Assembly: GCF_030684315.1 (NCBI RefSeq)
Contig: NC_081354.1
Span: 66,402,685-66,466,684, forward strand
Origin: Stegostoma tigrinum
Lineage: Eukaryota
Reading direction: 5' to 3'
Length of the DNA stretch: 64,000 nucleotides
In this document: one piece after another, positions 1 to 64,000 of the stretch
Position numbering within the stretch: the stretch's first letter is position 1
Layout: each line of letters begins with the position of its first letter
Notes under the pieces: generated by a model
What the model was told of the DNA's origin: nothing
What the model saw: the letters and a program-made list of their open reading frames with translations, nothing else
Database searches by the model: none
Made by a program: the position numbers and the translations under genes

Positions 1-2125
1 ACTGCTCATCCTGGTCTGAAAGAAAGCCAAGGAGCTTTTGGTGCAATGACTTATTCTGAAATGCTGCAACTAGGCTAATGGTCTCGTATTCTCTGGATCC
101 CCCCACTATATGCTTCTCTTGTCGAGCAGCTTCTGATTCAGATAGGTTTGTCTTCTTCAAGCATTTATTGGGGTGAGTTATACTCTGATGTTTATCGGAC
201 TTTTTTGAAATAGCAGAGGCATTTTTTCACAGACATTGTCCAGTACACTTAGTATGAAGTGGTTTGGAAAATAGGGGATAAATCACGGAAGAAGTGTCAT
301 TCAAGAATTTTGGTCCAGAGGTTCATATTTCTGGAGTAACTGGGGTGACTTTTCGCAAGTGAAATGTAGCAGTCATCTTGACATGGAGTTTCTTGTACCA
401 GCTACAGAAGACCTAATTATGTACATGTCTGCCAACTTAATAAGCAGCTAGTCAGATTGTGTGAGACATAGACAGGTTTATAGGCCATCGTAGGTAAGTG
501 TTTCTACAAACAAGCTTTAATTGAAGGTATTTTGCCTGCCAGGCCTTGAATTCTTACGACAGATGTTTAAAGGCATCATTGTCCAGCCATTCCACAGTGT
601 CCGCTGGTACAACATTGGCTGCTGTGGAATCAAGACAAGATTTAATATCAATATTCTTGACTTTTAAGGTGACTGTCAAAAATCCTGATCCAGATCATAG
701 CCAGTGTTTTCCACTTGACCACAAAACCGTAATTTCATGTTTTTCTCTTCTGCGTGTTCAGTTTGTTTGTTTTTGCTGGTGTTCAGAGACTGACCTTGTT
801 GGTTTGCCTTTTCAGAAATGATCTGATGAATAACACTCCCATTTCTCAATAGAAAGTAATTGTACACTCAACACACATCCATTGCTCAAATGGATTTCTC
901 ACTCTTTTTTTTCTTACTATTAATCGCAAGAGAAGACCACGAAAGAGAGAGAAATTGACATTGTGGGAACAAAAGGAACAATCATTTTGTTCATGCAGCA
1001 AAATTAAACAAACTGAATGTCAAATGTGAATTCAGTTCTGACAGTAACTTCTGAAACCTCTAGGTTTCCCATGGTACTAAGTTCCTTTCCTGCCAGCTCA
1101 TTGCAGAGTTAAAGCCCAGCCCTATTACCACTGCCTCCATGTCTTTGGAGTCCATCAAGTACGTCGATAAGACCGGGAGAGGTAAAGGTGACTGTTGTGC
1201 TGATCTGATAGTTGATCATTTAAGTGACTTCCTCAAACAAAATGAAGGCTGTTTTCTTTGATCTCAGATGTGTAGAATGACTTCAAGAGGGAGCTGTGAA
1301 AATCTCACTTTGCATAGATAGCTGACAATCTAAAGAAATTGTGGAATTTTCTATTTATGGGCTATTAATGAATGACCTAATAAATGTAAAGAATCATTGC
1401 CAGCAGATATAGAGTGAAGGTTTTTTTTTCAAGTTGAATTCATGAGTCATTTGGTGTTGACTCATTGCAGTGAATCATGAAATATTCTATGTAAAAAATT
1501 GGACTATTGTATATGTGTCATTGTGTCAGATATTGCTAAATTATACCTGAAAACATTATTATACAAAACTTAATTATGTAAGACTTTCAATAATTATTTT
1601 ATATCACCCTAATAACTGAAGAAACAATCCTGCTGCCACATGTTGTGGTCTTAGTGGAGTGACAATTCCATTAGTGTGTTTCTAATTTTATAGATTATCT
1701 CATTAGAGTTCATTTTAGAAACAAACCCTTTACTATTTTGTTAAAATACACATTTAATAGCAATCTCCCGGTAGAATGTTTTGACAAATGGTAAGTTGAT
1801 GTTGACTGACTTATGATAAATTGTCAAAAACTGTTTGCTAACTATGGAGATCTTCAAGATACAGTAATGTGCTCCTGTTCAGCATCCAGGAAACAAATAT
1901 ATAAAACTGAAACTTTACCTTCAAATAAAGTGTTCAGCAGTTCTTCATATCCTAGAGACCAGTCTAGTGACTCTTTGCTGTGCGGTCTCCAATGCAACTA
2001 GATCATTATTTCCATATGGAGACCAAAATGCTCATGGTATTCCAGGCGTACTCTCACCAAAATCTTTTATATTTTCATAAAGCATTTATTCCTCTATTGC
2101 TGTACTGAGAACCCTTGTAATAAAA

Positions 2126-2400
2126 GTTGGAATGCTAAAACAAGCACTGAAATTGCTGAAGAAATTCATATGTGGAGAGAAATTCAGCTATTGTTTTGAG
2201 CCTGGTATGACTTCTTTAGAACTGAGAATTGTGGAAAAGTAGTTTTGTTTTAATATTTTTGACAGAGGCAGAGACAGTAAACAAGAAGAATTTGTCAAAA
2301 TCTGTCAGTTACCAAATGAGTCATGTTAGAAACATCAACTCAGTTTTTCTGTCTCACAGATACTTCCAAACCAGCTGAGTTTCTCCCGCGTTTTCTGCAC
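2126..2400. mobile_element. Old Penelope-type terminal repeat (pLTR) pair in inverted orientation
   Basis: 2126-2225 (gctgaagaaattc...tggagagaaattcagcta..gttttgag..ttctttagaact) and 2320-2400 (gaaacatcaactcagtttttctgtctcacagatact..gctgagtttctcc) are opposite-orientation copies of the repeat also seen at 32131-32910. Confidence 0.5.
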
Positions 2401-2739
2401 TTGTGAAAAATTTCTGGCATGCTGCTTTTGGTGTGTGCACGTGTGTGCATGCTACGCTTCCAGAGTAATACTGCTGAGATCATGGAACTTCCTGCAAGAA
2501 CTTCGTTTTACAACATATTCTAAACACACACTTCCTGAAGATCTTGATAGCATTTCTGCTCCCTTCCAGTTTCTTTGGAGATAATCATGTGACTGGCATC
2601 ATGATGCTGATGTTGCCCCATTGCTAACTTTGTGTTCTTTGTATAAGCACAGCCAGATGTATTTGACCATCAACATTTCCAGGTTTTACGCCTTTTTAAG
2701 GGAAAAGTCATCTTTTGTATTCTTATCACCTCTGGTTAG

Positions 2740-4985
2740 ATTCAAACTCTCTGCTGTTTGGATTCATACTTTGCACAAATGGAAGATGGTTGTGGTTGTT
2801 GCAGACCAGTCTTCTCAACTACAGGACATAACTACTAGAATACCTAAAGATAATGTCAAGGGCTAAATCACCTTTGGATCCTTCATCATAGGGTGAAGGT
2901 CAATCAAAAAGTCAGAAGTGGGAATATTTGCTGATTGCACAATGCATTGGTTATCATTTTCCATAATTACAAACATTCTGGTATGACTACTGTAGATTGG
3001 CAGCTGGCAAATGTCACCTTTAGTAATTAAGAAACGAGTAAGAGAGACCACAGGGAGCTACAGACCTATCAACCTTACATCAGGAGTCAGAAAAGGCTAG
3101 AATTTGGCATAAAGGACATGATAAGAGGACACATGGATGAACATGATCTGATTGGGTGTGCTCAGCATGGATGGGTGAATGGAATATCGTATTTAACAAG
3201 CTGGAATTTTTTTGAAGATGTTAAAAGGACAGTGTCTGGATGCAGTATGCTTAGATTTTCAGAAGGTGTTCAAGATCTACCACATGGGATTATGGATTTG
3301 AAATCCAAGTGTCGGAATAAATTAATCATTTTGTATGTTGGCAGGCTGTGGCTAGTAGGGCACTGCAAGGATCAATACCTGGGCCCTATCTATTTGGAAT
3401 ATAAGTATCAATGGGTTAGAAAAGGGGATCAAAGGTAGTATTTCCAAATCTATGGATGCAACAAAGCTCAATGGAAATGTGTGCTGTGAGGAAGCTGTAA
3501 AGCTGTTCAGGAGGATTTGGATAGGTTTAGTGCATGGGCAAATACATGGTAGATGTGAGGTTATCCACTTTGAAAAAATAATTGTATATCTTACTCTCTT
3601 ACCAATGTATTGGGGGACCTTGGTACCTTTTCAATAAGTAACTGAAGAATAACATGTCAGTACAGCAAGCTTTTGGGAAGACTAACGAATGCTATCCTTA
3701 ATTACAAGAGGATTTGAGTTCAGGAGGAGTAAAGTCTGACTTCAATAGGACCTTGATCAGACTGCACTTGGTGTAGTGTGTGCAGTTTTGGATGCCTTAT
3801 CTGAGGAAATATGATCACCATAGACGGAGTGCAACAAAGGTCGCCCATGATGGGACTGTCCAATGAAAAGTGATTGGGCAAATTGGGTCTGTATTTCATG
3901 GAGTATCAAAGAATGAGAAGTGATCTTGTTGAAACCTACAAAACACTTTAAAAGGGACAGGGTAGTTGCATATAAGATGATTCCCTGGCTTGGGAAGCCT
4001 AGAACCAGGGGCACAATTTAAAAATGAGGGTGATACCAAATTCAGACCAAGATGAGAATTTTTTTTTACTTTGGAAATTTCCACCCCAGAGGGAGCTATG
4101 CCTTTGTAGGTGTATATTTAATGGAGAGGTTCATATGTTTCTGATAACCCGATGCACCAGTGGTAGTGAAAATAATGTACATAAAAGGCATTGGCTCCAT
4201 GTCTAGTATTCAGACAGCCATGATCATATTAAAAAACAGCAAATTTAACAGGCTGGATGGCTGACTCCTTTCATGTGGTTTTATGTTCAGTAATATTCAG
4301 CACTCTTCAGACACTGAAACAGTGCATGTCCAAATGCAGAATCACCCAGACAACATCCAATTTTAGATTTGGAAAAACTGGCTGGTACAATTTCTATCAA
4401 ATAAGTGCCTGACCATGGATATTTTCAACAAGAGACAATCTGACCATCATCCCATGACATTGAATGGTATCATCATGACTGAAACCCCCTTCATTTGCAT
4501 CCTCAGGTTGGGGTTATTGATTGACCAGAAACTGAACTAGACTAGCTATATAACTAGTGTAGCCAGAGGAGCAAGTCAAAAACTAGAAACCTTACATGGT
4601 TAACTCTGCTGGTTCCCTAGTGCTTGTCCAGTATTTACAAGTCATGGGTCAGGAGTGTGAATGGATACTCCCCAGTGAACTAAATAAGTGCAATTCTAAC
4701 ACTGCTGACGTAGCTTGACACTATCTAGAACAAGGCAGCACTTGAGTGGCTCTCCAATTACCACCTTCAATGTTCACTCATTGCACTACCGATGCACTGT
4801 GGCAGCAGTGTGTACTCAACAAGACTCTGGAGACAGCAGCTTCTAAGCCTGCACATTGCAGCACCCAGATGCCTGGGAACATCATCACCTGCGAGTTCCT
4901 GTCCTGGCCTCTCACCATCATGACTTGGAACCATATTGCTGATTGTTTATTGTTGCTGAGTCACATCCTGGAACTTTTTCCCTGA
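2740..4985 (+). mobile_element. L2-like (CR1/L2 group) LINE ORF2 fragment, split by a CR1 insertion
   Basis: Degenerate RT text (tttgctgattgcacaatg, FADDCTM-like) stops at ~2944 and resumes at ~4286 (ttcagtaatattc..gacactgaaacagtgcatgtccaaatgcag); the downstream part matches the copies at 22265-22895 and 55681-56360. Confidence 0.65.
2945..4286 (+). mobile_element. CR1 LINE, degraded RT and 3' end
   Basis: NYRPISLTS-like (agctacagacctatcaaccttacatca), QHG..G.SYLT..FFEDV and DATKLNG (FADDTKLGG-like) remnants; CR1 3'UTR ending tttatgt. Confidence 0.8.
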
Positions 4986-5009
4986 CATTAGTAAACCCCA
5001 GTGACTACT

Positions 5010-5175
5010 TTTCTTTAAAATTATTTCACAGGATTTTGGCATCACTGACTGGACTAGCATTATTTTTATTCCTAGCTGCTTTTGAGAAGGTGGTGGTGAG
5101 TTGATCTCTTGAACTGCTGCAGTCCATTTACTGTAAGTAGACCCACATTGCCATTAGGTAGGAACTTGCAGGGTT
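5010..5175 (-). mobile_element. 3' end of the L2-like LINE family
   Basis: ggcatcactgactggactagcatt..tttgagaaggtggtggtgag..cttgaactgctgcagtcc, matching 22290-22440 and 58430-58550. Confidence 0.6.
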
Positions 5176-5629
5176 TACAACTGTACACAATATTCCAGAC
5201 TGTAACTTTTAAATGGAGTAGTTGAAATTCAGTCACATCTACCCAGTTTGGTGGTAATTAGTTGTCATTACACACATAAAATTTTGAAGTGAGATGATAC
5301 ATGCTGGACTTCAAACTAGAAAGCTGACCTATTAGTTAAGCACACTTTAGGCTTGACAAGCATATAGTTCCATTTGCATGTGTGTAGTTATCAATGGTTT
5401 TTAGCAAAACCATATTTTACAATGTTACCTCTAATTTTTGCATTATTTTAAAAGCCTTACAGAACTAAGGATTATATGTGGTTAAAATTTTAGCAGAAAT
5501 GTTCATTTGGATGGCCCGTAAGCTAATCGATTGCAAATTCTCTTGGATTTCCTCCAATATAGTGCTGAAATTGTGGTAAGAATTTGGGCAGTCTCCATGG
5601 AAATTCTAGCCAGTTATATTTTCTTAGGG

Positions 5630-5755
5630 ACAAAGCAAAGAACTGTGGATGCTGGAGATCTGAAACAAAAAATGAAAATGTTGCAGAAACTCAGCAGGTC
5701 AGGCAACATTTGTGCAAAGAAAACAGAGGTAACGTTTTGAGTCTGGACTCCAAAG
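5630..5755 (-). mobile_element. Old Penelope pLTR fragment
   Basis: gatgctggagatctgaaacaaaa..gaaactcagcaggtc..gtaacgttttgagtc, same family as 32131-32333. Confidence 0.55.
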
Positions 5756-6074
5756 TTATCTCTCTTTTCCTCCTGTTATTGCTGGAGAAAGTGTGGGCTA
5801 TACTCTTGGGATGGACTTCATTTAAACCATGCTGGGACCAGTGTTCTTTTGAATCAAACAACAAGTAAGGTAGAGAGGACTTCAATCTAAATAGTGTGGG
5901 ACTTGTGTTGGATAGTGATGGTGGGTAGGGAAATTGAGAAGAAAGATATCATGTGAAGACAGATTTAGTAAGTTAATGAAAGGATAAGTCAATACAGTAG
6001 GTTAACAATATAGATGATGATAACTAGAGTTTGGAAAGGGAGAGACAAGGCATAGAAATAAAGAGTGAGTGTTT

Positions 6075-6195
6075 TAAGTGGTGCAGTGGTAGTCATTTTA
6101 CCTCTGATCTAAGATGCCCAACTCAACTCCCACTGTTCCAAAGGTGAGCAATAACATCTTTGAACGGGTTGATTAGGAAATGTCTGTAAATGTAG
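6075..6195 (+). mobile_element. Short tRNA-headed SINE; related copies at 7452-7562 (-) and ~25820-25910 (+)
   Basis: A-box-like gtggtgcagtggtag followed by ataacatctttgaacgggttgattaggaaatgtctgtaaat, the reverse complement of 7452-7500. Confidence 0.5.
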
Positions 6196-6469
6196 AGTAC
6201 ATCGCAAACAAGGCTTGAGTTTGCAAGAATGATAAAAATTACACAATTAAAAGTTCTGATTCAGAATGTACACAACAATCATGATGAAATGGATGAATTT
6301 ATAGCACAGATTAAAAACCAATATATATAATCTTTATAGCCATTTCAGAATTGTGGTTGCAAGATGACTAAGACTGGGCACTTTATGTTGGAATGTTTCT
6401 CATTTTGGGAGGACAAGAACAAATAAAAAAATGTGCCGTTATAACTCTGCTAATTAAGGATACATTACA

Positions 6470-6812
6470 TAAACATAGAAAATAGGAGCAAGAACAGACT
6501 ATTCAGCCCATTTAGCGTGCTCTGCTTTTGAGAATGACCATGGCAGAAAGTAATACTCAATCTCTCTCTCTCTCTCTCTCCATACCAACTAACACATTTC
6601 AAGAAATCTACTTTAAACAAATCCAGATGTTTGGCTTCCACAGCCTAGCTGGTAGATGATTCAACAGTTTCTATGAGGTGAAGGAAGAAATGTGTCTTTA
6701 CCCCAATCCAAAATGACTGATTCTGAACCATGAGACTTTTACCCCTCATTTCAGAACCCCACAGCCAGGGGAAACATTTATCCCTGCATCTGGTCTGTCC
6801 AGTTCTGACAGA
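6470..6812 (-). mobile_element. CR1 3' fragment
   Basis: aaacatagaaaataggagcaagaacagactattcagccc is the reverse complement of a CR1 3' terminus; (TC)n inside at 6561-6580. Confidence 0.75.
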
Positions 6813-6814
6813 AT

Positions 6815-7800
6815 TTTGAAATGAAGTAGAAAGTACGAGAGAAACTCAGCAAGTCTGGCAATATCTGTGAATAGTGAAACAGAGTTAACCTTTTCAAATG
6901 AAGTCTGAATCATCTTCAGAACTAAATTCAGCTGGGGATATTTTTTATGCCTGTGGCAGAGGGAAGAGAGGAGAAACCAGAACATAGAATTCATTCATAG
7001 AATTCCTACAGAATTCAGAGAATCCCTACAGTGTGGAAACAGGCCCTTCAGCCCAACAAGTCCTCACTGAACCTCAGTGCATCCCATCCAGACCCATTCT
7101 CCCTATAACCCACCTAATCTACACATCCCTGAACACTACAGGTACGTTAAGCTAATCCAACTAACCTGCACATCTCTAGACTGTGGGAGGAAACCGGAGC
7201 ACCCAGAGGAAACCCATGCAAACATGGGGAGAATGTGCAAATGCCACACAGGCACCCAAGGCTGGCATCAAACCTGGGTCCCTAGTGCTGTGAGGCAGCA
7301 GTGCTAACCACTGTGCCACCGTGCTGCCCTGAACAGAACAGGCGGTATGCATGTTCAGATCAAAAATCAAAGCCAGTCACCATGATGCTAAAGGATTGAT
7401 GGGTGTGTAAAATATGTAAATGTTAGCTCTGAACTTGCTTACTGATGTGCTGTACATTTACAGATATTTCCTAATCAACCTGTTCAAAGATGTTATTACG
7501 TACCTTTTGGAGAACGGGGGAGTTGAATCTAGACCTCCTACATCAGAGGAAAGGGCACCACAAAAAGAGAAATGGGTCCACTCCACTGAGAACAAAGCCA
7601 ACAAAATGTAAAGAAGGCATAGCTGGAAGAGAATGTAAGAATTATTGGAGTGTAGAAGTCATACCCTGAAGTTGTGGAACCCAATATGGAGCCCTAGAAG
7701 CTAGTGGCAGTGGGGTGGATGAGAATCGTTCAAACCTGTTTTCAAGGAAGAAGCTAAGATTCTTCAGACCACCATGATATGAGATGGGCATGTAGTGGGA
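6815..7800 (-). mobile_element. Old Penelope 3' end (pLTR plus GIY-YIG C-terminal remnant), interrupted by two SINEs
   Basis: pLTR at 6830-6925 (gaaactcagcaagtctggc..gagttaacc..atcttcagaact); the reverse of 7665-7702 reads like GLNIEFNNFR. Confidence 0.45.
7017..7330 (-). mobile_element. HE1 (V-SINE family) SINE
   Basis: tRNA head gggcagcacggtggcacagtggttagcactgc on the minus strand, V-domain, and CR1-type tail tttccacactgtagggattct. Confidence 0.92.
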
Positions 7801-7966
7801 GTACACAACAATTTGAAGAGGGGGCAGCTAGAGCCAAGAAAAAACTGCAGATTATGGAACCAACATACAGCTTCAGAATTTTTATACGGAAATTATTAGT
7901 TGTGTTTGCAAGTTTGGATAGAGTTAGGAAATTGTCAAGATAAGAAGTGAAAGTAATTAATACCCT

Positions 7967-7974
<8 letters not shown>

Positions 7975-7997
<23 letters not shown>

Positions 7998-8007
7998 TAC
8001 ACACACA
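7975..8007. repeat. (CA)n microsatellite
   Basis: Visible CA run with one interruption. Confidence 0.9.
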
Positions 8008-10657
8008 GCATATCATTAATACTGTACGACCGAGTATGCAGAAAGAAGTGTAGTGGCTTGTTGGAAAGGTACTACAATAGTTGTGGCTGACTTTTAATCT
8101 TCGTTCAGATTCGATGCTTCAAATAAACAAAGCTAGCCTGAAAGATGATTTCAGAGTTTATTCAAAAATTGTTAATTGAGCAGTACATACTGATGCCAAC
8201 AAGGGAACAGATGATTTTTGACCTGACAATTTGCAATGAGAGAGAATTAATTTATGATCTAACAGTAAAGGAGCCTCAAGGTGACAGTAATCTTAATATG
8301 CCATAATATAACAGTCATCCTATATTTAATATTTGTGAGTGAGAAGTATGAGTCTAACACTTGTGCCTTAAAATTAAATAACGGCTGTTTCAAGTGTTTG
8401 AGGACAGATTTTGCTAAAGTGAACTGAAAAAAATAATTTGCGAGTGTGACAGCAGAGAAACAGTGACGGATTTTTAAGGAGATGGTTCATAACTCTCAGC
8501 AAATGTATATTCCATTGAAAAAAAAGAGAAGGACACACTCTCTCTTGATAACCAAGATAATTAAGGATAGAATCAAATTGAATGTAAAAGGACACAATAC
8601 TGCAAAGTTTAGAGGTAGGTCAGAAGATTGGATGGACTTTAGAATACAGCAATGGATTACTTTTCCTTTTTAAAAAAAAAGGAAGACAGGAGAAACACAC
8701 GAGAGAAAGCTGGGTGGAAGTACGAACAAAAAGTCCTGCATATATATTAAAAGGACAAGAATAACTAAGTGGCTGTTGGTCAGTATAGGATGACACTAGG
8801 TTATTGACAATGAGAAACAAGAAAATGGTGAAGGTGTTGAATTGATATTTTATGTCTGTCCTCACTGTAGAAGATACAATAAGACAATCAATTGGTTTCA
8901 AAAAAAAGGGAGGGACTTAAATAATCACAATCCAAGAGTACCAAAGAGACAAAATACAGGGAATGCTATTCGAAATGATAGTTGCAAAGTTCCCGGGACC
9001 TGGTGGTTTGTATTCCAGTCGTTGAAGAAGGGTTGTATAGATGTACTTGTTGTGATGTTCCAAAATTCACTCTATTGAAAGGTGACAGAAGATTGGAAAA
9101 TTGGTTTGTTATACCTTCACTGAAGAAAGAAGGGAGGTGGAGCAGTAAACTATAGCTCCTTAAACTCAATTATTATTGCAAAAATGCTATAGTCCATGAT
9201 TAAAGAGGTAATAACATGACATTTAGAAAGTCATGATACAGTCAGGCAGAACCAGCATGTTGTTTTGAAAGGGAAATTATGTTTGTTTAATTTATTAGAG
9301 GTTTCTTTTCGAAGAAGTAAAATGAAAGTTGGACAAAGGGGAAAATGATATACTTGGATTTCCAAAAGAAATTTATTCTGGTGCTACATCTCAAGTCACG
9401 ACACAAAATAAGAGCTCATGATATCTGGGTAACATCTGAGATTGTATTGGTTAACTAATATGAAGCACAGATTAGGACTAAATGAGTGAGTTGGCAAGTT
9501 GTTACTAGTGAGTGACACAACGTTCAATACTGAGCCTCAACAATTTACAATCTATATCAATGATTTAGTTGAAGAGACCTAATGTATGATTACTAAATTT
9601 AGCAACACAAAGACAGATGGGAAAGTACATTATCAAGAGGATATTAAAGCCTGCAGCAGAATTCAAATGGGTTCGGTCAGCAGGCAAAAAATTGGCAGTT
9701 GGAGTCTAATGCGATAAAATATGAACTTGTCCACATTGGCAGATAAAGTCGGAAATTATTTTAGTTGAAGAGAAACTGCAGAACAGTAGTGCACAGGGAT
9801 ATGTGTGTTCTGGTATGCAACTCACAAAAAGGTAACGCAAGTTCAGTATGAAATTCAGAAGGCAAATTGAATGTTCTTTTTATTTTTGTAAAGACTATCA
9901 AGTACAAAAGCAGGGATGTATTGCTTCAGCTGTACAGAGCTTTTCACTGCGTCTGGAGTATTGTGCACGGTTTTGGTCTCTTTACTTTAGAAAGGATATC
10001 ATTGCATTAAAAGCAATTCGGAAAAGGTTGACTGAATTGATTCCTGGCTTTTTTTTTTGAGAAAAAGTTGATCATGTTGTGCCCATACCTATTGTAGTTC
10101 AGAAGAATGTAAGGTGCATTGGTTGAAGTACATGAAATCCTGAGGGAACTTGGGGTTATGAGAGAATGTTTGTTTGTTTTTTGTGGTGGAGAATAGAACC
10201 ACGCATTGCAGGTTAAAATTTACACGTCTCCCATTTAAGACTGAGACAAGTGTTTTGTTTTAATCTCTGAGGATTGTTAGCTTGTGGAATTCTCTTTCAC
10301 AGAGAGCAACAAAGATTGGGTCACTGAATATATTCAAGGCTGAGTTAGATTTCCGATTTAGTAAGAGAGAAAATTTGTCTTCAAATGGGGGTAGGCATTA
10401 CAATCAGTAAACTGGTGTTAATGACATGACCAGATCAATGATTTACCTTATTAAATAGTAGAGCAGGCTAGAGAAGCTGAATGGCCCACCTCTCTAATTT
10501 TTATGTAGTTGATAATTTTATTTGAGAAGAGAATTTTCATTTGTGTTCTTTTGTGAAATGCTGATTTCTTAAGTTTTGATAATGCATAATCCTTGACATA
10601 AGAGGTGACTGAAATTGTATATAATCCATTATAACTTTTTTATTTTTAAATGGAAAG

Positions 10658-10723
10658 GAAGATTCACTTCAAGGAAGAGTGTTTCTTGGTCCTTTTGATA
10701 AGATGACCTTGACAGAAAGGAAG
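10658..10723 (+). other. Candidate 66-nt exon (EDSLQGRVFLGPFDKMTLTERK), gene unidentified
   Basis: T-rich tract then aag acceptor; AAG|gtgagc donor; only one of three frames is open; non-repetitive context. Confidence 0.25.
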
Positions 10724-11884
10724 GTGAGCTTTAATGTTACTACATGACAAAAAAAATTACTTGACTCACATACCTAATGACAAAGTCTTTGAATATTGAT
10801 GATTAATAAGCTGTTGTGCCACTTAATTCATAGCTTATATCATACAGCGAGGAGAGGATGAGGCAATACATAGCTTCTGCCTTGATATTTACTCAAAGAG
10901 AAAGCTTCTTTAGATGCCAAGCATACTCCAGATGAATAAGGAATTCAGTAGAGGTTGTTACTTTGCTACCTTTAAGGAGTTTAGAATATTAAAAATAAGT
11001 ATTACACTAGAGGCAGTGTGTTATGAGAATGGAAAATATGAATCTCATCATCACAGACATTTAGTTTTCAGCCTTTTTTGTGCTAGAGTTGTACTGTCAT
11101 GTTCTATTTTTTTTGTCTCTAGGTCTTAAAGTCATCAGAAAATGTAAGACATAAATAGGTTGAATTTCCTTAGGGTTTCTCCCTCTCTGACTTTATAATT
11201 TTTGGTCAACATTTAACAGAAAAATGATTTACCTCGGAGAAGCAGGAGAAATCCCCAAAAAATAGATGCCCTAGAAGATGTATAAATGTGATTTGAATGT
11301 TCTGTCAGATTGTCCCAAATGGTCAACCTAACTTTGAAAGACCAATGGCAACCCTGATAAAATCACACAAACCAGTGTTTTTGCTGAAGAATTTCCACCC
11401 AATAGGTTTCATTTTCAAAGGAAGCAAAATTATTAAACACTCTTGGGATGTGTCTAGAGGGAGCATATGTTGGAAAATCGGGTGCACACAGTTCATTTAT
11501 TTTCCATTTAATTTCCATAAGGAGTATATTATGAAATAAAAGGAAAATTGTATGTTACATGTGTTCTATTGTCCAACAATCATTCTCAATAGAAAAATGG
11601 TCCACATTTGGGACATGAAAATAGTCACTTGAACTCTCAAATGTGTCATTAATATAGAGACATAAGATTGTGTTTCTAACTTTTCAACTTGTCTTGCTTT
11701 AGAGGAACCTATAAATCCTTTGTAAATTTAAGACCTTGCAAATCAGACATATAGCAGGCCCGCTGTGATGATATAACAACCTAAAGAGCTGCAGATACTC
11801 TGCTCAAGAGACGAGTGAAGAACTTGCTTTTGTGTTAACAAAGGAGGGACATTTTTGACTGTTCTTAGCGAAGAAGTTTGAATC

Positions 11885-11995
11885 AAAAACTGAAGTCACT
11901 CTGACTTCTCTCCACAGATGCTGCCAGATCTGTTGAGATTTTGCAGCAATTTTTGTTTTTGTTTCAGATTTGCAGCATCCATAGTTCTCTTAGTT
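11885..11995 (+). mobile_element. Old Penelope pLTR fragment
   Basis: tctctccacagatgctgccagatctg..tttttgtttcagatttgcagcatcc. Confidence 0.55.
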
Positions 11996-13389
11996 TTTTT
12001 TTCATTCTTTGAATTTTATTTGGGAACAATTGACTGCATTGTTTCTTTCCACGTAATTTGTGTGTGATGTATGTATTAACAATGGAAGTTTAATTTGATG
12101 CTCAACACAGACAGTTCGGCCAATGCATTTAACAATGTGATTGTGAAGAAGGTTTCTTTAGGAATAAAGATTCACAAAAATTCAGTGAAGATTCTGTAAA
12201 TATTTTGAGGAACTATGACAAAATAGTATTAGAGAAATTTGCAACCATCATAATGTCAGTGCCGCTGTGTATGCTTCCACATAAAACTGAATCATAGCAA
12301 CTCAATTATACACCATATGGAGCCTCAGACTGTAAAGTAAGTTGAGGAATCAATGTCACACCTTGTCTTTAAGCAAGCTGAGTTTATACCTGAAACAAGT
12401 AATTACATAGAATTAAACACTATTTACAGCACAGCAACAGGTAATTTAGTCCAGAAAAAATCTGTAACCACATTTAATCTTCGCAAGACTCTTCCCATTT
12501 CACTTCAACTTACCTTTCCATAGGACATGCATACTTAGTTACTGTGATTCCGTTGAGACCATTGCGCAGCCTTTCCATTCTTTTGTCAGCACAGTTGACT
12601 GAATTGCGATTGTGCAGTGAGGTTTCCAACTGAAGGTTGCATGAGAAAGAGTTGAAAGTTGGAGTGGGTGGGGAGAGGCTGTTCGTACGCCTCCACTGAA
12701 GAAACCACTTGGCACCCAGGTCCTGCCAACGATTTTCAAATGAAGCTCAAAACTGATGATGGCTTTGGCTTCCTGATGCTAAGCTTTGGACAAAGGTGTC
12801 CATTTTCAGTAGAATTCAAATTGTAATGACATCCATATGACATGATCCTCCCCATCATTAGTTGGCCTCTAAATACAATATTATTTTTAAATTTTATGCC
12901 TACTTACTGTATGGACTCACCACAATAAATCATTGCAACACAATTAGGAATACTAAATAACTGTAGCTATAAAATGATTATTTGAAGTTGAACTTTAATC
13001 CTTTTGAAAAGATTGATGTTGTTTTGGTTATCCATTATCTGCTTATGTCAGTTCCTAATGCAGTGAAATAAGATTGAAACACATAGCTACTTAGTTGTAA
13101 TGAAACTAGAATAATGTAGTCTGGAATGTTTTCATCATAATTGTATTAGTTTTGGAAACTGGATCTTGATAACTATGGCAGAGACTCTGTCATCTTTACT
13201 GGCACAATCAGATTGCTGCAACGCATAGATTAACTTCTGGAGATACACATGATTAATTTTTTTTCATAATCTATGAAGCAAATGTAAGTGTTCTTCTAGA
13301 TATTTATCAAAGGTAGGGTAGATGTATCCTCTATCATTTCTAGTCTAGGTCTAAATTCAGAATGCCCTTCAGCAAAAACAATTATAAAA

Positions 13390-13520
13390 TTCTGCAGAGG
13401 TCAAAAATCTGAAATTAAAACAAGAGTTCTGGGGTTACAAAAATACTCAGGTCTGGTGACACTTGTGGGGAGGGAAAGAATAAACATTTCAAGATGAATA
13501 TGACTTTTGTTCAAAACTGG
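13390..13520 (-). mobile_element. Old Penelope pLTR fragment
   Basis: ctgcagaggtcaaaaatctgaaa..aatactcaggtctggtgac..aaacatttcaag..gacttttgttcaaaact. Confidence 0.4.
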
Positions 13521-14169
13521 GCAGAGATGCGAAAAAGCGATGAGTTTTATACGATAGAAGAAGGAGGGGAGGAGCATGTGAAATGGTATGAAAGATTAAG
13601 GGTAATTTGGAGAGTGAGGGATGTTAGAGAACACAAGTATTTTAAAACAAAAGGAAAAAATTAAAATTGTTTTACACAAGAGAGCTCAATACAGTATGGT
13701 TACTTCATGTTAGATTGGTAGTGTCAAAATGTAGGTCAGCTGTGCTGAAAGCAGAAGCATGAAAACCAGACATTGGGGAGAAGCTGAGAAGACAGGAGGA
13801 AAAATAAATTAGAGACCAAAGTTTGTGGTTTGACCTTTGCCAGCATCAAAGGGCATGAGAAACAAATCCCAAGGAAAAACCGTGTTTGATAAGTCCAAAT
13901 GTTCATTTGAAAGCCGTAAGGAAGAATTTCAGTGGTTGAAATTATTTGTGAAGTATAGACAGCCAATCCTTTTTTTTGATGCAACACAGGAACATTATCC
14001 ACTTTGTTGCAAAGGCACTTGTAGACAACTGGCAAGTGAAACCTAGAACATGAAACGCAGAAGAAGTCAGGATCAATCAGCCTATCTTGTGCAGGCTGTT
14101 GATAGAGTTGAGCAATAGAGTAAGCCTTGCATGGTCAGGAAGGAGAGATCACAGCCAAAGTGAGATATA

Positions 14170-15105
14170 GTCAACACAGTGTGGCGCTGGAGGAGCATAG
14201 CGGGCCAGGCAGCATCAGAGGAGTAGGAAAGTTGATGTTTCGGGTTGGGATCCTTCTTCAGAAATGGGGAGAGGGAAGGGAGCTCAGAAATAAGTAGAAA
14301 GAGGAGGGTTGGGGCTAGGGAAGGGAGGTGGAATGGTGATAGGTCAGTGCAGGTAGGGAGTGTGGTGGGGATTGGTCAGTGAGGTGGGAGGTGTGGATAG
14401 GTGGGAGAAAGATGGACAAGTTGTGTCAGGCCAAGGAAGTGGGGACAAGAGGGAGGGTTAGTCATGGGATGAGGCCAGGAGTGGGGAGATTTTGCAATTG
14501 ATGTAATCCACATTGAGACCATTGCTCCCGAGGCAGAATATGAGATGCTGCTCCTCCAGTTTGCGGGTGGTGTCATTGTGCCACTGGAGGAGGCCCAGGA
14601 TGGACATGTCACCCAGAGAGTGGGACGGGGAGTTAAAATGTGACCAGGAAGGTGTTGTTGTTCATCATGAACAGAGTACAGATGCTCTACAAAGTGGTCT
14701 GTAAGCCTCTGTTTTGTCTCACCAATGTAACGGAGGCTACGTAGAGAGCAGCAGATGCAGTAGACCAAGTTGGAGGATGTACAGGTGAACCCCTGTCTAA
14801 TGTGGAAGGTTTGTTTTGTGCCTTGAATGGAGGTGAAGTGGGGGGCGGTATAGGGACAGGTATAGCACTTCCTGTGGTTGTAGGAAACGGCGCCAGGAAT
14901 GGTGGGATTGGTGGGGAGTATGGAGTCACATACCACCCCACCAACCTCTGCATCCAATGTATCATTCTCTGCCACTTCCACCACCTACAATCTGACCCCA
15001 CAACAAAAGAGATATTTCCCTTTCCACCCCTATCTGTCTTCCAGAGGGACTGCTCTCTCCGCAAATCCCTCGTCCACTCCACACTCCCCCAAAAGCCCCA
15101 CCGCC
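14170..15105 (-). mobile_element. Penelope-like element (GIY-YIG endonuclease + pLTR) with a 5' inversion (~14925-15105 on +)
   Basis: ORF 14376-14984: RKCYTCP..FTCTSSNLVYCICC..YIGETKQRLTDHFVEHL (GIY-YIG); ORF 14802-15140 carries the upstream segment TYHPTNLCIQCIILCHF on the opposite strand; hammerhead-like CTGAAGA..GAAACATC at 14234-14261 (-). Confidence 0.9.
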
Positions 15106-15119
15106 CATGGCACCGAGGA

Positions 15120-15760
15120 CATTGTTGCTCAGTTTGCTGATAATGCAAAGGTAGGTGGAAGATCAGGTGATGTTGAGGAATTGGGGAGACTGCAGAAGGA
15201 CTTGGACAGGCTGAGATAATGGGCACAGAAGTGGCTAATGGAACACTTGTCAGTAAATGTGAGGTTATACACTTCACTAGAAGAGAGGCGTAAAGTATTT
15301 TCTGAATGGGAAAGGATTCAGAAGCCTGAAGCACCAAGAGACTCTGGATTCTCTTAATGTTACCATTCAGTTTCAAATGGCAATTAGGAAGGCCAGTGCA
15401 AGGTTAGAATTCATTTTGAGAGGGCTAAAATACAACAGTGTGGCTTTTTAAGGCTCTGATCAGACGTAAATTTTGGATATTGTGAGCAGTTTTGGACCCT
15501 GTAACCAAGGATGGATGTGCTGGCCTTGGATGGGGTCCAGAGAAGATAAATCTGTGAAACTCATTGGCATAGAAGGCTGTGGAAGCCAAGTAATTGTCTT
15601 TAAGACCAAGATAGGTTCTGATTAAGGAAGGCGATCAATAGTTATGGGTAGAAGGCCAGATAGGTTTCTCAACCGCACTATCAACCATGATCAAATGGTG
15701 GAGCAGATTTGATGGGTTGAATGCCCGAATTCTGCTGCTGTTATCTTATGGTCTTGTTAA
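15120..15760 (+). mobile_element. CR1 3' fragment with an internal deletion
   Basis: VAQFADNAKVGG...LQKDLDRL, then CR1 3'UTR ending tcttatggtctt. Confidence 0.85.
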
Positions 15761-16479
15761 CATCCCTGATTACATACCAGGTAAAAGTAGAAGCAAAAAA
15801 GCAACAGCTAAAATGATCTGGTTAATCCCAACGAACTGAAATGGTCTAAGTATTGTTTGATCATTTTACCTATAGCTCACAATTGTAATAGACAGGGAAC
15901 TTAACTTATAGTTTCCAACTTTCTGGCCTGAAGTGACTTATTTTGTTGTAAAGAATACACTGGTTTCCTTGCTCAGAGTCATTGGGACCACACAATCACT
16001 CATGTCCAGGAGGATTGTAAACTATTCCTCCTTCCCCTACATCTGCACAATCCCCACTCCCAACCAATTGAAAGCCAAGGCACAAATCCGGAAATAATAT
16101 GAATGGTGTTTGTCTGTATCTCTCCACCAAGTTCATCTGCAAGTTCCAGTCAATCATTCCAGAGTTTACAATAACAGGGATAGATTACATACTCGGGAAT
16201 GACCTAGCTGGCCAGCAAGCAAACTCTGAAAGCTTGGGTTAGACCAGCATCCCAAGAAATATTGCTTAATCATAGAGATTTATGGCGGTCAGTCCAGTTC
16301 ATTACGAAGGGAATATAAAGAAAACAGTACACTCAGTAAATTAAGGGGTAGAAAGGGACTCCTTTAGGACAAGGAATCTTGATTGACCTCCACGAAGAGC
16401 AAGTCAATGCCCTGAAATGAGTTGTGTCAGTGAGGTCTTGCAGAGGTGTAGAAAACTGAGCAAAGTTCAGAAATCATCG

Positions 16480-16755
16480 TGGCAGGCTTCTTAGACAGGT
16501 GTTGAAGGGTGTAGGCCTGAAGTGAAAATGGCAGACTCTTCTCCTCAGAGTTAATGTAAATGGGAGCCAGGAACCAGGTCCCTGTTATTGACAGGCAGAC
16601 TGTGAACATATTCAATGCTGAGATAGTTTTATTCAGTGAGGGAATTAAGAGATGTGAGGAAAAGGCAGCAGAGTGAAGTTGAGGATTAACAGCTCAGCCA
16701 TGGCTGGATAGCTTACTACTGCTCCTACATCCTACAACCTTACGGTCTTATGATC
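16480..16755 (+). mobile_element. CR1 3' fragment
   Basis: ttctcctcagagttaatg..atattcaatgctgagatag..tcctacaaccttacggtcttatg tail. Confidence 0.65.
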
Positions 16756-17514
16756 AAACCGTACCTCACGGTCTCAGTCTTTAAATGGGGAAAATGAGGT
16801 TTAAGTTCACCTTATTTAACCATTACTCATGCTTGAACTTGAAGCTTATTTCCAGGGTTGATCAACCGAAATAAGCCAAAATAATAAAAAATAGTACATA
16901 AGTTAAACCAGAATCCAAATTTTTAAAACCTGCTTGAATCTTTCAACCTGATTCAAAGAGGCAAAAAAACAGTGGGTAAAATAATTTGTAAGCAAAAGAC
17001 AGAATTGAAGGCCAACTTTTTTTTTTGATCTTACATTAGAACGATGGCCATTGATACAAAGGTATTTCTGGAGCAATGACATCTGACAAATTAAACATTG
17101 ACATTTCGGATTCCAGGTAAAAATGTAGTCAGGGACTAATATGGTGCCTGAAGAGTGGTAGCTCCTACTTTGGTCAGTCTGATGCAGGCAGCTGTGAGAC
17201 CATGGAGGACAGGTGGCAATGCAGGAGTCATTGGTGAGCTGGCTTGGGACTTTCCTTTAGTTATATCTTTCATTCTTTTTATTCTTAAACTATACAAAAT
17301 GGGACAGATTGTGCTTTTGCAGCTTTTCCCTGTGTTTTACTGTATTATTCACTGCAAAATGCAAATGACAATAAATCTTTCCTTCTGTTCTTATCTATGA
17401 CATGTTTGATTTCTGACCTCCTTCATCGTCTGATGTTCCTCTAACCTTCTGTTCTGTTCTACTGACTCTTCTCCACCTTTTTCTACAGTAAACAAAACCA
17501 CTTCTCGACCTCCC

Positions 17515-17640
17515 TTCAGTTCTAAAAAAGAATCTTTTTTTAAAAAAAGTGCTCAAAACATTAAATCTGTTTCTTTCCACATAGATACTATCAGCGCTGC
17601 TCAGTTTCTCCAGTATTTTGATAAAACAGAAACAAAAACA
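17515..17640 (+). mobile_element. Old Penelope pLTR fragment
   Basis: cagttctaaaaaag..ctcaaaacattaaatctgtttctttccacatagat..gctcagtttctccag. Confidence 0.45.
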
Positions 17641-17809
17641 CAATCTCACAATTTCTCTGTATTATGATTTTGAGCCATTCCTGTACTGAGGCAACCCATG
17701 AATCTTGTATTTCCAAACTGATTGTGCTCCACTGTTGTAAGTTACTTAGATAAATAATGCTTCATAAACACAAAGGTTTTTTGGATAGTCAGCAAAAGGT
17801 TGAAAGGGC

Positions 17810-18140
17810 ACAAGACCATAAGAAATAGGAACCGAGGTAAGCCATTTGGCCTGCTTTTTTGAGCCTGCTCTGCCATTCAATATGATCATGGCTAATCCAG
17901 CATTCCTCACATTCACTTCCCTGCCTTCGCCTCATAATCTTTGATTCCCCTACTTGTCAAGTACCTATCTATCTCAGCCTTGAACATACAACAGGACTCT
18001 GCTCCCACAGCTCTCTATGGAGTTCCAAAGACACACAACCCTCTGAGAAAAGAAATTCCTCTTCAACCCAGTCTTAAATTTGCATTCATTTATTCTGAGG
18101 CTACACCCTCATGAGGGAAAACACGCTTTCAGCATTTATA
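17810..18140 (-). mobile_element. CR1 3' fragment
   Basis: cacaagaccataagaaataggaaccgaggtaagccatt is the reverse CR1 tail; ctgagaaaagaaattcctc corresponds to RNFFSQR. Confidence 0.8.
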
Positions 18141-18340
18141 ACAGGTATGTTGCTGAAATGTGACATTGGTTGTAAAAATTAGATTTGTCCAGAGCCTATA
18201 TCAGAATAAATAGCAAGCATTGGGTTAGAGGAAGGACAATCATAACATGTTTCAATTGAAGCAGGGAGTGCAACAAGGCTATTTTGTGTTATGTCTTATC
18301 TATGTAAGTATACCTATAAGAGACAGGCTCATGATATCAT

Positions 18341-18468
18341 GAGCCTGAAGAAGGGTCCAGGGCCAAAACATCAGCCTTCCTGCACCTCTGATGCTGCTTG
18401 GCCTGCTGTGTTCATCCAGCTCTACACCTTGTCATCCCAGATTCCTCAGCATCTGCAGTTCCTACTAT
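18341..18468 (+). mobile_element. Solo Penelope pLTR mini-element with a degenerate hammerhead and 13-bp TSD
   Basis: TSD ctcatgatatcat at 18328-18340 and 18469-18481; begins gagcCTGAAGAagggtccagggccAAAACATC. Confidence 0.85.
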
Positions 18469-19641
18469 CTCATGATATCATCACTTAGTCATCCATTTTT
18501 GGTGATTAAATAGCTTAATGCTAGTGCAGACATATATGTGCCCACGAATGTAAAGTTATATATAATAGTTGGCTGTTCGATTCATAAATATCAAATGGCC
18601 AAACCCAGTTTCTTACCTTACAATAAGTGAGACAAGCAGTACCACACCAGGTAAAACACCCTGCCAGAGGAAAGATCATTTCATGGCAGCAGTTATAGCC
18701 ACCTATGATAAAGACTGCCAGATATTTGGAAAATAAATTGAAGACCAGCCAAGAACAGCTTTGGATATCAGAAAATACGATCAACAACACCAATTTCTAT
18801 TATATGAATAGCCGTGCACAACTGTGTTTAGAGCGTTGACCAGCATGCAGACAAACCTCATTGATGTCAATACAATTTCTTTCAAGATTCAGTAAGTTTA
18901 CGAGAGAGCCAATTAAAATGAAAAAGGTTGATCTTACAGTGAAATTAAAATGTACTCTATCTCTGTCACCTTTTATCTGAAAGAAAAAAGAGACAGCTGA
19001 TCCAGGTTTTTGACAAAGACAGTTAAATAGTCCTGAACACAGATCTGAAATCTACCCCATTGAAGAAAATGCGGCTTAAAATCACTTGAAAACAATTGGT
19101 TTCTACATTTAAAAGCTTCATCCATTCCCAACTTTGGCCAATTCCAGTTTTGTTTTAAAAATCAGCACAAAAATATAGAAACCATCATTCCTTTGGAAAG
19201 CAAATGCTACCAACAGGCAGAAACCCTGCTACCACGAGATTGTAATTCTTAAAAGAGATGCAACATAGAGAATATAAATAAATACAGAAGAATAAAAGGG
19301 GTAAAAATATATCTTCCTCCTTAATTAAATGGAAGGACCCACAGCCAAATGGAAGGCAAACATTAAAGTATGAATTGGACTTACCATGACACCTTTATTA
19401 GTTCAGCTATGCTTACAATGTGTGAAGATGAAACATGAGGTGATTCTAAGAGCTATGAAAGTCTTGCTTGCCATCAGTGAGGAGGGGCTTCACAGAATTT
19501 AAAAAAATGGTCTTTTCCTGAATAATCAGAAAGACACAAAAAGATTTGCAATGTTCTTGAAGGCAAGCTCAGGGTAAGAATTAAAGATTAAAATATTCAA
19601 GCTCATCTCATAGAGGAGCAGCCCCAAGTGTGTACTGACAA

Positions 19642-20740
19642 TGGGTCAGTGGGTTGAAGGGTAGCAGATGGAATTTAATTTGGATACATATGAGATATTG
19701 CATTTTACTGAAACAAATAAAAGCAAGACCTTTTCAATTGAAAGTAGAGCATTGGGTAGTATTGTAGAACAAAGACCTAGGAGTTCAGGTATGTAATTCG
19801 TTCCTTTTGCATTACATATAAATAAGGTGGTTGCCTTCATTGCTCAGACCTACGAGTAGAGGAGTTGAGATGTTATATTAAGGTTATGCAGGATGTCGGT
19901 GAGGTGTCTTCTGGAATATCGTGTGCGGCTCTGGTCATCCTCTTATAGGAAAGATATGATTGAGCTGCAGAGGGTTCCAGGATGTTGCCAGGAATGGAGG
20001 GGTTGAGCAATGAAGAGAGGCTGGATAGCCTGCAACTTTTTTCACTGCAGCATAGAAGCTTGAGGGGTGACATTATAGAATAATGAGGGGTATAGTTAAG
20101 GTGAATAGCAGATATCTTTTCCCTAGGGTGAGGCATTTCAAAACTACGAGGTTTTTTTAAGGGGACAGGAGAAAGATTTTAAAAAGACATGAGGGGCCAT
20201 GAGGAATGAACTACCAGAGAAAGTAGTGGATGTGGGTGTCATAGAATCCCTACAGAGTGGAAATGGGCCATTTGGCTCAACGAGTCCACACCAACTCTCT
20301 GAGGAACATCCTATCCAGACTCACTGCCGTACCCTATCCCTGCATTTCCCATGGCTAACCCACCTGACTACACATCCCTGGACACTATGGACAATTTAGC
20401 ATGGTCAATCCATCTAACCTACACACCTTTTGCACAGTGGGAGGAAACCGGAGCACCCAGAGGAAACCTGCAGCAACATGGCGAGAATGTGCAAACTCCA
20501 CACAGACACTCACCCGAGTCTGGATTTGAATCTGGGTCCTTGGTGCTTTGAGGCGGCAGTGCTAACCACTGAGCTACCGTGCTAGGTACTGGTATAACAT
20601 TTAAAAGACATTTAGATAAGTACATGAATAAGAAATATTTGGCAGGATATGGGACGGGCGCAGGTAAGTGCGACAAGTTTAGTTCGGGATCATAGTCAGC
20701 ATGGAATGAAATGGAAGGGTCTGTTTCGGTGCTGTATGAC
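19642..20740 (+). mobile_element. CR1 3' fragment inserted in Gypsy gag, itself interrupted by HE1
   Basis: QMEFN..YEILHF, LEYRVRLWSS and RMLPGMEG motifs; tail ctgtatgac; tgaca on both sides (possible short TSD). Confidence 0.85.
20238..20583 (-). mobile_element. HE1 SINE nested in CR1
   Basis: Head gcacggtagctcagtggttagcactgcc on the minus strand, V-domain and tail; the CR1 resumes at ~20586. Confidence 0.92.
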
Positions 20741-20788
20741 AGTTTTTCGAAAGTACTACGGCAAAAATGCGTGAATGCCACTTTGATG

Positions 20789-21087
20789 AGATTAGATTAG
20801 ATTAGATTCCCTACAGTGTGGAAACAGGCCTTCGGCCCAACAAGTCCACACCTCCCCTTGATATATCCCACCCAGACCCATTCCCCCTATAACCCACACA
20901 CTCCTGAACACTACAGGCAATTTAGCATGGCCAATCCACCTAGCCTGCACATCTTTGGATTGTGGGAGGAAACCGGAGCACCCGGAGGAAATCCACGCAA
21001 ACACAGGGAAAACGTGCAAACTCCACACGGACAGTCACCTGAGGCTGGAATCGAACCCGGATCCCTGGTGCTGTGAGGCTGCAGTGC
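20789..21087 (-). mobile_element. HE1 SINE, 5'-truncated, with (CTAAT)n tail
   Basis: (attag)n at 20791-20808; V-domain; B-box ggttcgattcc on the minus strand. Confidence 0.93.
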
Positions 21088-22264
21088 AGAACTATCAAAA
21101 AGTCTTATTGATTTGTTTATCACCTCCATGTCAAGTGAAGCTTTTAGGAAGGACCACTGAGTCAAGAAGAAAAGAGCAATGTCATTGATGAGTTACTTGA
21201 GATACGATGCAAGGATGAATCCATATGGCAGAACCAACAATAATTACATGTTTTAGGTAGAGTCAATACTGCTGCTATAGTCAACAAAGTGTACCAAACC
21301 ATATTAACCTCAAATAGCTGTGGTTTGTTGCACTGATCCAGAACCTGTCCAGCTTGATATTATAAAGCATATGGCACCAAAGAACATTGGCAACATTGGC
21401 CACACACGTGCAGGAAATCTGGTTCTAAAGGCCAAGTTGGATCCAAAACAGACCTCCAGTGAATAACATGACAGTACACTACCACAACACAGGCAACAAC
21501 GACAGTGTTTAGAATGTGTGCAAATGCAAACACATCTATAAGGTGAAAAGTCAACCAAGCAAAAGACTGAATTTCAGAAGATGACCAAGTCTTTTCTCAT
21601 ATAGTAGACATTACACAATATGCTGGTGATGTAATGCAATGAAAGATTTTTACAACTATTAGTATCATATGGTCTTAAAGGGCAGCGCAACATGCACTGT
21701 AAGCTAAAATTAATACAGGAGCTGGTATCAAAATATTAGCATGAAGCAATTTGCAAGACATATACCTCAACAGGTGGGCCTTCATGTTACTGTCTATGAG
21801 AGACCTTTCCAAGGTATATAATGGGACACCGGTTTGGCAGAATCCCATCACAGTGCTGGTATACAAGCTTATTTTGTATTCCCAAAACCTTTTACCTAGT
21901 AGATGCCAAAGGTCCAGCAATGGAAGGGCTACCAGCATGCACAGATTTCCATACAGTCACAATCATGAACTTCAAACCACACCTCCTGATGCAGAGCAAA
22001 TCAATCAAATCAGTCAACAATTTCCAAAAATAACACTTCAAAGTGAGATGCAGGCTAGATACCAGGATGATTATATCATATACTCCGAGCAGATGACCTA
22101 ACCCACACAAAGGCCGAGATACTGCTCTTAATTGACATGTTAATGCTGTAGGCTATGAAGCTGAAGGTGTTCTCATGGTTGATCTGTTATACCTTGGCAG
22201 AGCCAGTGTGAACAGTTGCAATCAACAACTGTCAAAGATGAGGAACGTCCAAGAGTAGCAAAGA

Positions 22265-22895
22265 TGATTTTTTTTTGCCTCAATGCAGTTGTGGGACATG
22301 GACATCACTGGCTGGCCAGCATTTTTGCCTGGCCCTTGTTTCACTTGAGCAGACAGTGGTGCTGTGCCTTCTTGAACTGTGGTAGTCCATTTGCTTTGGT
22401 AGAGACACAATGCCCTTAGGGAGGGAGTTCTAGAATTAAGACACAGCAATAGAGATGGAATGGCGATATATTTCCACATCAGTACAGTGAGTGACTTGGA
22501 ATAGAACCTGCAGATAGTGGTGTTCCTCTGTATCTGCTGCCCTTGTCCTTCTAGATGGAAGTGGTAATGGTTTGGAAGCTGTTGTCTAAGAATCTTTGGT
22601 GAATTTCTGCAGTGCGTACTGATCTTATAGTGTTGGAAATGGGTTTAGTAAATGTTTGGATGTCATGCTAGTAAAGCATGCTGCTTTGTCCTGGATGGTG
22701 TCAAGAATCTTCAGTGTTGTTGAAGCGGCATTCATCCAGGCAAGTGGAGAATATTCCATCACGCTCCGGACTTGAGTTACTCGCTGCAGTATTCCTAGAC
22801 TCTGACCTGTTCTTGTAGCCATTGTATTTATGTCGCGAGTCTAGTTGAGTTATTGATCAATGGTAACCCCCAGGATGTTGATAATTGGGATTTTT
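22265..22895 (-). mobile_element. L2-like LINE 3' fragment inserted in the Gypsy element
   Basis: ORF 22625-22822 QVRSVMEYSPLAWMNAASTTLKILDTIQDKAA; A-rich tail at ~22268. Confidence 0.8.
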
Positions 22896-23944
22896 AATTA
22901 CTCATGGGCCGATCGCATAAAAGAAGCACTTGAGAACATTTATTTTGTTCACTCCGGCACAAACCTGGGAGATTATAATCACAATCAAGTCCTCATACCA
23001 AAAGCATTTTGCCAAGATATCAAAACTGTGCTACATCAGCAATACTCTGATATTGAACATGCGCACAATCACTTGCAGATAACCTGTGACCAGAGATGAA
23101 TCAGGATAATAAACGATTCATGAATGTATGTGATTCCTACCCAACATATCAACCATGGCAGCAGAGGGAGTGTCACCATCTGCACAACGTTCTATTCTCT
23201 GCTTGGATGAAAGTAGCAGCAGATCTATTCACAGCGCAAAAGAAAATTGCATCTTTGTGATGGATTACTTTCATTTTATTATTTTCCATTCATCTGGCAT
23301 CTAGAATAGATAGCGTCTGACAACAGGCTGCAGTTCACTGAGGAACCATTTCAACAATTTGTACTGGGTGGGGAATGACCCATATCACATTCCTACCCCA
23401 CTATCCACACTTGACTAGTATAGCAGAACATATGATATGTACTATAGAATCTATATCAAGTGTCAAGGAAACAAAAAACCAGATTATCCCATCGGATTAC
23501 TGCAATGTTTTGCTTATCCATAATTGAGAAGGGATTATCACTCTGAGCACAATTTATGCTTGGAAGGCAAACACAAATGCAAATAATCTTGCCCAGCAAC
23601 TAACAGGCAGGGCATTCTTCCCCAGAGACAGAGGAGTGTTAAAGAGATATGTGATGAGTGAGCAAGTAGAGAGGTACCAAAACTGCACGCTAGACAGAGA
23701 GTATGTGTTTAAAATCCAAATAGAAATGCTTGGACACGAGCCAATGTTTCTGAAATATGCAATCACCTCTGATAGTAAGATGCCATTACTGATCATGATG
23801 CTACATGGCAAAAGAACAAAAGCCAGATCAGACAGCAAACCAAGCGTGAAGAAGAAATTTCATGACAGTAGTTACAAGCAGCAGCAGGAGTCTGTGCTTA
23901 ATCGATACTTTTGGCTTCCCTGAGTTGGTTCCTGATTTGGTTGA

Positions 23945-24375
23945 GAACATTGTCCTTAAACGAATGGCTGAGTTAATTGGGCCTGTATTCTCTAGAGTTT
24001 GGAAGAATGTAAAACAATCTCATTGAGACCTATGAGTTGGAAGGGGCTTTATAGACTGAAAGACAGATTCCCAAATGTTGGAAACAAACATGCTAGGTCA
24101 CTGTCTCTGGATAAGAGGCTGATCATTTAGGATTGAGATGAGGAAAAAATACTTCATTCAAAAGGTTGTGAATCTTTTGAACTCTCTACCTGGTTGGAAT
24201 CTAGATGTTTCATCACTGAATGCATTTAAGAACGGAAATTAGTTTGATCTCTTTGACAATCAAACGATATGGATGCATGTGGAGTTGAAGCTTTAAAAAA
24301 CAACTATGCTAGTATAGCATCATGGCTGAGAGTGGAAGATGGACCAATTAGAGAATTGTACCCTCCTTCTAAAGG
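23945..24375 (+). mobile_element. Old CR1 3' fragment
   Basis: ttgggcctgtattctctagagtttggaagaatg (LGLYSLEFGRM); gagatgaggaaaaaatacttcattcaaaaggttgtgaatc. Confidence 0.75.
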
Positions 24376-24467
24376 CTAATGTGGGAGGGTAATAAATGCT
24401 GGTGTTGCTCACGACTATCACAATCTAATAACGCATTCTTCAAAAAAAACTTAGAAAAGTTGCATGC

Positions 24468-25022
24468 TGCAACTGTACAAAAGCTAGTGTGGCCTCATTT
24501 GGAATATTGCGTGCAGTTTTGGTCGCCCCATTACAGGAAGGATGTGGAAGCATTGGAGAAGGTGCAGAGGAGATTTACCAGGATGTTGCCTGGTCTGGAG
24601 CACAAGCCCTATGAAGAAAGGCTGAGGGACTTAGGTCTGTTCTCATTGGAGAGAAGGAGGATAAGAGGGGATTTAATAGAGACATACAAGATGATCAGAG
24701 CATTAGATAGGGTGGACAGTGAGAGTCTTTTTCCAAGGATGATGACTTCAGCTTGTACAAGGGGGCATAGCTACAAATTGAGCGGTGATATATTTAAGAC
24801 AGATATCAGAGGCAGGTTCTTTACTCAGAGAGTGGTAAGGGCGTGGAACGCCCTGCCTGCCAATGTAGTTAGCTCAGCCACATTAGGGGCATTTAAACAG
24901 TCCTTGGATAAGCACATGGATGATGATGGGACAGTGTGGGGGAGGGGGTTAGATTAGTTGACAGGTCAGTGCAACATCGAGGGCCCGTTCTGCACTGTAT
25001 TTTTCTATGTTCTATGTTCTAA
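24468..25022 (+). mobile_element. Young CR1 3' fragment with an open ORF2 C-terminus
   Basis: ORF 24379-24957 PHLEYCVQFWSPHYRKDVEALEKVQRRFTRMLPG...GRFFTQRVVRAWN; (ttctatg)n tail. Confidence 0.95.
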
Positions 25023-26179
25023 GGTATAAATCCTCTATCAATGCTTCATTCTGCCTTTTAAGTGAAGTCAGCTCAGCACATTTTCAGTTTTCCTAAAAGA
25101 CACATTTCCTCTAAACTGTGTGATTATTGCTGATTGTTACTTTGTTATATTGAAATGAAGATTGATGATTAAAATCGATTAAACCTCCAACTGTTGACAT
25201 ACGGTGGGTGTAGCAGACACCATTGGGATTTTTTTTGTTTGTGTAATAGATTAGATGAAACAAAAACAATTGTGTGAGATAAAAAGAGTCTATTTTATCA
25301 CCTTTTCATTTGTGCAAGTTGTCAGTTGACATTTGTTAAATATTCCCATTGAAATTTCTGGCAATAACATTAAACAATAAAAACATGAAAGAAATGCAAA
25401 AGAATTCTGACAGGTGCATAAAAAGTGCTTGGCTTCTAATTGCTATCCAAAATTCCATTCATGGCAATTAAAAATGCAACTGTTATTTGATGTACATGAA
25501 CTAGATGTCTCTTTTGCAGATTTCTTGCCAGCAGTTATTGCTGAAGGTCTTTTCTGAATAGCATTTTCCCTGTTGAAAAATCATTTTAAAACAATGACTT
25601 TCGAATTGATAATTGCAGCCTCAAATCCATGAAAACATACACTTACTGCTCTGCCTTGTAGAATGTGTGAAAAAAATTGAAGTGCCAGAATACTGAAGTG
25701 GTTCAATTTAGTTCCAATTAGAAAAATGTCCACCCCAAAGAAAACTAGCTTAATGATTATTCTGAATAGGCACTAATTTGCTCTCTATATGAATAAGGCA
25801 TTAAATCGTACAAATACACATGGCGTGGTGGTAGTGTTCCAGATAGCCCAGATTCAAATCACACCTGGTCAGGAATTTTATCCAGCATATCTAACCAGAT
25901 TGCTTTAAGAGACCACCTAAAAGCTTATCATTGAGTCATATAACATGACCCATGTCTGAGAAGGCAGTCAAAGTGACATGGTATAGACAGGTGAAAGGCA
26001 GAAAACTTTGGATGTCAGGACTGTCTTTGCTGGTTAGCCCCTTTTTAAAGATATTTATAAAAGAGGTCTATTATGGCAAATCGGTAATATCCCTCCCTCT
26101 AGTCCAAGTTCATCTGCCCCAATTGTGTGTTATGACATGGTTGTTTTAAAATGACTTTATGCCTCAAATCTAAAAGTCA

Positions 26180-26488
26180 AAGAATCCCTACAGTGTGGGA
26201 ACAGGTCCTTCAGGCAAAAAAGTCCACAACAGCCCTCAGAGCATCCCACTCAGATCCATCCCTCATAACCCACCTAATCTACACATCCCTGAACACTATG
26301 GGAAATTTAGCATGGCCAATCCACTTAGCCGGTACATCTTTGGACTGTGGGAGGAAACCGGAGCGTCTGGAGAAAACCCACACCGACACAGGGAGAATGT
26401 GCAAACTCCACACAGACAGGATGGAATCAAATCCAAGTCCCTGGCACTATGAGACAGCAGTGCTAACCAGTGAGTCACTGTGCTGCCC
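26180..26488 (-). mobile_element. HE1 SINE
   Basis: Head, V-domain and tail as in the other copies. Confidence 0.9.
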
Positions 26489-26498
26489 ATCAGAAAGT

Positions 26499-26554
26499 GT
26501 CTGATCTTGCAAGTGAATTAGACTTAGGCTTGGTTAGTACCTGAATGGGAGACC
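26499..26554 (+). other. 5S rRNA-derived fragment (SINE3/AmnSINE-type head or 5S pseudogene)
   Basis: ggcttggttagtacctgaatgggagacc matches 5S GGCCTGGTTAGTACTTGGATGGGAGACC at 25/28; preceded by gtctgatct. Confidence 0.55.
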
Positions 26555-27269
26555 ACAGGTTTGGAAGGTTTCTGCTTCCAAAAGAGACTGTTTGTGTCAC
26601 CCTTCTGCATTGCATCCTGCTGAATCATGGAGCTAGTCAGCAGTGTATGCAGTGCTGGACTGCAAATTACTATTGTTTGAGTGAGCAGACCACACAAATG
26701 TCCATGCATCCTGCATCATAATGAATGACCACTGACCAATAATGCAATGTGACCCTGCATGGTTATTGGGTCTTATCATCTTCCATGTACTTAATTCATC
26801 TGTCAGCTTGTCATGTCTTTATTATCTTTGTTTGTATTCTTCTCTATATACATTTGCCCTATCACCACCCACTTCCCAAGTCCTGACACTGTTCACCTTC
26901 AGTTGCCTTTTGGCTGTGCCAGAGTCCATGAACTGGTATCAGAGGCTGACCATGACTTACTGTGCCAAGACCCCTGGACTCAAAGATGACTCCCCCCCCC
27001 CCCCCACCCTTTTTCTATGACTGAACACTAATTTCCTTTAACTTTCAGAATGGCCATTAAAAGCATGATTCCTGTGTTTGTCACTTCAGCTGTATTGTAC
27101 CACAACACTCCTTTATTTACATCTATATATAGCAGCACAGGAAATACAACTGTCCAGTATAGAGTCTAAGACCTCTGTCTTCGCAAGCTCATTCTAGACT
27201 CCTATCTTCTCTCCCACAAATGTCAGATTCTTGCAATCATACATGATTTTCTTTAATCTCATTATACCA

Positions 27270-27460
27270 CAAGAATAGCAGAGTCTTCCTGGTGTCCTTA
27301 CCTACATTTATCCTCAACCAGTATCACAAAAATAACCTGATTATCTGGTCATTTCTTCAAGAGGGACCTGGTTGTGTACAAGTTGTCTGCCAAACTTCCT
27401 GCACTGTAACCATTACCTGGAAAATGCACTGGGATATCTGAGGTTTAAATAAATGCAAAT
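27270..27460 (+). mobile_element. DeuSINE-like (Deu domain + L2-type tail) remnant
   Basis: gcagagtcttcctggtgtcct..catttatcctcaacc..gattatctggtcatt..tgggatatctgagg..taaatgcaa resembles the recalled SacSINE1/AmnSINE 3' half. Confidence 0.55.
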
Positions 27461-27500
27461 TTAATTTTGAAATGAGAGTACACCAAACTCAGCTTTTACT

Positions 27501-27622
27501 AAGATAATAAAGTGTGAAGCTGGATGAAGCTTTTGTGCTCCTGAGATGCTGCTTGGCCTGCTGTGTTCATCCAGCTTCACACTTTATTATCTTGGATTCT
27601 CCAGCATCTGCAGTTCCCATTA
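27501..27622 (+). mobile_element. Fold-back Penelope mini-element with 12-bp TSD
   Basis: TSD tcagcttttact at 27489-27500 and 27623-27634; 27501-27528 is an inverted copy of the internal ttcatccagcttcacactttattatctt. Confidence 0.88.
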
Positions 27623-28729
27623 TCAGCTTTTACTCAATTTAGTCTGCAGCACCATGTTCCTTAATTTGACATTATTTAGATTATGGTACAAGAACGGTTG
27701 TGTATGGAATCTAAATGCATCATTACATTAACATGCATTCTTCTAAGGATAAACTGCAGTATTTGGAAGGTAATTTTCTGCTGTTCATGAGCTATAATGA
27801 ATTGGGGACTGTTTTTGGGATGATATCAAACCAGTGTGAAATTAGCAGGGCCAGAATGAGCAGCCTATTTTCCAATGTCTTTTTTCCATCGAAATACTGA
27901 AACTGAAGTTCTAACACTTTGCAGGCTTATTTCCCACTCTCATCATAATGGATGCTTAATTTGAAATCGAAAACATTAGCAATATTTTCCAAGCCAATGC
28001 AGAAGAAAAACTGGCACAGTGTGGATGTTGCTAGAAGCCTTTCCCATCTGTCTGGCAGAGATAAATTTCTCCCCTGTTCTGGATACAACGGGGGGACTTT
28101 TGACAGAATTTCTCTTGACATACAATGTTGATCGGAGAGCACAGAAACTAAGGGGAAACAGCATTCATCCTATTTTTTAAGACTTCTGTGGCTCTGCCGC
28201 CAGTTAGGGTAAACATATAAGCAGATCTTTATGAATTCAATGTAACTAATAATCACAGCATTCTTCCTTCATAGTAATGGGTGAAATAACTTACTTGAAA
28301 ATTCAGCTTGACTTATTGAACACATTCTCTCCCTTCATTTTTTTTGGTTATTCAAATGTCATTAAAGTTTACCTTTTTAAGGAAATTTCTTTTAAGGAAA
28401 TTCCTTTTGGTTAGGTTTGATATTTTTGGCATCTACCACTTTCTCATTCATATTCTTATCTAATGTATATTTTATACATCAGTCCCATTTGCCTCAACTG
28501 CTTCTAGTTGTAAAGTATTCCATGTTCCCATAGTTCTCTGGGTAAACAAGTGTATTCTGAATTAATTTCTGTTTGATTTTTTTTGGTGACTACCTTCATA
28601 TAGATGGCCTGTAATTTAGCTTTTTTTTATATATGGAAAATTCACTTTACATCTACTCCACCAAAACCTTTTATTATTTTAGAAATCTTTAAATACCTCT
28701 TTACAGGATCCCAGTTTAATAACTCATAT

Positions 28730-29322
28730 GGGGAGACAGTATGGTATTATCACTAGTCTGTTAATCCAGAGACCCAGGGGATGTTCTGGGGTTAGAGATA
28801 ATGGGAACTGCAGCTGCTGGAGAATCCAAGATAACAAAGTGTGAAGCTGGATGAGCACAGCAGGCCAAGCAGCATCTCAGGAGCACAAAAGCTGACGTTT
28901 CGGGTCCAGACCCTTCATCCGATGCTCTCCAATGAAGGGTCTAGGCCCGAAACATCAGCTTTTGTGCTCCTGAGATGCTGCTTGGCCTGCTGTGTTCATC
29001 CAGCTTCACACTTTGTTATCTTCGATGTTCTGGGGTTATCGGTTTGAATCCCACCATGGTAGATGGTGGAATTTGAATTCAATAAAAATCTGGAGTTAGA
29101 GGTCTCACGACAACCATGAAATCATTCCCGATTGATAGGAAAATCCATCTAGTTCACTGACATCCTTTCGGGAAGGAAATTGCCATCCTTACCAGGTCTG
29201 GCCTCTATGTGACTCCAGATCCGCAGTAATGTGGTTTACTCTGAATTGCCGGATAAACAATTAGGGATGGGCAATAAATGCTGGCCTAGTCCCACACCTA
29301 CATTTCATGACAGAAATAAAAC
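28730..29322 (+). mobile_element. tRNA-headed SINE with L2-like 3' tail, interrupted by a Penelope mini-element
   Basis: Head ggggagacagtatggtattatcact..ggtttgaatccc; tail aattagggatgggcaataaatgctggcctag; same family as 59180-59565 and 63535-63870. Confidence 0.8.
28795..29023 (-). mobile_element. Palindromic Penelope pLTR mini-element with 15-bp TSD
   Basis: TSD gatgttctggggtta at 28780-28794 and 29024-29038; inverted arms ~28828-28918 and ~28932-29022. Confidence 0.9.
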
Positions 29323-30020
29323 AATCTGGAAGATAGCACCTTGAAAATGCAGCGCTTTCACTTTTGTTTGTGAATTTTCACTTATTTTGTGTGCCTGTGG
29401 ACTACGAGTTGAATTAATCACTCTCTGACCAGAAGAAAAGCATGTCATTTGAGGACTATCTAAGACATTTCAAAGTTTGAGTGGTCTGTTGAGTAAATGA
29501 ATCTTCTTTGATTTTGCTGATTATACACTTTTTGTGAATAAATAGCGTTAATTCTGGAAAATTGTAGCAAAAATACAGAGATTGTGTGTGCAGCTGATGG
29601 TGTTGCAAATCTGTACCAATGTAATTTGTCATTGTCATTTGTGGTCATTATTCACCCTCTCTCTTTTTACATGTCCCGTCAATAAGCCACACTGAGCCTC
29701 TGGGCGGTGTCACAGTCAGATCCATGGATGAATAGGAACTCTCATTAAGCAGATCACTGGAGCCCTCAAACAATGACTAGGATATTTTTGGTTAATTTCC
29801 AGGATAGAATCCAGAAAGAATGCCTTAAATGACAATTGTTTATGCTTCTCCAACTTTGATTTTCAGTGGCAATATTTGTGATATATAAAGGAATGGTGGA
29901 AACCCAACAGGGCTCCAATATCAAAACACTAAGCTGAGCTTTGCAGAACGTCAATAACATGTGAAGAGGAGCCTTACCTTAACAATTATGGTAAACTAAT
30001 TATATTTGTTCCTCCACAAG

Positions 30021-30110
30021 ATTGATCTGTCCTCGCACCAGAGCCATCAAACAAATAATGTGGGCGCTCTGCCAAGCAGCCTATTGTATAACGCAAAGGG
30101 TGAAAAATTG
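30021..30110 (+). other. Candidate 90-nt exon or conserved non-coding element
   Basis: ttcctccacaag acceptor, TTG|gtgagt donor, two open frames (IDLSSHQ...; LICPRTR...), retained CpGs; protein not recognised. Confidence 0.2.
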
Positions 30111-30847
30111 GTGAGTCCAGCTGTAGATTCTTAAAGGGTCAGATGTGGCATCCTCCTGAAATGTGTCTCCAGAGAGTCTTAGTAACTATGTCCAACCAGC
30201 CAATGTAACTCATGTATGTTGCCAACGTGCAAAAAAACTACATCTTGCTCTTAAATTTACTCTCGTCATGACTCACATAGTTTATCCCCTATCAATGTTT
30301 ATCAATTAAATTCTTAAACCAGTAAAGCGGAATGGTGGCAGTAATTTCCCTAACCACAAATGGCTAGTGATTGGATCGACAAACATATCAGAAACCTACT
30401 ACAAACACCACAAGCAGCATCATCTCTCGGTTTTTATCCTAGTGCTATTATTTATTGTTATTTGACATGTTTGATGCTGTGGGTGACTGATGAAAACATT
30501 GATAATCAGCTACGTTCAATACAAAATTGTCAATAATGATTCATTTTGCACTTCTGAGCCATGTTATCAGAACAGAATTAATGCTATACCACTTTGTACA
30601 TTATTCAGTCCATTTTTTAAAAATATTGCATTCTTTTGGTCAATGCCAGTTTTTTGGAAGATTTTCACTGCAGGGCCTGGTGAAATTATTTGCCTTGGTT
30701 TACCAAACTTGCCTTGCTAATTACACAGCAACCCCACCCCCCCGCTTCAGAATCAGCTGCATCGCTAACACCCATGGCCCATTTTGCATCTCATTGAGCA
30801 CTGCCATTATAAAGCTGCTTTGATCACTCAAGGACAAGAGTTTGAAC

Positions 30848-31085
30848 ATGTCAGAGAGGGGGAAAATTGCATTGGCTTTCTCTGACGAGGACCTTGAGGT
30901 CCTGGGGAATGGCCGGCCCAGAGGAGTGTGTTGTCTTCCTTGTGGAATGGCAGAGCAGACCATGCCACCAGATTCTGCCAGCCCGGTCTGAAGTCATCAG
31001 ATGGGTGTGAACTATCTCCAGGATGTGAAGGGATGGCGAGCAATACAGGAATTAAAAAGCTCAGTGACTTAACCACTCTGCAAGG
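30848..31085 (+). pseudogene. PIF/Harbinger transposon Myb/SANT-like (NAIF1/MSANTD-type) gene remnant
   Basis: MSERGKIALAFSDEDLEVL, then frameshifted QRSVL..HQILPARSEVIRWV and KKLSDL..SAR followed by a degenerate donor gcaagt. Confidence 0.55.
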
Positions 31086-32130
31086 GCAAGTGCCACACTC
31101 TTCTCTCTGCCATGTTGCACTCACTCCTTCCCTTCTACTGCACTCATCTCCCATCATGGCTTATGTTCTGCCACTTGTGCAAGCCAGTCCCTTATTCTCG
31201 CCAACGTACTACAACATCTCATACTGCGAATAACACTGTAATTTGTTATTAGTTTTTCAAGTAACATAATGCTGATGAAAAGTAACATGACACAAACCAA
31301 TGAGACATCCAACATAAACACTTGGGAATTGCTGTCATAAATAGCCCTAATAGATTGTGAGCATCTGTCTTCCATTGGGCCTCATTCCCATTTTCACTCA
31401 ACACTGGCACTAGTAGTTGAATCTATCACAACTTACATTGGTAATTCCCACTCTGAACAGAGATTTAAGAATTTAGAACAGATTTATTATGGATAAAATT
31501 GACTGGAATTACATGGAGATGTGAAGTGTTTACTACATTACACTGAATAAAAGTAAATTGTTTGAATTTGAATGAGACTGTGTGTCCATATATAATTATA
31601 GCTCTAATCCCACCTTATTCAAACACACCTATTGACTCCCTAGTGCATTGTGACATTGACTATTTTGTGTGCTATTGTTTTTGGTAACAAAGTCCGCCAT
31701 CAATGCCTTCCTCATTAATTGGTGGATTTACTGATAAAGGCAAGATAGAAAATTTCAGTCTTTGAGCAGTGGAAAGTGGGTCAGTTTCTGGGACAGCCTA
31801 TTTGTTATAGATGTTCCCTTGTGACACTCCTGTGCTTTTACAGGTGTAGATGTAAAGCAAAGACTGTCAAAGGAATAACATCAGACATATGTTAAACTAA
31901 AAGCAAGGAAAGGAGTATAATGCAGAATTTTTAAAATGATGATAATGAGAAAAAGGGTGAAAATGAATGAATGAGAAGCAGTATGGAATGAAACACGTAC
32001 CCTGGTGTGTGCTCAACCTCCAGCAGATTATCTTTCCTTTATGTATCTTTAAATATATTTGCTCTTGGTCTCCTCTGCAATGGAGAGTTGAAATGCATAC
32101 TGAGTGACTGCTTTGTGCAAAAGCTACATT

Positions 32131-32910
32131 CATAAATAAATGTGGATGCTGGATGTCAGGAACACATAAAATCATAAATTGCTGGAGAAACTCAGCAGAT
32201 ATGGCAGCATCTGTGGAAAGAGGGATACAGTTAATGTTTTGAGTCCAGTGATCCTTCTTCAGAGTTGCTAGCAACTCGGAAAACGTGATATTTATGATGA
32301 AGACCAGGGGGTGGGGGAAGGAGTGAGCAAATAAAAATGACCCTAACCTTCCAGATTTCTCCACCATGCTCCCTGTTAAAACACTTCTGACTCAGGCCGG
32401 CTGCATTACTCCAGCAAGACTCAATACAAGTTGTAAGAACAACATCATCTTCCATTTGGGTACATTACAGCCTTCAGGTCTCAATATTGAGTTTAATAAT
32501 TGTAGAGAAGGAGCACCTGTTCCAACATCGATTACCCACTTCCATACCCCAAGTACTGCCATGACATGGGTTTCTTTCAGCACTGCCAACCCATTTTCAC
32601 CCAGTCATAGCCCCCATTAGCAATTTTCAAGCTTCTCTTTAGCTTTCTATCAATAAGCCCTTTGCCTTTTTATTCTCCCTCTCTTTCTCTGCACTTTGTC
32701 TTCACCTATTTGCTCACTTCTTCCCCCGACCCCCTTTTCTTCATCATAAATATCACGTTTTCTGAGCTGCTAGCATCTCCGAAGAAGGGTCACTGGACTC
32801 AAAACATTAACTGTCTCCCTCTTTCCACAGATGCTGCCATATCTGCTGAGTTTCTCCAGCAATTTATGATTTTATGTGTCCCTGACATCCAGCATCCACA
32901 TTTATTTATG
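32131..32910 (+). mobile_element. Older Penelope family: 3' fragment with ~200-bp inverted pLTRs
   Basis: 32131-32333 is the reverse complement of 32707-32910; interior reads IIFHLGTLQPSGLNIEFNN (ORF 32366-32620); degenerate hammerhead ccgaaga-agggtcactggactc-aaaacatt at ~32779-32808. Confidence 0.85.
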
Positions 32911-34239
32911 CTGTATTTGCTTTATGTTGATTTTTGTATGATATTCTACATACAATATGAACTTGAGGTAGGTAATATGATATTGAAAAATCAAATGGAA
33001 ATTTATTACAACTTACTAATATATGCTAATATTACATCTAGAAGCACATCTGCATCTGGGCTAACATTAGTAACACAGTTACAAAGAATAGCACGGTTAC
33101 ATCTGTATTTAATGCTTTAAGTGAGCCAAGATAAGTTAGAAACTGAAACCTTCATACTCTCAGCTCACGTGTATGATATAGTGATGATATCATGAGCATA
33201 TCTCAAGGTTATTTTGGCATATTAACTATGACAGAGCATCCCCCTTTTCACATACATGGCTGTGCTTAACAATGTTGTCAATTTGTGAATTATACACACA
33301 TGTAGAAGTAGTATTTACATAATTAATACTTCAAATTTTGGTGTAGTGTTTTGGTGGTTTGACAACGTTATCCTGATCTGGTAATCACATACCAGTCTGA
33401 AGAGGTATGTGTTGTTCCAGTTGCCCTTGGTTGAGAACTTAGTTTTTTTTTGCTGTCACTCAATGTCACTGTACAATTGTCAGATTTTTCTCCTCACTCT
33501 GTTTTGCATGTGATTAGCTTGTTGGCCAGGGTACAGGGCAGGATGTAATGTTTGATATAAAACTGGAACTTCCAGCTTACGTACCTGGCACAATATCGGT
33601 ACTAAACTTCATATACCACAATACTTATTTATTTGACAGGCAGAACATCTTTTTGGCTTGCTGGCAACATCCTGTCAGTGAAAATCACCACTTGTGTTAC
33701 TACTGCATAGTTGCAGTACGAAGCAGCTAGCTTCACCTGTTTCTGAAAGATGTTGGGTGGGGGATGAGGGGGAAAAAAAACACCTTTCCAGAGTGAACTC
33801 GAGACCAAGAGTAATGATCTTAGGGCCCTTCATGAGTTTGCACAGTATCTGGCAAGAAATTATCTGATGAGGGTAGTTATTATCCAACTGAATGGTTTTG
33901 ATGCGCTGTATTTCAGCATGAGATTTTCATGATGAGTAAAAGCATGTCACTTACTTTTTGCTGTTAAGGCCATTCTTATGGAGTATTTAATTGTAGGAAT
34001 TGCAAATGTGTATACTAAGCCATTAAGGCAGTTTTGCAGTTGGCAGTAGAAGAGAACTTGGTCAATTTCTCATTTAGGATATCATTGAAATAGAACTTAT
34101 TTGACTATCCTATTTCAAATGTCAATTTGAATGCATGACAGAGCCCATCAAGCCCTGTAAGGAACTTCTTATGTCAAGCCACAGATAGAAATAAAATGCA
34201 AACATATCTTCTGACTTCAAGAATATGCAAGGATAAAGG

Positions 34240-34870
34240 GGCTAATCCTCATTCCATCAAAACATGCATCTCATTGAACCCAACATGGGAGTTATTTGTG
34301 AGAACTGGGTCGAGCAGGGAATCTATGCACCACCATATAATAGGACGTACATGATGCAATTGAAATTGAGCAGAACCATGGTGAATACTGATTCTCACAA
34401 TGTTGGTTTGCATAAGTTGGCATGCTATAATACTGTAGTACCTAGTACCTCTGTCTTTAGTTTCCACGTATTGCACATTGGTAAATAGACTGGAAAAGTC
34501 AAATGAGCACACTCATACAGTATTGATTTTGATATGCCAGCCCTGTGTAATCTTCACAAGTTTGAAGGAACCCTCCATCATACAACTGGTTGCAGCAGTG
34601 CATCTATTTGGCCAGTTCATGTTATACAGAGCCAATCATTGACTAGATACAGTGTAAGGAGACATACTTTTGTGTGCCTTGGGCAGCCCATCAAGTAATG
34701 CACATGAACCTGATCATATATATCATTCGCAACTCCTTGATCTTTAATAAAGCTACCACATATCTATAAGTGTGATTTTGGAGTCATTTCTTTAATGGTG
34801 GCCACCACTGCTAACCAATATATGTGCTTTTCCTCCAGTAGTGTATCTTTTGCCTGATGTGGCATTGCTT
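34240..34870 (-). mobile_element. Degraded Penelope-type reverse transcriptase fragment
   Basis: ORF 34249-34512 MCSFDFSSLFTNV (PLE motif SFDV.SLFTNVP) and SLLDPVLTN...GFNE (GSPLGPVLAN-like). Confidence 0.65.
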
Positions 34871-35249
34871 TTGTTATCCCTCATAACAGAAGAATTAGAT
34901 GTGGATAACATGGTACTTCAACAGGTGTTTATTATAGTACACTAATATATACAAATATTACATTCACAGGCCCATCTGCTACGAAGCTACAAAGACTAGT
35001 ATTCTTCCACCAGTATTTCCTTCTTCAAGTAACCCTTCTTGAAGTCTGAGATCTTTTATACCTTCAAGTCACATGCTGTGATAGAGTGATGATGTCACGA
35101 GCATGCCTCTCGTGGTGTCATAAATTACGAACTGTGAAGCATAACATAATACATGGTTAAAAGCACATTTAGGAGGCATTTCATACTTGGTATCCTTTGT
35201 ACCTATTGGCTATCTAGTAATAAAGTTACCAATTTTCTCCATGAAATTA

Positions 35250-36400
35250 TTATGTTCATATTTTTATGAGAAAGTAGGAAATAGTGGAAATATTTTAAAA
35301 AAGACGTGTGATTGTTGAAACCAGAAAAGAGAAGAACAGGCATTGACATCTGTCTAAAAGAATATTGCAAGTAGAGTATCACATAGATTTGTTTTGGGAC
35401 ATTTTTAAGATCTTTATAAATAATTTGACTCCGCTATTATTGAGTGTAGTGCCTACATTTACAGCTGCTATAAGACTGATGAAGGCAGTGGATTTGAAGG
35501 CTCAATGGGATAAGCTGAAGGAAGATTTGAAGGTGCTTGGGAATTGGGCAGTCAGGTGCCAGATTAAATTCATTCAAAGTGAAGAAATGTCAAGTGCTTC
35601 ACTTGAAGACAAAATAAATACATGGAAAGACAACTGCCCAAATGGAGATGGAAATAATGTCCACAGAAAATAGAAGCAAACCTGAGATCATGAGCTGACA
35701 ATACGTTGAAAATATTCCAACAATATTCAGTGAAAATGCATAAAGTAAATGAGATGTTGGCTAACATTTGGCTGAAATAGTGAGATGATTGCATGGCTTA
35801 TAAATAATTGGTATAATTACACTTAGAGTACTATTTACCGTTCTGACCACCACCACACAAGAAGCGTGTTGTTGCTGTTGAAATAATATTAGAAAGCAAC
35901 AACATTGAATGAAGGGGTGGAAAGATAATGTCATGAGTAGCACTTGCGTAAGTAAGCATACTCTCTTTTTAAGAGTCCAACTACGTATTGTGAACCAAAA
36001 CAAGCTACCTCACCTTGTCCAGAAAAGTAAAATTAGAGGCCTTGAGTGGGATGTGAAGTGGGTGTGAGGGTGGAGCTTATAAAGGGGTGTGGGTGGATAA
36101 ATTCAGAACTTTGACAGTAATAGTAGGAACTGCAGATGCTGGAGAATCCGAGATAACAAGGTGTAGAGCTGGATGAACACAACAGGCCAAGCAGCATCTT
36201 AGGAGCGGCTGCTTGGCCTGCTGTGTTCATCCAGCTTTACACCTTGTTATTTCTCATTGACAGTAATTTTTTTTTAAACCCGTGTGGTCGATCTGTGGGA
36301 AAGCCTTCCAAGAGTGAACTGTTCATAATGTTTCATTCACATGTATATTTGATCAATTTCCTTCTGCAAATAACATTTTAGTATACTATGGATGTATAAT
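35250..36400 (+). mobile_element. Ancient CR1/L2-type LINE remnant
   Basis: IFKIFINNL...KLKEDLKVLGNWAVRCQIKF (ORF 35365-35673), resembling LFLIYINDL..LQ.DL..L..WA..WQM.F. Confidence 0.55.
36122..36256 (-). mobile_element. Fold-back Penelope mini-element with 11-bp TSD
   Basis: TSD ttgacagtaat at 36111-36121 and 36257-36267; inverted arms gataacaaggtgtagagctggatgaacac..gcagc / gctgc..gtgttcatccagctttacaccttgttat. Confidence 0.88.
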
Positions 36401-36513
36401 TTAAGATACAGCATGGTAAATTTGGCAAACTTGGAAAGAAAAAAATGTAACTTTGTATTTATAATTCTCAAAGCTTTCCTTCACTGGAACTTTGGGTTTG
36501 CTGTGAATTAATT

Positions 36514-36824
36514 GGGGGCGGCACAGTGGCGCAGTGGTTAGCACTGCAGCCTCACAGCGCCAAGGACCCAGGTTTGATTCCCGCCTCAGGCGACTGTCTG
36601 TGTGGAGTTTGCACATTCTCCCCGTGTCTGCGTGGGTTTCCTCCGGGTGCTCCAGTTTCCTCCCACAGTCCAAACATGTGCAGGCTAGGTGGATTGAACA
36701 TGCTAAATTGCCCGTAGTGTTCAGGGTTATGGGGGGGATGGGCCTGGATGGGATGCTTCAAAGGGCAGTGTGAACTTGTTGGGCCGAAGGGCCTGTTTCC
36801 ACGCTGTAGGGAATCTAATCTAAT
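36514..36824 (+). mobile_element. Full-length HE1 SINE
   Basis: A box tggcgcagtgg, B box ggtttgattcc, V-domain, tail gtagggaatctaatc; taattg on both sides (36509-36514 and 36821-36826). Confidence 0.95.
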
Positions 36825-38697
36825 TGTTTAAAATTGGTTACTGCGTTTCATCAACAACCATTATTATTGCATCATGCAACGACCAAATGATAGGAAGTGA
36901 TCCAGATAGATTTTAATCTACTTTCATCAAACAATTTCAATGCTTTCCAGGCAGCTTTTCTAGCTCACTAATATAGCTCGAAACAAACTGATTGTTGGAT
37001 ATTTTTCATTATTTCTAATTTGCAAAAGTTGTCAATGAGAAAGTTAGCTAGAAGTCATAATTATAAAGAGATTGCTTATGTTTACACTCCTGTGAAATAA
37101 TTAGCTTTTATTGATTTTGCGAATAAATCATATAACAAGATTTTGCATACGTTAATGCAAAGTAGTTTTGTAATTAGAGGTTGAAAATCATGCCCCATGG
37201 GTTCATAAACAATGCAGGAGACAGCAAGCAGGAATCCACAAGTGGGTTTTGTATTGAAATTAGGATCAGGTGGTATTTGTTAATTCAAACGTAATCTGTA
37301 CATTAATCTCCTATACATATTATAAGAAACATGTTGATATTACAGGTAGCATTTTTGTCTTTGGAGTGACCAAGCTATTTAATGTCACCCTGGCTGCTAT
37401 TAAAGCTCTCCACGCAAACGCAGTTGGGAGATTTATTGGTGCCTCCTGAGTCTACAGCACTAGTTATTTTGAACTGAAATTGCATTACATCATATTAGAG
37501 TTGAGCATGTGGCATTTGTTACAGCTGGTACCTTGTCGTACATTCCATCAGCGACAGAATGTGGCACAACATTAGGGTTGTTTGATATAGTTCTCCATCA
37601 CCAATCCACCTTTATCTGTGTTGTCTCTAGGATTTTTCTAATGATCAGCGGTGAAGAATAAACCACTGCGGATTCTTTAAAGAAAAGGCACTTGTCTTTA
37701 TTCAACATGTTTTCTTGCAATCAATTTAATGTGAAACTTTCTTTTAAACGAGTTGTATTGAATGAAACCATTTCAAGAAATATACATGGAATTTTAACAG
37801 CATTTTAAGAAGGAATTAAATATAATTTTTTTACTATTTAAGGAGCCAACTCACTGGTCTAATTGTAGCAAGAATATTGAATATTTTTCCTTCAAAAAAT
37901 CATTGCAAAGGGGGAAAAATTACTGTATTTACTTTACATCAGATTTCAAAAGTGATTTTTGTACTCACATTCAAAATTTTGTGATTAAAAATTGAACAGA
38001 AGGAATCTTCCTCACTCCCATAATGATAAATTGAAAATTGTACAAAAATGTTGAGAAACTTGTACAGTATTAATCTATCACACAGTTGTAGTGTTAAATA
38101 TAAGTTTTTTTTTAATATGTCTGGTGGAGACCTTTACACATTGGACACTGAATGTGAATAATTTCTCAATAATTTATTTTAATAGCCAAAAAACTGTACA
38201 GCTCAGAATCCAAAATTCCAATCTGCTGTCTTGGTAGGTAGGGTTCATCATTGGGAACACAACATTGGATAATCATTCCTACAGTCTAGAATTTCTGACC
38301 CTTTGTCTGAATCTCACTCATAATGACATTATAAAATTACTAAATTACAGACAGAGAGAAAACCATTAGCCTTTTTAGTTATGTTTAAAATGGTTATTGA
38401 AAGCTTGCATAGTTACAAGTAAAGGGTTACACTTCTATGATCTAGGAGCATTAAATCTGCTTCATGTAATCGTCTTTGTTAGGTTTTGTTTTATTAGGTA
38501 ATTATTCTTGCATTTTGGAGTATTTGAGGATAGAATTTATCTTGTGTTTTAGCTTTGGAATAATTCATGGTTTTCCAGTACTGTCACCAAATTTTTAAAA
38601 AAGTTAGTTAGCCTAAAAAAGGTATTGACTGCATTAGTGAAAAGTTTTGTAATGTTAGGATTTTCACCAGCCAGCTAGACAGCTAACAAACCGAGGG

Positions 38698-40683
38698 TAA
38701 TAAAACGTGAGGCTGGATGAACACAGCAGGCCCAGCAGCATCTCAGGAGCACAAAAGCTGACGTTTCGGGCCTAGACCCTTCATCAGAGAGGGGGATGGG
38801 GTGAGGGTTCTGGAATAAATAGGGAGAGAGGGGGAGGCGGACCGAAGATGGAGAGAAAAGAAGATAGGTGGAGGGGAGAGTATAGGTGGAGAGGTGGGGA
38901 GGGGATAGGTCAGTCCAGGGAAGACGGACAGGTCAAGGAGGTGGGATGAGGTTAGTAGGTAGGAGATGGAGGTGCGGCTGGGGTGGGAGGAAGGGATGGG
39001 TGAGAGGACGAACAGGTTAGGCAAGCAGAGACAGGTTGGACTGGTTTTGGGATGCAGTGGGTGGAGGGGAAAAGCTGGGCTGGTTGTGTGGTGCAGTGGG
39101 GGGAGGGGACGAACTGGGCTGGTTTTGGGATGCAGTGGGGGAAGGGGAGATTTTGAAGCTGGTGAAGTCCACATTGATACCATTGGGCTGCAGGGTTCCC
39201 AAGCGGAATATGAGTTGCTGTTCCTGCAACCTTCGGGTGGCATCATTGTGGCACTGCAGGAGGCCCATGATGGACATGTCATCTAAAGAATGGGAGGGGG
39301 AGTGGAAATGGTTTGCAACTGGGAGGTGCAGTTGTTTATTGCGAACCGAGCGGAGGTGTTCCGCAAAGCGGTCCCCAAGCCTCCGCTTGGTTTCCCAATG
39401 TCGAGGTAGCCACACCGGGTACAGTGGATGCAGTATGTCACATTGGCAGATATGCAGGTGAACCTCTGCTTAATGTGGAAAGTCATCTTGGGGCCTGCGA
39501 TAGGGGTGAGGGAGGAGGTGTGGGGGCAAGTGTACCATTTCCTGCGGTTGCAGGGGAAGGTGCCGGGTGTGGTGGGGTTGGAGGGCATTGTGGATCGAAC
39601 AAGGGAGTCACGGAGAGAGTGGTCTCTCCAGAAAGCAGACAGGGGTGGGGATGGAAAAATGTCCTGGGTGGTGGGGTCGGATTGTAGATGGCGGAAGTGT
39701 CGGAGGATGATGCGTTGTATCCGGCAGTTGGTGGGGTGGTGTGTGAGAACGAGGGGGATCCTCTTTGGGCAGTTGTGGCTGGGGCGGGGTGTGAGGGATG
39801 TGTTGCGGGAAATGCGGGAGACGCGGTCAAGGGCGTTCTCGACCACTGTGGGGGGAATGTTGCGGTCCTTGAAGAACTTGGACATCTGGGATGTGCGGGA
39901 GTGGAATGCCTCATCGTGGGAGCAGATGCGGCGGAGGTGGAGGAATTGGGAATAGAGAATGGAATTTTTGCAGGAGGGTGGGTGGGAGGAGGTGTATCCT
40001 AGGTAGCTGTGGGAGTCGGTGGCCTTGAAACGCAAACCATTTCCACTCCCCCTCCCATTCTTTAGATGATATGTCCATCATGGGCCTCCTGCAGTGCCAC
40101 AATGATGCCACCTGAAGGTTGCAGGAACAGCAACTCATATTCCGCTTGGGAACCCTGCAGCCCAATGGTATCAATGTGGACTTCACCAGCTTCAAAATCT
40201 CCCCTTCCCCCACCGCATCCCAAAAATCAGCCCAGTTCGTCTCCTCCCCCCACTGCACCACACAACCAGCCCAGCTCTTCCCCTCCACCCACTGTTTCCC
40301 AAAACCAGTCCAACCTGTCTCTGCCTCCCTAACCTGTTCTTCCTCCCACCCATCCCTTCCTCCCACCCCAAGCCGCACCCCCATCTCCTACCTACTAACC
40401 TCATCCCACCTCCTTGACCTGTCCGTCTTCCCTGGACTGACCTATCCCCTCCCTACCTTCCCACCTATACTCTCCTCTCCACCTATCTTCTTTTCTCTCC
40501 ATCTTTGGTCCGTCTCCCCCTCTCTCCCTGTTTATTCCAGAACCCTCACCCGATCCCCCTCTCTGATGAAGGGTCTAGGCCCGAAACGTCAGCTTTTGTG
40601 CTCCTGAGATGCTGCGTTCATCCAGCCTCACATTTTATTATCTTGGATTCTCCAGCATCTGCAGTTCCCATTATCACTGATAC
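38698..40683 (-). mobile_element. Young Penelope-like element with a large inverted duplication: RT C-terminus/GIY-YIG arm (-, 38698-40032) and inverted 3' arm (+, 40033-40683)
   Basis: ORF 39283-40035 DSHSYLGYTSSHPPSCKNSILYSQF...FTCISANVTYCIHCTRCG and ORF 39017-39415 ETKRRLGDRFAEHLRS..GTLQPNGIN; 38698-39317 mirrors 40033-40640; acaaacc on both flanks. Confidence 0.95.
40563..40592 (+). ncRNA. Minimal type I hammerhead ribozyme motif in the pLTR; matching cores at 38760-38787 (-), 43878-43905 (+) and 45704-45731 (-)
   Basis: CTGATGA a GGGT CTAG GCCC GAAA C GTC^ag: intact CUGANGA and GAAA boxes, stem II, palindromic ACGU in place of stem III, GUC cleavage triplet. Confidence 0.75.
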
Positions 40684-41259
40684 AAACCACCTAGGGTGTT
40701 GTTTTTCCTGAGGGCCCAGTCAGCCACAGGCCAGCTGGGAATCAGGCAGCAGTGAGGCCAGCTGCATGCCTACTCATTCAATTGAGACCCCAGAGATGGA
40801 AATGTCACTTAATGACAGTTGCCAGCTAGTCAGGCCTGCAACTGTTGTAGTTGGCAAAAGGACATGGGTGCCACCAAATGGACACCCAACCTTAGCTTTC
40901 AGAGTCCCAGGATCACAAATGATTCAGGCCACAGCTAAATGCTGTTGCGTTGGGATTGGGTGGCGATTGTTGGAGAGGGAGGAATGGGTGGTTCGAAGCC
41001 AGGTCGGATGATAGGCTATAACCATCATATCTCTTCCTGATGGTCAGTCTCTTGTTCTGACTCTAATTGCCATTGATCATCGGATCCTATTCTCCTCTCC
41101 CAGTAGCAGTCTACACAGTCTGTCCTGTGATAAGTTTGCCACATGGCAATGGGACAGAGGCAGAATGATCAGGGTTTTAAGTGGTCCTTACTTGTTGCTA
41201 ATTAAATGTTTTTCTGTTTGTAAATCCACTTTCTCAGATACAGATGTGTTAATGTGAAA

Positions 41260-41288
41260 TGTGTGTGTGTGAGAGAGAGAGAGAGAGA
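41260..41288. repeat. Compound (TG)n(AG)n microsatellite
   Basis: Visible directly. Confidence 0.85.
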
Positions 41289-41347
41289 AACTCATATCCA
41301 ATGTCATGTTCTTTATCCCTGAATATGTTAAGATTACATTTTGATCC

Positions 41348-42015
41348 AAGATGACAGCAGAGTGAAACTATCCAGCTGGATCTCCTCTGCTCTCCCTGTT
41401 CTTTTTCTTTATTTCTCTGTTTCTCAAACTTTCAACTTTTACTCACTGGAGGCAAATAGCAGTGAGAAAGGGCAGCCACCTAGGCGGCAGCAAGTCAAGG
41501 CAAGGCCCAGGCCAGGTCAGTATAGAAGTAGCGAGTCAAGGCAAACACTAGAGGCAAGGTCCAGGCCAGGCCGATGTGGAGGCAGCAAGCCCAGGCCAGG
41601 CCAGCATGGAGACAGTGAGCTCAGATGAGTCCCAGAGACAAGGCCCAGGCCCGGCCGTCACAGAGACGGTGAGTCCGGGCGAGTCTTGGAGACGAGTGGA
41701 ACAGAGGCCAGTGCTGGCATAGTGGTGAGTCCCTTCGGTGCTGCAAGTGAGGCCTTCAGGATCGATGCCCAGCATCTCCCATACACTTGACCCGGTGGTC
41801 TGAAAGCTGGCATGGACTTGGTTAAAAGACTACAGTTGAGTACTTTTTAAAAGAAAGCTTCTTTATCCTTTATTCTTATGCTGAACTTTTATTTATGATT
41901 CTCTCAAGTCTGTAACACATACTTACCCTGTACCTAAGATGGTGCCAAGAGGCAACATTACAAACTTTCACTGTGCTCATTTGTGAGAATGTGACTATAA
42001 AGGCTAATTCTAATT
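41348..42015 (+). mobile_element. Non-autonomous retroposon with Rex-Babar-like 3' tail and an internal GC-rich minisatellite
   Basis: Tail ctttcactgtgctc..atgtgactataaaggctaattctaat; repeated gcaaggcccaggccaggcc units at ~41495-41655; related to 45950-46450. Confidence 0.5.
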
Positions 42016-42289
42016 GACCATACATGAAAGGATCAGTACAAAATACTAATGATTAACCTGTAAAGGTTTATATTCTGAGTGCCAATGGACTGTACTGTGA
42101 CATCTTAAAGAATCCAACCAAAACATTTTACTCAGCACTATATTCATTTCATGCTTTATGCAAATTTTTTTCAATTGCCTTTCACTCGATGTCCTCAAAC
42201 TTCAAGCCTGTGAGACTGCTGATTCTGATCCTCACTCTTGACATTCCATAGCATTACTATCACTGACTGGTAACCCCTCGGATTTTGAC

Positions 42290-42490
42290 AGCAGGGCATT
42301 GTCCAGAAATTGATCCATAAAGATACTGCGGGTACAACAGCAGATCAGAGACTAGGAATTTTAAAGCAATTAACTCACCTTCTAACTCAGTAAAGTCTGT
42401 CCACTGTCTATAAAGCACAAGTCAGGAGTATGATAGAATATTCTCTGCTTGGCTGGATAAATGCAGCCTCACAGCACTCGAAGCTCATCC
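42290..42490 (+). mobile_element. L2-like LINE fragment
   Basis: ctgtccactgtctataaagcacaagtcaggagtatgatagaatattct (LSTVYKAQVRSMIEYS). Confidence 0.7.
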
Positions 42491-42769
42491 ATTTTCTTGT
42501 TGCACAGGTTGCAACAACCTTGAAACTATTTGCCAGATGTGAGGGCCAAGGCTGCTGTACTACTAGATTTCCCTTACTGCCTCACTTGTAGTCACATCCT
42601 CCTGTCCCTGATGACTGACCAAATTGGAAGACCCTGTGCTATGGGATGCAGTAGCTTCCTGGAACAAAATGACCAGGAAACTCTCCCTCTTCCTAATATC
42701 ACAGTTTGATGGCCATGGTTGAGGAGTAGGGATGGTGGAGTAATGCCTGTGTGGTGTGCAGGGAAAAAA

Positions 42770-43022
42770 AGTGGTTTAGCACTGCTGCCTCACAGCGCCA
42801 GGGACCCAGGTTCATTTCTAGCCACGGGCAACCGTCTGCGTGGGTTTCCTCCGGTTTCATTCCCACAATCCAAAGATGTGCAGGTTAGGTGGATCGGCCA
42901 TGCTAAATTGCCCATAGTGTTCAGGGATGTGTAGATTATAGGGGGATGGGTCTAGGTGGGGTGCTCTGAGAGTCCGTGTGGGCAGAAGGGCCTCTTTCAA
43001 CACTGTAGGGATTCTATGAATT
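42770..43022 (+). mobile_element. HE1 SINE, 5'-truncated with internal deletion
   Basis: gtggtttagcactgctgcctcacagcgccagggaccc...cactgtagggattctatg. Confidence 0.88.
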
Positions 43023-43059
43023 AAGTTTAAAAAAGAAGAAAAATTAGGCAGGATTTGTT

Positions 43060-43620
43060 ACACTCAATTACATGGAAACAGACCATTCAGCCCAACTAGT
43101 TTTTCATAGTAGGATGAGGATACTCATCCTATTGATCTCATTAATGTATTTCAATATATTTTCCTATTACCAATAAAGCTAGTTCAATTTAATTCAGTTT
43201 TCTTCACATATACATCTAGTTTTCTTTTGAAAGTATCTAAGCACTTTACATCAAACAATTCTTTTTGAAGTGAATTCCACATTCTAATCACAATAGGTAA
43301 TTTAGCCGTACTTCCCTATTCGATTTATAATCAACTGTCATGCATTTCTGGCTTCAAGTTTTGAATTATCCTCTAAGTGGAATCATTCTCTCTACATCTA
43401 TCCAGTCCAGCCATTCATAATTTTTTAACACCTGTAATAAAAAACTTTAAAGTCATTTCTTCTTGAAAACAAAACAATGGTATGATGGGTGAAGTTTCTC
43501 CCCTCTAGTTTCTGCAGTGCCTTCTGTTCATTCTTATAGTATATGCAATAGATCTGCACACAATTTTGAAAGTGCAAGCTGACCAAGGGTCCTATCCAAA
43601 TTTCACTTAATTCCACTACT
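43060..43620 (-). mobile_element. Old CR1 3' fragment
   Basis: ggaaacagaccattcagccc reverse tail; reverse-strand GPLVSLHFQNCVQ (LVRPHLEYCVQ-like). Confidence 0.55.
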
Positions 43621-43871
43621 TTTGAATTTTACAGCCTTAGAAGTAATTGAGAGGATGGAATATTACAGACACCTGAGTTGGTGGGCTATGGTGAGATTTG
43701 TGGCAGAATTGGACATGAAGCCTGGCAAGACCCAACTCAACATCTGGAGCATTGCACTCCATTCTTTATGTTTTTTACAAGCAGCTTGGCAAGTTTCTCA
43801 TTTGGGACTTGCCAGTCAATAGGTGTGATTACTTTTCAAATGTCTTAAAGGCTCAACTCACCTAATTAATA

Positions 43872-43967
43872 AGCTCTCTGATGAAGGGTCCAGGCCCGAA
43901 ACGTCAGCTTTTGTGCTCCTGAGATGCTGCTGGGCCTGCTGTGTTCACCCAGCCTCACATTTTATTA
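43872..43967 (+). mobile_element. 96-bp Penelope pLTR mini-element with an intact hammerhead core and 14-bp TSD
   Basis: TSD tcacctaattaata at 43858-43871 and 43968-43981; CTGATGA..GAAACGTC at 43878-43905; lacks the ~35-nt 3' tail. Confidence 0.9.
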
Positions 43968-44932
43968 TCACCTAATTAATATTCCACTTTGCACTGCCTA
44001 CCAGTCCCACCAAAGAAGCTACATGTTGAGATAACTCAACATAGAAATCCATGCACATACTTCCCCATTTATCTCACCACGTTCTCCAAATGACCTCCAT
44101 GTTATGTATAACCAACAGGGCATGATCAACAGGCTCCAGCCTCATGCAACCCTTGTCCACAAACATTGGAATCTGACCTCTGCCAGTCCCTCACAACCAT
44201 CTGGCCACCTCTCCAATACATTGACAGAGGTCTGTCAAAGCAGAGGCTTGCAGTGCAGGGTGCATTGGGTACTAAGATCGAAAGGCTGCGGCAAGGACAT
44301 GTGTGCATGACTGGCACCCAGTTGAAGGAATGGATCAGACTGCATCTCAGTGCTGCTTGCTTGCTCTCTTAGCGCTCACTCCCTTAATGCATACCTGCTT
44401 GCCATGCCTTGCTCTCACCTTACCTTGCTGTGCCTGTTAATACAGTCACAAAACAAGGCAGTTGTCTTACTGGTCAGCAGTTCTCAGTAAAGGTGGCTAC
44501 ATCTTCCTAATGGCAGTGTGCTAGGTCAATCTTAAGCATGCAACATTTACCAGCAGCTTATGTGACAAATACACTCCATGCGCGGCGAGCAATCAGCCTT
44601 TCATCACCCATCAATTTACTTCACAATTTTCATCCTGCCATCGAGAAGCTGCCTTTTCATCTTCCATACAGTTTAATGCCACTGCCACCCTTGTTTCTCA
44701 GTCCCAGGGATTTCACCAATTTCACTCATTATTTCTGTTTCAACAAAGAAATGACCTGAGCTGATCACTGTTTCCAATACTTTGATTAATTAATTCTGAT
44801 TTATTTCTTTGTTATCTCTAACACGCACTCCAATTCCTCCAAGACTTTTTTCACATAACAGCAACAGAAGCAACACCTCCCCCTTTACATCCTTTCCTTG
44901 CAATATCCAAAGCCTCAAACAGTCCTTACAAG

Positions 44933-45030
44933 TTCTGAAGAAGAGTCAAGACCCAAAACGTCAGATTTCCTGCACCTCTGATGCTGCTTGGCCTGCTGTG
45001 TTCATCCAGCTCTACACCTCGTTATCTCAG
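44933..45030 (+). mobile_element. Penelope pLTR mini-element with a degenerate hammerhead
   Basis: tCTGAAGAagagtcaagacccAAAACGTCag..gtgttcatccagctctacacctcgttatctc; no clear TSD. Confidence 0.8.
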
Positions 45031-45639
45031 TGATTTGCTTGTACTTCTTTCAATTTGATACATGGTGTTCACGGCTCATGGTGTGGCCATTTCTACACAA
45101 GGGGTACTAAGTACAGATTGAGTGACAACTTTGTGGAATATTTCCATTCAGCCAGCGAATGTATTCCTGTCCTTGTAGTCAGGTGCCATTTAAATGTCTT
45201 ATTCTCATTCTGACCTTTCTGTCCTTCGACTCCTGTAGTTTTCCAATAAAGCTTATCACAAACTCAAGGAACTGCATCTCACCTTTCATCTGGTTACTTG
45301 ACAGCATTCTTACACAACATTGCATTCAATAATTTTAGATTGTTATCTCTGCCCTCACTATATTCCCTTTTGCTTTGCTGATTTTTCCCTTTCTCTCAGT
45401 TCTCTTAATTCCCTTTCATTGTTCTTTAGATGATGGTTATTAAGGATCTTGTCTTTCACACTCACTCTCGTTGTATATGTCTTTCTTGTTCCACTACCAT
45501 TACCTCCGTTTGTACCTATGAAAAAGCATCGTCATTTTATCATTCCTGTCTTCCAACTGCTGACACATTTTCCAGTTTGCTCATTATCCCACATTCCCTC
45601 CATTTTCAATTCCTCAAAACCTATTCCATTTCTAACCTT

Positions 45640-45826
45640 GATAACAAGATGTAGAGCTGGATGAACACAGCAGGCCAAGCAGCATCTTCGGAGCAGGAAA
45701 GCTGACGTTTCGGGCCTAGACCCTTCATCAGCTTTCCTGCTCCTCTGATGCTGCTTGGCCTGCTGTGTTCATCCAGCTTTACACCTTGTTATCTCGGATT
45801 CTCCAGCATCCGCAGTTCCTATAATC
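45640..45826 (+). mobile_element. Fold-back Penelope mini-element with 15-bp TSD (one mismatch)
   Basis: tccatttctaacctt at 45625-45639 and tccatttccaacctt at 45827-45841; inverted arm 45640-45731, forward arm from 45728. Confidence 0.88.
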
Positions 45827-45949
45827 TCCATTTCCAACCTTTTCAGTTAAGATGAATGGAACATAGAGCATTAACTCTGTTTCTCTCTCTATGGTCACTG
45901 ACAGACCTGCCAAACATTTTCTGTTTTTGCTAACATTGTTGACTCTCAA

Positions 45950-46450
45950 TCTTTCAAATCATTTATTGTCACATGTATTTAATGTAAAAATGCAGTGAAA
46001 AGTATGTACCTTCGGCGTACATACTTGGCGCCACGCACATTAACTTAGAATAAGGCAAGAAAGAAAGATAACTTAAGAAAGTCCAACCTTCCTTTCCACT
46101 GCCAGAGTCCCACTGCGGGATTTCCAGCCCTCTCTATGCATCCGCCAGCATCCCACTGCAGGCTGCCTCACCGACTCGCTCACGCCAGCCCACTCTTGAT
46201 CCGCCGCTGTCACGACAGCCAACGCTCCATCCGCCGTTCCTGCGGGACACAACACATGCATTCAGCTCTCGCCACGTGATTCCCGGTCGCGACCCGGCTC
46301 CTTCCCACTCCTTAGGTAGGTAGTTAAAAGGAGTAGGGGGTGATAAAATTACAACAGGGGGAAAGACAAGAAGGGAGAAGATAAAGGAAGGAAAAAGAGA
46401 ACCGGTGAGCAAAGTGGAGCTCTGAATGCAGCGACTTACCCTAAAACTCG
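45950..46450 (-). mobile_element. Non-autonomous retroposon with Rex-Babar-like tail
   Basis: Reverse tail cttttcactgcatttt..tacatgtgacaataaatgatttga; CpG-rich body; 5' end gtaagtcgctgcattcagagctcc. Confidence 0.5.
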
Positions 46451-46879
46451 ATATGTATCACACTTCTTGAGCCATGGGTCTTCCTATTTCAATAATCTCC
46501 ATCCTCTTAAAATCTGCTCTTATCGTCCAGAATGTCCCATATGATTTCAAGTTTTGTGTCATCTGTCAACATGAAATTAAGCCCTTTATACCCAAATCTA
46601 GGTCACGTGTCTATTTTAGATTTATGAAATTTTCACTCTCACCATGTTGTCAGGATTTATATCAGTTCTGTGCAAGTATAATGCTTCTCCTGGATAGGAC
46701 GCAAATGGAAAAATAAAAAAACAGGCAGAAAGGATTCGGCACTTAATAGTTTTAAAGAATAACTAATGCTGTTGGAGACTTTTAAAGCCACCCAGAGGCA
46801 TTGAGAAATTACAAAAGCAAAATATCATGAAGTATAAACATAAATAATAAAGTGCCTTACAGACAAATGAAAAATAAAA

Positions 46880-46990
46880 TATGAACAAAAACAAAAATTG
46901 CTGGAAATTCTCAGCAGATCTGGTCGCATCTATGGAGAGAAAACAGAGCTAATGTTTCAGGTCCAGTGATCCTCCTTAAGAATTTCAGAA
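46880..46990 (-). mobile_element. Old Penelope pLTR fragment
   Basis: aacaaaaattgctggaaattctcagcagatctgg..ggagagaaaacagagctaatgtttcaggtccagtgatcc. Confidence 0.6.
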
Positions 46991-47934
46991 CAGAAAATAA
47001 TGTAGGGACAGGACAATTAAAGGATGCAACACAAGAAAAGAGATTGCAGTCTGGCAAATTAACTTTAAATTGGACAAAATGTGCTGATGTGCTTCAGTTA
47101 AAAAGAAAAATCAACTCAATCTTAGAAAATGAGAATCTAAATGCAGACAAAAGTAATGGGAGGCAAGGATACCCATGAACAAATTCTTAAAAGCAGCCAT
47201 TCGGATCAGCAAAACAATGACTAATTTTAACGAGTACATTGGACTGAATCTTCTGTTAAAACCCAAAGTGAATGGCTGCCTGCGGCCAAACCCCAGCTTT
47301 TGTTTTGGGCTGGAAGCGCAGCAAGTGAGAAGCATGACCGTATGTCTTTGGGGAGTTGTCATCAGGCTGTCAAGGGTCTCAACAGTGTAAGTCTGCGGTA
47401 ATCTCCCATGTTAGTTATTGACAGTTGTATTCATTTGCAATAAGTTCATATTTATTGGAAATGGTTTTTCAATAACTGGTTGTTTAGTTGGAAAAAACCT
47501 GACCTGCTAAGAGGAATATTCAATGGAATTTTCACTGACTGAATTGATTAACAGCTTTATAAAAATACTTGCAAGAGTGAGTTTCAATGGGTGATTCTTT
47601 TTATTCAGCCTGTATTTCAAAGATTTGCCAGAATTATTACGTGGCTCATTAGCTGTTAATGCAAGACAGCTACAAATCATCTGCAGATATCAGGACATTA
47701 AATCAATGTTGAAATCAAACGACAGGGTGTGCCCGACAAACAGGTATACCTGTTTTTCTGTACTTTAGAACAAGAGGACTTCATCCATTGGATAAAGGAC
47801 TCTAAAGCATTTGAGCCCTTTCACTATACTGGTTAATTTAATGGTCTCCTAATAACCCATATGATCAATCACTGCAGTGAGTGCATGCTTAAATCATCAA
47901 ATATTATTTTCCAGTACTTAAATAAAATGAGAGT

Positions 47935-48290
47935 ACAAAATGACCAGAGGTATGGATAGAGTGGACAGCCAGAGACGTTTTCCTAGGGTGGAGGTGGCTA
48001 CTATGAGGGGACATAGTATTAAAGTGAGTGGAGTTAGATATAGGAGAGATGTCAGAGCTAGGTTCTTTACTCAGAGAGTGGTAGGGGTGTGGGATGCATT
48101 GCTGGAGAGGGTAGTGGAGTCGGCCTCATTAGGAGCAGTTAAGCGGCTATTATGTAGGCATATGGATGATAGTATAAGGTAGGGGTGGAGGTTAGATAGA
48201 TATTAGGTTTAGGGTAAAAGTTCAGCACAACATTGTGGGCTGTAGGGCCTGTACTTTGCTGTACTGTTCTATGTTCCATGTTATAAATAA
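47935..48290 (+). mobile_element. CR1 3' fragment
   Basis: ORF 47940-48182 RGMDRVDSQRRFPR..RFFTQRVVGVW; tail ctgttctatgttccatg. Confidence 0.92.
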
Positions 48291-48530
48291 ACTAAGATCA
48301 TTTCAGTGAACATTGAGCCATGATCGGCTATGGTTTTTGACCCAATGAAAATGGTGGGCAGTGGGAATCAGAGGTGAGATTTAAAAATACAGCTCCAATT
48401 GCCTCCTGTTTTGTACTGTCAAGGTAGGTCTGCCCAGCAGCAGGAGGAAAATAACAAAAATCAGCCCTTGATTTTCCTTCATTTCTTTCAAGATCAGCTT
48501 ATGCCACCCTATACGAAGTAAAAATGAAAG

Positions 48531-48862
48531 AGCTTGCATTTACATAGCACCTTCTGTGATTTCACTATGTCCAAAACAAAAGCCAGGTGATCTTTTTAAC
48601 GTAATTTAGGAAACATAGCAGTCCTGATGAAGGGTTTCAGCCTGAAACATTGACTTCCCTGCTCCTCAGAGGCTGTCTGACCAGCTGTGCTTTTCCACCT
48701 CCACATCTATTGACTCCTGCAGCCAATTTACAAACAGCATGGTGCCATGAATAGTATTTAAATGTAGGACGAAGTAAATTGTTTAAGTGATGTTTGCCAA
48801 GGGACAACGGGGAAACCTCTCTGCTTTATTTGACTCATGCCACTCTATCTTTCACATCTCTT
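48531..48862 (-). mobile_element. DeuSINE-like remnant interrupted by a Penelope mini-element
   Basis: cttgcatttacatagcacc..taggaaacatagcag|ccaatttacaaacagc..ggggaaacctctctgct is the reverse Deu domain and tail. Confidence 0.55.
48622..48718 (+). mobile_element. Penelope pLTR mini-element (related subfamily) with a hammerhead-like core
   Basis: CTGATGAagggtttcagcctGAAACATTgacttccctgctcctc; gcag repeated at both junctions. Confidence 0.75.
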
Positions 48863-49793
48863 CTTCAGGAATAATAGTGGTTTATCTCAACTGAAATAAA
48901 AAGAAGGGTGTAAAAGCTGTGACCAGCAAATATAAAACAAGGTTGAGGAAGGACACAGCAATTGTGGTTTCTTCTGCATCATGAAATTCAAGTGCAAATT
49001 AGATAATGTTCTGCTGATTACTCTCCTATTCATAAATGTGACCCTGTGCTACCTGTCACTGTTTGATGCAATTGTCCATTAAGATCACCCTGACCTCATT
49101 GTTGACCTTCATTTGTGTTCCAAAGCAGCTTAGCACAATATCAAACCACACGAATCATCGAATTTGGTTCTGGATTTATTTGTTTATTGCTGAATGTATG
49201 TGTTGCTAACGAGGCTGGCCTTTATTCTCCATAGTTAATTGTCCTTAAGACGGTGGAATTCCATGTAGTGAAAGTGTTTTGATATCTTTGAAAGGTCTGT
49301 TTTCAATAAAGTTATTAATAAATTAAATAGCTTAGTTAGGGATGCAATTTTCTCTCGAACATCGAATGGACAATTTTAGCTTTTCAATTGTTGCTTCTTG
49401 AGATGGAGCTATTATTTTGAATGCTACGTTTGCAAAGTTGTCAGCATCCTGCAACAAACTTATAATCCTTCTTTAAGGCCATTTGGCCAATGACGTTTTT
49501 ACCACTTTACACGGCTTCCTTCCTACCCACTTCGGACTCCTAGCCTATACCACAACTGCCTGTATTACCACCTCTAAATGATTCAAATTACTCTCTCATG
49601 AAAATCTTTGACCTGATTTTGAATAAGAAATCAAGTGTTGTGTAAAACAAATTGCCATTTTGCCATTGTCCATTTTGCATTTTCATCAAGAAATGATTTC
49701 ACCACCCCCCCTTGTGAACTCCAACATTGCATCACAAGGTTTCAAAGCTCAATATCAAAATGTGGGCATCCCCAGCAACAACAGCATTATTAC

Positions 49794-52700
49794 CAAAGAA
49801 ACAAAGAAGCCTACAACACAGGAACAGGCCCTTCGGCCCTCCAAGCCAGTGCCGATTAAGATCCTCTGTCTAACCTGTCATCTATTTTCTAACGGTCTAT
49901 GTCCATTTGCTCCATGCCCATCCATGTACCTGTCCAAATATATCTTAAAAGACGCTAACGTGTCTGCGTCTACCACCTCCGCTGGCAACGTGTTCCAGGC
50001 ACCCACCACCCTCTGCGTAAAGAACTTTCCACGCATATCTCCCTTAAACTTTCCTCCTCTCACTTTGAACTGATGACCTCTAGTAATTGAGTCCCCCACT
50101 CTGGGAAAAAGCTTTTTGCTATCCACCCTGCCTGTACCCCTCATGATTTTGTAGACCTCAATCAGGTCCCCCCTCAATCTCCATCTTGCTAATGAAAGTA
50201 ATCCTAATCTATTCAACCTCTCTTCATAGCTATCACCCTCCATACCAGGCAACATCCTGGTGAACGTCCTCTGCACCCTCTCCAAAGCATCCACATCCTT
50301 TTGGTAATGTGGCAACCAGAACTGCACACAGTACTCCAAATGTGGCCGAACCAAAGTCCTATACAACTGCAACATGACCTGCCAACTCTTGTACTCAGTA
50401 CCCCGCCCAATGAAGGACAGCATGCCATATGCCTTCTTGACCACCCTATTGACCTGCGTTGTCACCTTCAGGGAACAATGCACCTGAACACCCAGATCTC
50501 TCTGTTCATCTATTTTCCCTAGGACTTTTCCATTTACTGTACAGTTCGCCCTTGAATTTGATCTTCCAAAATGCATCACCTCGCATTTACCTGGATTGAA
50601 CTCCATCTGCCATTTATCTGCCCAACTCTCCAGTCTGTCAATATTCTGCTGTAATTTCTGACAGTCCCCTTCACTATCTGCTACTCCACCAATCTTAGTG
50701 TCATCTGCAAACTTGCTGATCAGACCACCTACACCTTCCTCCAGATCATTTACATATATCACAAACAACAGTGGTCCCAGCACAGATCCCTGTGGAACAC
50801 CACTGGTCACAGGTCTCCAATTTGAGAAACTCCCTTCTACTACTACCCTCTGTCTCCTGTTGCCCAGCCAGTTTTTTATTCATCTAGCTAGCACACCGTG
50901 GACCCCATGTGACTTCACTTTCTCCATCAGCCTGCCATGGGGAACCTTATCGAATGCCTTACTGAAGTCCATGTATGTTACATCTACAGCCTTTCCCTCA
51001 TCAATCAACTTTGTCACGTCCTCAAAGAATTCTATTAAGTTGGTAAGACATGACCTTCCCTGTACAAAACCATGTTGCCTATCACTGATAAGCCCATTTT
51101 CTTCCAAATGTGAAGAGATCCTGTCCCTCAGTATCTTCTCCAGTAGCTTCCCTACCACTGACGTCAGGCTCACCGGTCGATAATTATCTGGACTATCCTT
51201 GCTGCCCTTTTTAAACAAGGGGACAACATTAGCAAGCCTCCAGTCCTCTGGGACCTCACTCGTGTCTAAGGACGCTGCAAAGATATCTGTTAGGCCCCCG
51301 GCTATTTCCTCTCTCGCTTCCTTCAGCAACCTGGGATAGATCCCATCCGGACCTGGGGACTGGACCACCTTAATGTCCTTTAGGATACCTAACACTTCTT
51401 CCTTCCTTATGTCAACTTGACCTAGACTAAGCAAACATCTATCCCTAACCTCAACATCCGTCATGTCCCTCTCCTTGGTGAATACTGATGCAAAGTACTC
51501 GTTAAGAATGTCACCCATTTTCTCTGACTCAGCGCATAACTTTCCTTCTTTGTCCTTAAATGGGCCAATCCTTTCTCTAGTTACCCTCTTGCTCTTTATA
51601 TATGAATAAAAGGCTTTGGGATTTTCCTTAACCATGTTTGCCAGCAATATCTCATGTCCTCTCTTAGCCCTCTTAATCCCTCGTTTCGGATTCGCTCTAC
51701 ATTCCCGATATTCTTGCAAAGCTTCGTCTGTCTTCAGTCGCCTAGACCTCATGTATGCTTCCTTTTTTCTCTTGGCTAGTCTCACAATTTCACCTGTCAT
51801 CCATGGCTCCCTAATCTTGCCTTTTCTATTCCTCATTTTCACAGGAACATGTCTCTCCTGCACACTAATCAACCTCTCCTTAAAAGCCTCCCACATATCA
51901 AATGTGAATTTACCTTCAAACAGTTTCTCCCAATCTACCTTCCTCAGATCCTGCCGAATCTTGGTATAGTCAGCCTTCCCCCAGTTTAGAACTCTTCCTT
52001 TAGGACCACTCCCATCCTTGTCCATGAGTATTGTAAAACTTACAGAATTGTGGTCGCTATTTCCAAAGTAGTCCCCTACTGTAATATCAACACCTGGCCG
52101 GGTTCATTCCCCAGCACCAGGTCCAGTATGGCCCCTTCCCGGTTAGACTACATACATACTGCTCTAGAAAACCCTCCTGGACACACCTTACAAATTCTGC
52201 TCCATCTTGACCCCTAACACTGAGTGAATCCCAGTCAATGTTGGGAAAATTAAAATCTCCCATCACCACCACCCTGTTTCTCCTACACCTTTCCATTATC
52301 TGTTTACATATTTGTACCTCTATCTCATGCTCGCTGTTGGGAGGCCTGTAGTACAGCCCGAATGTTGTTACTGCATCCTTCCTATTTCTGAGTTCTACCC
52401 ATATTGCGTCACTGCCTGAGTCCTCCATGGGGCCCTCCTTCAGTGCGGCTGTGATATTGTCTTTGACCATTACTGCAACTCCTCCACCCCTTTTACCTCC
52501 CTCTCTATCCCGCCTGAAGCATCGATATCCTGGGACAACTAGTTGCCAGTCATGCCCTTCCCTCAACCAAGTCTCAGTAATAGCAATAACATCGTACTTC
52601 CAGGTACCGATCCAAGCCCTAAGCTCATCTTGCCTTGTCTACTACACTTCTCGCATTAAAACAAATGCACCTCAGACCACCTGTCCCTTTGTGTTCATCA

Positions 52701-52831
52701 TCTGCTCCCCGACTACTTTTCCCTTTAGTCACACTGACTGCATTATCTAGTTCCCTACAGGCTTTCGTTTCTACCTCTTTTCTGCCCAATATTTGGTTCT
52801 CATCCCCCTGCCACATTAGTTTAAACCCTCC
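49794..52831 (-). mobile_element. Young CR1 LINE: end of ORF1 plus near-complete ORF2 (APE endonuclease + RT) and 3'UTR
   Basis: ORFs 52625-52816 (LRCICFNARSV), 52087-52566 (MGDFN), 50880-52025 (NYRPVSLTS, QHGF, DFSKAFD) and 49878-50810 (GVPQGSVLGP, FADD); tail (ttctttgt)n. Confidence 0.97.
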
Positions 52832-53611
52832 TTTTCTAAGTATTCATATCTGATTCAACCAAGTGGTTTTCTAGTCCATTCAAAGCTCAATTAATACTCA
52901 ACCATACTGGTGCAGAATGAGAATCAAATGTAGGCCAGAACAGGTCAATGTAGCAGGATTCCTGCCCAAATGGATACTGTGGCTTGTTTTCTACCACAAT
53001 TTGGCAGCTTCATACGGACATTAATTTTAATATCCTTTCTTTTTTGTATATAAAATTACATTCAATTCATTAAATTGCCATATTGGATTTGGCAAAATGT
53101 TTCTAGATCAGCAATTGAAATCTCCGGATAACGTGGTCAGTAATTAAACCGGTATGCCACTGTCTTGACAATGGAGGGAATAAAGGTTAAGTTTTTATTT
53201 TGAATGCTTTACAGCTTATAACCATATTCACTTGATCACAAATGATGTTAGTTACATATCCAGCTACCTTCATTGCTATTGATTAAGCACTGTCTCAAAC
53301 CTGAGTTTCTTTAACAGTCTGGTGCTATTAATCCATCCAATCTCATTGATAGATCCAAGCCTGCATGTTCATTCATGCAGACTTTTATAACAAATACTGG
53401 TTCATTTGATTTCTGCACACGTTGTCTCTGTAGCTATGAATGTAAGCAAACCTACTGTATTTAATGGGATTTAATTTAATGGGTCTACATTGTCAGTTTG
53501 GAGACAAATTAAAAATTCATGCATTTACTGCTGTGACTGTTGTGTGGACCTTAATGATTAATATGCACCTGATTTTTGTTTTGAATTACACACCCAGCAG
53601 AATAAATTCTT

Positions 53612-54765
53612 TACCGTGATTGATTAAATGATTTCCACATGAACTGAAATACAGTGAAAACCTTTGTTTAGGAGCAGTACAAGCAGATTATAGGAAGCAA
53701 GGATATACAGGTTCCATTGCACAGGGTGTGCACTAGGTGAAATCAACATCAGCAAGATCAAGCATTATTTTGAGGCTGGAGAGTCCGTTCATCAATCTGA
53801 TAACAGTCAGAAAGAAGCTGTTCCTGAACCTGTTCATGCAGGTGTTCAGGCTTCTGTACCTTTTGCCTGATGGAAGAGATTGTAGGAGATCATTACTAGG
53901 GTGTGATGGGTCTTTGATGATGTTGCAGCCTTTCCGCAGCAGCGAGCTGTGTAAGTGGAGTTCATGGATGGCTTCGGTGATGGTTTGGGCTGTGCACACC
54001 ACCTTCTGTAGTTTCAAACGATCCTGGGCACAACAATTGCCTTACCAGGCCATTACGTACCCAGACAGTGTGGTGCACCTGTAGAAGTTGGTGAGGGTGC
54101 TTAGTGACATGCTAAATTTCCTGAGCTGCCTGAGGAAGAAGAGATGTTATTGTGCCTTCGTGACTGTCATATCTCCGTGGGAAGCCCAGGATAGATTGTT
54201 GGTTATTGTCACCCTGAGGAACTTGGCACTCTATCAACCTCGGTTCCATTAATGTAGATGGAGGCATGTTCTCCTCCTTGCTTTTTGAAGCCAATGATCA
54301 TTCCTTTAGTTTTTCCAACATTGAGAGAGAGGTTATTTTCATTGCACCACGTCACAAAGCCCTCTATCTCCCTTCTGTATTTTGACTTGTGGGATGGATA
54401 TCGAACAACTACGGTGGTGTCATCAGCAAACTTGGAGATGTGGTTGGAACTTGGCAACAAAGGCGTGAATGTACAGGGAGTACAGTGGGGGGCTGAGGAT
54501 GCCTCCTTGGGGGGCTCCAGTACTGAGAGTTATTGTGGAGGAGGTGTAGCTACTGGTCCTCTCTGATTGCGGTCTATGGGTCAGAAAACTGAAGATCCAG
54601 TTGCAGAGGGTGGAGCCAAGACCAAGGTCACAGAGTTTTGAGATCAGTCTGGAGGGGATAACGATGTTGAAGGCAGAACTGTAGTCAATGACAGGAGACT
54701 AACGGAGGTGCATTTGCTGTCTAGCGGTTCTAGGGATTTGGCATCCACCGTGGACCTGTTATGCA
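53612..54765 (-). mobile_element. Rex1/Babar-type LINE RT and 3' end
   Basis: [34 protein letters not shown] (ORF 54209-54460); IIKDPSHP..LPSGKRYRSL..RFRNSFF (ORF 53733-54017); tail ttttcactgtatttc. Confidence 0.85.
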
Positions 54766-55239
54766 GATGTGTCAAATTTTCCTGATTGCATCCGACTGAC
54801 TGTCCAATTCATGCTGTATCTTCTATCACAATAATCATCTCTGCATTCAGCCTTTGGGTAATCTCCTGATCATATGTTAATTAGTATTATTGGCCTTCTG
54901 TCCAACGATGAGTGCTATTCAAACATTACTGAGCAGAATTTACAGACTATCAATAAACCACCACTTAATATATCCAAAAACATTGAGAATATAAGTATAA
55001 GTACCATGATGTTGAAGATATGTATCCCAGTGATGGAGTTCATTGTTGCTGACATAATGGTAAATGACTTTGTAAAATTCCAGTGCAGCTTTGCATAAAA
55101 ATCCCAAACTAAAAATTTCATGTGATGACGACTGCCAATTGATTCTACTCATTCTGAGAACACAGGGTATATTCTTTCAATGCTGGAGGATAGATAAAGA
55201 ACGTAAAAATGACACTCAATGAACAGAGATAGCAAGAAC

Positions 55240-57207
55240 TTCAGATGCTGGTGTCAGAGACAACAGTGTGGAGCTGGATGAGCACAGCAGGCCAAGCAGC
55301 ATCAGTGGAGCAGGAAAGTTGATGTTTCGGATCGAGACCCTGCTTCACAAATGGGAAACGGGGAAGGGACCTGGGAAATAAATTGAGAGAGGAGGGATGG
55401 GTCTGGTAGGTGGGATGGTGATAGGTGAGTGCAGGGAGGGAATAATGGGGATTCGTTAGTGGGATGTGTGGGGTGGATAGATGGGAGAGAAGATGGACAA
55501 GGTGTATCAGGTCAAGGAGGCAGGGATGAGAGGGAGGGTTAGTCATGGGGTGGGGAGATTTTAAAACTGATAACTTCTATGTTTAGGCCATTGGGCTGCA
55601 TGCTTCTGAGGTGGAATATGAGGTGTTGCTCCTCCAGTTTGCGGGTGGTATCATTGTGTCACTGGAGGGGGCCCAGGATGAAAAAGAGACAATCTAATCG
55701 CCGTCCCTTGACATTCAGCGGTGTTATCATCACTGAATCTCCCACTATCAACATCCTGGGGGCTACCATTGACCAGAAATCCAACTAGACTCATCACATA
55801 AAGACAGTGGCTACAAGAGCAGGCCAGAACCTGGGAATACTCTGGCAAGTAACTCACCTCCTGACTCCTCAAAGCCTGTCCACCATCTATAAGGCACAAG
55901 AGTGGAGTGTGATGGAATACTCCCCACTTTCCTGGATGAGTGCAGACCCAACAACACTCAAGGTACTTGACACCATCCAGGACAAAGCAGCCCACTTGCC
56001 TGGCACTACATCCACAAGCATCCACTCGCTCCATCACCGATGTTCAATAGCAGCAGTATGTACTATATACAAGATGTACTGCAGAAATTCACCAAAGATC
56101 CTCAGACAGCACCTTCCAAACCCGTGACCACTTCCAACTAGAAGGACAAGGGCATCAGATACATGGGAACACCACCACCTGCAAGTTCCCCTCCAAGCCA
56201 CACATCATCCTGACTTGGAAATATATCACCGTTCCTTCTCTGTCACTGGGTCAAATTCCTGGAATTCCCTCCCAACTGGCATTGTGGGTCAACCTAAGCA
56301 GGTGGACTGCAGCGGTTCAAGGAGGCAGCTCACTACCACCAACTGGGGGCAGGCAATGCACAAGTGTCACCCAGCGAGTGAGGGGGGGGGAGTTAAAATG
56401 ATTGGTGACCAGAAGCTATTGTTTGTCGCATAAAGAGTGCGGATGCTCTACGAAACAGCCTCTGAGTTCACACTTGGTCTCACCGATGTAAAGGAGGCCA
56501 CACCGGGAGCAGCGGATACAGTGGACCAAGTTGACTGGTGTGCAGGTGAGCCCCTGCATAATGTGGAAGATTTGGTTTCGACCTTGAATGGAGGTGAGGG
56601 GGCAGGTGTAGCACTTCCTGTGGTTGCAGGGAAAGATGCTGGGAGTGGTGAGGCTAGTGGGGAGTGTGGAGAAGACGAGGGAGTCACGGAGAGAACGGTC
56701 CCTACAAGAGGCAGATGGGGGTGCGGAGGGAAATATATCTTGGTTGCGGGAATGGATTCTAGGTTGTGGAAGTGGTGGAGAATGATATACTGAATGTGGA
56801 GGCTGACAGGGTGATATGTGAGGACAAGGGGGATTTTGTCTTCACTTTTGTTGAGGGGGGGAAGGGCATGTGAGGGCAAAAGTGTGGGAAACACAAGAGA
56901 TGCGGTCAAGGGTATTTTCGATCGCTAGAGGGGGCAAGTGACTGTCCTTGAAATAGAAGGACATCTGTGATGTGCGGGAGTGGAACATGCCATGTTGGGA
57001 GCAGACGCGGCGGAGACAGACCTGGACTATCTCCAATACTCCTACCCTTTCCTGGGTCTCTCTGTCTCCATCTCTGATAACCGCCCAAAAACTGACATCT
57101 ATTGAAGCCCACCAACTCCCATAGCAACCTGGACTACATTTCTTCTCACCCACGTTCCTGCAAGAATGCGATCCCCTACTCCCAAATCCTTTGCCACCGC
57201 TGCATCT
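55240..57207 (-). mobile_element. Penelope-like element interrupted by an L2-like LINE, with a 5' inversion (57023-57207 on +)
   Basis: pLTR from 55240; KIPLVLTYHPVSLHIQYIILHHF (ORF 56448-56909); plus-strand WTISN..PFL..SVSISDNR.KTDIY.KPTNSHSNLDYISSHPRSCKNAIPYSQ. Confidence 0.9.
55681..56360 (+). mobile_element. L2-like LINE 3' fragment inserted into the PLE
   Basis: ORF 55807-56127 LSTIYKAQEWSVMEYSPLSWMSA..LDTIQDKAA; PLE sequence resumes at tgtcacccagcgagtg. Confidence 0.88.
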
Positions 57208-58419
57208 TATTAGTCAATTTACTGCAATTAACAGCTTTTAAATCAGTAATGAAAGTACATCCCAAGCAAACCATTGAATAACATTTTTATAATGCTAGTA
57301 AATTACTAAAATAACCTGAAGTGCTTCAGAGAAATTGTCCCAGCAATCACTACTGATTTGACTCATTCTAATCGACAGGAACCCTTAAACCCGCTGAACT
57401 CTTTCACACAGTCTGCCATTGTTGTAACCATTCCAATTCATCCCCTCTCTGCACTGCTTTACCCATTCATTCCAATGTGGCACGTATCCCTCCTCCAACA
57501 CAATTGAACCTGGTAATTCCACTTTCTTTCCAACAAAAAATGCTGATCTCTTCCCCTCCGCTCCCAAATATGCCAGGCCTTCTATCCTGTTGTTTTTGTT
57601 TTGTCTTCATTCTGTCAATCTTTCACTTTCATTTATTTCCCCTCCCATTAGCTGTGCTACTGTCTGTGTTTTTCATTGCTGTATCAAATAGGGTGGTCCC
57701 TCCAAGCACTATGAATGATTTTTTTTCTTTTGAGAGGATTCCTACTACATTTGTTAAGATAGCCAAGAATTTTGTTTTAATTAAGAATCCTATTGGCATA
57801 CCCAACTCCGTGTACAATCTCACTGCTTGTTGTTAAATTGATCGTTATGGCCCAGAGCAAGACCAGTGAATGCTAATTTTGAACAATTAGTCTAATTCTT
57901 AATTTATTTAAAAATAAAAGAAAAGCTTTTCCACTGTAGCCTGCATGGTTTAGGCGCTAGATCTACCTTTGAGTCTATTTCCAAGATTGGAAAGTGGTAC
58001 CTGAATCAAGATTGGATTCTGACCAAGCAGTTAGTGAATTGGGGAGGATCAGCCAAATTGGAGGGTGTTACCAATGACCAGCAACAACATGGAGCAGTGA
58101 GGTGTTACATTTTGGGCAAAGCAATTTACTGTTTGATTACATGTAACAAATATTAATGTCCTTATTAGTATATATCCAGTGCTCCCTTTAGTACACCACA
58201 GGGGACTCATCTTCACCACTGCTACAATCACAGAGAGGGAATCCTAAATCAAAATAATTTTGTTTACTGAAAAACTGTCAAAGGAAGAAATTGCCTCCAA
58301 TATTCCATTTTTGTAGCTTTTAGTTTTCCATGAATCCACTTAACTTATACAGGAATTGACAGATAAATTACTGTTGCCATGAACAGGACATTCACAGTTT
58401 TATTTTGTTTACTTGCAAA

Positions 58420-59995
58420 TGTGTGTATCTGCAGCCCATCCCTAGTTGCCCTTGAGAAGGTGCTGGTGAGCTGCTTTCTTGAACTGCTTCCGATCTGCTG
58501 TAGGTACACCCACAGTGCAGTTATGGATAGAGTTCCAAGATGTTGACCCAGCGACAGGAAATGAATGGCAAAATAGTTCCAAGTCATGGCAGTGAGTGGC
58601 TAGAGGGCAGTTTGCTGGTGGTGGTGTTCCCATACATCTGCCACCATTGTCCTTCTAGGTCATAGAGATCAGATGGTTCTGTCAAAGGTGCTTTGGTGAT
58701 TGTTATAGCGCATCTTGAAGACAGTACACTGCTACCTTTGTACGTTGGTGGTAGACGGAACAAATATTGAATGTGTCAGATGATCATTTAAGTGGGCTGC
58801 TTTGTCATTCATTTTGTCAACTTGCTTGAGTATTTTGGAGCTGTGCACAGACAGGTAGAGTGTTCCAACAGACTCTTGTTTTGTTCCTTACTCATGTTGA
58901 GCAGGCTTTGGAGAGTCAGGGTAATGTGTTACTGGCTGTGAGATTCCTAACCTGTGATCTGCACTTGTAATATACTGCACAGTGTTTATGTGGTTGGGTC
59001 AGTTCAGTTTCTGGTCAGTGGTGCTGCCCAGGATGTTAAATAGTGGAAAAATCAGCTATGGTTATACCATTGAATGTCAAGAGCCAAAGTTTAGATTATC
59101 ACTTGTTGGAGATGGTCATTGTTTGGCACTTGAGGAGTAAGAATGATATTTACCATTCATCAGGCAAAGCTTGAATTTTTTTTTCTTTGTTCATTTAAGG
59201 GATGAGGGGTATCAGTGGCTAGGTAGCATTTATTGCCCATTCCTAATTGCCCAGAGGGCAGTTAAGAGTCACCACATTGCTGTGGTTGGTGGGGGGGGTG
59301 GGGGGGCGCGCGGAGAGCGGTGTCACATGTAGGCGAGACCAGATAGGATGGTAGTTTCCTTCCCTAAAAGGCATTAATGAACTAAATGGGTTTTTCTGAC
59401 AATCGACAATGGGCTTCATTCATCGCTAAATTCTTAATACCAGGTACTTACTGAATTCACATTCCACCATCTGCCATGGTGGCATTCAAACCCGGTCCCC
59501 AGCATGTTATCTGGATCCCTGGATTAACAGTCCAGCGATAATACCACTAGGCCATCGTCTCCCCACATTGTTGTCCAGGTCTTCTTACATTTGGGCGCAG
59601 ACTGATTTACGATCTAAGAGTCCTAAATAGTGCTGAACATTGTGCAGTCATCACCAAACCTTCCCTTCTTCTGAGTTTAAGATGATGAAATATCATGGAA
59701 TAAGCACCCTAAAGTAGCTACATCTAGGATACTCCCAGAGGAACTCCTGCAGTGCTGTCAAATGGCTCAATGCACACCAGTCAAAAGCCACAACCAACGT
59801 CCTTATTGATCTGCTTCTTATTCCAACTCGTGGAAACATTTCCCCTGATTCCCATTAACTTCATTTTTTACTACAGCTGTTGATAGTGCCACACTCAGCC
59901 AAATGCTCACTTGATGTAAATGATAATCACCCTCACTTCCCCTGATGAATTCAGCTCTTTTTGTCCATGTTTGGACTGAGGCTATTTATGTAATA
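58420..59995 (-). mobile_element. L2-like LINE fragment interrupted by a SINE
   Basis: Reverse 3' end cagcccatccctagttgcccttgagaaggtg; gtgcagtcatcaccaaac (FGDDCT) at ~59642. Confidence 0.8.
59180..59565 (-). mobile_element. tRNA-headed SINE with L2-like tail
   Basis: Reverse head gggggagacgatggcctagtggtattatcgctggactgttaatcc; tail gcatttattgcccattcctaattgccc. Confidence 0.85.
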
Positions 59996-60621
59996 ATGAA
60001 TTATTGTAGGTGTCTATCTCACAAGATTAGAAGTATTTATGTTATTACCCACGCTGCATTCAGGCTCATGGTCTTTCCAACCTTTCTCACCCAATGCATT
60101 TGGCCCTTAAGTCACTGCAGTGGTGCCCTTTTCCATCCTAGCCCATAAGATGTAGTCATCACCCAAATAATACATACAGCTGAACCTCCTTGTCTAAAAT
60201 AAGTTTTTAAAAAAGCCGAAGTATATCAGAGCAGGACTGCCATTCACCACCAAGTGTGCTCCACCTTTCAGTAAGATGACTGGTGCTATTGCTAGTTTTA
60301 ATGGCAATCTCAATTGTACATACTTACCACAGACATGTTTATCTGACTTTTTTGCCAGAAAATTTAGCAAGGCTTGCTAAAACTGAAACATAAACACAGG
60401 ATTGTCCAGTTCACAACCTCTACTCTAATCTATTCAGCTTTTTGTATTATTTAGCTGTATTGCAAACACACAGCATCTTGAAAATGCGCCTCCTCTTTTC
60501 CACTACTGCAGCTCACCTTTGTTCTTTCATGTCTGACAACAGATTTTTTTGCATCTTAACTTCCATTGATACTACTTCTAGGTCAAGGGTGATCAGTCAG
60601 ATGGATCAGTATTTCTTATTA

Positions 60622-61287
60622 TAAGACCATAAGAAATAAGAACAGGAGTAGGCCATTTGGCTCATCAAATCTGCTTCACTATTTAATAAGACCATGGCTG
60701 ATCTGACATTCTATGTCTAATTGCCTGCCCTTTCCCCTTACCCTTGATTGCATTACTCACCAAGAATTTATCTAGTCAGCCTTAAATATACACAAGGACT
60801 GTGCCGCCACAGCTGTCTGTGGCCAGGAGTTTCATAGTCTGTCAATCTTCTGAGAAAAGAAATTCCTCCTCATCTCAGTCTCAAATTGATTCCCCTTTAT
60901 TCTGAGACTGAGCTCTCTCATCCTCGACTGTCCCATGAGGGGAAACTTCCTCTCACCATTTATTCCATCGAGCCTGTTAAGAATCCTATCTGTTTCAATG
61001 AGATCTCCTCTCATTTTTCTAAACTCCATTTGTAGAGTCCCAAACTGATTAATCTTTGCTCAGAAGAACCCTCAATATTGGGGATCACCCAGTGTACCTT
61101 CTCTGAATTGCCTGCAACAAGATGTCGTATTTTCCTAAATAAAAGGAACAGAACTGCTCACAGTACTTCAGATGTTGTCTCACCAGCACCTTGTACAGTT
61201 GCAGTAAGATTTCCATACTCTTATACTCCAACCCCCTTGAAATAAGGGCCAACATTCCATTAGCCTTCCTGATTACCTGCTGCATAG
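60622..61287 (-). mobile_element. CR1 3' fragment; upstream part resumes at ~62381-62580 beyond the PLE
   Basis: ORFs 60832-61029 and 61085-61285 (QQVIRKANGMLA..LYKVLVRQHLKYC); reverse tail ataagaccataagaaataag. Confidence 0.9.
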
Positions 61288-61298
61288 GTCGTAAATGT

Positions 61299-62380
61299 GA
61301 TGCAAACAGTTTATAGTGAGATTAAGTAAGTGCTGAGGTTGGTTGGCTCGCCAAGCTGGTTTGTTGTTTTTGCTTGGTAACATCTTCAGTGCTGCCTCCA
61401 ATGAAGCGACGGTGTGTTTTCCTGCCTGGCTTTTAAACTCTGGGGTCCGTTGAGATGGATTGCCTCACTTGCGGTTTTCCTTCGTAGTGGAGTGTATATG
61501 GGGTCGAGTTCAATGTGTTTATTGACAGCTTGCTTTGTGGAGTGCCATGCTGTACACATAAAAGCCTCACACACAGACCAGGTACTGAACTTCAACAGTA
61601 ACCATCCCAGCACACACAAACAAAGTTGTGTGTGAACACTATTTAAAAGAGCAACAACACACTGCAGCAACATGGAACTACACCAAGAGGAGGAGGAATA
61701 CCTCTTCCAAGTGCTCAAGGATAATGGATATCCAAAGAACTGGGTCAGGAGATGCCTACACAAACAGCATCAGAAAGATACTGCATGCCCCGACACACAC
61801 ATCACACTACTCTACATCAGGAACACGTCGGGATTCACCACAAGACTCCGACTAAACTAAAGACCCACTCCCTACAATGGACAGGACCAATGCCATCCAC
61901 AAGATACCTTGCAGAGACTGCGAGAAACACTCCATCGGACAAACAGGAAGGAAACTAACAACAAGAGTACATGAACCCCAACTGGCTGCAAAAAGACACG
62001 ACCAATACTCAGTCATCTCGATCCACATGGACAAGGAGAACCATAACTTTGACTGGGACAACACCAAGATGCTGGGACAGGCTTGGCAGAGACAAGCACG
62101 GGAATTCATGGCACTCCACGAAGCAGGCTATTAATAAACACATTGAATTCGACCCCGTATACATTCCACTACGGAGGAAAACCGGAAGTGAGGCAATCCA
62201 TCTCAACGGACCCCAGAGTTTAAAAGCCAGGCAGGAAAACACACTGATGCTTCATCGCAGGCTGCACTGAGGATGTTACCAAGCACGGTAACAAAACATC
62301 TGCAAAAAAAAACAACAAATCAACACGGCGAGCCAACGAACCTCAACTCTTACTTAATCTCACTATAAACTGTTTGCATC
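61299..62380 (+). mobile_element. Third Penelope family: RT C-terminus + GIY-YIG with an inverted 3' duplication
   Basis: KASHTDQVLNFNSNHP; NGYPKNWV; NAIHKIPCRDCEKHSIGQTGRKLTTRVHE..HNFDWDN; 61299-61549 is the reverse complement of 62107-62380. Confidence 0.92.
62263..62304 (+). ncRNA. Decayed type I hammerhead ribozyme motif
   Basis: tgca CTGAGGA t GTTACC aagcac GGTAAC AAAA CATC tgca: stem I tgca/tgca, 6-bp stem II; GAAA and CGTC altered in a way consistent with CpG decay. Confidence 0.7.
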
Positions 62381-62438
62381 CTAATTATGACTTGCCATTC
62401 CACCTATTTTAGTGTAGCCAGCAAACCTGGCTACAGTA

Positions 62439-62556
62439 GGGTCTAGGCCCGAAACGTCAACTTTTGTGCTCCTGAGATGCTGCTGGTCCTGCTGTGTTCA
62501 TCCAGCCTCACATTTTATTATCTTGGATTCTCCAGCATCTGCAGTTCCCATTATCA
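62439..62556 (+). mobile_element. Solo Penelope pLTR mini-element with 12-bp TSD
   Basis: TSD ctggctacagta at 62427-62438 and 62557-62568; begins inside hammerhead stem II (gggtctaggcccgaaacgtc). Confidence 0.9.
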
Positions 62557-62597
62557 CTGGCTACAGTACATTCACTTTGTCCTAGTCATTAATATGT

Positions 62598-62932
62598 AGA
62601 ATCCCTATTTGTGGATACAGGCCGTTTGACACATTGAGTCTACACTGACCCTCCAAGGAGCATCCCACCCTGAACCACCCCCTACACCATCCCTGTATTC
62701 CCACCCTGACCCACCCCCTACACCATCCCTGTATTCCCACCCTAGACACTATGGGCAATTTAGCACAGCCAATCCACCTAAACTGCATATTGTTGGACTG
62801 TGGGAAGGAACTGGAGCACGAGAAGAAAACCCACGCAGAAATGGGAAGAATATGCAAACTCCACACAGACAGTTGCCTGTGGCTGGAAGCAAACCTGGCA
62901 CTGTGAGGCAGTAGTGCTAACTACTGCACTAA
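62598..62932 (-). mobile_element. HE1 SINE with an internal 36-bp tandem duplication
   Basis: V-domain; repeat units at 62664-62699 and 62700-62735. Confidence 0.85.
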
Positions 62933-63534
62933 TCCCTGTGGAATCTCACTAGTTACAGGTTACCAATTTGAAAAATAATCATCCAACATTAATTACCCAA
63001 TAATATCAAGTTATCAACAAAATTCTAAATGATGCAAATTTTCAAGCCCTTTTTCAATAAATCTTTAAAAATGTTTATGGGATCTCAATGCATTTTTAAA
63101 AAATTACAGCATTTTCTTACTGTACTGGTGAAATATTATCACAGCATCCAAACCAAAGTGTTGTGAAGCTTATTTCTAATGTTATTGTAATGTTGCATAA
63201 ATTTGCCTTCTTAAATTGAACCACTTCATATCTCTCTTCTACTCGAAAAATGAGCATAGCGTCTAATTTCATCTTTTTTTAAAAAATCCTGGACAAAACA
63301 CTCAATATTATTCCCTTTTAACAATTATTTTCTTAAACCTTTCTACTGATAGATTCAGGTAATCATTTTATAATCTAACTTTAATTGGGTTATTTCAGAC
63401 TGACATAATTCAGGACCCATTGACACTAACTTGAGCCTGTTGATCAATTAAGAGTATATTTGCTGCCTAGTCTGGATGATAGAACTCATTGTGGCTTTTA
63501 TTGACTGAAACTGAGTAAAGGATCAGCAGCTAAT

Positions 63535-63870
63535 TTTTATTCATTCATGGGATGTGAGCATCACTGACTAGGCTAGCATTTATTGCCCATTCCTAATTGC
63601 CCAGAGGGCAGCTAAGAGTCAACGACGTTGATGTGGTCTGGAGTCATACATAGGCCAGACCAGATAAGCATAACACATTTCTTTCCCTGAAGTGCGTTAA
63701 AGAGCCAACATTTTTCTTTTACAACAATCAAGTAGGATTATTTGGTCAACTTTAAGCCAGTTTGTTTTTCGCCTACCCGGATTTTTTTCATCTAATTCAA
63801 ATTTCATCATCTGTCATGGTGGGATTCGAACCTTGGTCCTCAGGACATTGTTTGTGCATTACCAGTCACG
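63535..63870 (-). mobile_element. tRNA-headed SINE with L2-like tail
   Basis: tttattcattcatgggatgtgagcatcactgactaggctagcatttattgcccattcctaattgccc...ggtgggattcgaacc. Confidence 0.8.
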
Positions 63871-64000
63871 GGGCTTTAGCTCTGATTTCGTCAAGGAAGA
63901 AGTGCAAAGATTGCTAATGCTGCTGCTCAGAAAATCACTTAGTGGGAGATTTGAGTCATCCCTGAACCCAAACCAAACCTTGGACATTCTTAATTGAACT

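Follow-up and report, generated by a model that had tools for sequence, protein, structure and literature searches.

Canonical EN+ Penelope-like elements (PLEs) of the Neptune type, as presented in the available text of two accounts (PMC8557442; PMC3846280), have a single ORF holding an RT plus a GIY-YIG domain at its C terminus, a CX2-5CxxC linker, pLTRs with a minimal hammerhead, an inverted 5'-truncated copy, a tail of 30-40 bp at one end only and TSDs near 9-10 bp or longer. The available text of PMC8557442 places the same linker in Nematis as well. The core pattern of the minimal PLE hammerhead is described in PMC4209133. For Poseidon of Anolis (PAc), an element of a different clade, the accessible part of PMC11167929 describes internal RT initiation at two sites, one on either side of the tail and both downstream of the hammerhead, cutting and extension of both strands, and a dispensable hammerhead cleavage; as far as that text goes, the study maps 3' ends only and reports neither a 5' stop nor multi-unit products. 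One chondrichthyan has been listed with non-LTR retrozyme arrays of 363 bp mean unit length (PMC7229834; bioRxiv 10.64898/2026.07.22.740005, available portions), and the preprint, in the same portions, prefers later local amplification of such arrays and leaves the mechanism open. The available portions of these and related sources state that the PLE transposition route, the origin of partial tandems and the mobilization of animal retrozymes by a PLE RT via circular RNA are open (PMC11167929; PMC2377424; PMC7229834; bioRxiv 10.64898/2026.07.22.740005).

We analysed a 64,000-nt stretch of Stegostoma tigrinum DNA (the window) together with samples and exact-match counts from the rest of the genome. 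The element found here shares all the Neptune-type features listed above, and it adds a sharp fixed 5' stop and a majority of pLTR-only copies, which the available text of PMC8557442 and PMC3846280 does not describe. Among the openly accessible papers that we searched, none was found to describe this PLE family, the fixed stop or TSD-flanked PLE concatemers; these chondrichthyan arrays may appear in supplementary tables of the preprint. Taken alone, the stubs are PLE debris of an ordinary kind, and the added value lies in the fixed stop and the arrays. More than 170,000 exact pLTR matches, intact ORFs, a 5' stop sharp to the base and arrays ending at RT start sites within one TSD mean that each step can be tested with one protein and defined RNAs.

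The original prediction described at least seven pLTR inserts of 100-230 bp in the window, each with its own TSD. All seven TSDs were confirmed at the claimed lengths (13, 12, 15, 11, 14, 15 with one mismatch, and 12 bp); the same search at random placements gave at least 11 nt in 2 of 400. The inserts measured 96-229 bp. Two further copies (44933 and 48622) do lack a TSD of at least 8 nt, and inspection of the window copies by eye found no poly(A) and no tRNA-like head. The predicted density of about one per 7 kb holds beyond the window: 175 insertions were found in a 1.384-Mb sample that includes the window (4 of 28 intended blocks were nonexistent), or one per 7.9 kb, and 113 of them are pLTR-only ("minis"). 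The copies are not one and the same pLTR, since at least three subfamilies are mixed in the window, and four of the seven TSD-flanked copies (27501, 28795, 36122, 45640) are head-to-head two-arm (fold-back) inserts, a structure that had been overlooked. The inserts are listed below, with 0 as the first base after the hammerhead GUC and negative positions upstream of the cut site.

18341 to 18468, plus strand: pLTR stub of an older subfamily, about -28 to +97, core mutated; TSD 18328-18340 and 18469-18481
27501 to 27622, plus strand: two-arm stub without hammerhead core; inverted arm +38 to +65 (27501-27528), direct arm 0 to +96, beginning at the cut site; TSD 27489-27500 and 27623-27634
28795 to 29023, no single strand: palindromic two-arm stub; -29 to +97 (minus) and -32 to +68 (plus), core mutated in both; TSD 28780-28794 and 29024-29038
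36122 to 36256, no single strand: two-arm stub without hammerhead; +9 to +95 (minus) and +20 to +62 (plus); TSD 36111-36121 and 36257-36267
43872 to 43967, plus strand: direct stub and type example, -32 to +63, 2 extra bases at the 5' junction; TSD 43858-43871 and 43968-43981
43878 to 43905, plus strand: intact minimal hammerhead core of the preceding stub
44934 to 45030, plus strand: older-subfamily stub (first placed at 44933), from about -29, core mutated; TSD not found
45640 to 45826, no single strand: two-arm stub; -28 to +63 (minus, core intact) and -2 to +97 (plus); TSD 45625-45639 and 45827-45841, one mismatch
48620 to 48706, plus strand: oldest-subfamily stub (first placed at 48622), from about -32/-33, core with a 4-bp helix I; TSD not found
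62439 to 62556, plus strand: direct stub, -20 to +96, beginning within the core; TSD 62427-62438 and 62557-62568

The label "hammerhead-bearing" does not fit most of these inserts. An intact core is present in only two of the seven TSD-flanked copies (43872 and 45640), plus 48622; the others begin inside or below the core (27501, 36122, 62439) or carry core mutations (18341, 28795, 44933). The motif itself has the core boxes of a minimal type I hammerhead, one base between 9 and 10.1, G10.1-C11.1 and a palindromic 15.2-16.2, with a helix I of 2 bp in the young subfamily and 4 bp in the oldest, against a criterion of 4-5 bp. An Rfam scan of the window at E<=1 returned no hammerhead family, as expected for a minimal motif, and only chance miRNA hairpins on the fold-backs. 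Between 42000 and 49200, repeat-derived joints swamped a search for empty alleles or orthologous sites, and none of the contigs listed bridges an insertion.

The insertion at 38698-40683, taken earlier for a closely related coding element, is a longer two-arm stub (-1267 to +61 and -553 to +96) and is not coding-competent: it retains only a broken C-terminal part with the GIY-YIG region, and the RT core is absent.

38698 to 40021, minus strand: inverted arm, -1267 to +61, with a broken C-terminal ORF piece (CX4CxxC linker and GIY-YIG region), 3' UTR and pLTR without tail
38760 to 38787, minus strand: intact minimal hammerhead core, -28 to -1
38815 to 38821, minus strand: TATA-like TATTTAT of putative function, -62 to -56, 30 nt upstream of the stop (-32 = 38791)
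40032 to 40679, plus strand: direct arm, -553 to +96, with tail; 12-nt deletion near 40615

The inserts are end pieces of a Neptune-like Penelope element that is abundant in this genome and has copies with an intact 1,080-aa ORF at other sites. The ATG of this ORF lies at +138, which makes the stub a 5' leader. Open frames of 1,092 aa (L051) and 1,094 aa (L052) consist of a single ORF with RT and C-terminal GIY-YIG; their matches to RVT_1 (E=1.8e-5) and GIY-YIG (E=0.0044) are both below the Pfam cut-offs, and the DKG, YIDD and GIY-YIG/CCHH motifs were recognized on reading the frames. A CX4CxxC linker, within the Neptune definition, was found in every long ORF that spans the RT-EN region, and the layout of pLTR, inverted 5'-truncated copy and 30-40 bp tail is that of an EN+ PLE.

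We next consider where the copies stop. In the 1.38-Mb sample, 31 of 71 young segments that reach the hammerhead end at -28 to -35; over the following 63 nt (-38 to -100) the count is 1 of 40. The stop rate per base is 0.056 at -28 to -35, 0.0004 at -38 to -100 and a flat 0.001-0.003 upstream of -100, a local excess of about 20- to 40-fold (one edge segment was left out, and segments below ∼30 nt or copies below ∼65% identity were missed). Genome-wide, 70,259 exact matches reach -32; 7,339 are lost at -33 (10.4%), 7,205 over -34 to -36 (4.0% per base) and 4,724 over -37 to -42 (1.5% per base). A reference-free recount, made partly on the same copies, found stops at -28 to -36 in both age classes of segments (young, 26 of 92; older, 25 of 39), despite their differing local sequence. 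The bases at -32 read YYANWYY with A in the older subfamilies and YCTYTYY with C in the young one, and a TATTT motif lies ∼30 nt upstream of -32 in all three subfamilies (initiator consensus and TATA spacing, PMC4581360). A stop 30 nt below a TATA-like motif and on initiator-like sequence makes the stubs likely run-off cDNAs, primed internally and extended to the RNA 5' end, and we concluded that the fixed stop likely marks the start of the element's RNA, a putative transcription start. A G stands just before -32 in 71 of the first 100 matches at the junction; since the inverted arm or the TSD often accounts for this additional base, a cap-derived G is suggestive only. An intron ending at a conserved AG near -51 was ruled out by the single end among 40 in -38 to -100.

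At the other end, 3' ends of young segments fall at +61 to +70 (53 of 108) or +94 to +100 (52 of 108), in agreement with the pair of internal RT initiation sites by which the available text of PMC11167929 delimits the PLE tail; in the present element both sites precede the ATG. TSDs range from 9 to 17 bp. In two of 42 arm pairs, the arms carry distinct haplotypes, both of them common, across three linked sites, as expected if the arms come from two separate cDNAs. The view that the inserts are independent PLE-type integrations is borne out by their own TSDs and their PLE tail ends.

The suggestion of retrozyme-like units stands for the genome but not for the window minis: such units are longer wrap-around units of 166-362 nt and lie outside the window. 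Six near-perfect tandem arrays (L251-L257) contain 2.7-7.8 hammerhead units each, and three of the six are flanked by TSDs. They have two or more units in succession that hold a complete hammerhead, as non-LTR retrozymes do, and in four multi-unit arrays checked base by base the cores are unchanged except in the first piece of L253. Like the animal non-LTR retrozymes of the available sources (PMC7229834; bioRxiv 10.64898/2026.07.22.740005), the arrays are pLTR-derived tandems with a type I core in each unit and long TSDs; they differ in having a minimal rather than canonical hammerhead, in being 98-100% identical to the living PLE and in ending at PLE start sites, and one case fills both inverted arms. 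A single 329-nt junction is common to 34 loci, and the units there are retrozyme-like, with Penelope ends; back-splicing as its source was rejected on finding no AG acceptor at -115. Wrap-around units mostly begin well upstream of -32 (-71 to -277), so many templates did not start there, and the template 3' ends lie mostly at +172 to +268. The perfect tandem arrays were likely written by rolling-circle copying.

These data may be read as follows, a reading to which we give about an even chance: the stubs would be TSD-flanked end pieces of the autonomous Neptune-like PLE, and the fixed stop would reflect RT run-off at the RNA 5' end, likely the transcription start. The GIY-YIG domain would cut both strands with a stagger of 9-17 nt, and each nick would prime cDNA at +64 or +97, so that reverse transcription begins within the 5' leader of the element's own RNA and continues until the RT runs off at the 5' terminus. 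RNAs beginning at -33/-32 would give cDNAs of 96 or 130 nt; one cDNA would yield a direct stub, two joined head to head a fold-back, and cDNAs made on read-through RNA the long truncated copies. A minority of templates would be short RNAs spanning the pLTR-ORF junction, on which passage from the 5' end over to the 3' end (a circle or an end-to-end jump) could produce the wrap-around inserts and perfect arrays. Retroviral minus-strand strong-stop DNA is likewise a short cDNA, begun at an internal primer site and ending where the RNA does, at its 5' end. The likeness is an analogy only: the stubs would be target-primed and integrated directly without a tRNA primer, and a 3'-end transfer is hypothetical. 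More tentatively, the whole Penelope cycle might be preserved in this genome, with strong-stop-like cDNA made to the cap, failed transfers left as tens of thousands of stubs marking the transcription start, and passage to the RNA 3' end or round a hammerhead-released circle giving the wrap-around inserts and TSD-flanked concatemers; the 329-nt unit would then be a newborn retrozyme family spread by its parent PLE through rolling-circle target-primed reverse transcription.

Some observations count against a start-site model: TATTTAT is a weak match to TATAWAAR, YCTYTYY is easily met in a pyrimidine tract, and Penelope of D. virilis has a TATA-less internal promoter (PMC2377424). The hammerhead sequence is predicted to fold into an alternative hairpin over -28 to +1, which makes a structural cause conceivable for a stop that lies 1-7 nt above it. 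The stubs could be dead ends whose stop was set by 5'-3' exonuclease trimming to the edge of a protein-bound hammerhead hairpin, or by RT release just past it. In the oldest subfamily, helix I (4 bp) has its 5' edge at the stop, which would suit this explanation, and the ragged ends of the wrap-around templates around the pLTR-ORF junction resemble a protected fragment. We consider it rather unlikely, however, given the initiator-like -32 and the TATTT kept 30 nt upstream in three subfamilies of differing local sequence, a stop rate that is lowest directly upstream of the stop, and the G excess at the junction.

The 100-230 bp units might instead form a SINE-like or retrozyme-like family that propagates itself, being transcribed and remobilized in trans, as the original prediction proposed. 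The great excess of pLTR-sized copies (113/175) would agree with this, as would palindromic junctions that recur at -32 and a modest enrichment of starts at the cut site itself (3.25%, versus 1.29% and 1.38% at the adjacent bases, controls given as counts alone). Of 30 cut-site loci, however, no more than 7 have clean junctions, while 7 are point changes, 4 are joined at microhomology and 12 fold back on an AGCT palindrome, and the 5' ends of the minis lie 28-35 nt upstream of the cut site instead of at it. These end positions and counts rule out that most minis arise by hammerhead cleavage, and in 90 long copies the linkage of upstream sites with +26 (D' 0.74-1.0) gave no sign of intermolecular transfer at the hammerhead. 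The core is kept in 24 of 113 minis, and the 1.384 Mb including the window holds no tandem array with at least two consecutive complete hammerheads and only one head-to-tail repeat, a 54-nt unit without core; unlike non-LTR retrozymes, the window minis are monomers or fold-backs. When insertions of all ages are taken together (134, p=0.001), the minis do cluster, and the mini share climbs with age (11/32 to 33/40), which may stem from the history of the subfamilies or from old upstream sequence aligning less well. Young minis, in contrast, interleave with long copies and form no lineage of their own (p=0.17), which makes them probably dead ends rather than a SINE; the stubs are pLTR sequence throughout, with no tRNA-like head seen by eye in the window copies. 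They also lack the TATA-like motif (-62 to -56) and the ORF-start region, and most lack an intact hammerhead; stubs without the first two would be dead ends. Self-propagation is therefore improbable, and we concluded that the window stubs are probably dead ends of the parent PLE.

A still poorer explanation, to which we give very little weight, is that the two pLTRs of a full-length insertion recombined and left a solo pLTR. The standard PLE layout (inverted pLTR, pLTR, ORF, pLTR, in the available text of PMC3846280) would collapse to a two-arm stub with TSD, and the rise of the mini share with age would fit. Against this, none of the 175 sampled insertions is full-length, the tail-to-ORF junction has 1,749 exact matches genome-wide versus 178,113 for the pLTR body, only 7 of 20 tail-to-ORF loci continue into the ORF, the 5' ends of these loci are scattered from +77 to beyond -497 instead of lying at -32, and there are minis 99-100% identical to the young reference. 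Smooth 5' truncation of the ordinary kind, in which short copies happen by chance to be the commonest, the outcome that the original prediction had named as its own undoing, is hardly credible: PLE insertions are heavily 5'-truncated in the available text of PMC8557442 and the stop rate here is flat upstream of -100, but the local excess at -28 to -35, the whole-genome step and the reference-free recount contradict it, and the excess of pLTR-sized copies is real in both sample and whole-genome counts.

All seven short pLTR inserts of the Penelope-like element (PLE) in the window were flanked by target site duplications (TSDs) of the lengths originally stated, and the search at 44933 and 48622 found no TSD, again as stated there; duplications of at least 11 nt arose by chance in 2 of 400 trials. 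Four of the seven consist of an inverted and a direct arm joined head to head. The description of the inserts as hammerhead-bearing holds for just two of the seven, in which an intact minimal hammerhead core remains, and 38698-40683, taken for a coding element, proved to be a longer insertion of the same kind without an RT core. The original observation is largely right and its label partly wrong. The window also holds long copies of this PLE of older-subfamily type (14170-14925 and 55226-57015), which show 66-80% similarity to the young subfamily and are useful for promoter-like motifs.

Element coordinates were counted from the first base after the hammerhead GUC (position 0), with the natural copy L054 as ruler. 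An unbiased sample of 1.384 Mb, made up of 24 separate 50-kb blocks and the window together with its 60-kb flanks, contained 175 insertions, 113 of them pLTR-only; 73 of the 175 carried a TSD of 9-17 bp, and 53 of the 113 an inverted arm. Ordinary truncation predicts a smooth distribution of 5' ends, and the ends were non-smooth. Among young segments at risk, 31 of 71 stopped at -28 to -35 and 1 of 40 in -38 to -100, and the stop rate further upstream was 0.001-0.003 per base. In the whole genome 70,259 exact matches extend to -32, followed by losses of 10.4%, then 4.0% per base, then 1.5% per base; by calculation from these counts, about 11,000 more segments end at the stop than the baseline would give. 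Point changes in long copies explained 4 of 30 inspected junction matches, in agreement with the baseline loss. Older copies halt at the same place (25/39).

A TATTT motif lies ~30 nt upstream of the stop in three subfamilies, and position -32 corresponds to A in YYANWYY for the two older subfamilies and to C in YCTYTYY for the young subfamily (for initiator consensus sequences, see the table in PMC4581360). Judged from sequence, this context fits a putative transcription start, with a weak TATA match. RNA trimming or RT release is a strong rival, as the stop lies 4 nt above a predicted hairpin and coincides with the 5' border of helix I. G immediately precedes -32 in 71 of 100 junctions among the matches listed, and is often explicable by an inverted arm or TSD. 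Hammerhead cleavage may feed a small class of inserts: 5,790 of 178,113 exact matches genome-wide (3.25%) start exactly at 0, vs 1.29 and 1.38% at the adjacent bases, and 7 of 30 inspected junctions were clean at the cut site. A palindrome and the hairpin base at the same spot could produce this excess as well.

The 3' ends of 108 young segments fell mainly at +61 to +70 (53) and +94 to +100 (52). These clusters bracket the PLE tail, which in Anolis Poseidon (PAc) marks two internal RT start sites (PMC11167929).

The original prediction held that the short inserts (minis) behave as a SINE-like or retrozyme-like unit. The 42 young minis have haplotypes in common with the 40 long copies (nearest-neighbour test, p = 0.17), no tandem with two cores was found in the 1.384-Mb sample, and the minis have neither a TATA-like motif nor an ORF start; on these grounds we read them as dead ends. 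PAc needs the ORF-start region on its template (PMC11167929). Across all 134 copies the test was significant (p = 0.001), and minis were commoner among old copies. Two different common haplotypes were joined in 2 of 42 arm pairs, those of the single insertions L134:7733-8253 and L168:2787-2993, whose two arms differ at three linked sites. Such pairs would represent two cDNAs, one primed at each nick; gene conversion is the alternative explanation.

A protein search of the genome yielded 164,422 candidates, and the 150 scored were all 91-100% identical. Two of eight fetched loci have open frames of 1,092 and 1,094 aa spanning pLTR to 3' UTR; their RT and GIY-YIG matches fall below Pfam's cut-offs, and the long ORFs contain the CX4CxxC linker, given as typical of Neptune and Nematis in PMC8557442. 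An ATG at +138 begins 1,080 codons. It follows that the stub sequence doubles as the element's 3' end and as the leader 5' of its ORF.

The tail-to-ORF junction gave 1,749 exact matches genome-wide. Twenty loci were examined in listed order: 11 wrap around, running from the pLTR to -x and resuming at +y (two being one duplicated insertion), 7 enter the ORF and 2 end at +187 and +212. The duplicated insertion (L268 and L269) occurs inverted, 53 kb apart, by local duplication or an assembly effect. In a first-picked set of 12 loci, of which 8 were chosen because they gave repeated hits, wrap-around occurs at 11, and 6 form arrays.

Unit length and copy number of the six arrays
L251 (G000:C1:104860633-104863049): 329 nt x 5.7
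L254: 336 nt x 4.0
Other four, at loci L252, L253, L255 and L257 taken together: 166 nt x 7.8, 293 nt x 4.2, 362 nt x 3.9, 305 nt x 2.7

Units (pLTR to ORF start) are 98-100% alike, each with a hammerhead core. Three arrays have TSDs of 14, 18, and 11 bp; a search at the other three found none. All eight pieces of the L251 inverted arms, which end at +98 and +63, share the same junction and private change within a single TSD, which points to a single template with repeating units, copied during insertion; slippage at a later time may contribute further units. The 329-nt junction recurs in 64 exact matches (34 loci, 22 contigs), 10 of them at a spacing of 328-330 nt. Independent events at a hotspot could account for this recurrence, as a second locus with the junction lacks the private change of L251 and neighbouring junction variants also occur. 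The ~4.0-unit array at L254:571-1913 (11-bp TSD) starts at +157 and ends at +155, off the usual start sites, and the wrap-around insert L260:387-592 (9-bp TSD) joins +172 to ~0, the hammerhead cut site. The 3' sides of wrap-around junctions cluster at +207 to +220 (L251, L265, L279, L282, L261, L262, L258, L257, L280), possibly an RNA 3' end or a third start site.

The arrays agree with the tandem definition of non-LTR retrozymes in a preprint (10.64898/2026.07.22.740005), and resemble the product predicted for RT on circular RNA (PMC7229834, Discussion; PMC4209133), the circle being hypothetical here. The stub architecture is already known (passages in PMC3846280 and PMC8557442). The literature searched yielded no description of the fixed stop, its promoter-like context or TSD-flanked arrays, and 'Penelope' is absent as a whole word from 10.1101/2025.06.08.657570. 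The value of the present work lies in the fixed stop and in the arrays, not in the seven inserts.

Three other features were observed in the window:
49878-52638 (-): broken LINE in which AP endonuclease and RT domains are recognised; we take it to be CR1-like
7012-7329, 20239-21087, 26174-26488, 36516-36824, 42770-43022, 62597-62927: second dispersed repeat family of ~300 bp, unrelated to the pLTR, presumably a SINE
32131-32333 and 32707-32910: 204-bp inverted repeat (95% identity), possibly a DNA-transposon remnant; related fragments occur at 5637-5743, 11899-11988, and 46887-46984

Follow-up and report, generated by a model that had tools for sequence, protein, structure and literature searches.

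Fold-back copies of a retrotransposon lie within a 64,000-nt stretch of the Stegostoma tigrinum genome (hereafter the window), and the forward arm of one begins exactly where a hammerhead motif in the same element is predicted to cut. This raises the question of whether ribozyme cleavage of the template RNA sets the 5' ends of genomic copies. Well over a thousand copies genome-wide start exactly at the predicted cut site, and the excess is seen in four junction classes, namely fold-back, simple, deletion and tandem. We put at about 80% the probability that copies start in excess at GUC^ because the ribozyme would cut a minority of template RNAs in vivo and leave the RT to run off at +1. Self-cleavage at GUC^ is what we infer from this genomic junction footprint.

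Element identity and insertion structure

Sequence motifs in the linker and the GIY-YIG endonuclease assign the element to the Neptune clade of Penelope-like retrotransposons (PLEs). The Neptune linker is a CX2-5CxxC motif between RT and endonuclease (PMC8557442), and a CX4CxxC motif, mostly CNRRKCYTC, was found in 29 reading frames of family loci, with one C replaced by W in the window copy; a Poseidon label was dropped given this linker. Family copies also carry a VYCIHC...YIGET (GIY-YIG) motif. In the window, self-BLAST places the coding remnant in a long fold-back (38698-40682), in which the start of each arm falls in the ORF. Its inverted tail-less arm (38698..40030, minus strand), 5'-truncated in the ORF, holds a Zn-finger-like linker and a GIY-YIG endonuclease region disrupted by frameshifts and stops, while self-BLAST and ORFs show in its tail-bearing forward arm (40032..40682, plus strand) the ORF C-terminus, a pyrimidine-rich UTR, the hammerhead and the tail. 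Pfam searches of two broken ORF fragments from the window gave no relevant match, and a search of solved structures returned nothing useful. Homologs of the inverted-arm ORF region are 93-96% identical, and one of them, P0002 (93%), passes the Pfam GIY-YIG cut-off; RVT_1 scored above cut-off in homolog P0009 (57%) and below it in P0002, and the window copy is 5'-truncated.

Insertions have the PLE architecture of an inverted 5'-truncated copy, an optional 30-40 nt tail and a TSD. A TSD of at least 9 nt, most often 14 bp long, accompanies 125 of the 235 tail ends, targets are A-rich immediately upstream of the TSD, like GAAAC, and fold-backs are bounded by unique TSDs. The 3' ends of arms fall into two clusters, +55..+70 (55/121 arms) and +90..+115 (46/121), both of which occur in fold-back and simple copies alike. 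Two clusters fit two priming events, one per DNA end, better than a template switch, and fold-backs therefore likely arise from two-ended priming; the switch of RT to an inverted copy proposed in the first-pass annotation is not the best reading.

A minimal hammerhead motif

The forward arm of the long fold-back carries a minimal type I hammerhead motif at 40563..40590 (plus strand, positions -28..-1), composed of CUGAUGA, an extra A, stem II and GAAAC-GUC. Its letters are CTGATGA-A-GGGTCTAGGCCC-GAAACGTC, with AGCTTTT from 40591; we number the first base 3' of GUC^ as +1, which places the predicted cut after 40590. The motif has the CUGANGA...GAAA...UH core of minimal hammerheads (min-HHRs), the extra nucleotide before 10.1, the G10.1-C11.1 pair and the palindrome at 15.2-16.2. 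Among 128 copies, the stem II pair -20:-9 is formed in 122 and the remaining stem II pairs in 120-125. Helix I comprises 2 bp, with -29:+1 paired in 114 copies, -30:+2 in 108 and -31:+3 in just 18, and its covariation across the 128 copies was not significant (p=0.14). An Rfam scan of 26000-64000 found no hammerhead, the sole matches being miRNA-type hairpins under their gathering scores.

Copies in the window

The copy at 27501 joins an inverted arm (27501..27528, minus strand, about +66 to +39) to a forward arm (27528..27624, plus strand, +1..+97) that begins exactly at the predicted cut, with one A belonging to both arms, as the first-pass annotation had it. Its TSD, TCAGCTTTTACT on the plus strand (27489..27500 on the left, 27623-27634 on the right), matches -2..+7 with 9 identical nucleotides, the target itself reading TCAGCTTTT, and this identity weakens the copy as evidence. 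The second copy said to start at the cut, at 45640, belongs to an older TTCCTGCTCCTCTG subfamily and lies between TSDs at 45625-45639 and 45827-45841. Its inverted arm (45640..45731, minus strand) extends to -28, its forward arm (45728..45826, plus strand) could start anywhere in the overlap, and the switch does fall inside TCAG at 45728-45731, positions -2..+2; allowing for CpG decay, the match grows to CATCAG. The overlap arises because CUGA and UCAG are complementary within the ribozyme, and microhomology spanning -2..+2 makes this junction non-diagnostic for a +1 start.

Two further fold-backs depart from the cut site, in agreement with the earlier reading. One (28795..29023, TSD 28780-28794 and 29024-29038) has a tail-bearing minus-strand arm from about -26/-29 and a plus-strand arm from -25 (28932), with short filler between them; the other (36122..36250, TSD 36109-36121 and 36255-36267) has a tail-bearing minus-strand arm from +10 and a plus-strand partner from +21. 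A simple tail-less copy (43874..43969, plus strand, TSD 43858-43871 and 43968-43981) starts at -32. All coordinates given earlier proved correct on re-checking by sequence and self-comparison. The count of two fits among four fold-backs did not hold, since the 45728 junction is ambiguous and the long fold-back, the fifth of the window, had been overlooked, leaving one clear and one ambiguous +1 start among five. The two copies are thus weak examples of the footprint, and two +1 copies of four in the window alone are no more than chance, whereas the genome-wide excess is beyond chance.

Copy starts across the genome

Genome-wide evidence consisted of pattern counts and samples of about 100. De-duplicated tail-bearing arms whose junction falls in -5..+9 number 97, of which 32 start at +1; with 16 symmetric AGCT fold-backs set aside, 16 of 81 still do (p=1.7e-4 against a uniform distribution over 14 positions), as do 9 of 27 non-fold-back junctions (p=7e-5). 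Symmetric fold-backs numbered 742 at the palindrome AGCT(+1), 55 at ACGT(-5), 21 at GGCC(+28, counted with other anchors) and about 150 at GGCC(-13), the last estimated from 14 symmetric cases among 50 elements listed, as the raw 528 is inflated by equal-spacing asymmetric joins; the comparison covers these four palindromes, not CTAG(-16) or those of the tail.

Where three non-consensus bases precede the start, 1102 cases lie at +1, 301 at -3 and 571 at +4. Removing microhomology-type prefixes leaves about 630-705 at +1, and taking T-run insertions together with deletions of C (58 of the 100 cases listed) out of the inflated +4 control leaves about 240, so that the +1 excess stripped of microhomology is only 2-3-fold over -3 and +4; against the nine downstream positions alone, p=0.016. 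The upstream partner was unassigned at 8/26 loci for +1, 2/21 for -3 and 6/21 for +4, and 5 of the 26 +1 loci were fold-backs with overlaps of at least 2 nt. A looser pattern admitting the consensus base at -3 and -1 gave 4594 matches, taken as a lead only, and 30 loci chosen for an intact ribozyme were uninformative on +1.

The same position recurred in the other classes. Small deletions (n=83) resume at +1 in 33 of 60 unambiguous cases (null 14-23%, p<1e-7). By hand count of the 100 head-to-tail joins listed of 131, 50 resume at +1, 2 at +2 and 1 at +3; per locus, 35 of 67 loci with joins within -11..+9 resume at +1, many of these joins lacking any microhomology (both among the joins listed). 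The test of junction positions suggested by the first-pass annotation came out in its favour. The +1 peak is sharp, persists once palindromic and microhomology-bearing junctions are taken out and reappears among deletions and tandem joins, in support of the claim that RNA templates with a 5' end at the hammerhead cut have left a footprint in the genome. A splice-acceptor origin of the +1 starts was rejected, since an AG at +1,+2 would put the starts at +3.

Starts at +1 are rare overall; among 122 unbiased arms there are 2, of which one is the focal copy, and an estimate puts their share at about 1.7%. The main pile-up lies at -27..-32 (33/122 arms) and a further one at -11..-18 (22 arms in a 78-row sample); these larger pile-ups away from the cut indicate that sharp hot spots can arise without cleavage. 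Tandem joins of the older subfamily are at +1 in 6 clear cases (up to 9-10) of about 42, and the +1 share is about 52% in the young subfamily against 14% in the older one.

Tandem arrays

Two loci, L351 and L352, are single insertions of 6 and 5 units, respectively, each with one 15-bp TSD around the entire array and no ribozyme upstream. Every resumed unit starts at +1, whereas tail ends vary unit by unit; the units span +1 to about +100 and carry no ribozyme, and the internal ones measure 98-102 or 105-107 nt, the longer class having an extra A. Fixed +1 starts with varying tail ends fit an RNA whose 5' end is fixed, off which the RT runs again and again. Rolling-circle copying was rejected because joins differ between units of one insertion, and so was DNA-level duplication, which may account for arrays whose joins are identical (L118; C4:79759497-715).

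Alternative explanations

An unlikely alternative is that a fold in uncut RNA, either the ribozyme junction or a rod, stalls the RT, which then drops off near +1. The isolated motif is indeed predicted to fold as an inactive rod (-28..-23 paired with -4..+2), larger pile-ups lie at the rod's other edge (-27..-32) and in stem II, and in the older subfamily both the rod and the +1 peak are weaker. However, stalling at the rod's 3' foot would be expected to give +3 starts or a smear, whereas the listed tandem joins concentrate at +1 (50, against 2 and 1 at the next two positions) and the resumed units of L351 and L352 all begin there.

Less probable still, +1 could be the transcription start of a pLTR promoter, or a host-nuclease cut, that coincides with the hammerhead site. 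TCAGCT is an imperfect match to what we take to be an initiator motif, a resemblance that we count for the promoter. PLE promoters also lie in the pLTR (PMC6765202). Yet either origin demands coincidence with GUC^ to the nucleotide. Of 64 listed non-AGG starts, moreover, 25 have G and 39 have T before +1, so that G, which a copied cap might leave, is not in excess; this argument assumes that a PLE RT copies a cap. Deletions in which the upstream half of the ribozyme is linked to +1 again imply that the upstream RNA was available.

That junctions are set by microhomology and the AGCT palindrome only, +1 being in no way special, we consider very improbable. Half of the 32 +1 starts are symmetric AGCT joins, AGG-AGC overlaps account for 36 of 100 listed starts behind non-consensus bases, and joins at -17, +7 and +9 and the 45728 copy are visibly driven by microhomology. 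Other 4-nt palindromes are nevertheless used 5 to 35 times less than AGCT(+1), and a microhomology-weighted model (beta 2) predicts 0.14, 0.12 and 0.11 at -1, -2 and +1, where 2, 1 and 24 fold-backs were observed (6 at -2 if five -4 calls are added). The +1 start persists in 15 of 65 junctions with microhomology of at most 1 nt or no fold-back, and the zero-overlap tandem and deletion classes already largely refute this explanation.

Finally, the notion that tail-to-+1 joins are new insertions into old copies, which the endonuclease would have cut at their ribozyme site, draws on the TCAGCTTTT target of the 27501 copy, the GAAAC-like A-rich sequence just upstream of TSDs and an intact GAAACGUC upstream of the tail-AGCTTTTG join in 41 matches, but is scarcely credible and largely refuted already, since AGCT begins the TSD in only 2 of 123 targets, just 1 of 35 +1 tandem loci is among those 41 matches (some possibly chance 8-mers), L351 and L352 have a single TSD per array with no upstream ribozyme, and fold-backs sit within unique TSDs.

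A proposed route from cleavage to stubs, fold-backs and arrays

If the ribozyme cuts a minority of templates, as we favour, the element protein would prime cDNA from both DNA ends of a staggered break, with synthesis starting about 60-66 or 97-106 nt downstream of the ribozyme cut, and on a cut RNA the cDNA would end at +1, with four possible resolutions. This end could be joined to target DNA, or it could anneal to the cDNA from the other DNA end, the self-complementary AGCT easing annealing into a symmetric fold-back if both cDNAs had run off at +1. Alternatively, the cDNA could go on along the upstream cleavage product with a few bases lost, leaving a small deletion that ends at -1, or it could serve as primer for a fresh start at +98..+104, and repeated restarts would yield ribozyme-less tandem units of about 100 nt within one insertion. 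Most insertions would come from uncut RNA. We lean towards a fuller version, in which the minimal hammerhead would cleave in the germ line while bound to the element protein and the RT would run off and restart internally many times per insertion.

The footprint, sharp to the nucleotide and shared by four classes of junction, suggests that PLE min-HHRs cut in vivo, in a minority of templates, and makes such cutting testable from assemblies alone in other species. If the fuller version is true, junction statistics would allow the in vivo activity of any PLE ribozyme to be assayed from a genome alone, subfamily differences included, and jumping would be one way in which tandem repeats arise from pLTRs. 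The arrays suggest that a telomerase-related RT jumps repeatedly from an end to an internal site. Symmetric fold-backs offer a simple origin for PLE palindromes.

Comparison with known systems

The function of PLE hammerheads has been called unclear (PMC8557442). The min-HHRs of metazoan PLE pLTRs (PMC4209133; Cervera and de la Pena 2014) share the core, the extra nucleotide before G10.1 and the G10.1-C11.1 pair with the shark motif, and likewise have a palindromic ACGU replacing helix III, and the 2 bp of the shark helix I are as in D. virilis; low in vitro activity and an absence of in vivo evidence were reported for them. That study proposes circles running from cut to cut, whereas the shark units extend from the cut to an internal RT start, contain no ribozyme and are variably joined.

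The Anolis carolinensis Poseidon element PAc (Frangieh et al. 2024, PMC11167929) belongs to a different clade from the shark element with its Neptune linker, yet shows the same internal RT starts downstream of the cut and optional tail, at a distance of 85-92 nt (subtracted from the numbers in that paper) against about 60-66 and 97-106 nt here. The anole protein extends both strands, initiates at two internal sites and aids ribozyme cleavage in vitro; cleavage is dispensable for insertion in vitro, and RNA-seq reads neither began nor ended at the cut. The available text mentions no enrichment of genomic 5' ends at that site, such as the shark element has.

Inverted pLTR/tail structures of PLEs (PMC8557442, PMC3846280) likewise combine an inverted 5'-truncated copy, a 30-40 nt tail at one end and a TSD. 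Central palindromes were there ascribed to self-priming on an antisense template (PMC3846280), whereas two-ended priming with annealing of run-off ends would fit better here. Non-LTR retrozymes (PMC7229834; bioRxiv 10.64898/2026.07.22.740005) are also short tandem repeats from PLE pLTRs, but each of their units contains a hammerhead, while the shark +1 array units contain none and their joins vary. In R2, whose 5' junctions follow the cut site of its ribozyme (Eickbush et al. 2013, PMC3774820), the HDV-like ribozyme similarly sets the template 5' end, genomic junctions record the cut and non-templated bases are added at run-off. That ribozyme is of another class and produces a full-length template, whereas the shark element's cut, at about 100 nt from the RT start, would yield stubs, most insertions passing through uncut RNA.

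Junctions at the predicted cleavage site

The first-pass annotation had read arms that begin at the predicted hammerhead cut as a trace of self-cleavage, which a peak of 5' junctions at GUC^ would support, and such a peak was found. A pattern for tail-bearing arms with upstream sequence off consensus at -10 and -6 gave 3586 matches; here an arm means a single copy of the element's 3' end, whichever way it points. The first 100 matches all lie on contig C1, and after removal of one non-junction and two duplicates (n = 97), 32 began at +1, the A directly after the cut (40591 in the reference copy; -1 is the C preceding it). The remaining starts were distributed as 4, 5, 1, 1 and 3 at -5, -4, -3, -2 and -1, and 4, 4, 7, 5, 9, 13, 6 and 3 at +2 to +9. 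Symmetric fold-backs on the palindrome AGCT made up 16/32 of the +1 starts; with these set aside, 16/81 starts lay at +1 (p = 1.7e-4 over 14 positions; p = 0.016 against nine downstream positions), or 15/79 once window copies were removed too. Outside fold-backs, 9/27 junctions start at +1.

Genome-wide pattern counts over G000, the 3.2-Gb genome that contains the window, gave 742 symmetric fold-backs at AGCT(+1), 55 at ACGT(-5) (anchors as for AGCT, CpG decay allowed), 21 at GGCC(+28) (different anchors) and 528 raw matches at GGCC(-13), where 14 of 50 elements listed were truly symmetric, or about 150 overall. A join model weighted by overlap length expects -1 and -2 to be at least as frequent as +1, contrary to observation. 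Starts after three non-consensus bases numbered 1102 at +1, 301 at -3 and 571 at +4 genome-wide; the last of these bases was required to be G or T, so most AGCT palindromes and an added A are excluded. By hand count, 36 AGG and 7 AAG prefixes among 100 listed at +1 were of the overlap type and 58 of 100 listed at +4 were indels, leaving about 630-705 of 1102 and about 240 of 571. On these stripped counts the enrichment at +1 outlasts correction for microhomology, but shrinks to 2-3-fold. In samples of the prefix lists, 5/26 +1 loci were fold-backs with an overlap of at least 2 nt, and 8/26 had no assignable partner.

Small deletions, head-to-tail joins and tandem arrays

Small deletions and head-to-tail joins are two classes of +1 events independent of palindromes. 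Among 83 deletions of at least 2 nt between -10 and +1 genome-wide, hand counting showed that 33 resume at +1, 4 at -1, 7 at -2 and 16 further upstream, with 23 ambiguous through a shared C. Unambiguous deletions thus resume at +1 in 33/60 cases, as against 14-23% expected (p < 1e-7) from enumerated nulls, which, rather than a matching downstream window, served as the control for this one interval. Head-to-tail joins gave 131 matches; by hand count, the 100 listed comprised 50 at +1, 6 at -1, 6 at -2, 12 at -17, 9 at +7, 7 at +9 and 10 at other positions. When the listed joins were merged by locus, 35/79 loci lay at +1, and 35/67 of those within -11 to +9 (p = 8e-28). Joins at -17, +7 and +9 carry overlaps of 2-3 nt, and many +1 joins carry none.

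Two loci hold tandem arrays whose 6-7 units lack a ribozyme, measure about 100 nt each and vary at their tail ends. The first, L351 (G000:C17:68219857-68222886), is one insertion flanked by 15-bp TSDs, in which a first unit from +9 is followed by six units from +1; the internal five measure 102, 100, 98, 101 and 102 nt, whereas the sixth stops near +65. In the second, L352 (G000:C2:105867916-105870947), which also has a 15-bp TSD, an inverted arm and a unit from +8 are followed by five units from +1; the four internal ones, with added A, measure 105, 107, 107 and 107 nt. Within a single insertion the 5' edge stays fixed while the tail edge varies, as would be expected if synthesis repeatedly ran off the template and restarted internally. 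We rejected copying from a circle and duplication at the DNA level as sources of the arrays, as either would repeat one join and the joins in both loci vary. New insertion into old copies is an unlikely source of tandem joins, because no ribozyme lies upstream of either array and, of the 35 +1 loci, just one belongs to the 41 matches that retain an intact ribozyme on their upstream side.

In the older subfamily, hand counting of all 90 listed joins placed only 6 clear and 3-4 possible cases at +1 among about 42 within -11 to +9 (p between 0.017 and 2e-4), a smaller share than in the young subfamily (p < 0.003). Satellites of 50-nt period at G000:C1:3018209-3019677 and 3521216-3524434 apparently come from part of this subfamily's 3' end.

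Window copies and the rarity of +1 starts

Self-comparison of the window gave five fold-back copies (27501, 28795, 36122, 38698-40682 and 45640), with TSDs identified for four, and several simple copies; rechecking confirmed every coordinate of the first-pass annotation. Its claim that two copies start at the cut stood in part: the forward arm at 27528 begins at +1 with a 1-nt overlap, but the switch at 45728-45731 falls within TCAG, and neither is strong alone. The TCAG overlap arises because CUGAUG (-28 to -23) and CGUCAG (-4 to +2) are complementary; this copy, 45640, belongs to the older subfamily. The TSD of copy 27501, TCAGCTTTTACT, has 9 nt identical to -2 to +7. The window also holds an inverted repeat of about 200 bp (32131-32910, 94.6% identity) that does not match the element's 3' end, and a repeat family of about 300 bp (7012-7329, 20239-21087, 26174-26488, 36516-36824, 42834-43022 and 62597-62927), which resembles a tRNA-derived shark SINE.

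Counting against the cleavage reading, starts at +1 are rare. In 687 kb unselected for junctions, 2/122 arms began at +1, one being copy 27501; the largest pile-up was at -27 to -32 (33/122), where some arms belong to the older subfamily and may truly start a few bases further upstream. In a broader sample of 78 rows, in which identical rows count once and two satellite arrays are represented by a minority of their units, 22 arms began at -11 to -18; +1 accounted for 7 arms and a further 2 direct joins. We estimate about 7,400 +1 arms among about 430,000 (1.7%).

The -27 to -32 pile-up sits at the ribozyme's 5' edge, directly downstream of a C-rich tract, and relates to window copies 28795, 43874, 44935, 18345 and 45640; the D. 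virilis element has an intron whose end falls on the 5' side of helix I (PMC4209133, in part). The window also has a long pyrimidine tract at 40400-40545 that resembles a splice acceptor, with TTCCAG at its end, about 50 nt before the cut. An asymmetric fold-back joining an arm from near -31 to one from near +10 also recurs (e.g. G000:C1:30316510).

Origin of the +1 junctions

The explanation to which we give a probability of roughly 0.8 is that a minority of protein-bound RNAs is cut at GUC^, that cDNA on cut RNA runs off at +1, and that its end then meets one of four fates: it joins target DNA, anneals to the opposite cDNA, most readily through AGCT, is extended on the upstream RNA half with small losses, or restarts. 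Arm 3' ends lay at +55 to +70 in 55/121 and at +90 to +115 in 46/121, in fold-back and simple copies alike; at 123 target sites the 6 nt just before the TSD were A-rich (33-46% A), with AGCT preference absent. Stalling of reverse transcriptase at the -28/+2 rod, the strongest rival on the genomic data, is improbable, as it would yield starts at +3 rather than +1. That +1 is a promoter start is more doubtful still, there being no excess of cap G before it (25 G, 39 T among listed starts).

Comparison with known elements

Both the element and its ribozyme, like the fold-backs, belong to known kinds. Sequence and protein comparison identify the window repeat as the 3' end of a Penelope-like element (PLE) with a C-terminal GIY-YIG region, whose closest named relatives are from Stegostoma tigrinum (96%) and Rhincodon typus (93%). 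We assigned it to the Neptune type because 29 frames of family copies hold a CX4CxxC linker, the mark of that type in the accessible part of PMC8557442. PLEs typically show inverted truncated copies and a tail of 30-40 nt (PMC8557442 and PMC3846280, in part), and TSDs of at least 9 nt (mode 14 bp) occurred at 125/235 tail ends. The motif at 40563-40590 (+) carries minimal hammerhead features listed in the accessible part of PMC4209133; across 128 copies, stem II pairs were kept in 120-125, and covariation in the 2-bp helix I was not significant. An Rfam scan did not detect the window's motif.

According to the accessible part of PMC11167929, a PLE protein cuts and extends both strands with two internal starts, and ribozyme cleavage is protein-assisted yet dispensable, with no reads at the cut. 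Our literature search, which covered mainly open-access main texts, turned up no description of PLE 5' ends or tandem units whose position is set by hammerhead cleavage. For R2, the 5' junctions preserve the site of the ribozyme cut (PMC3774820, in part), and the +1 junctions of the element analysed here are likely a genomic record of in vivo cleavage.
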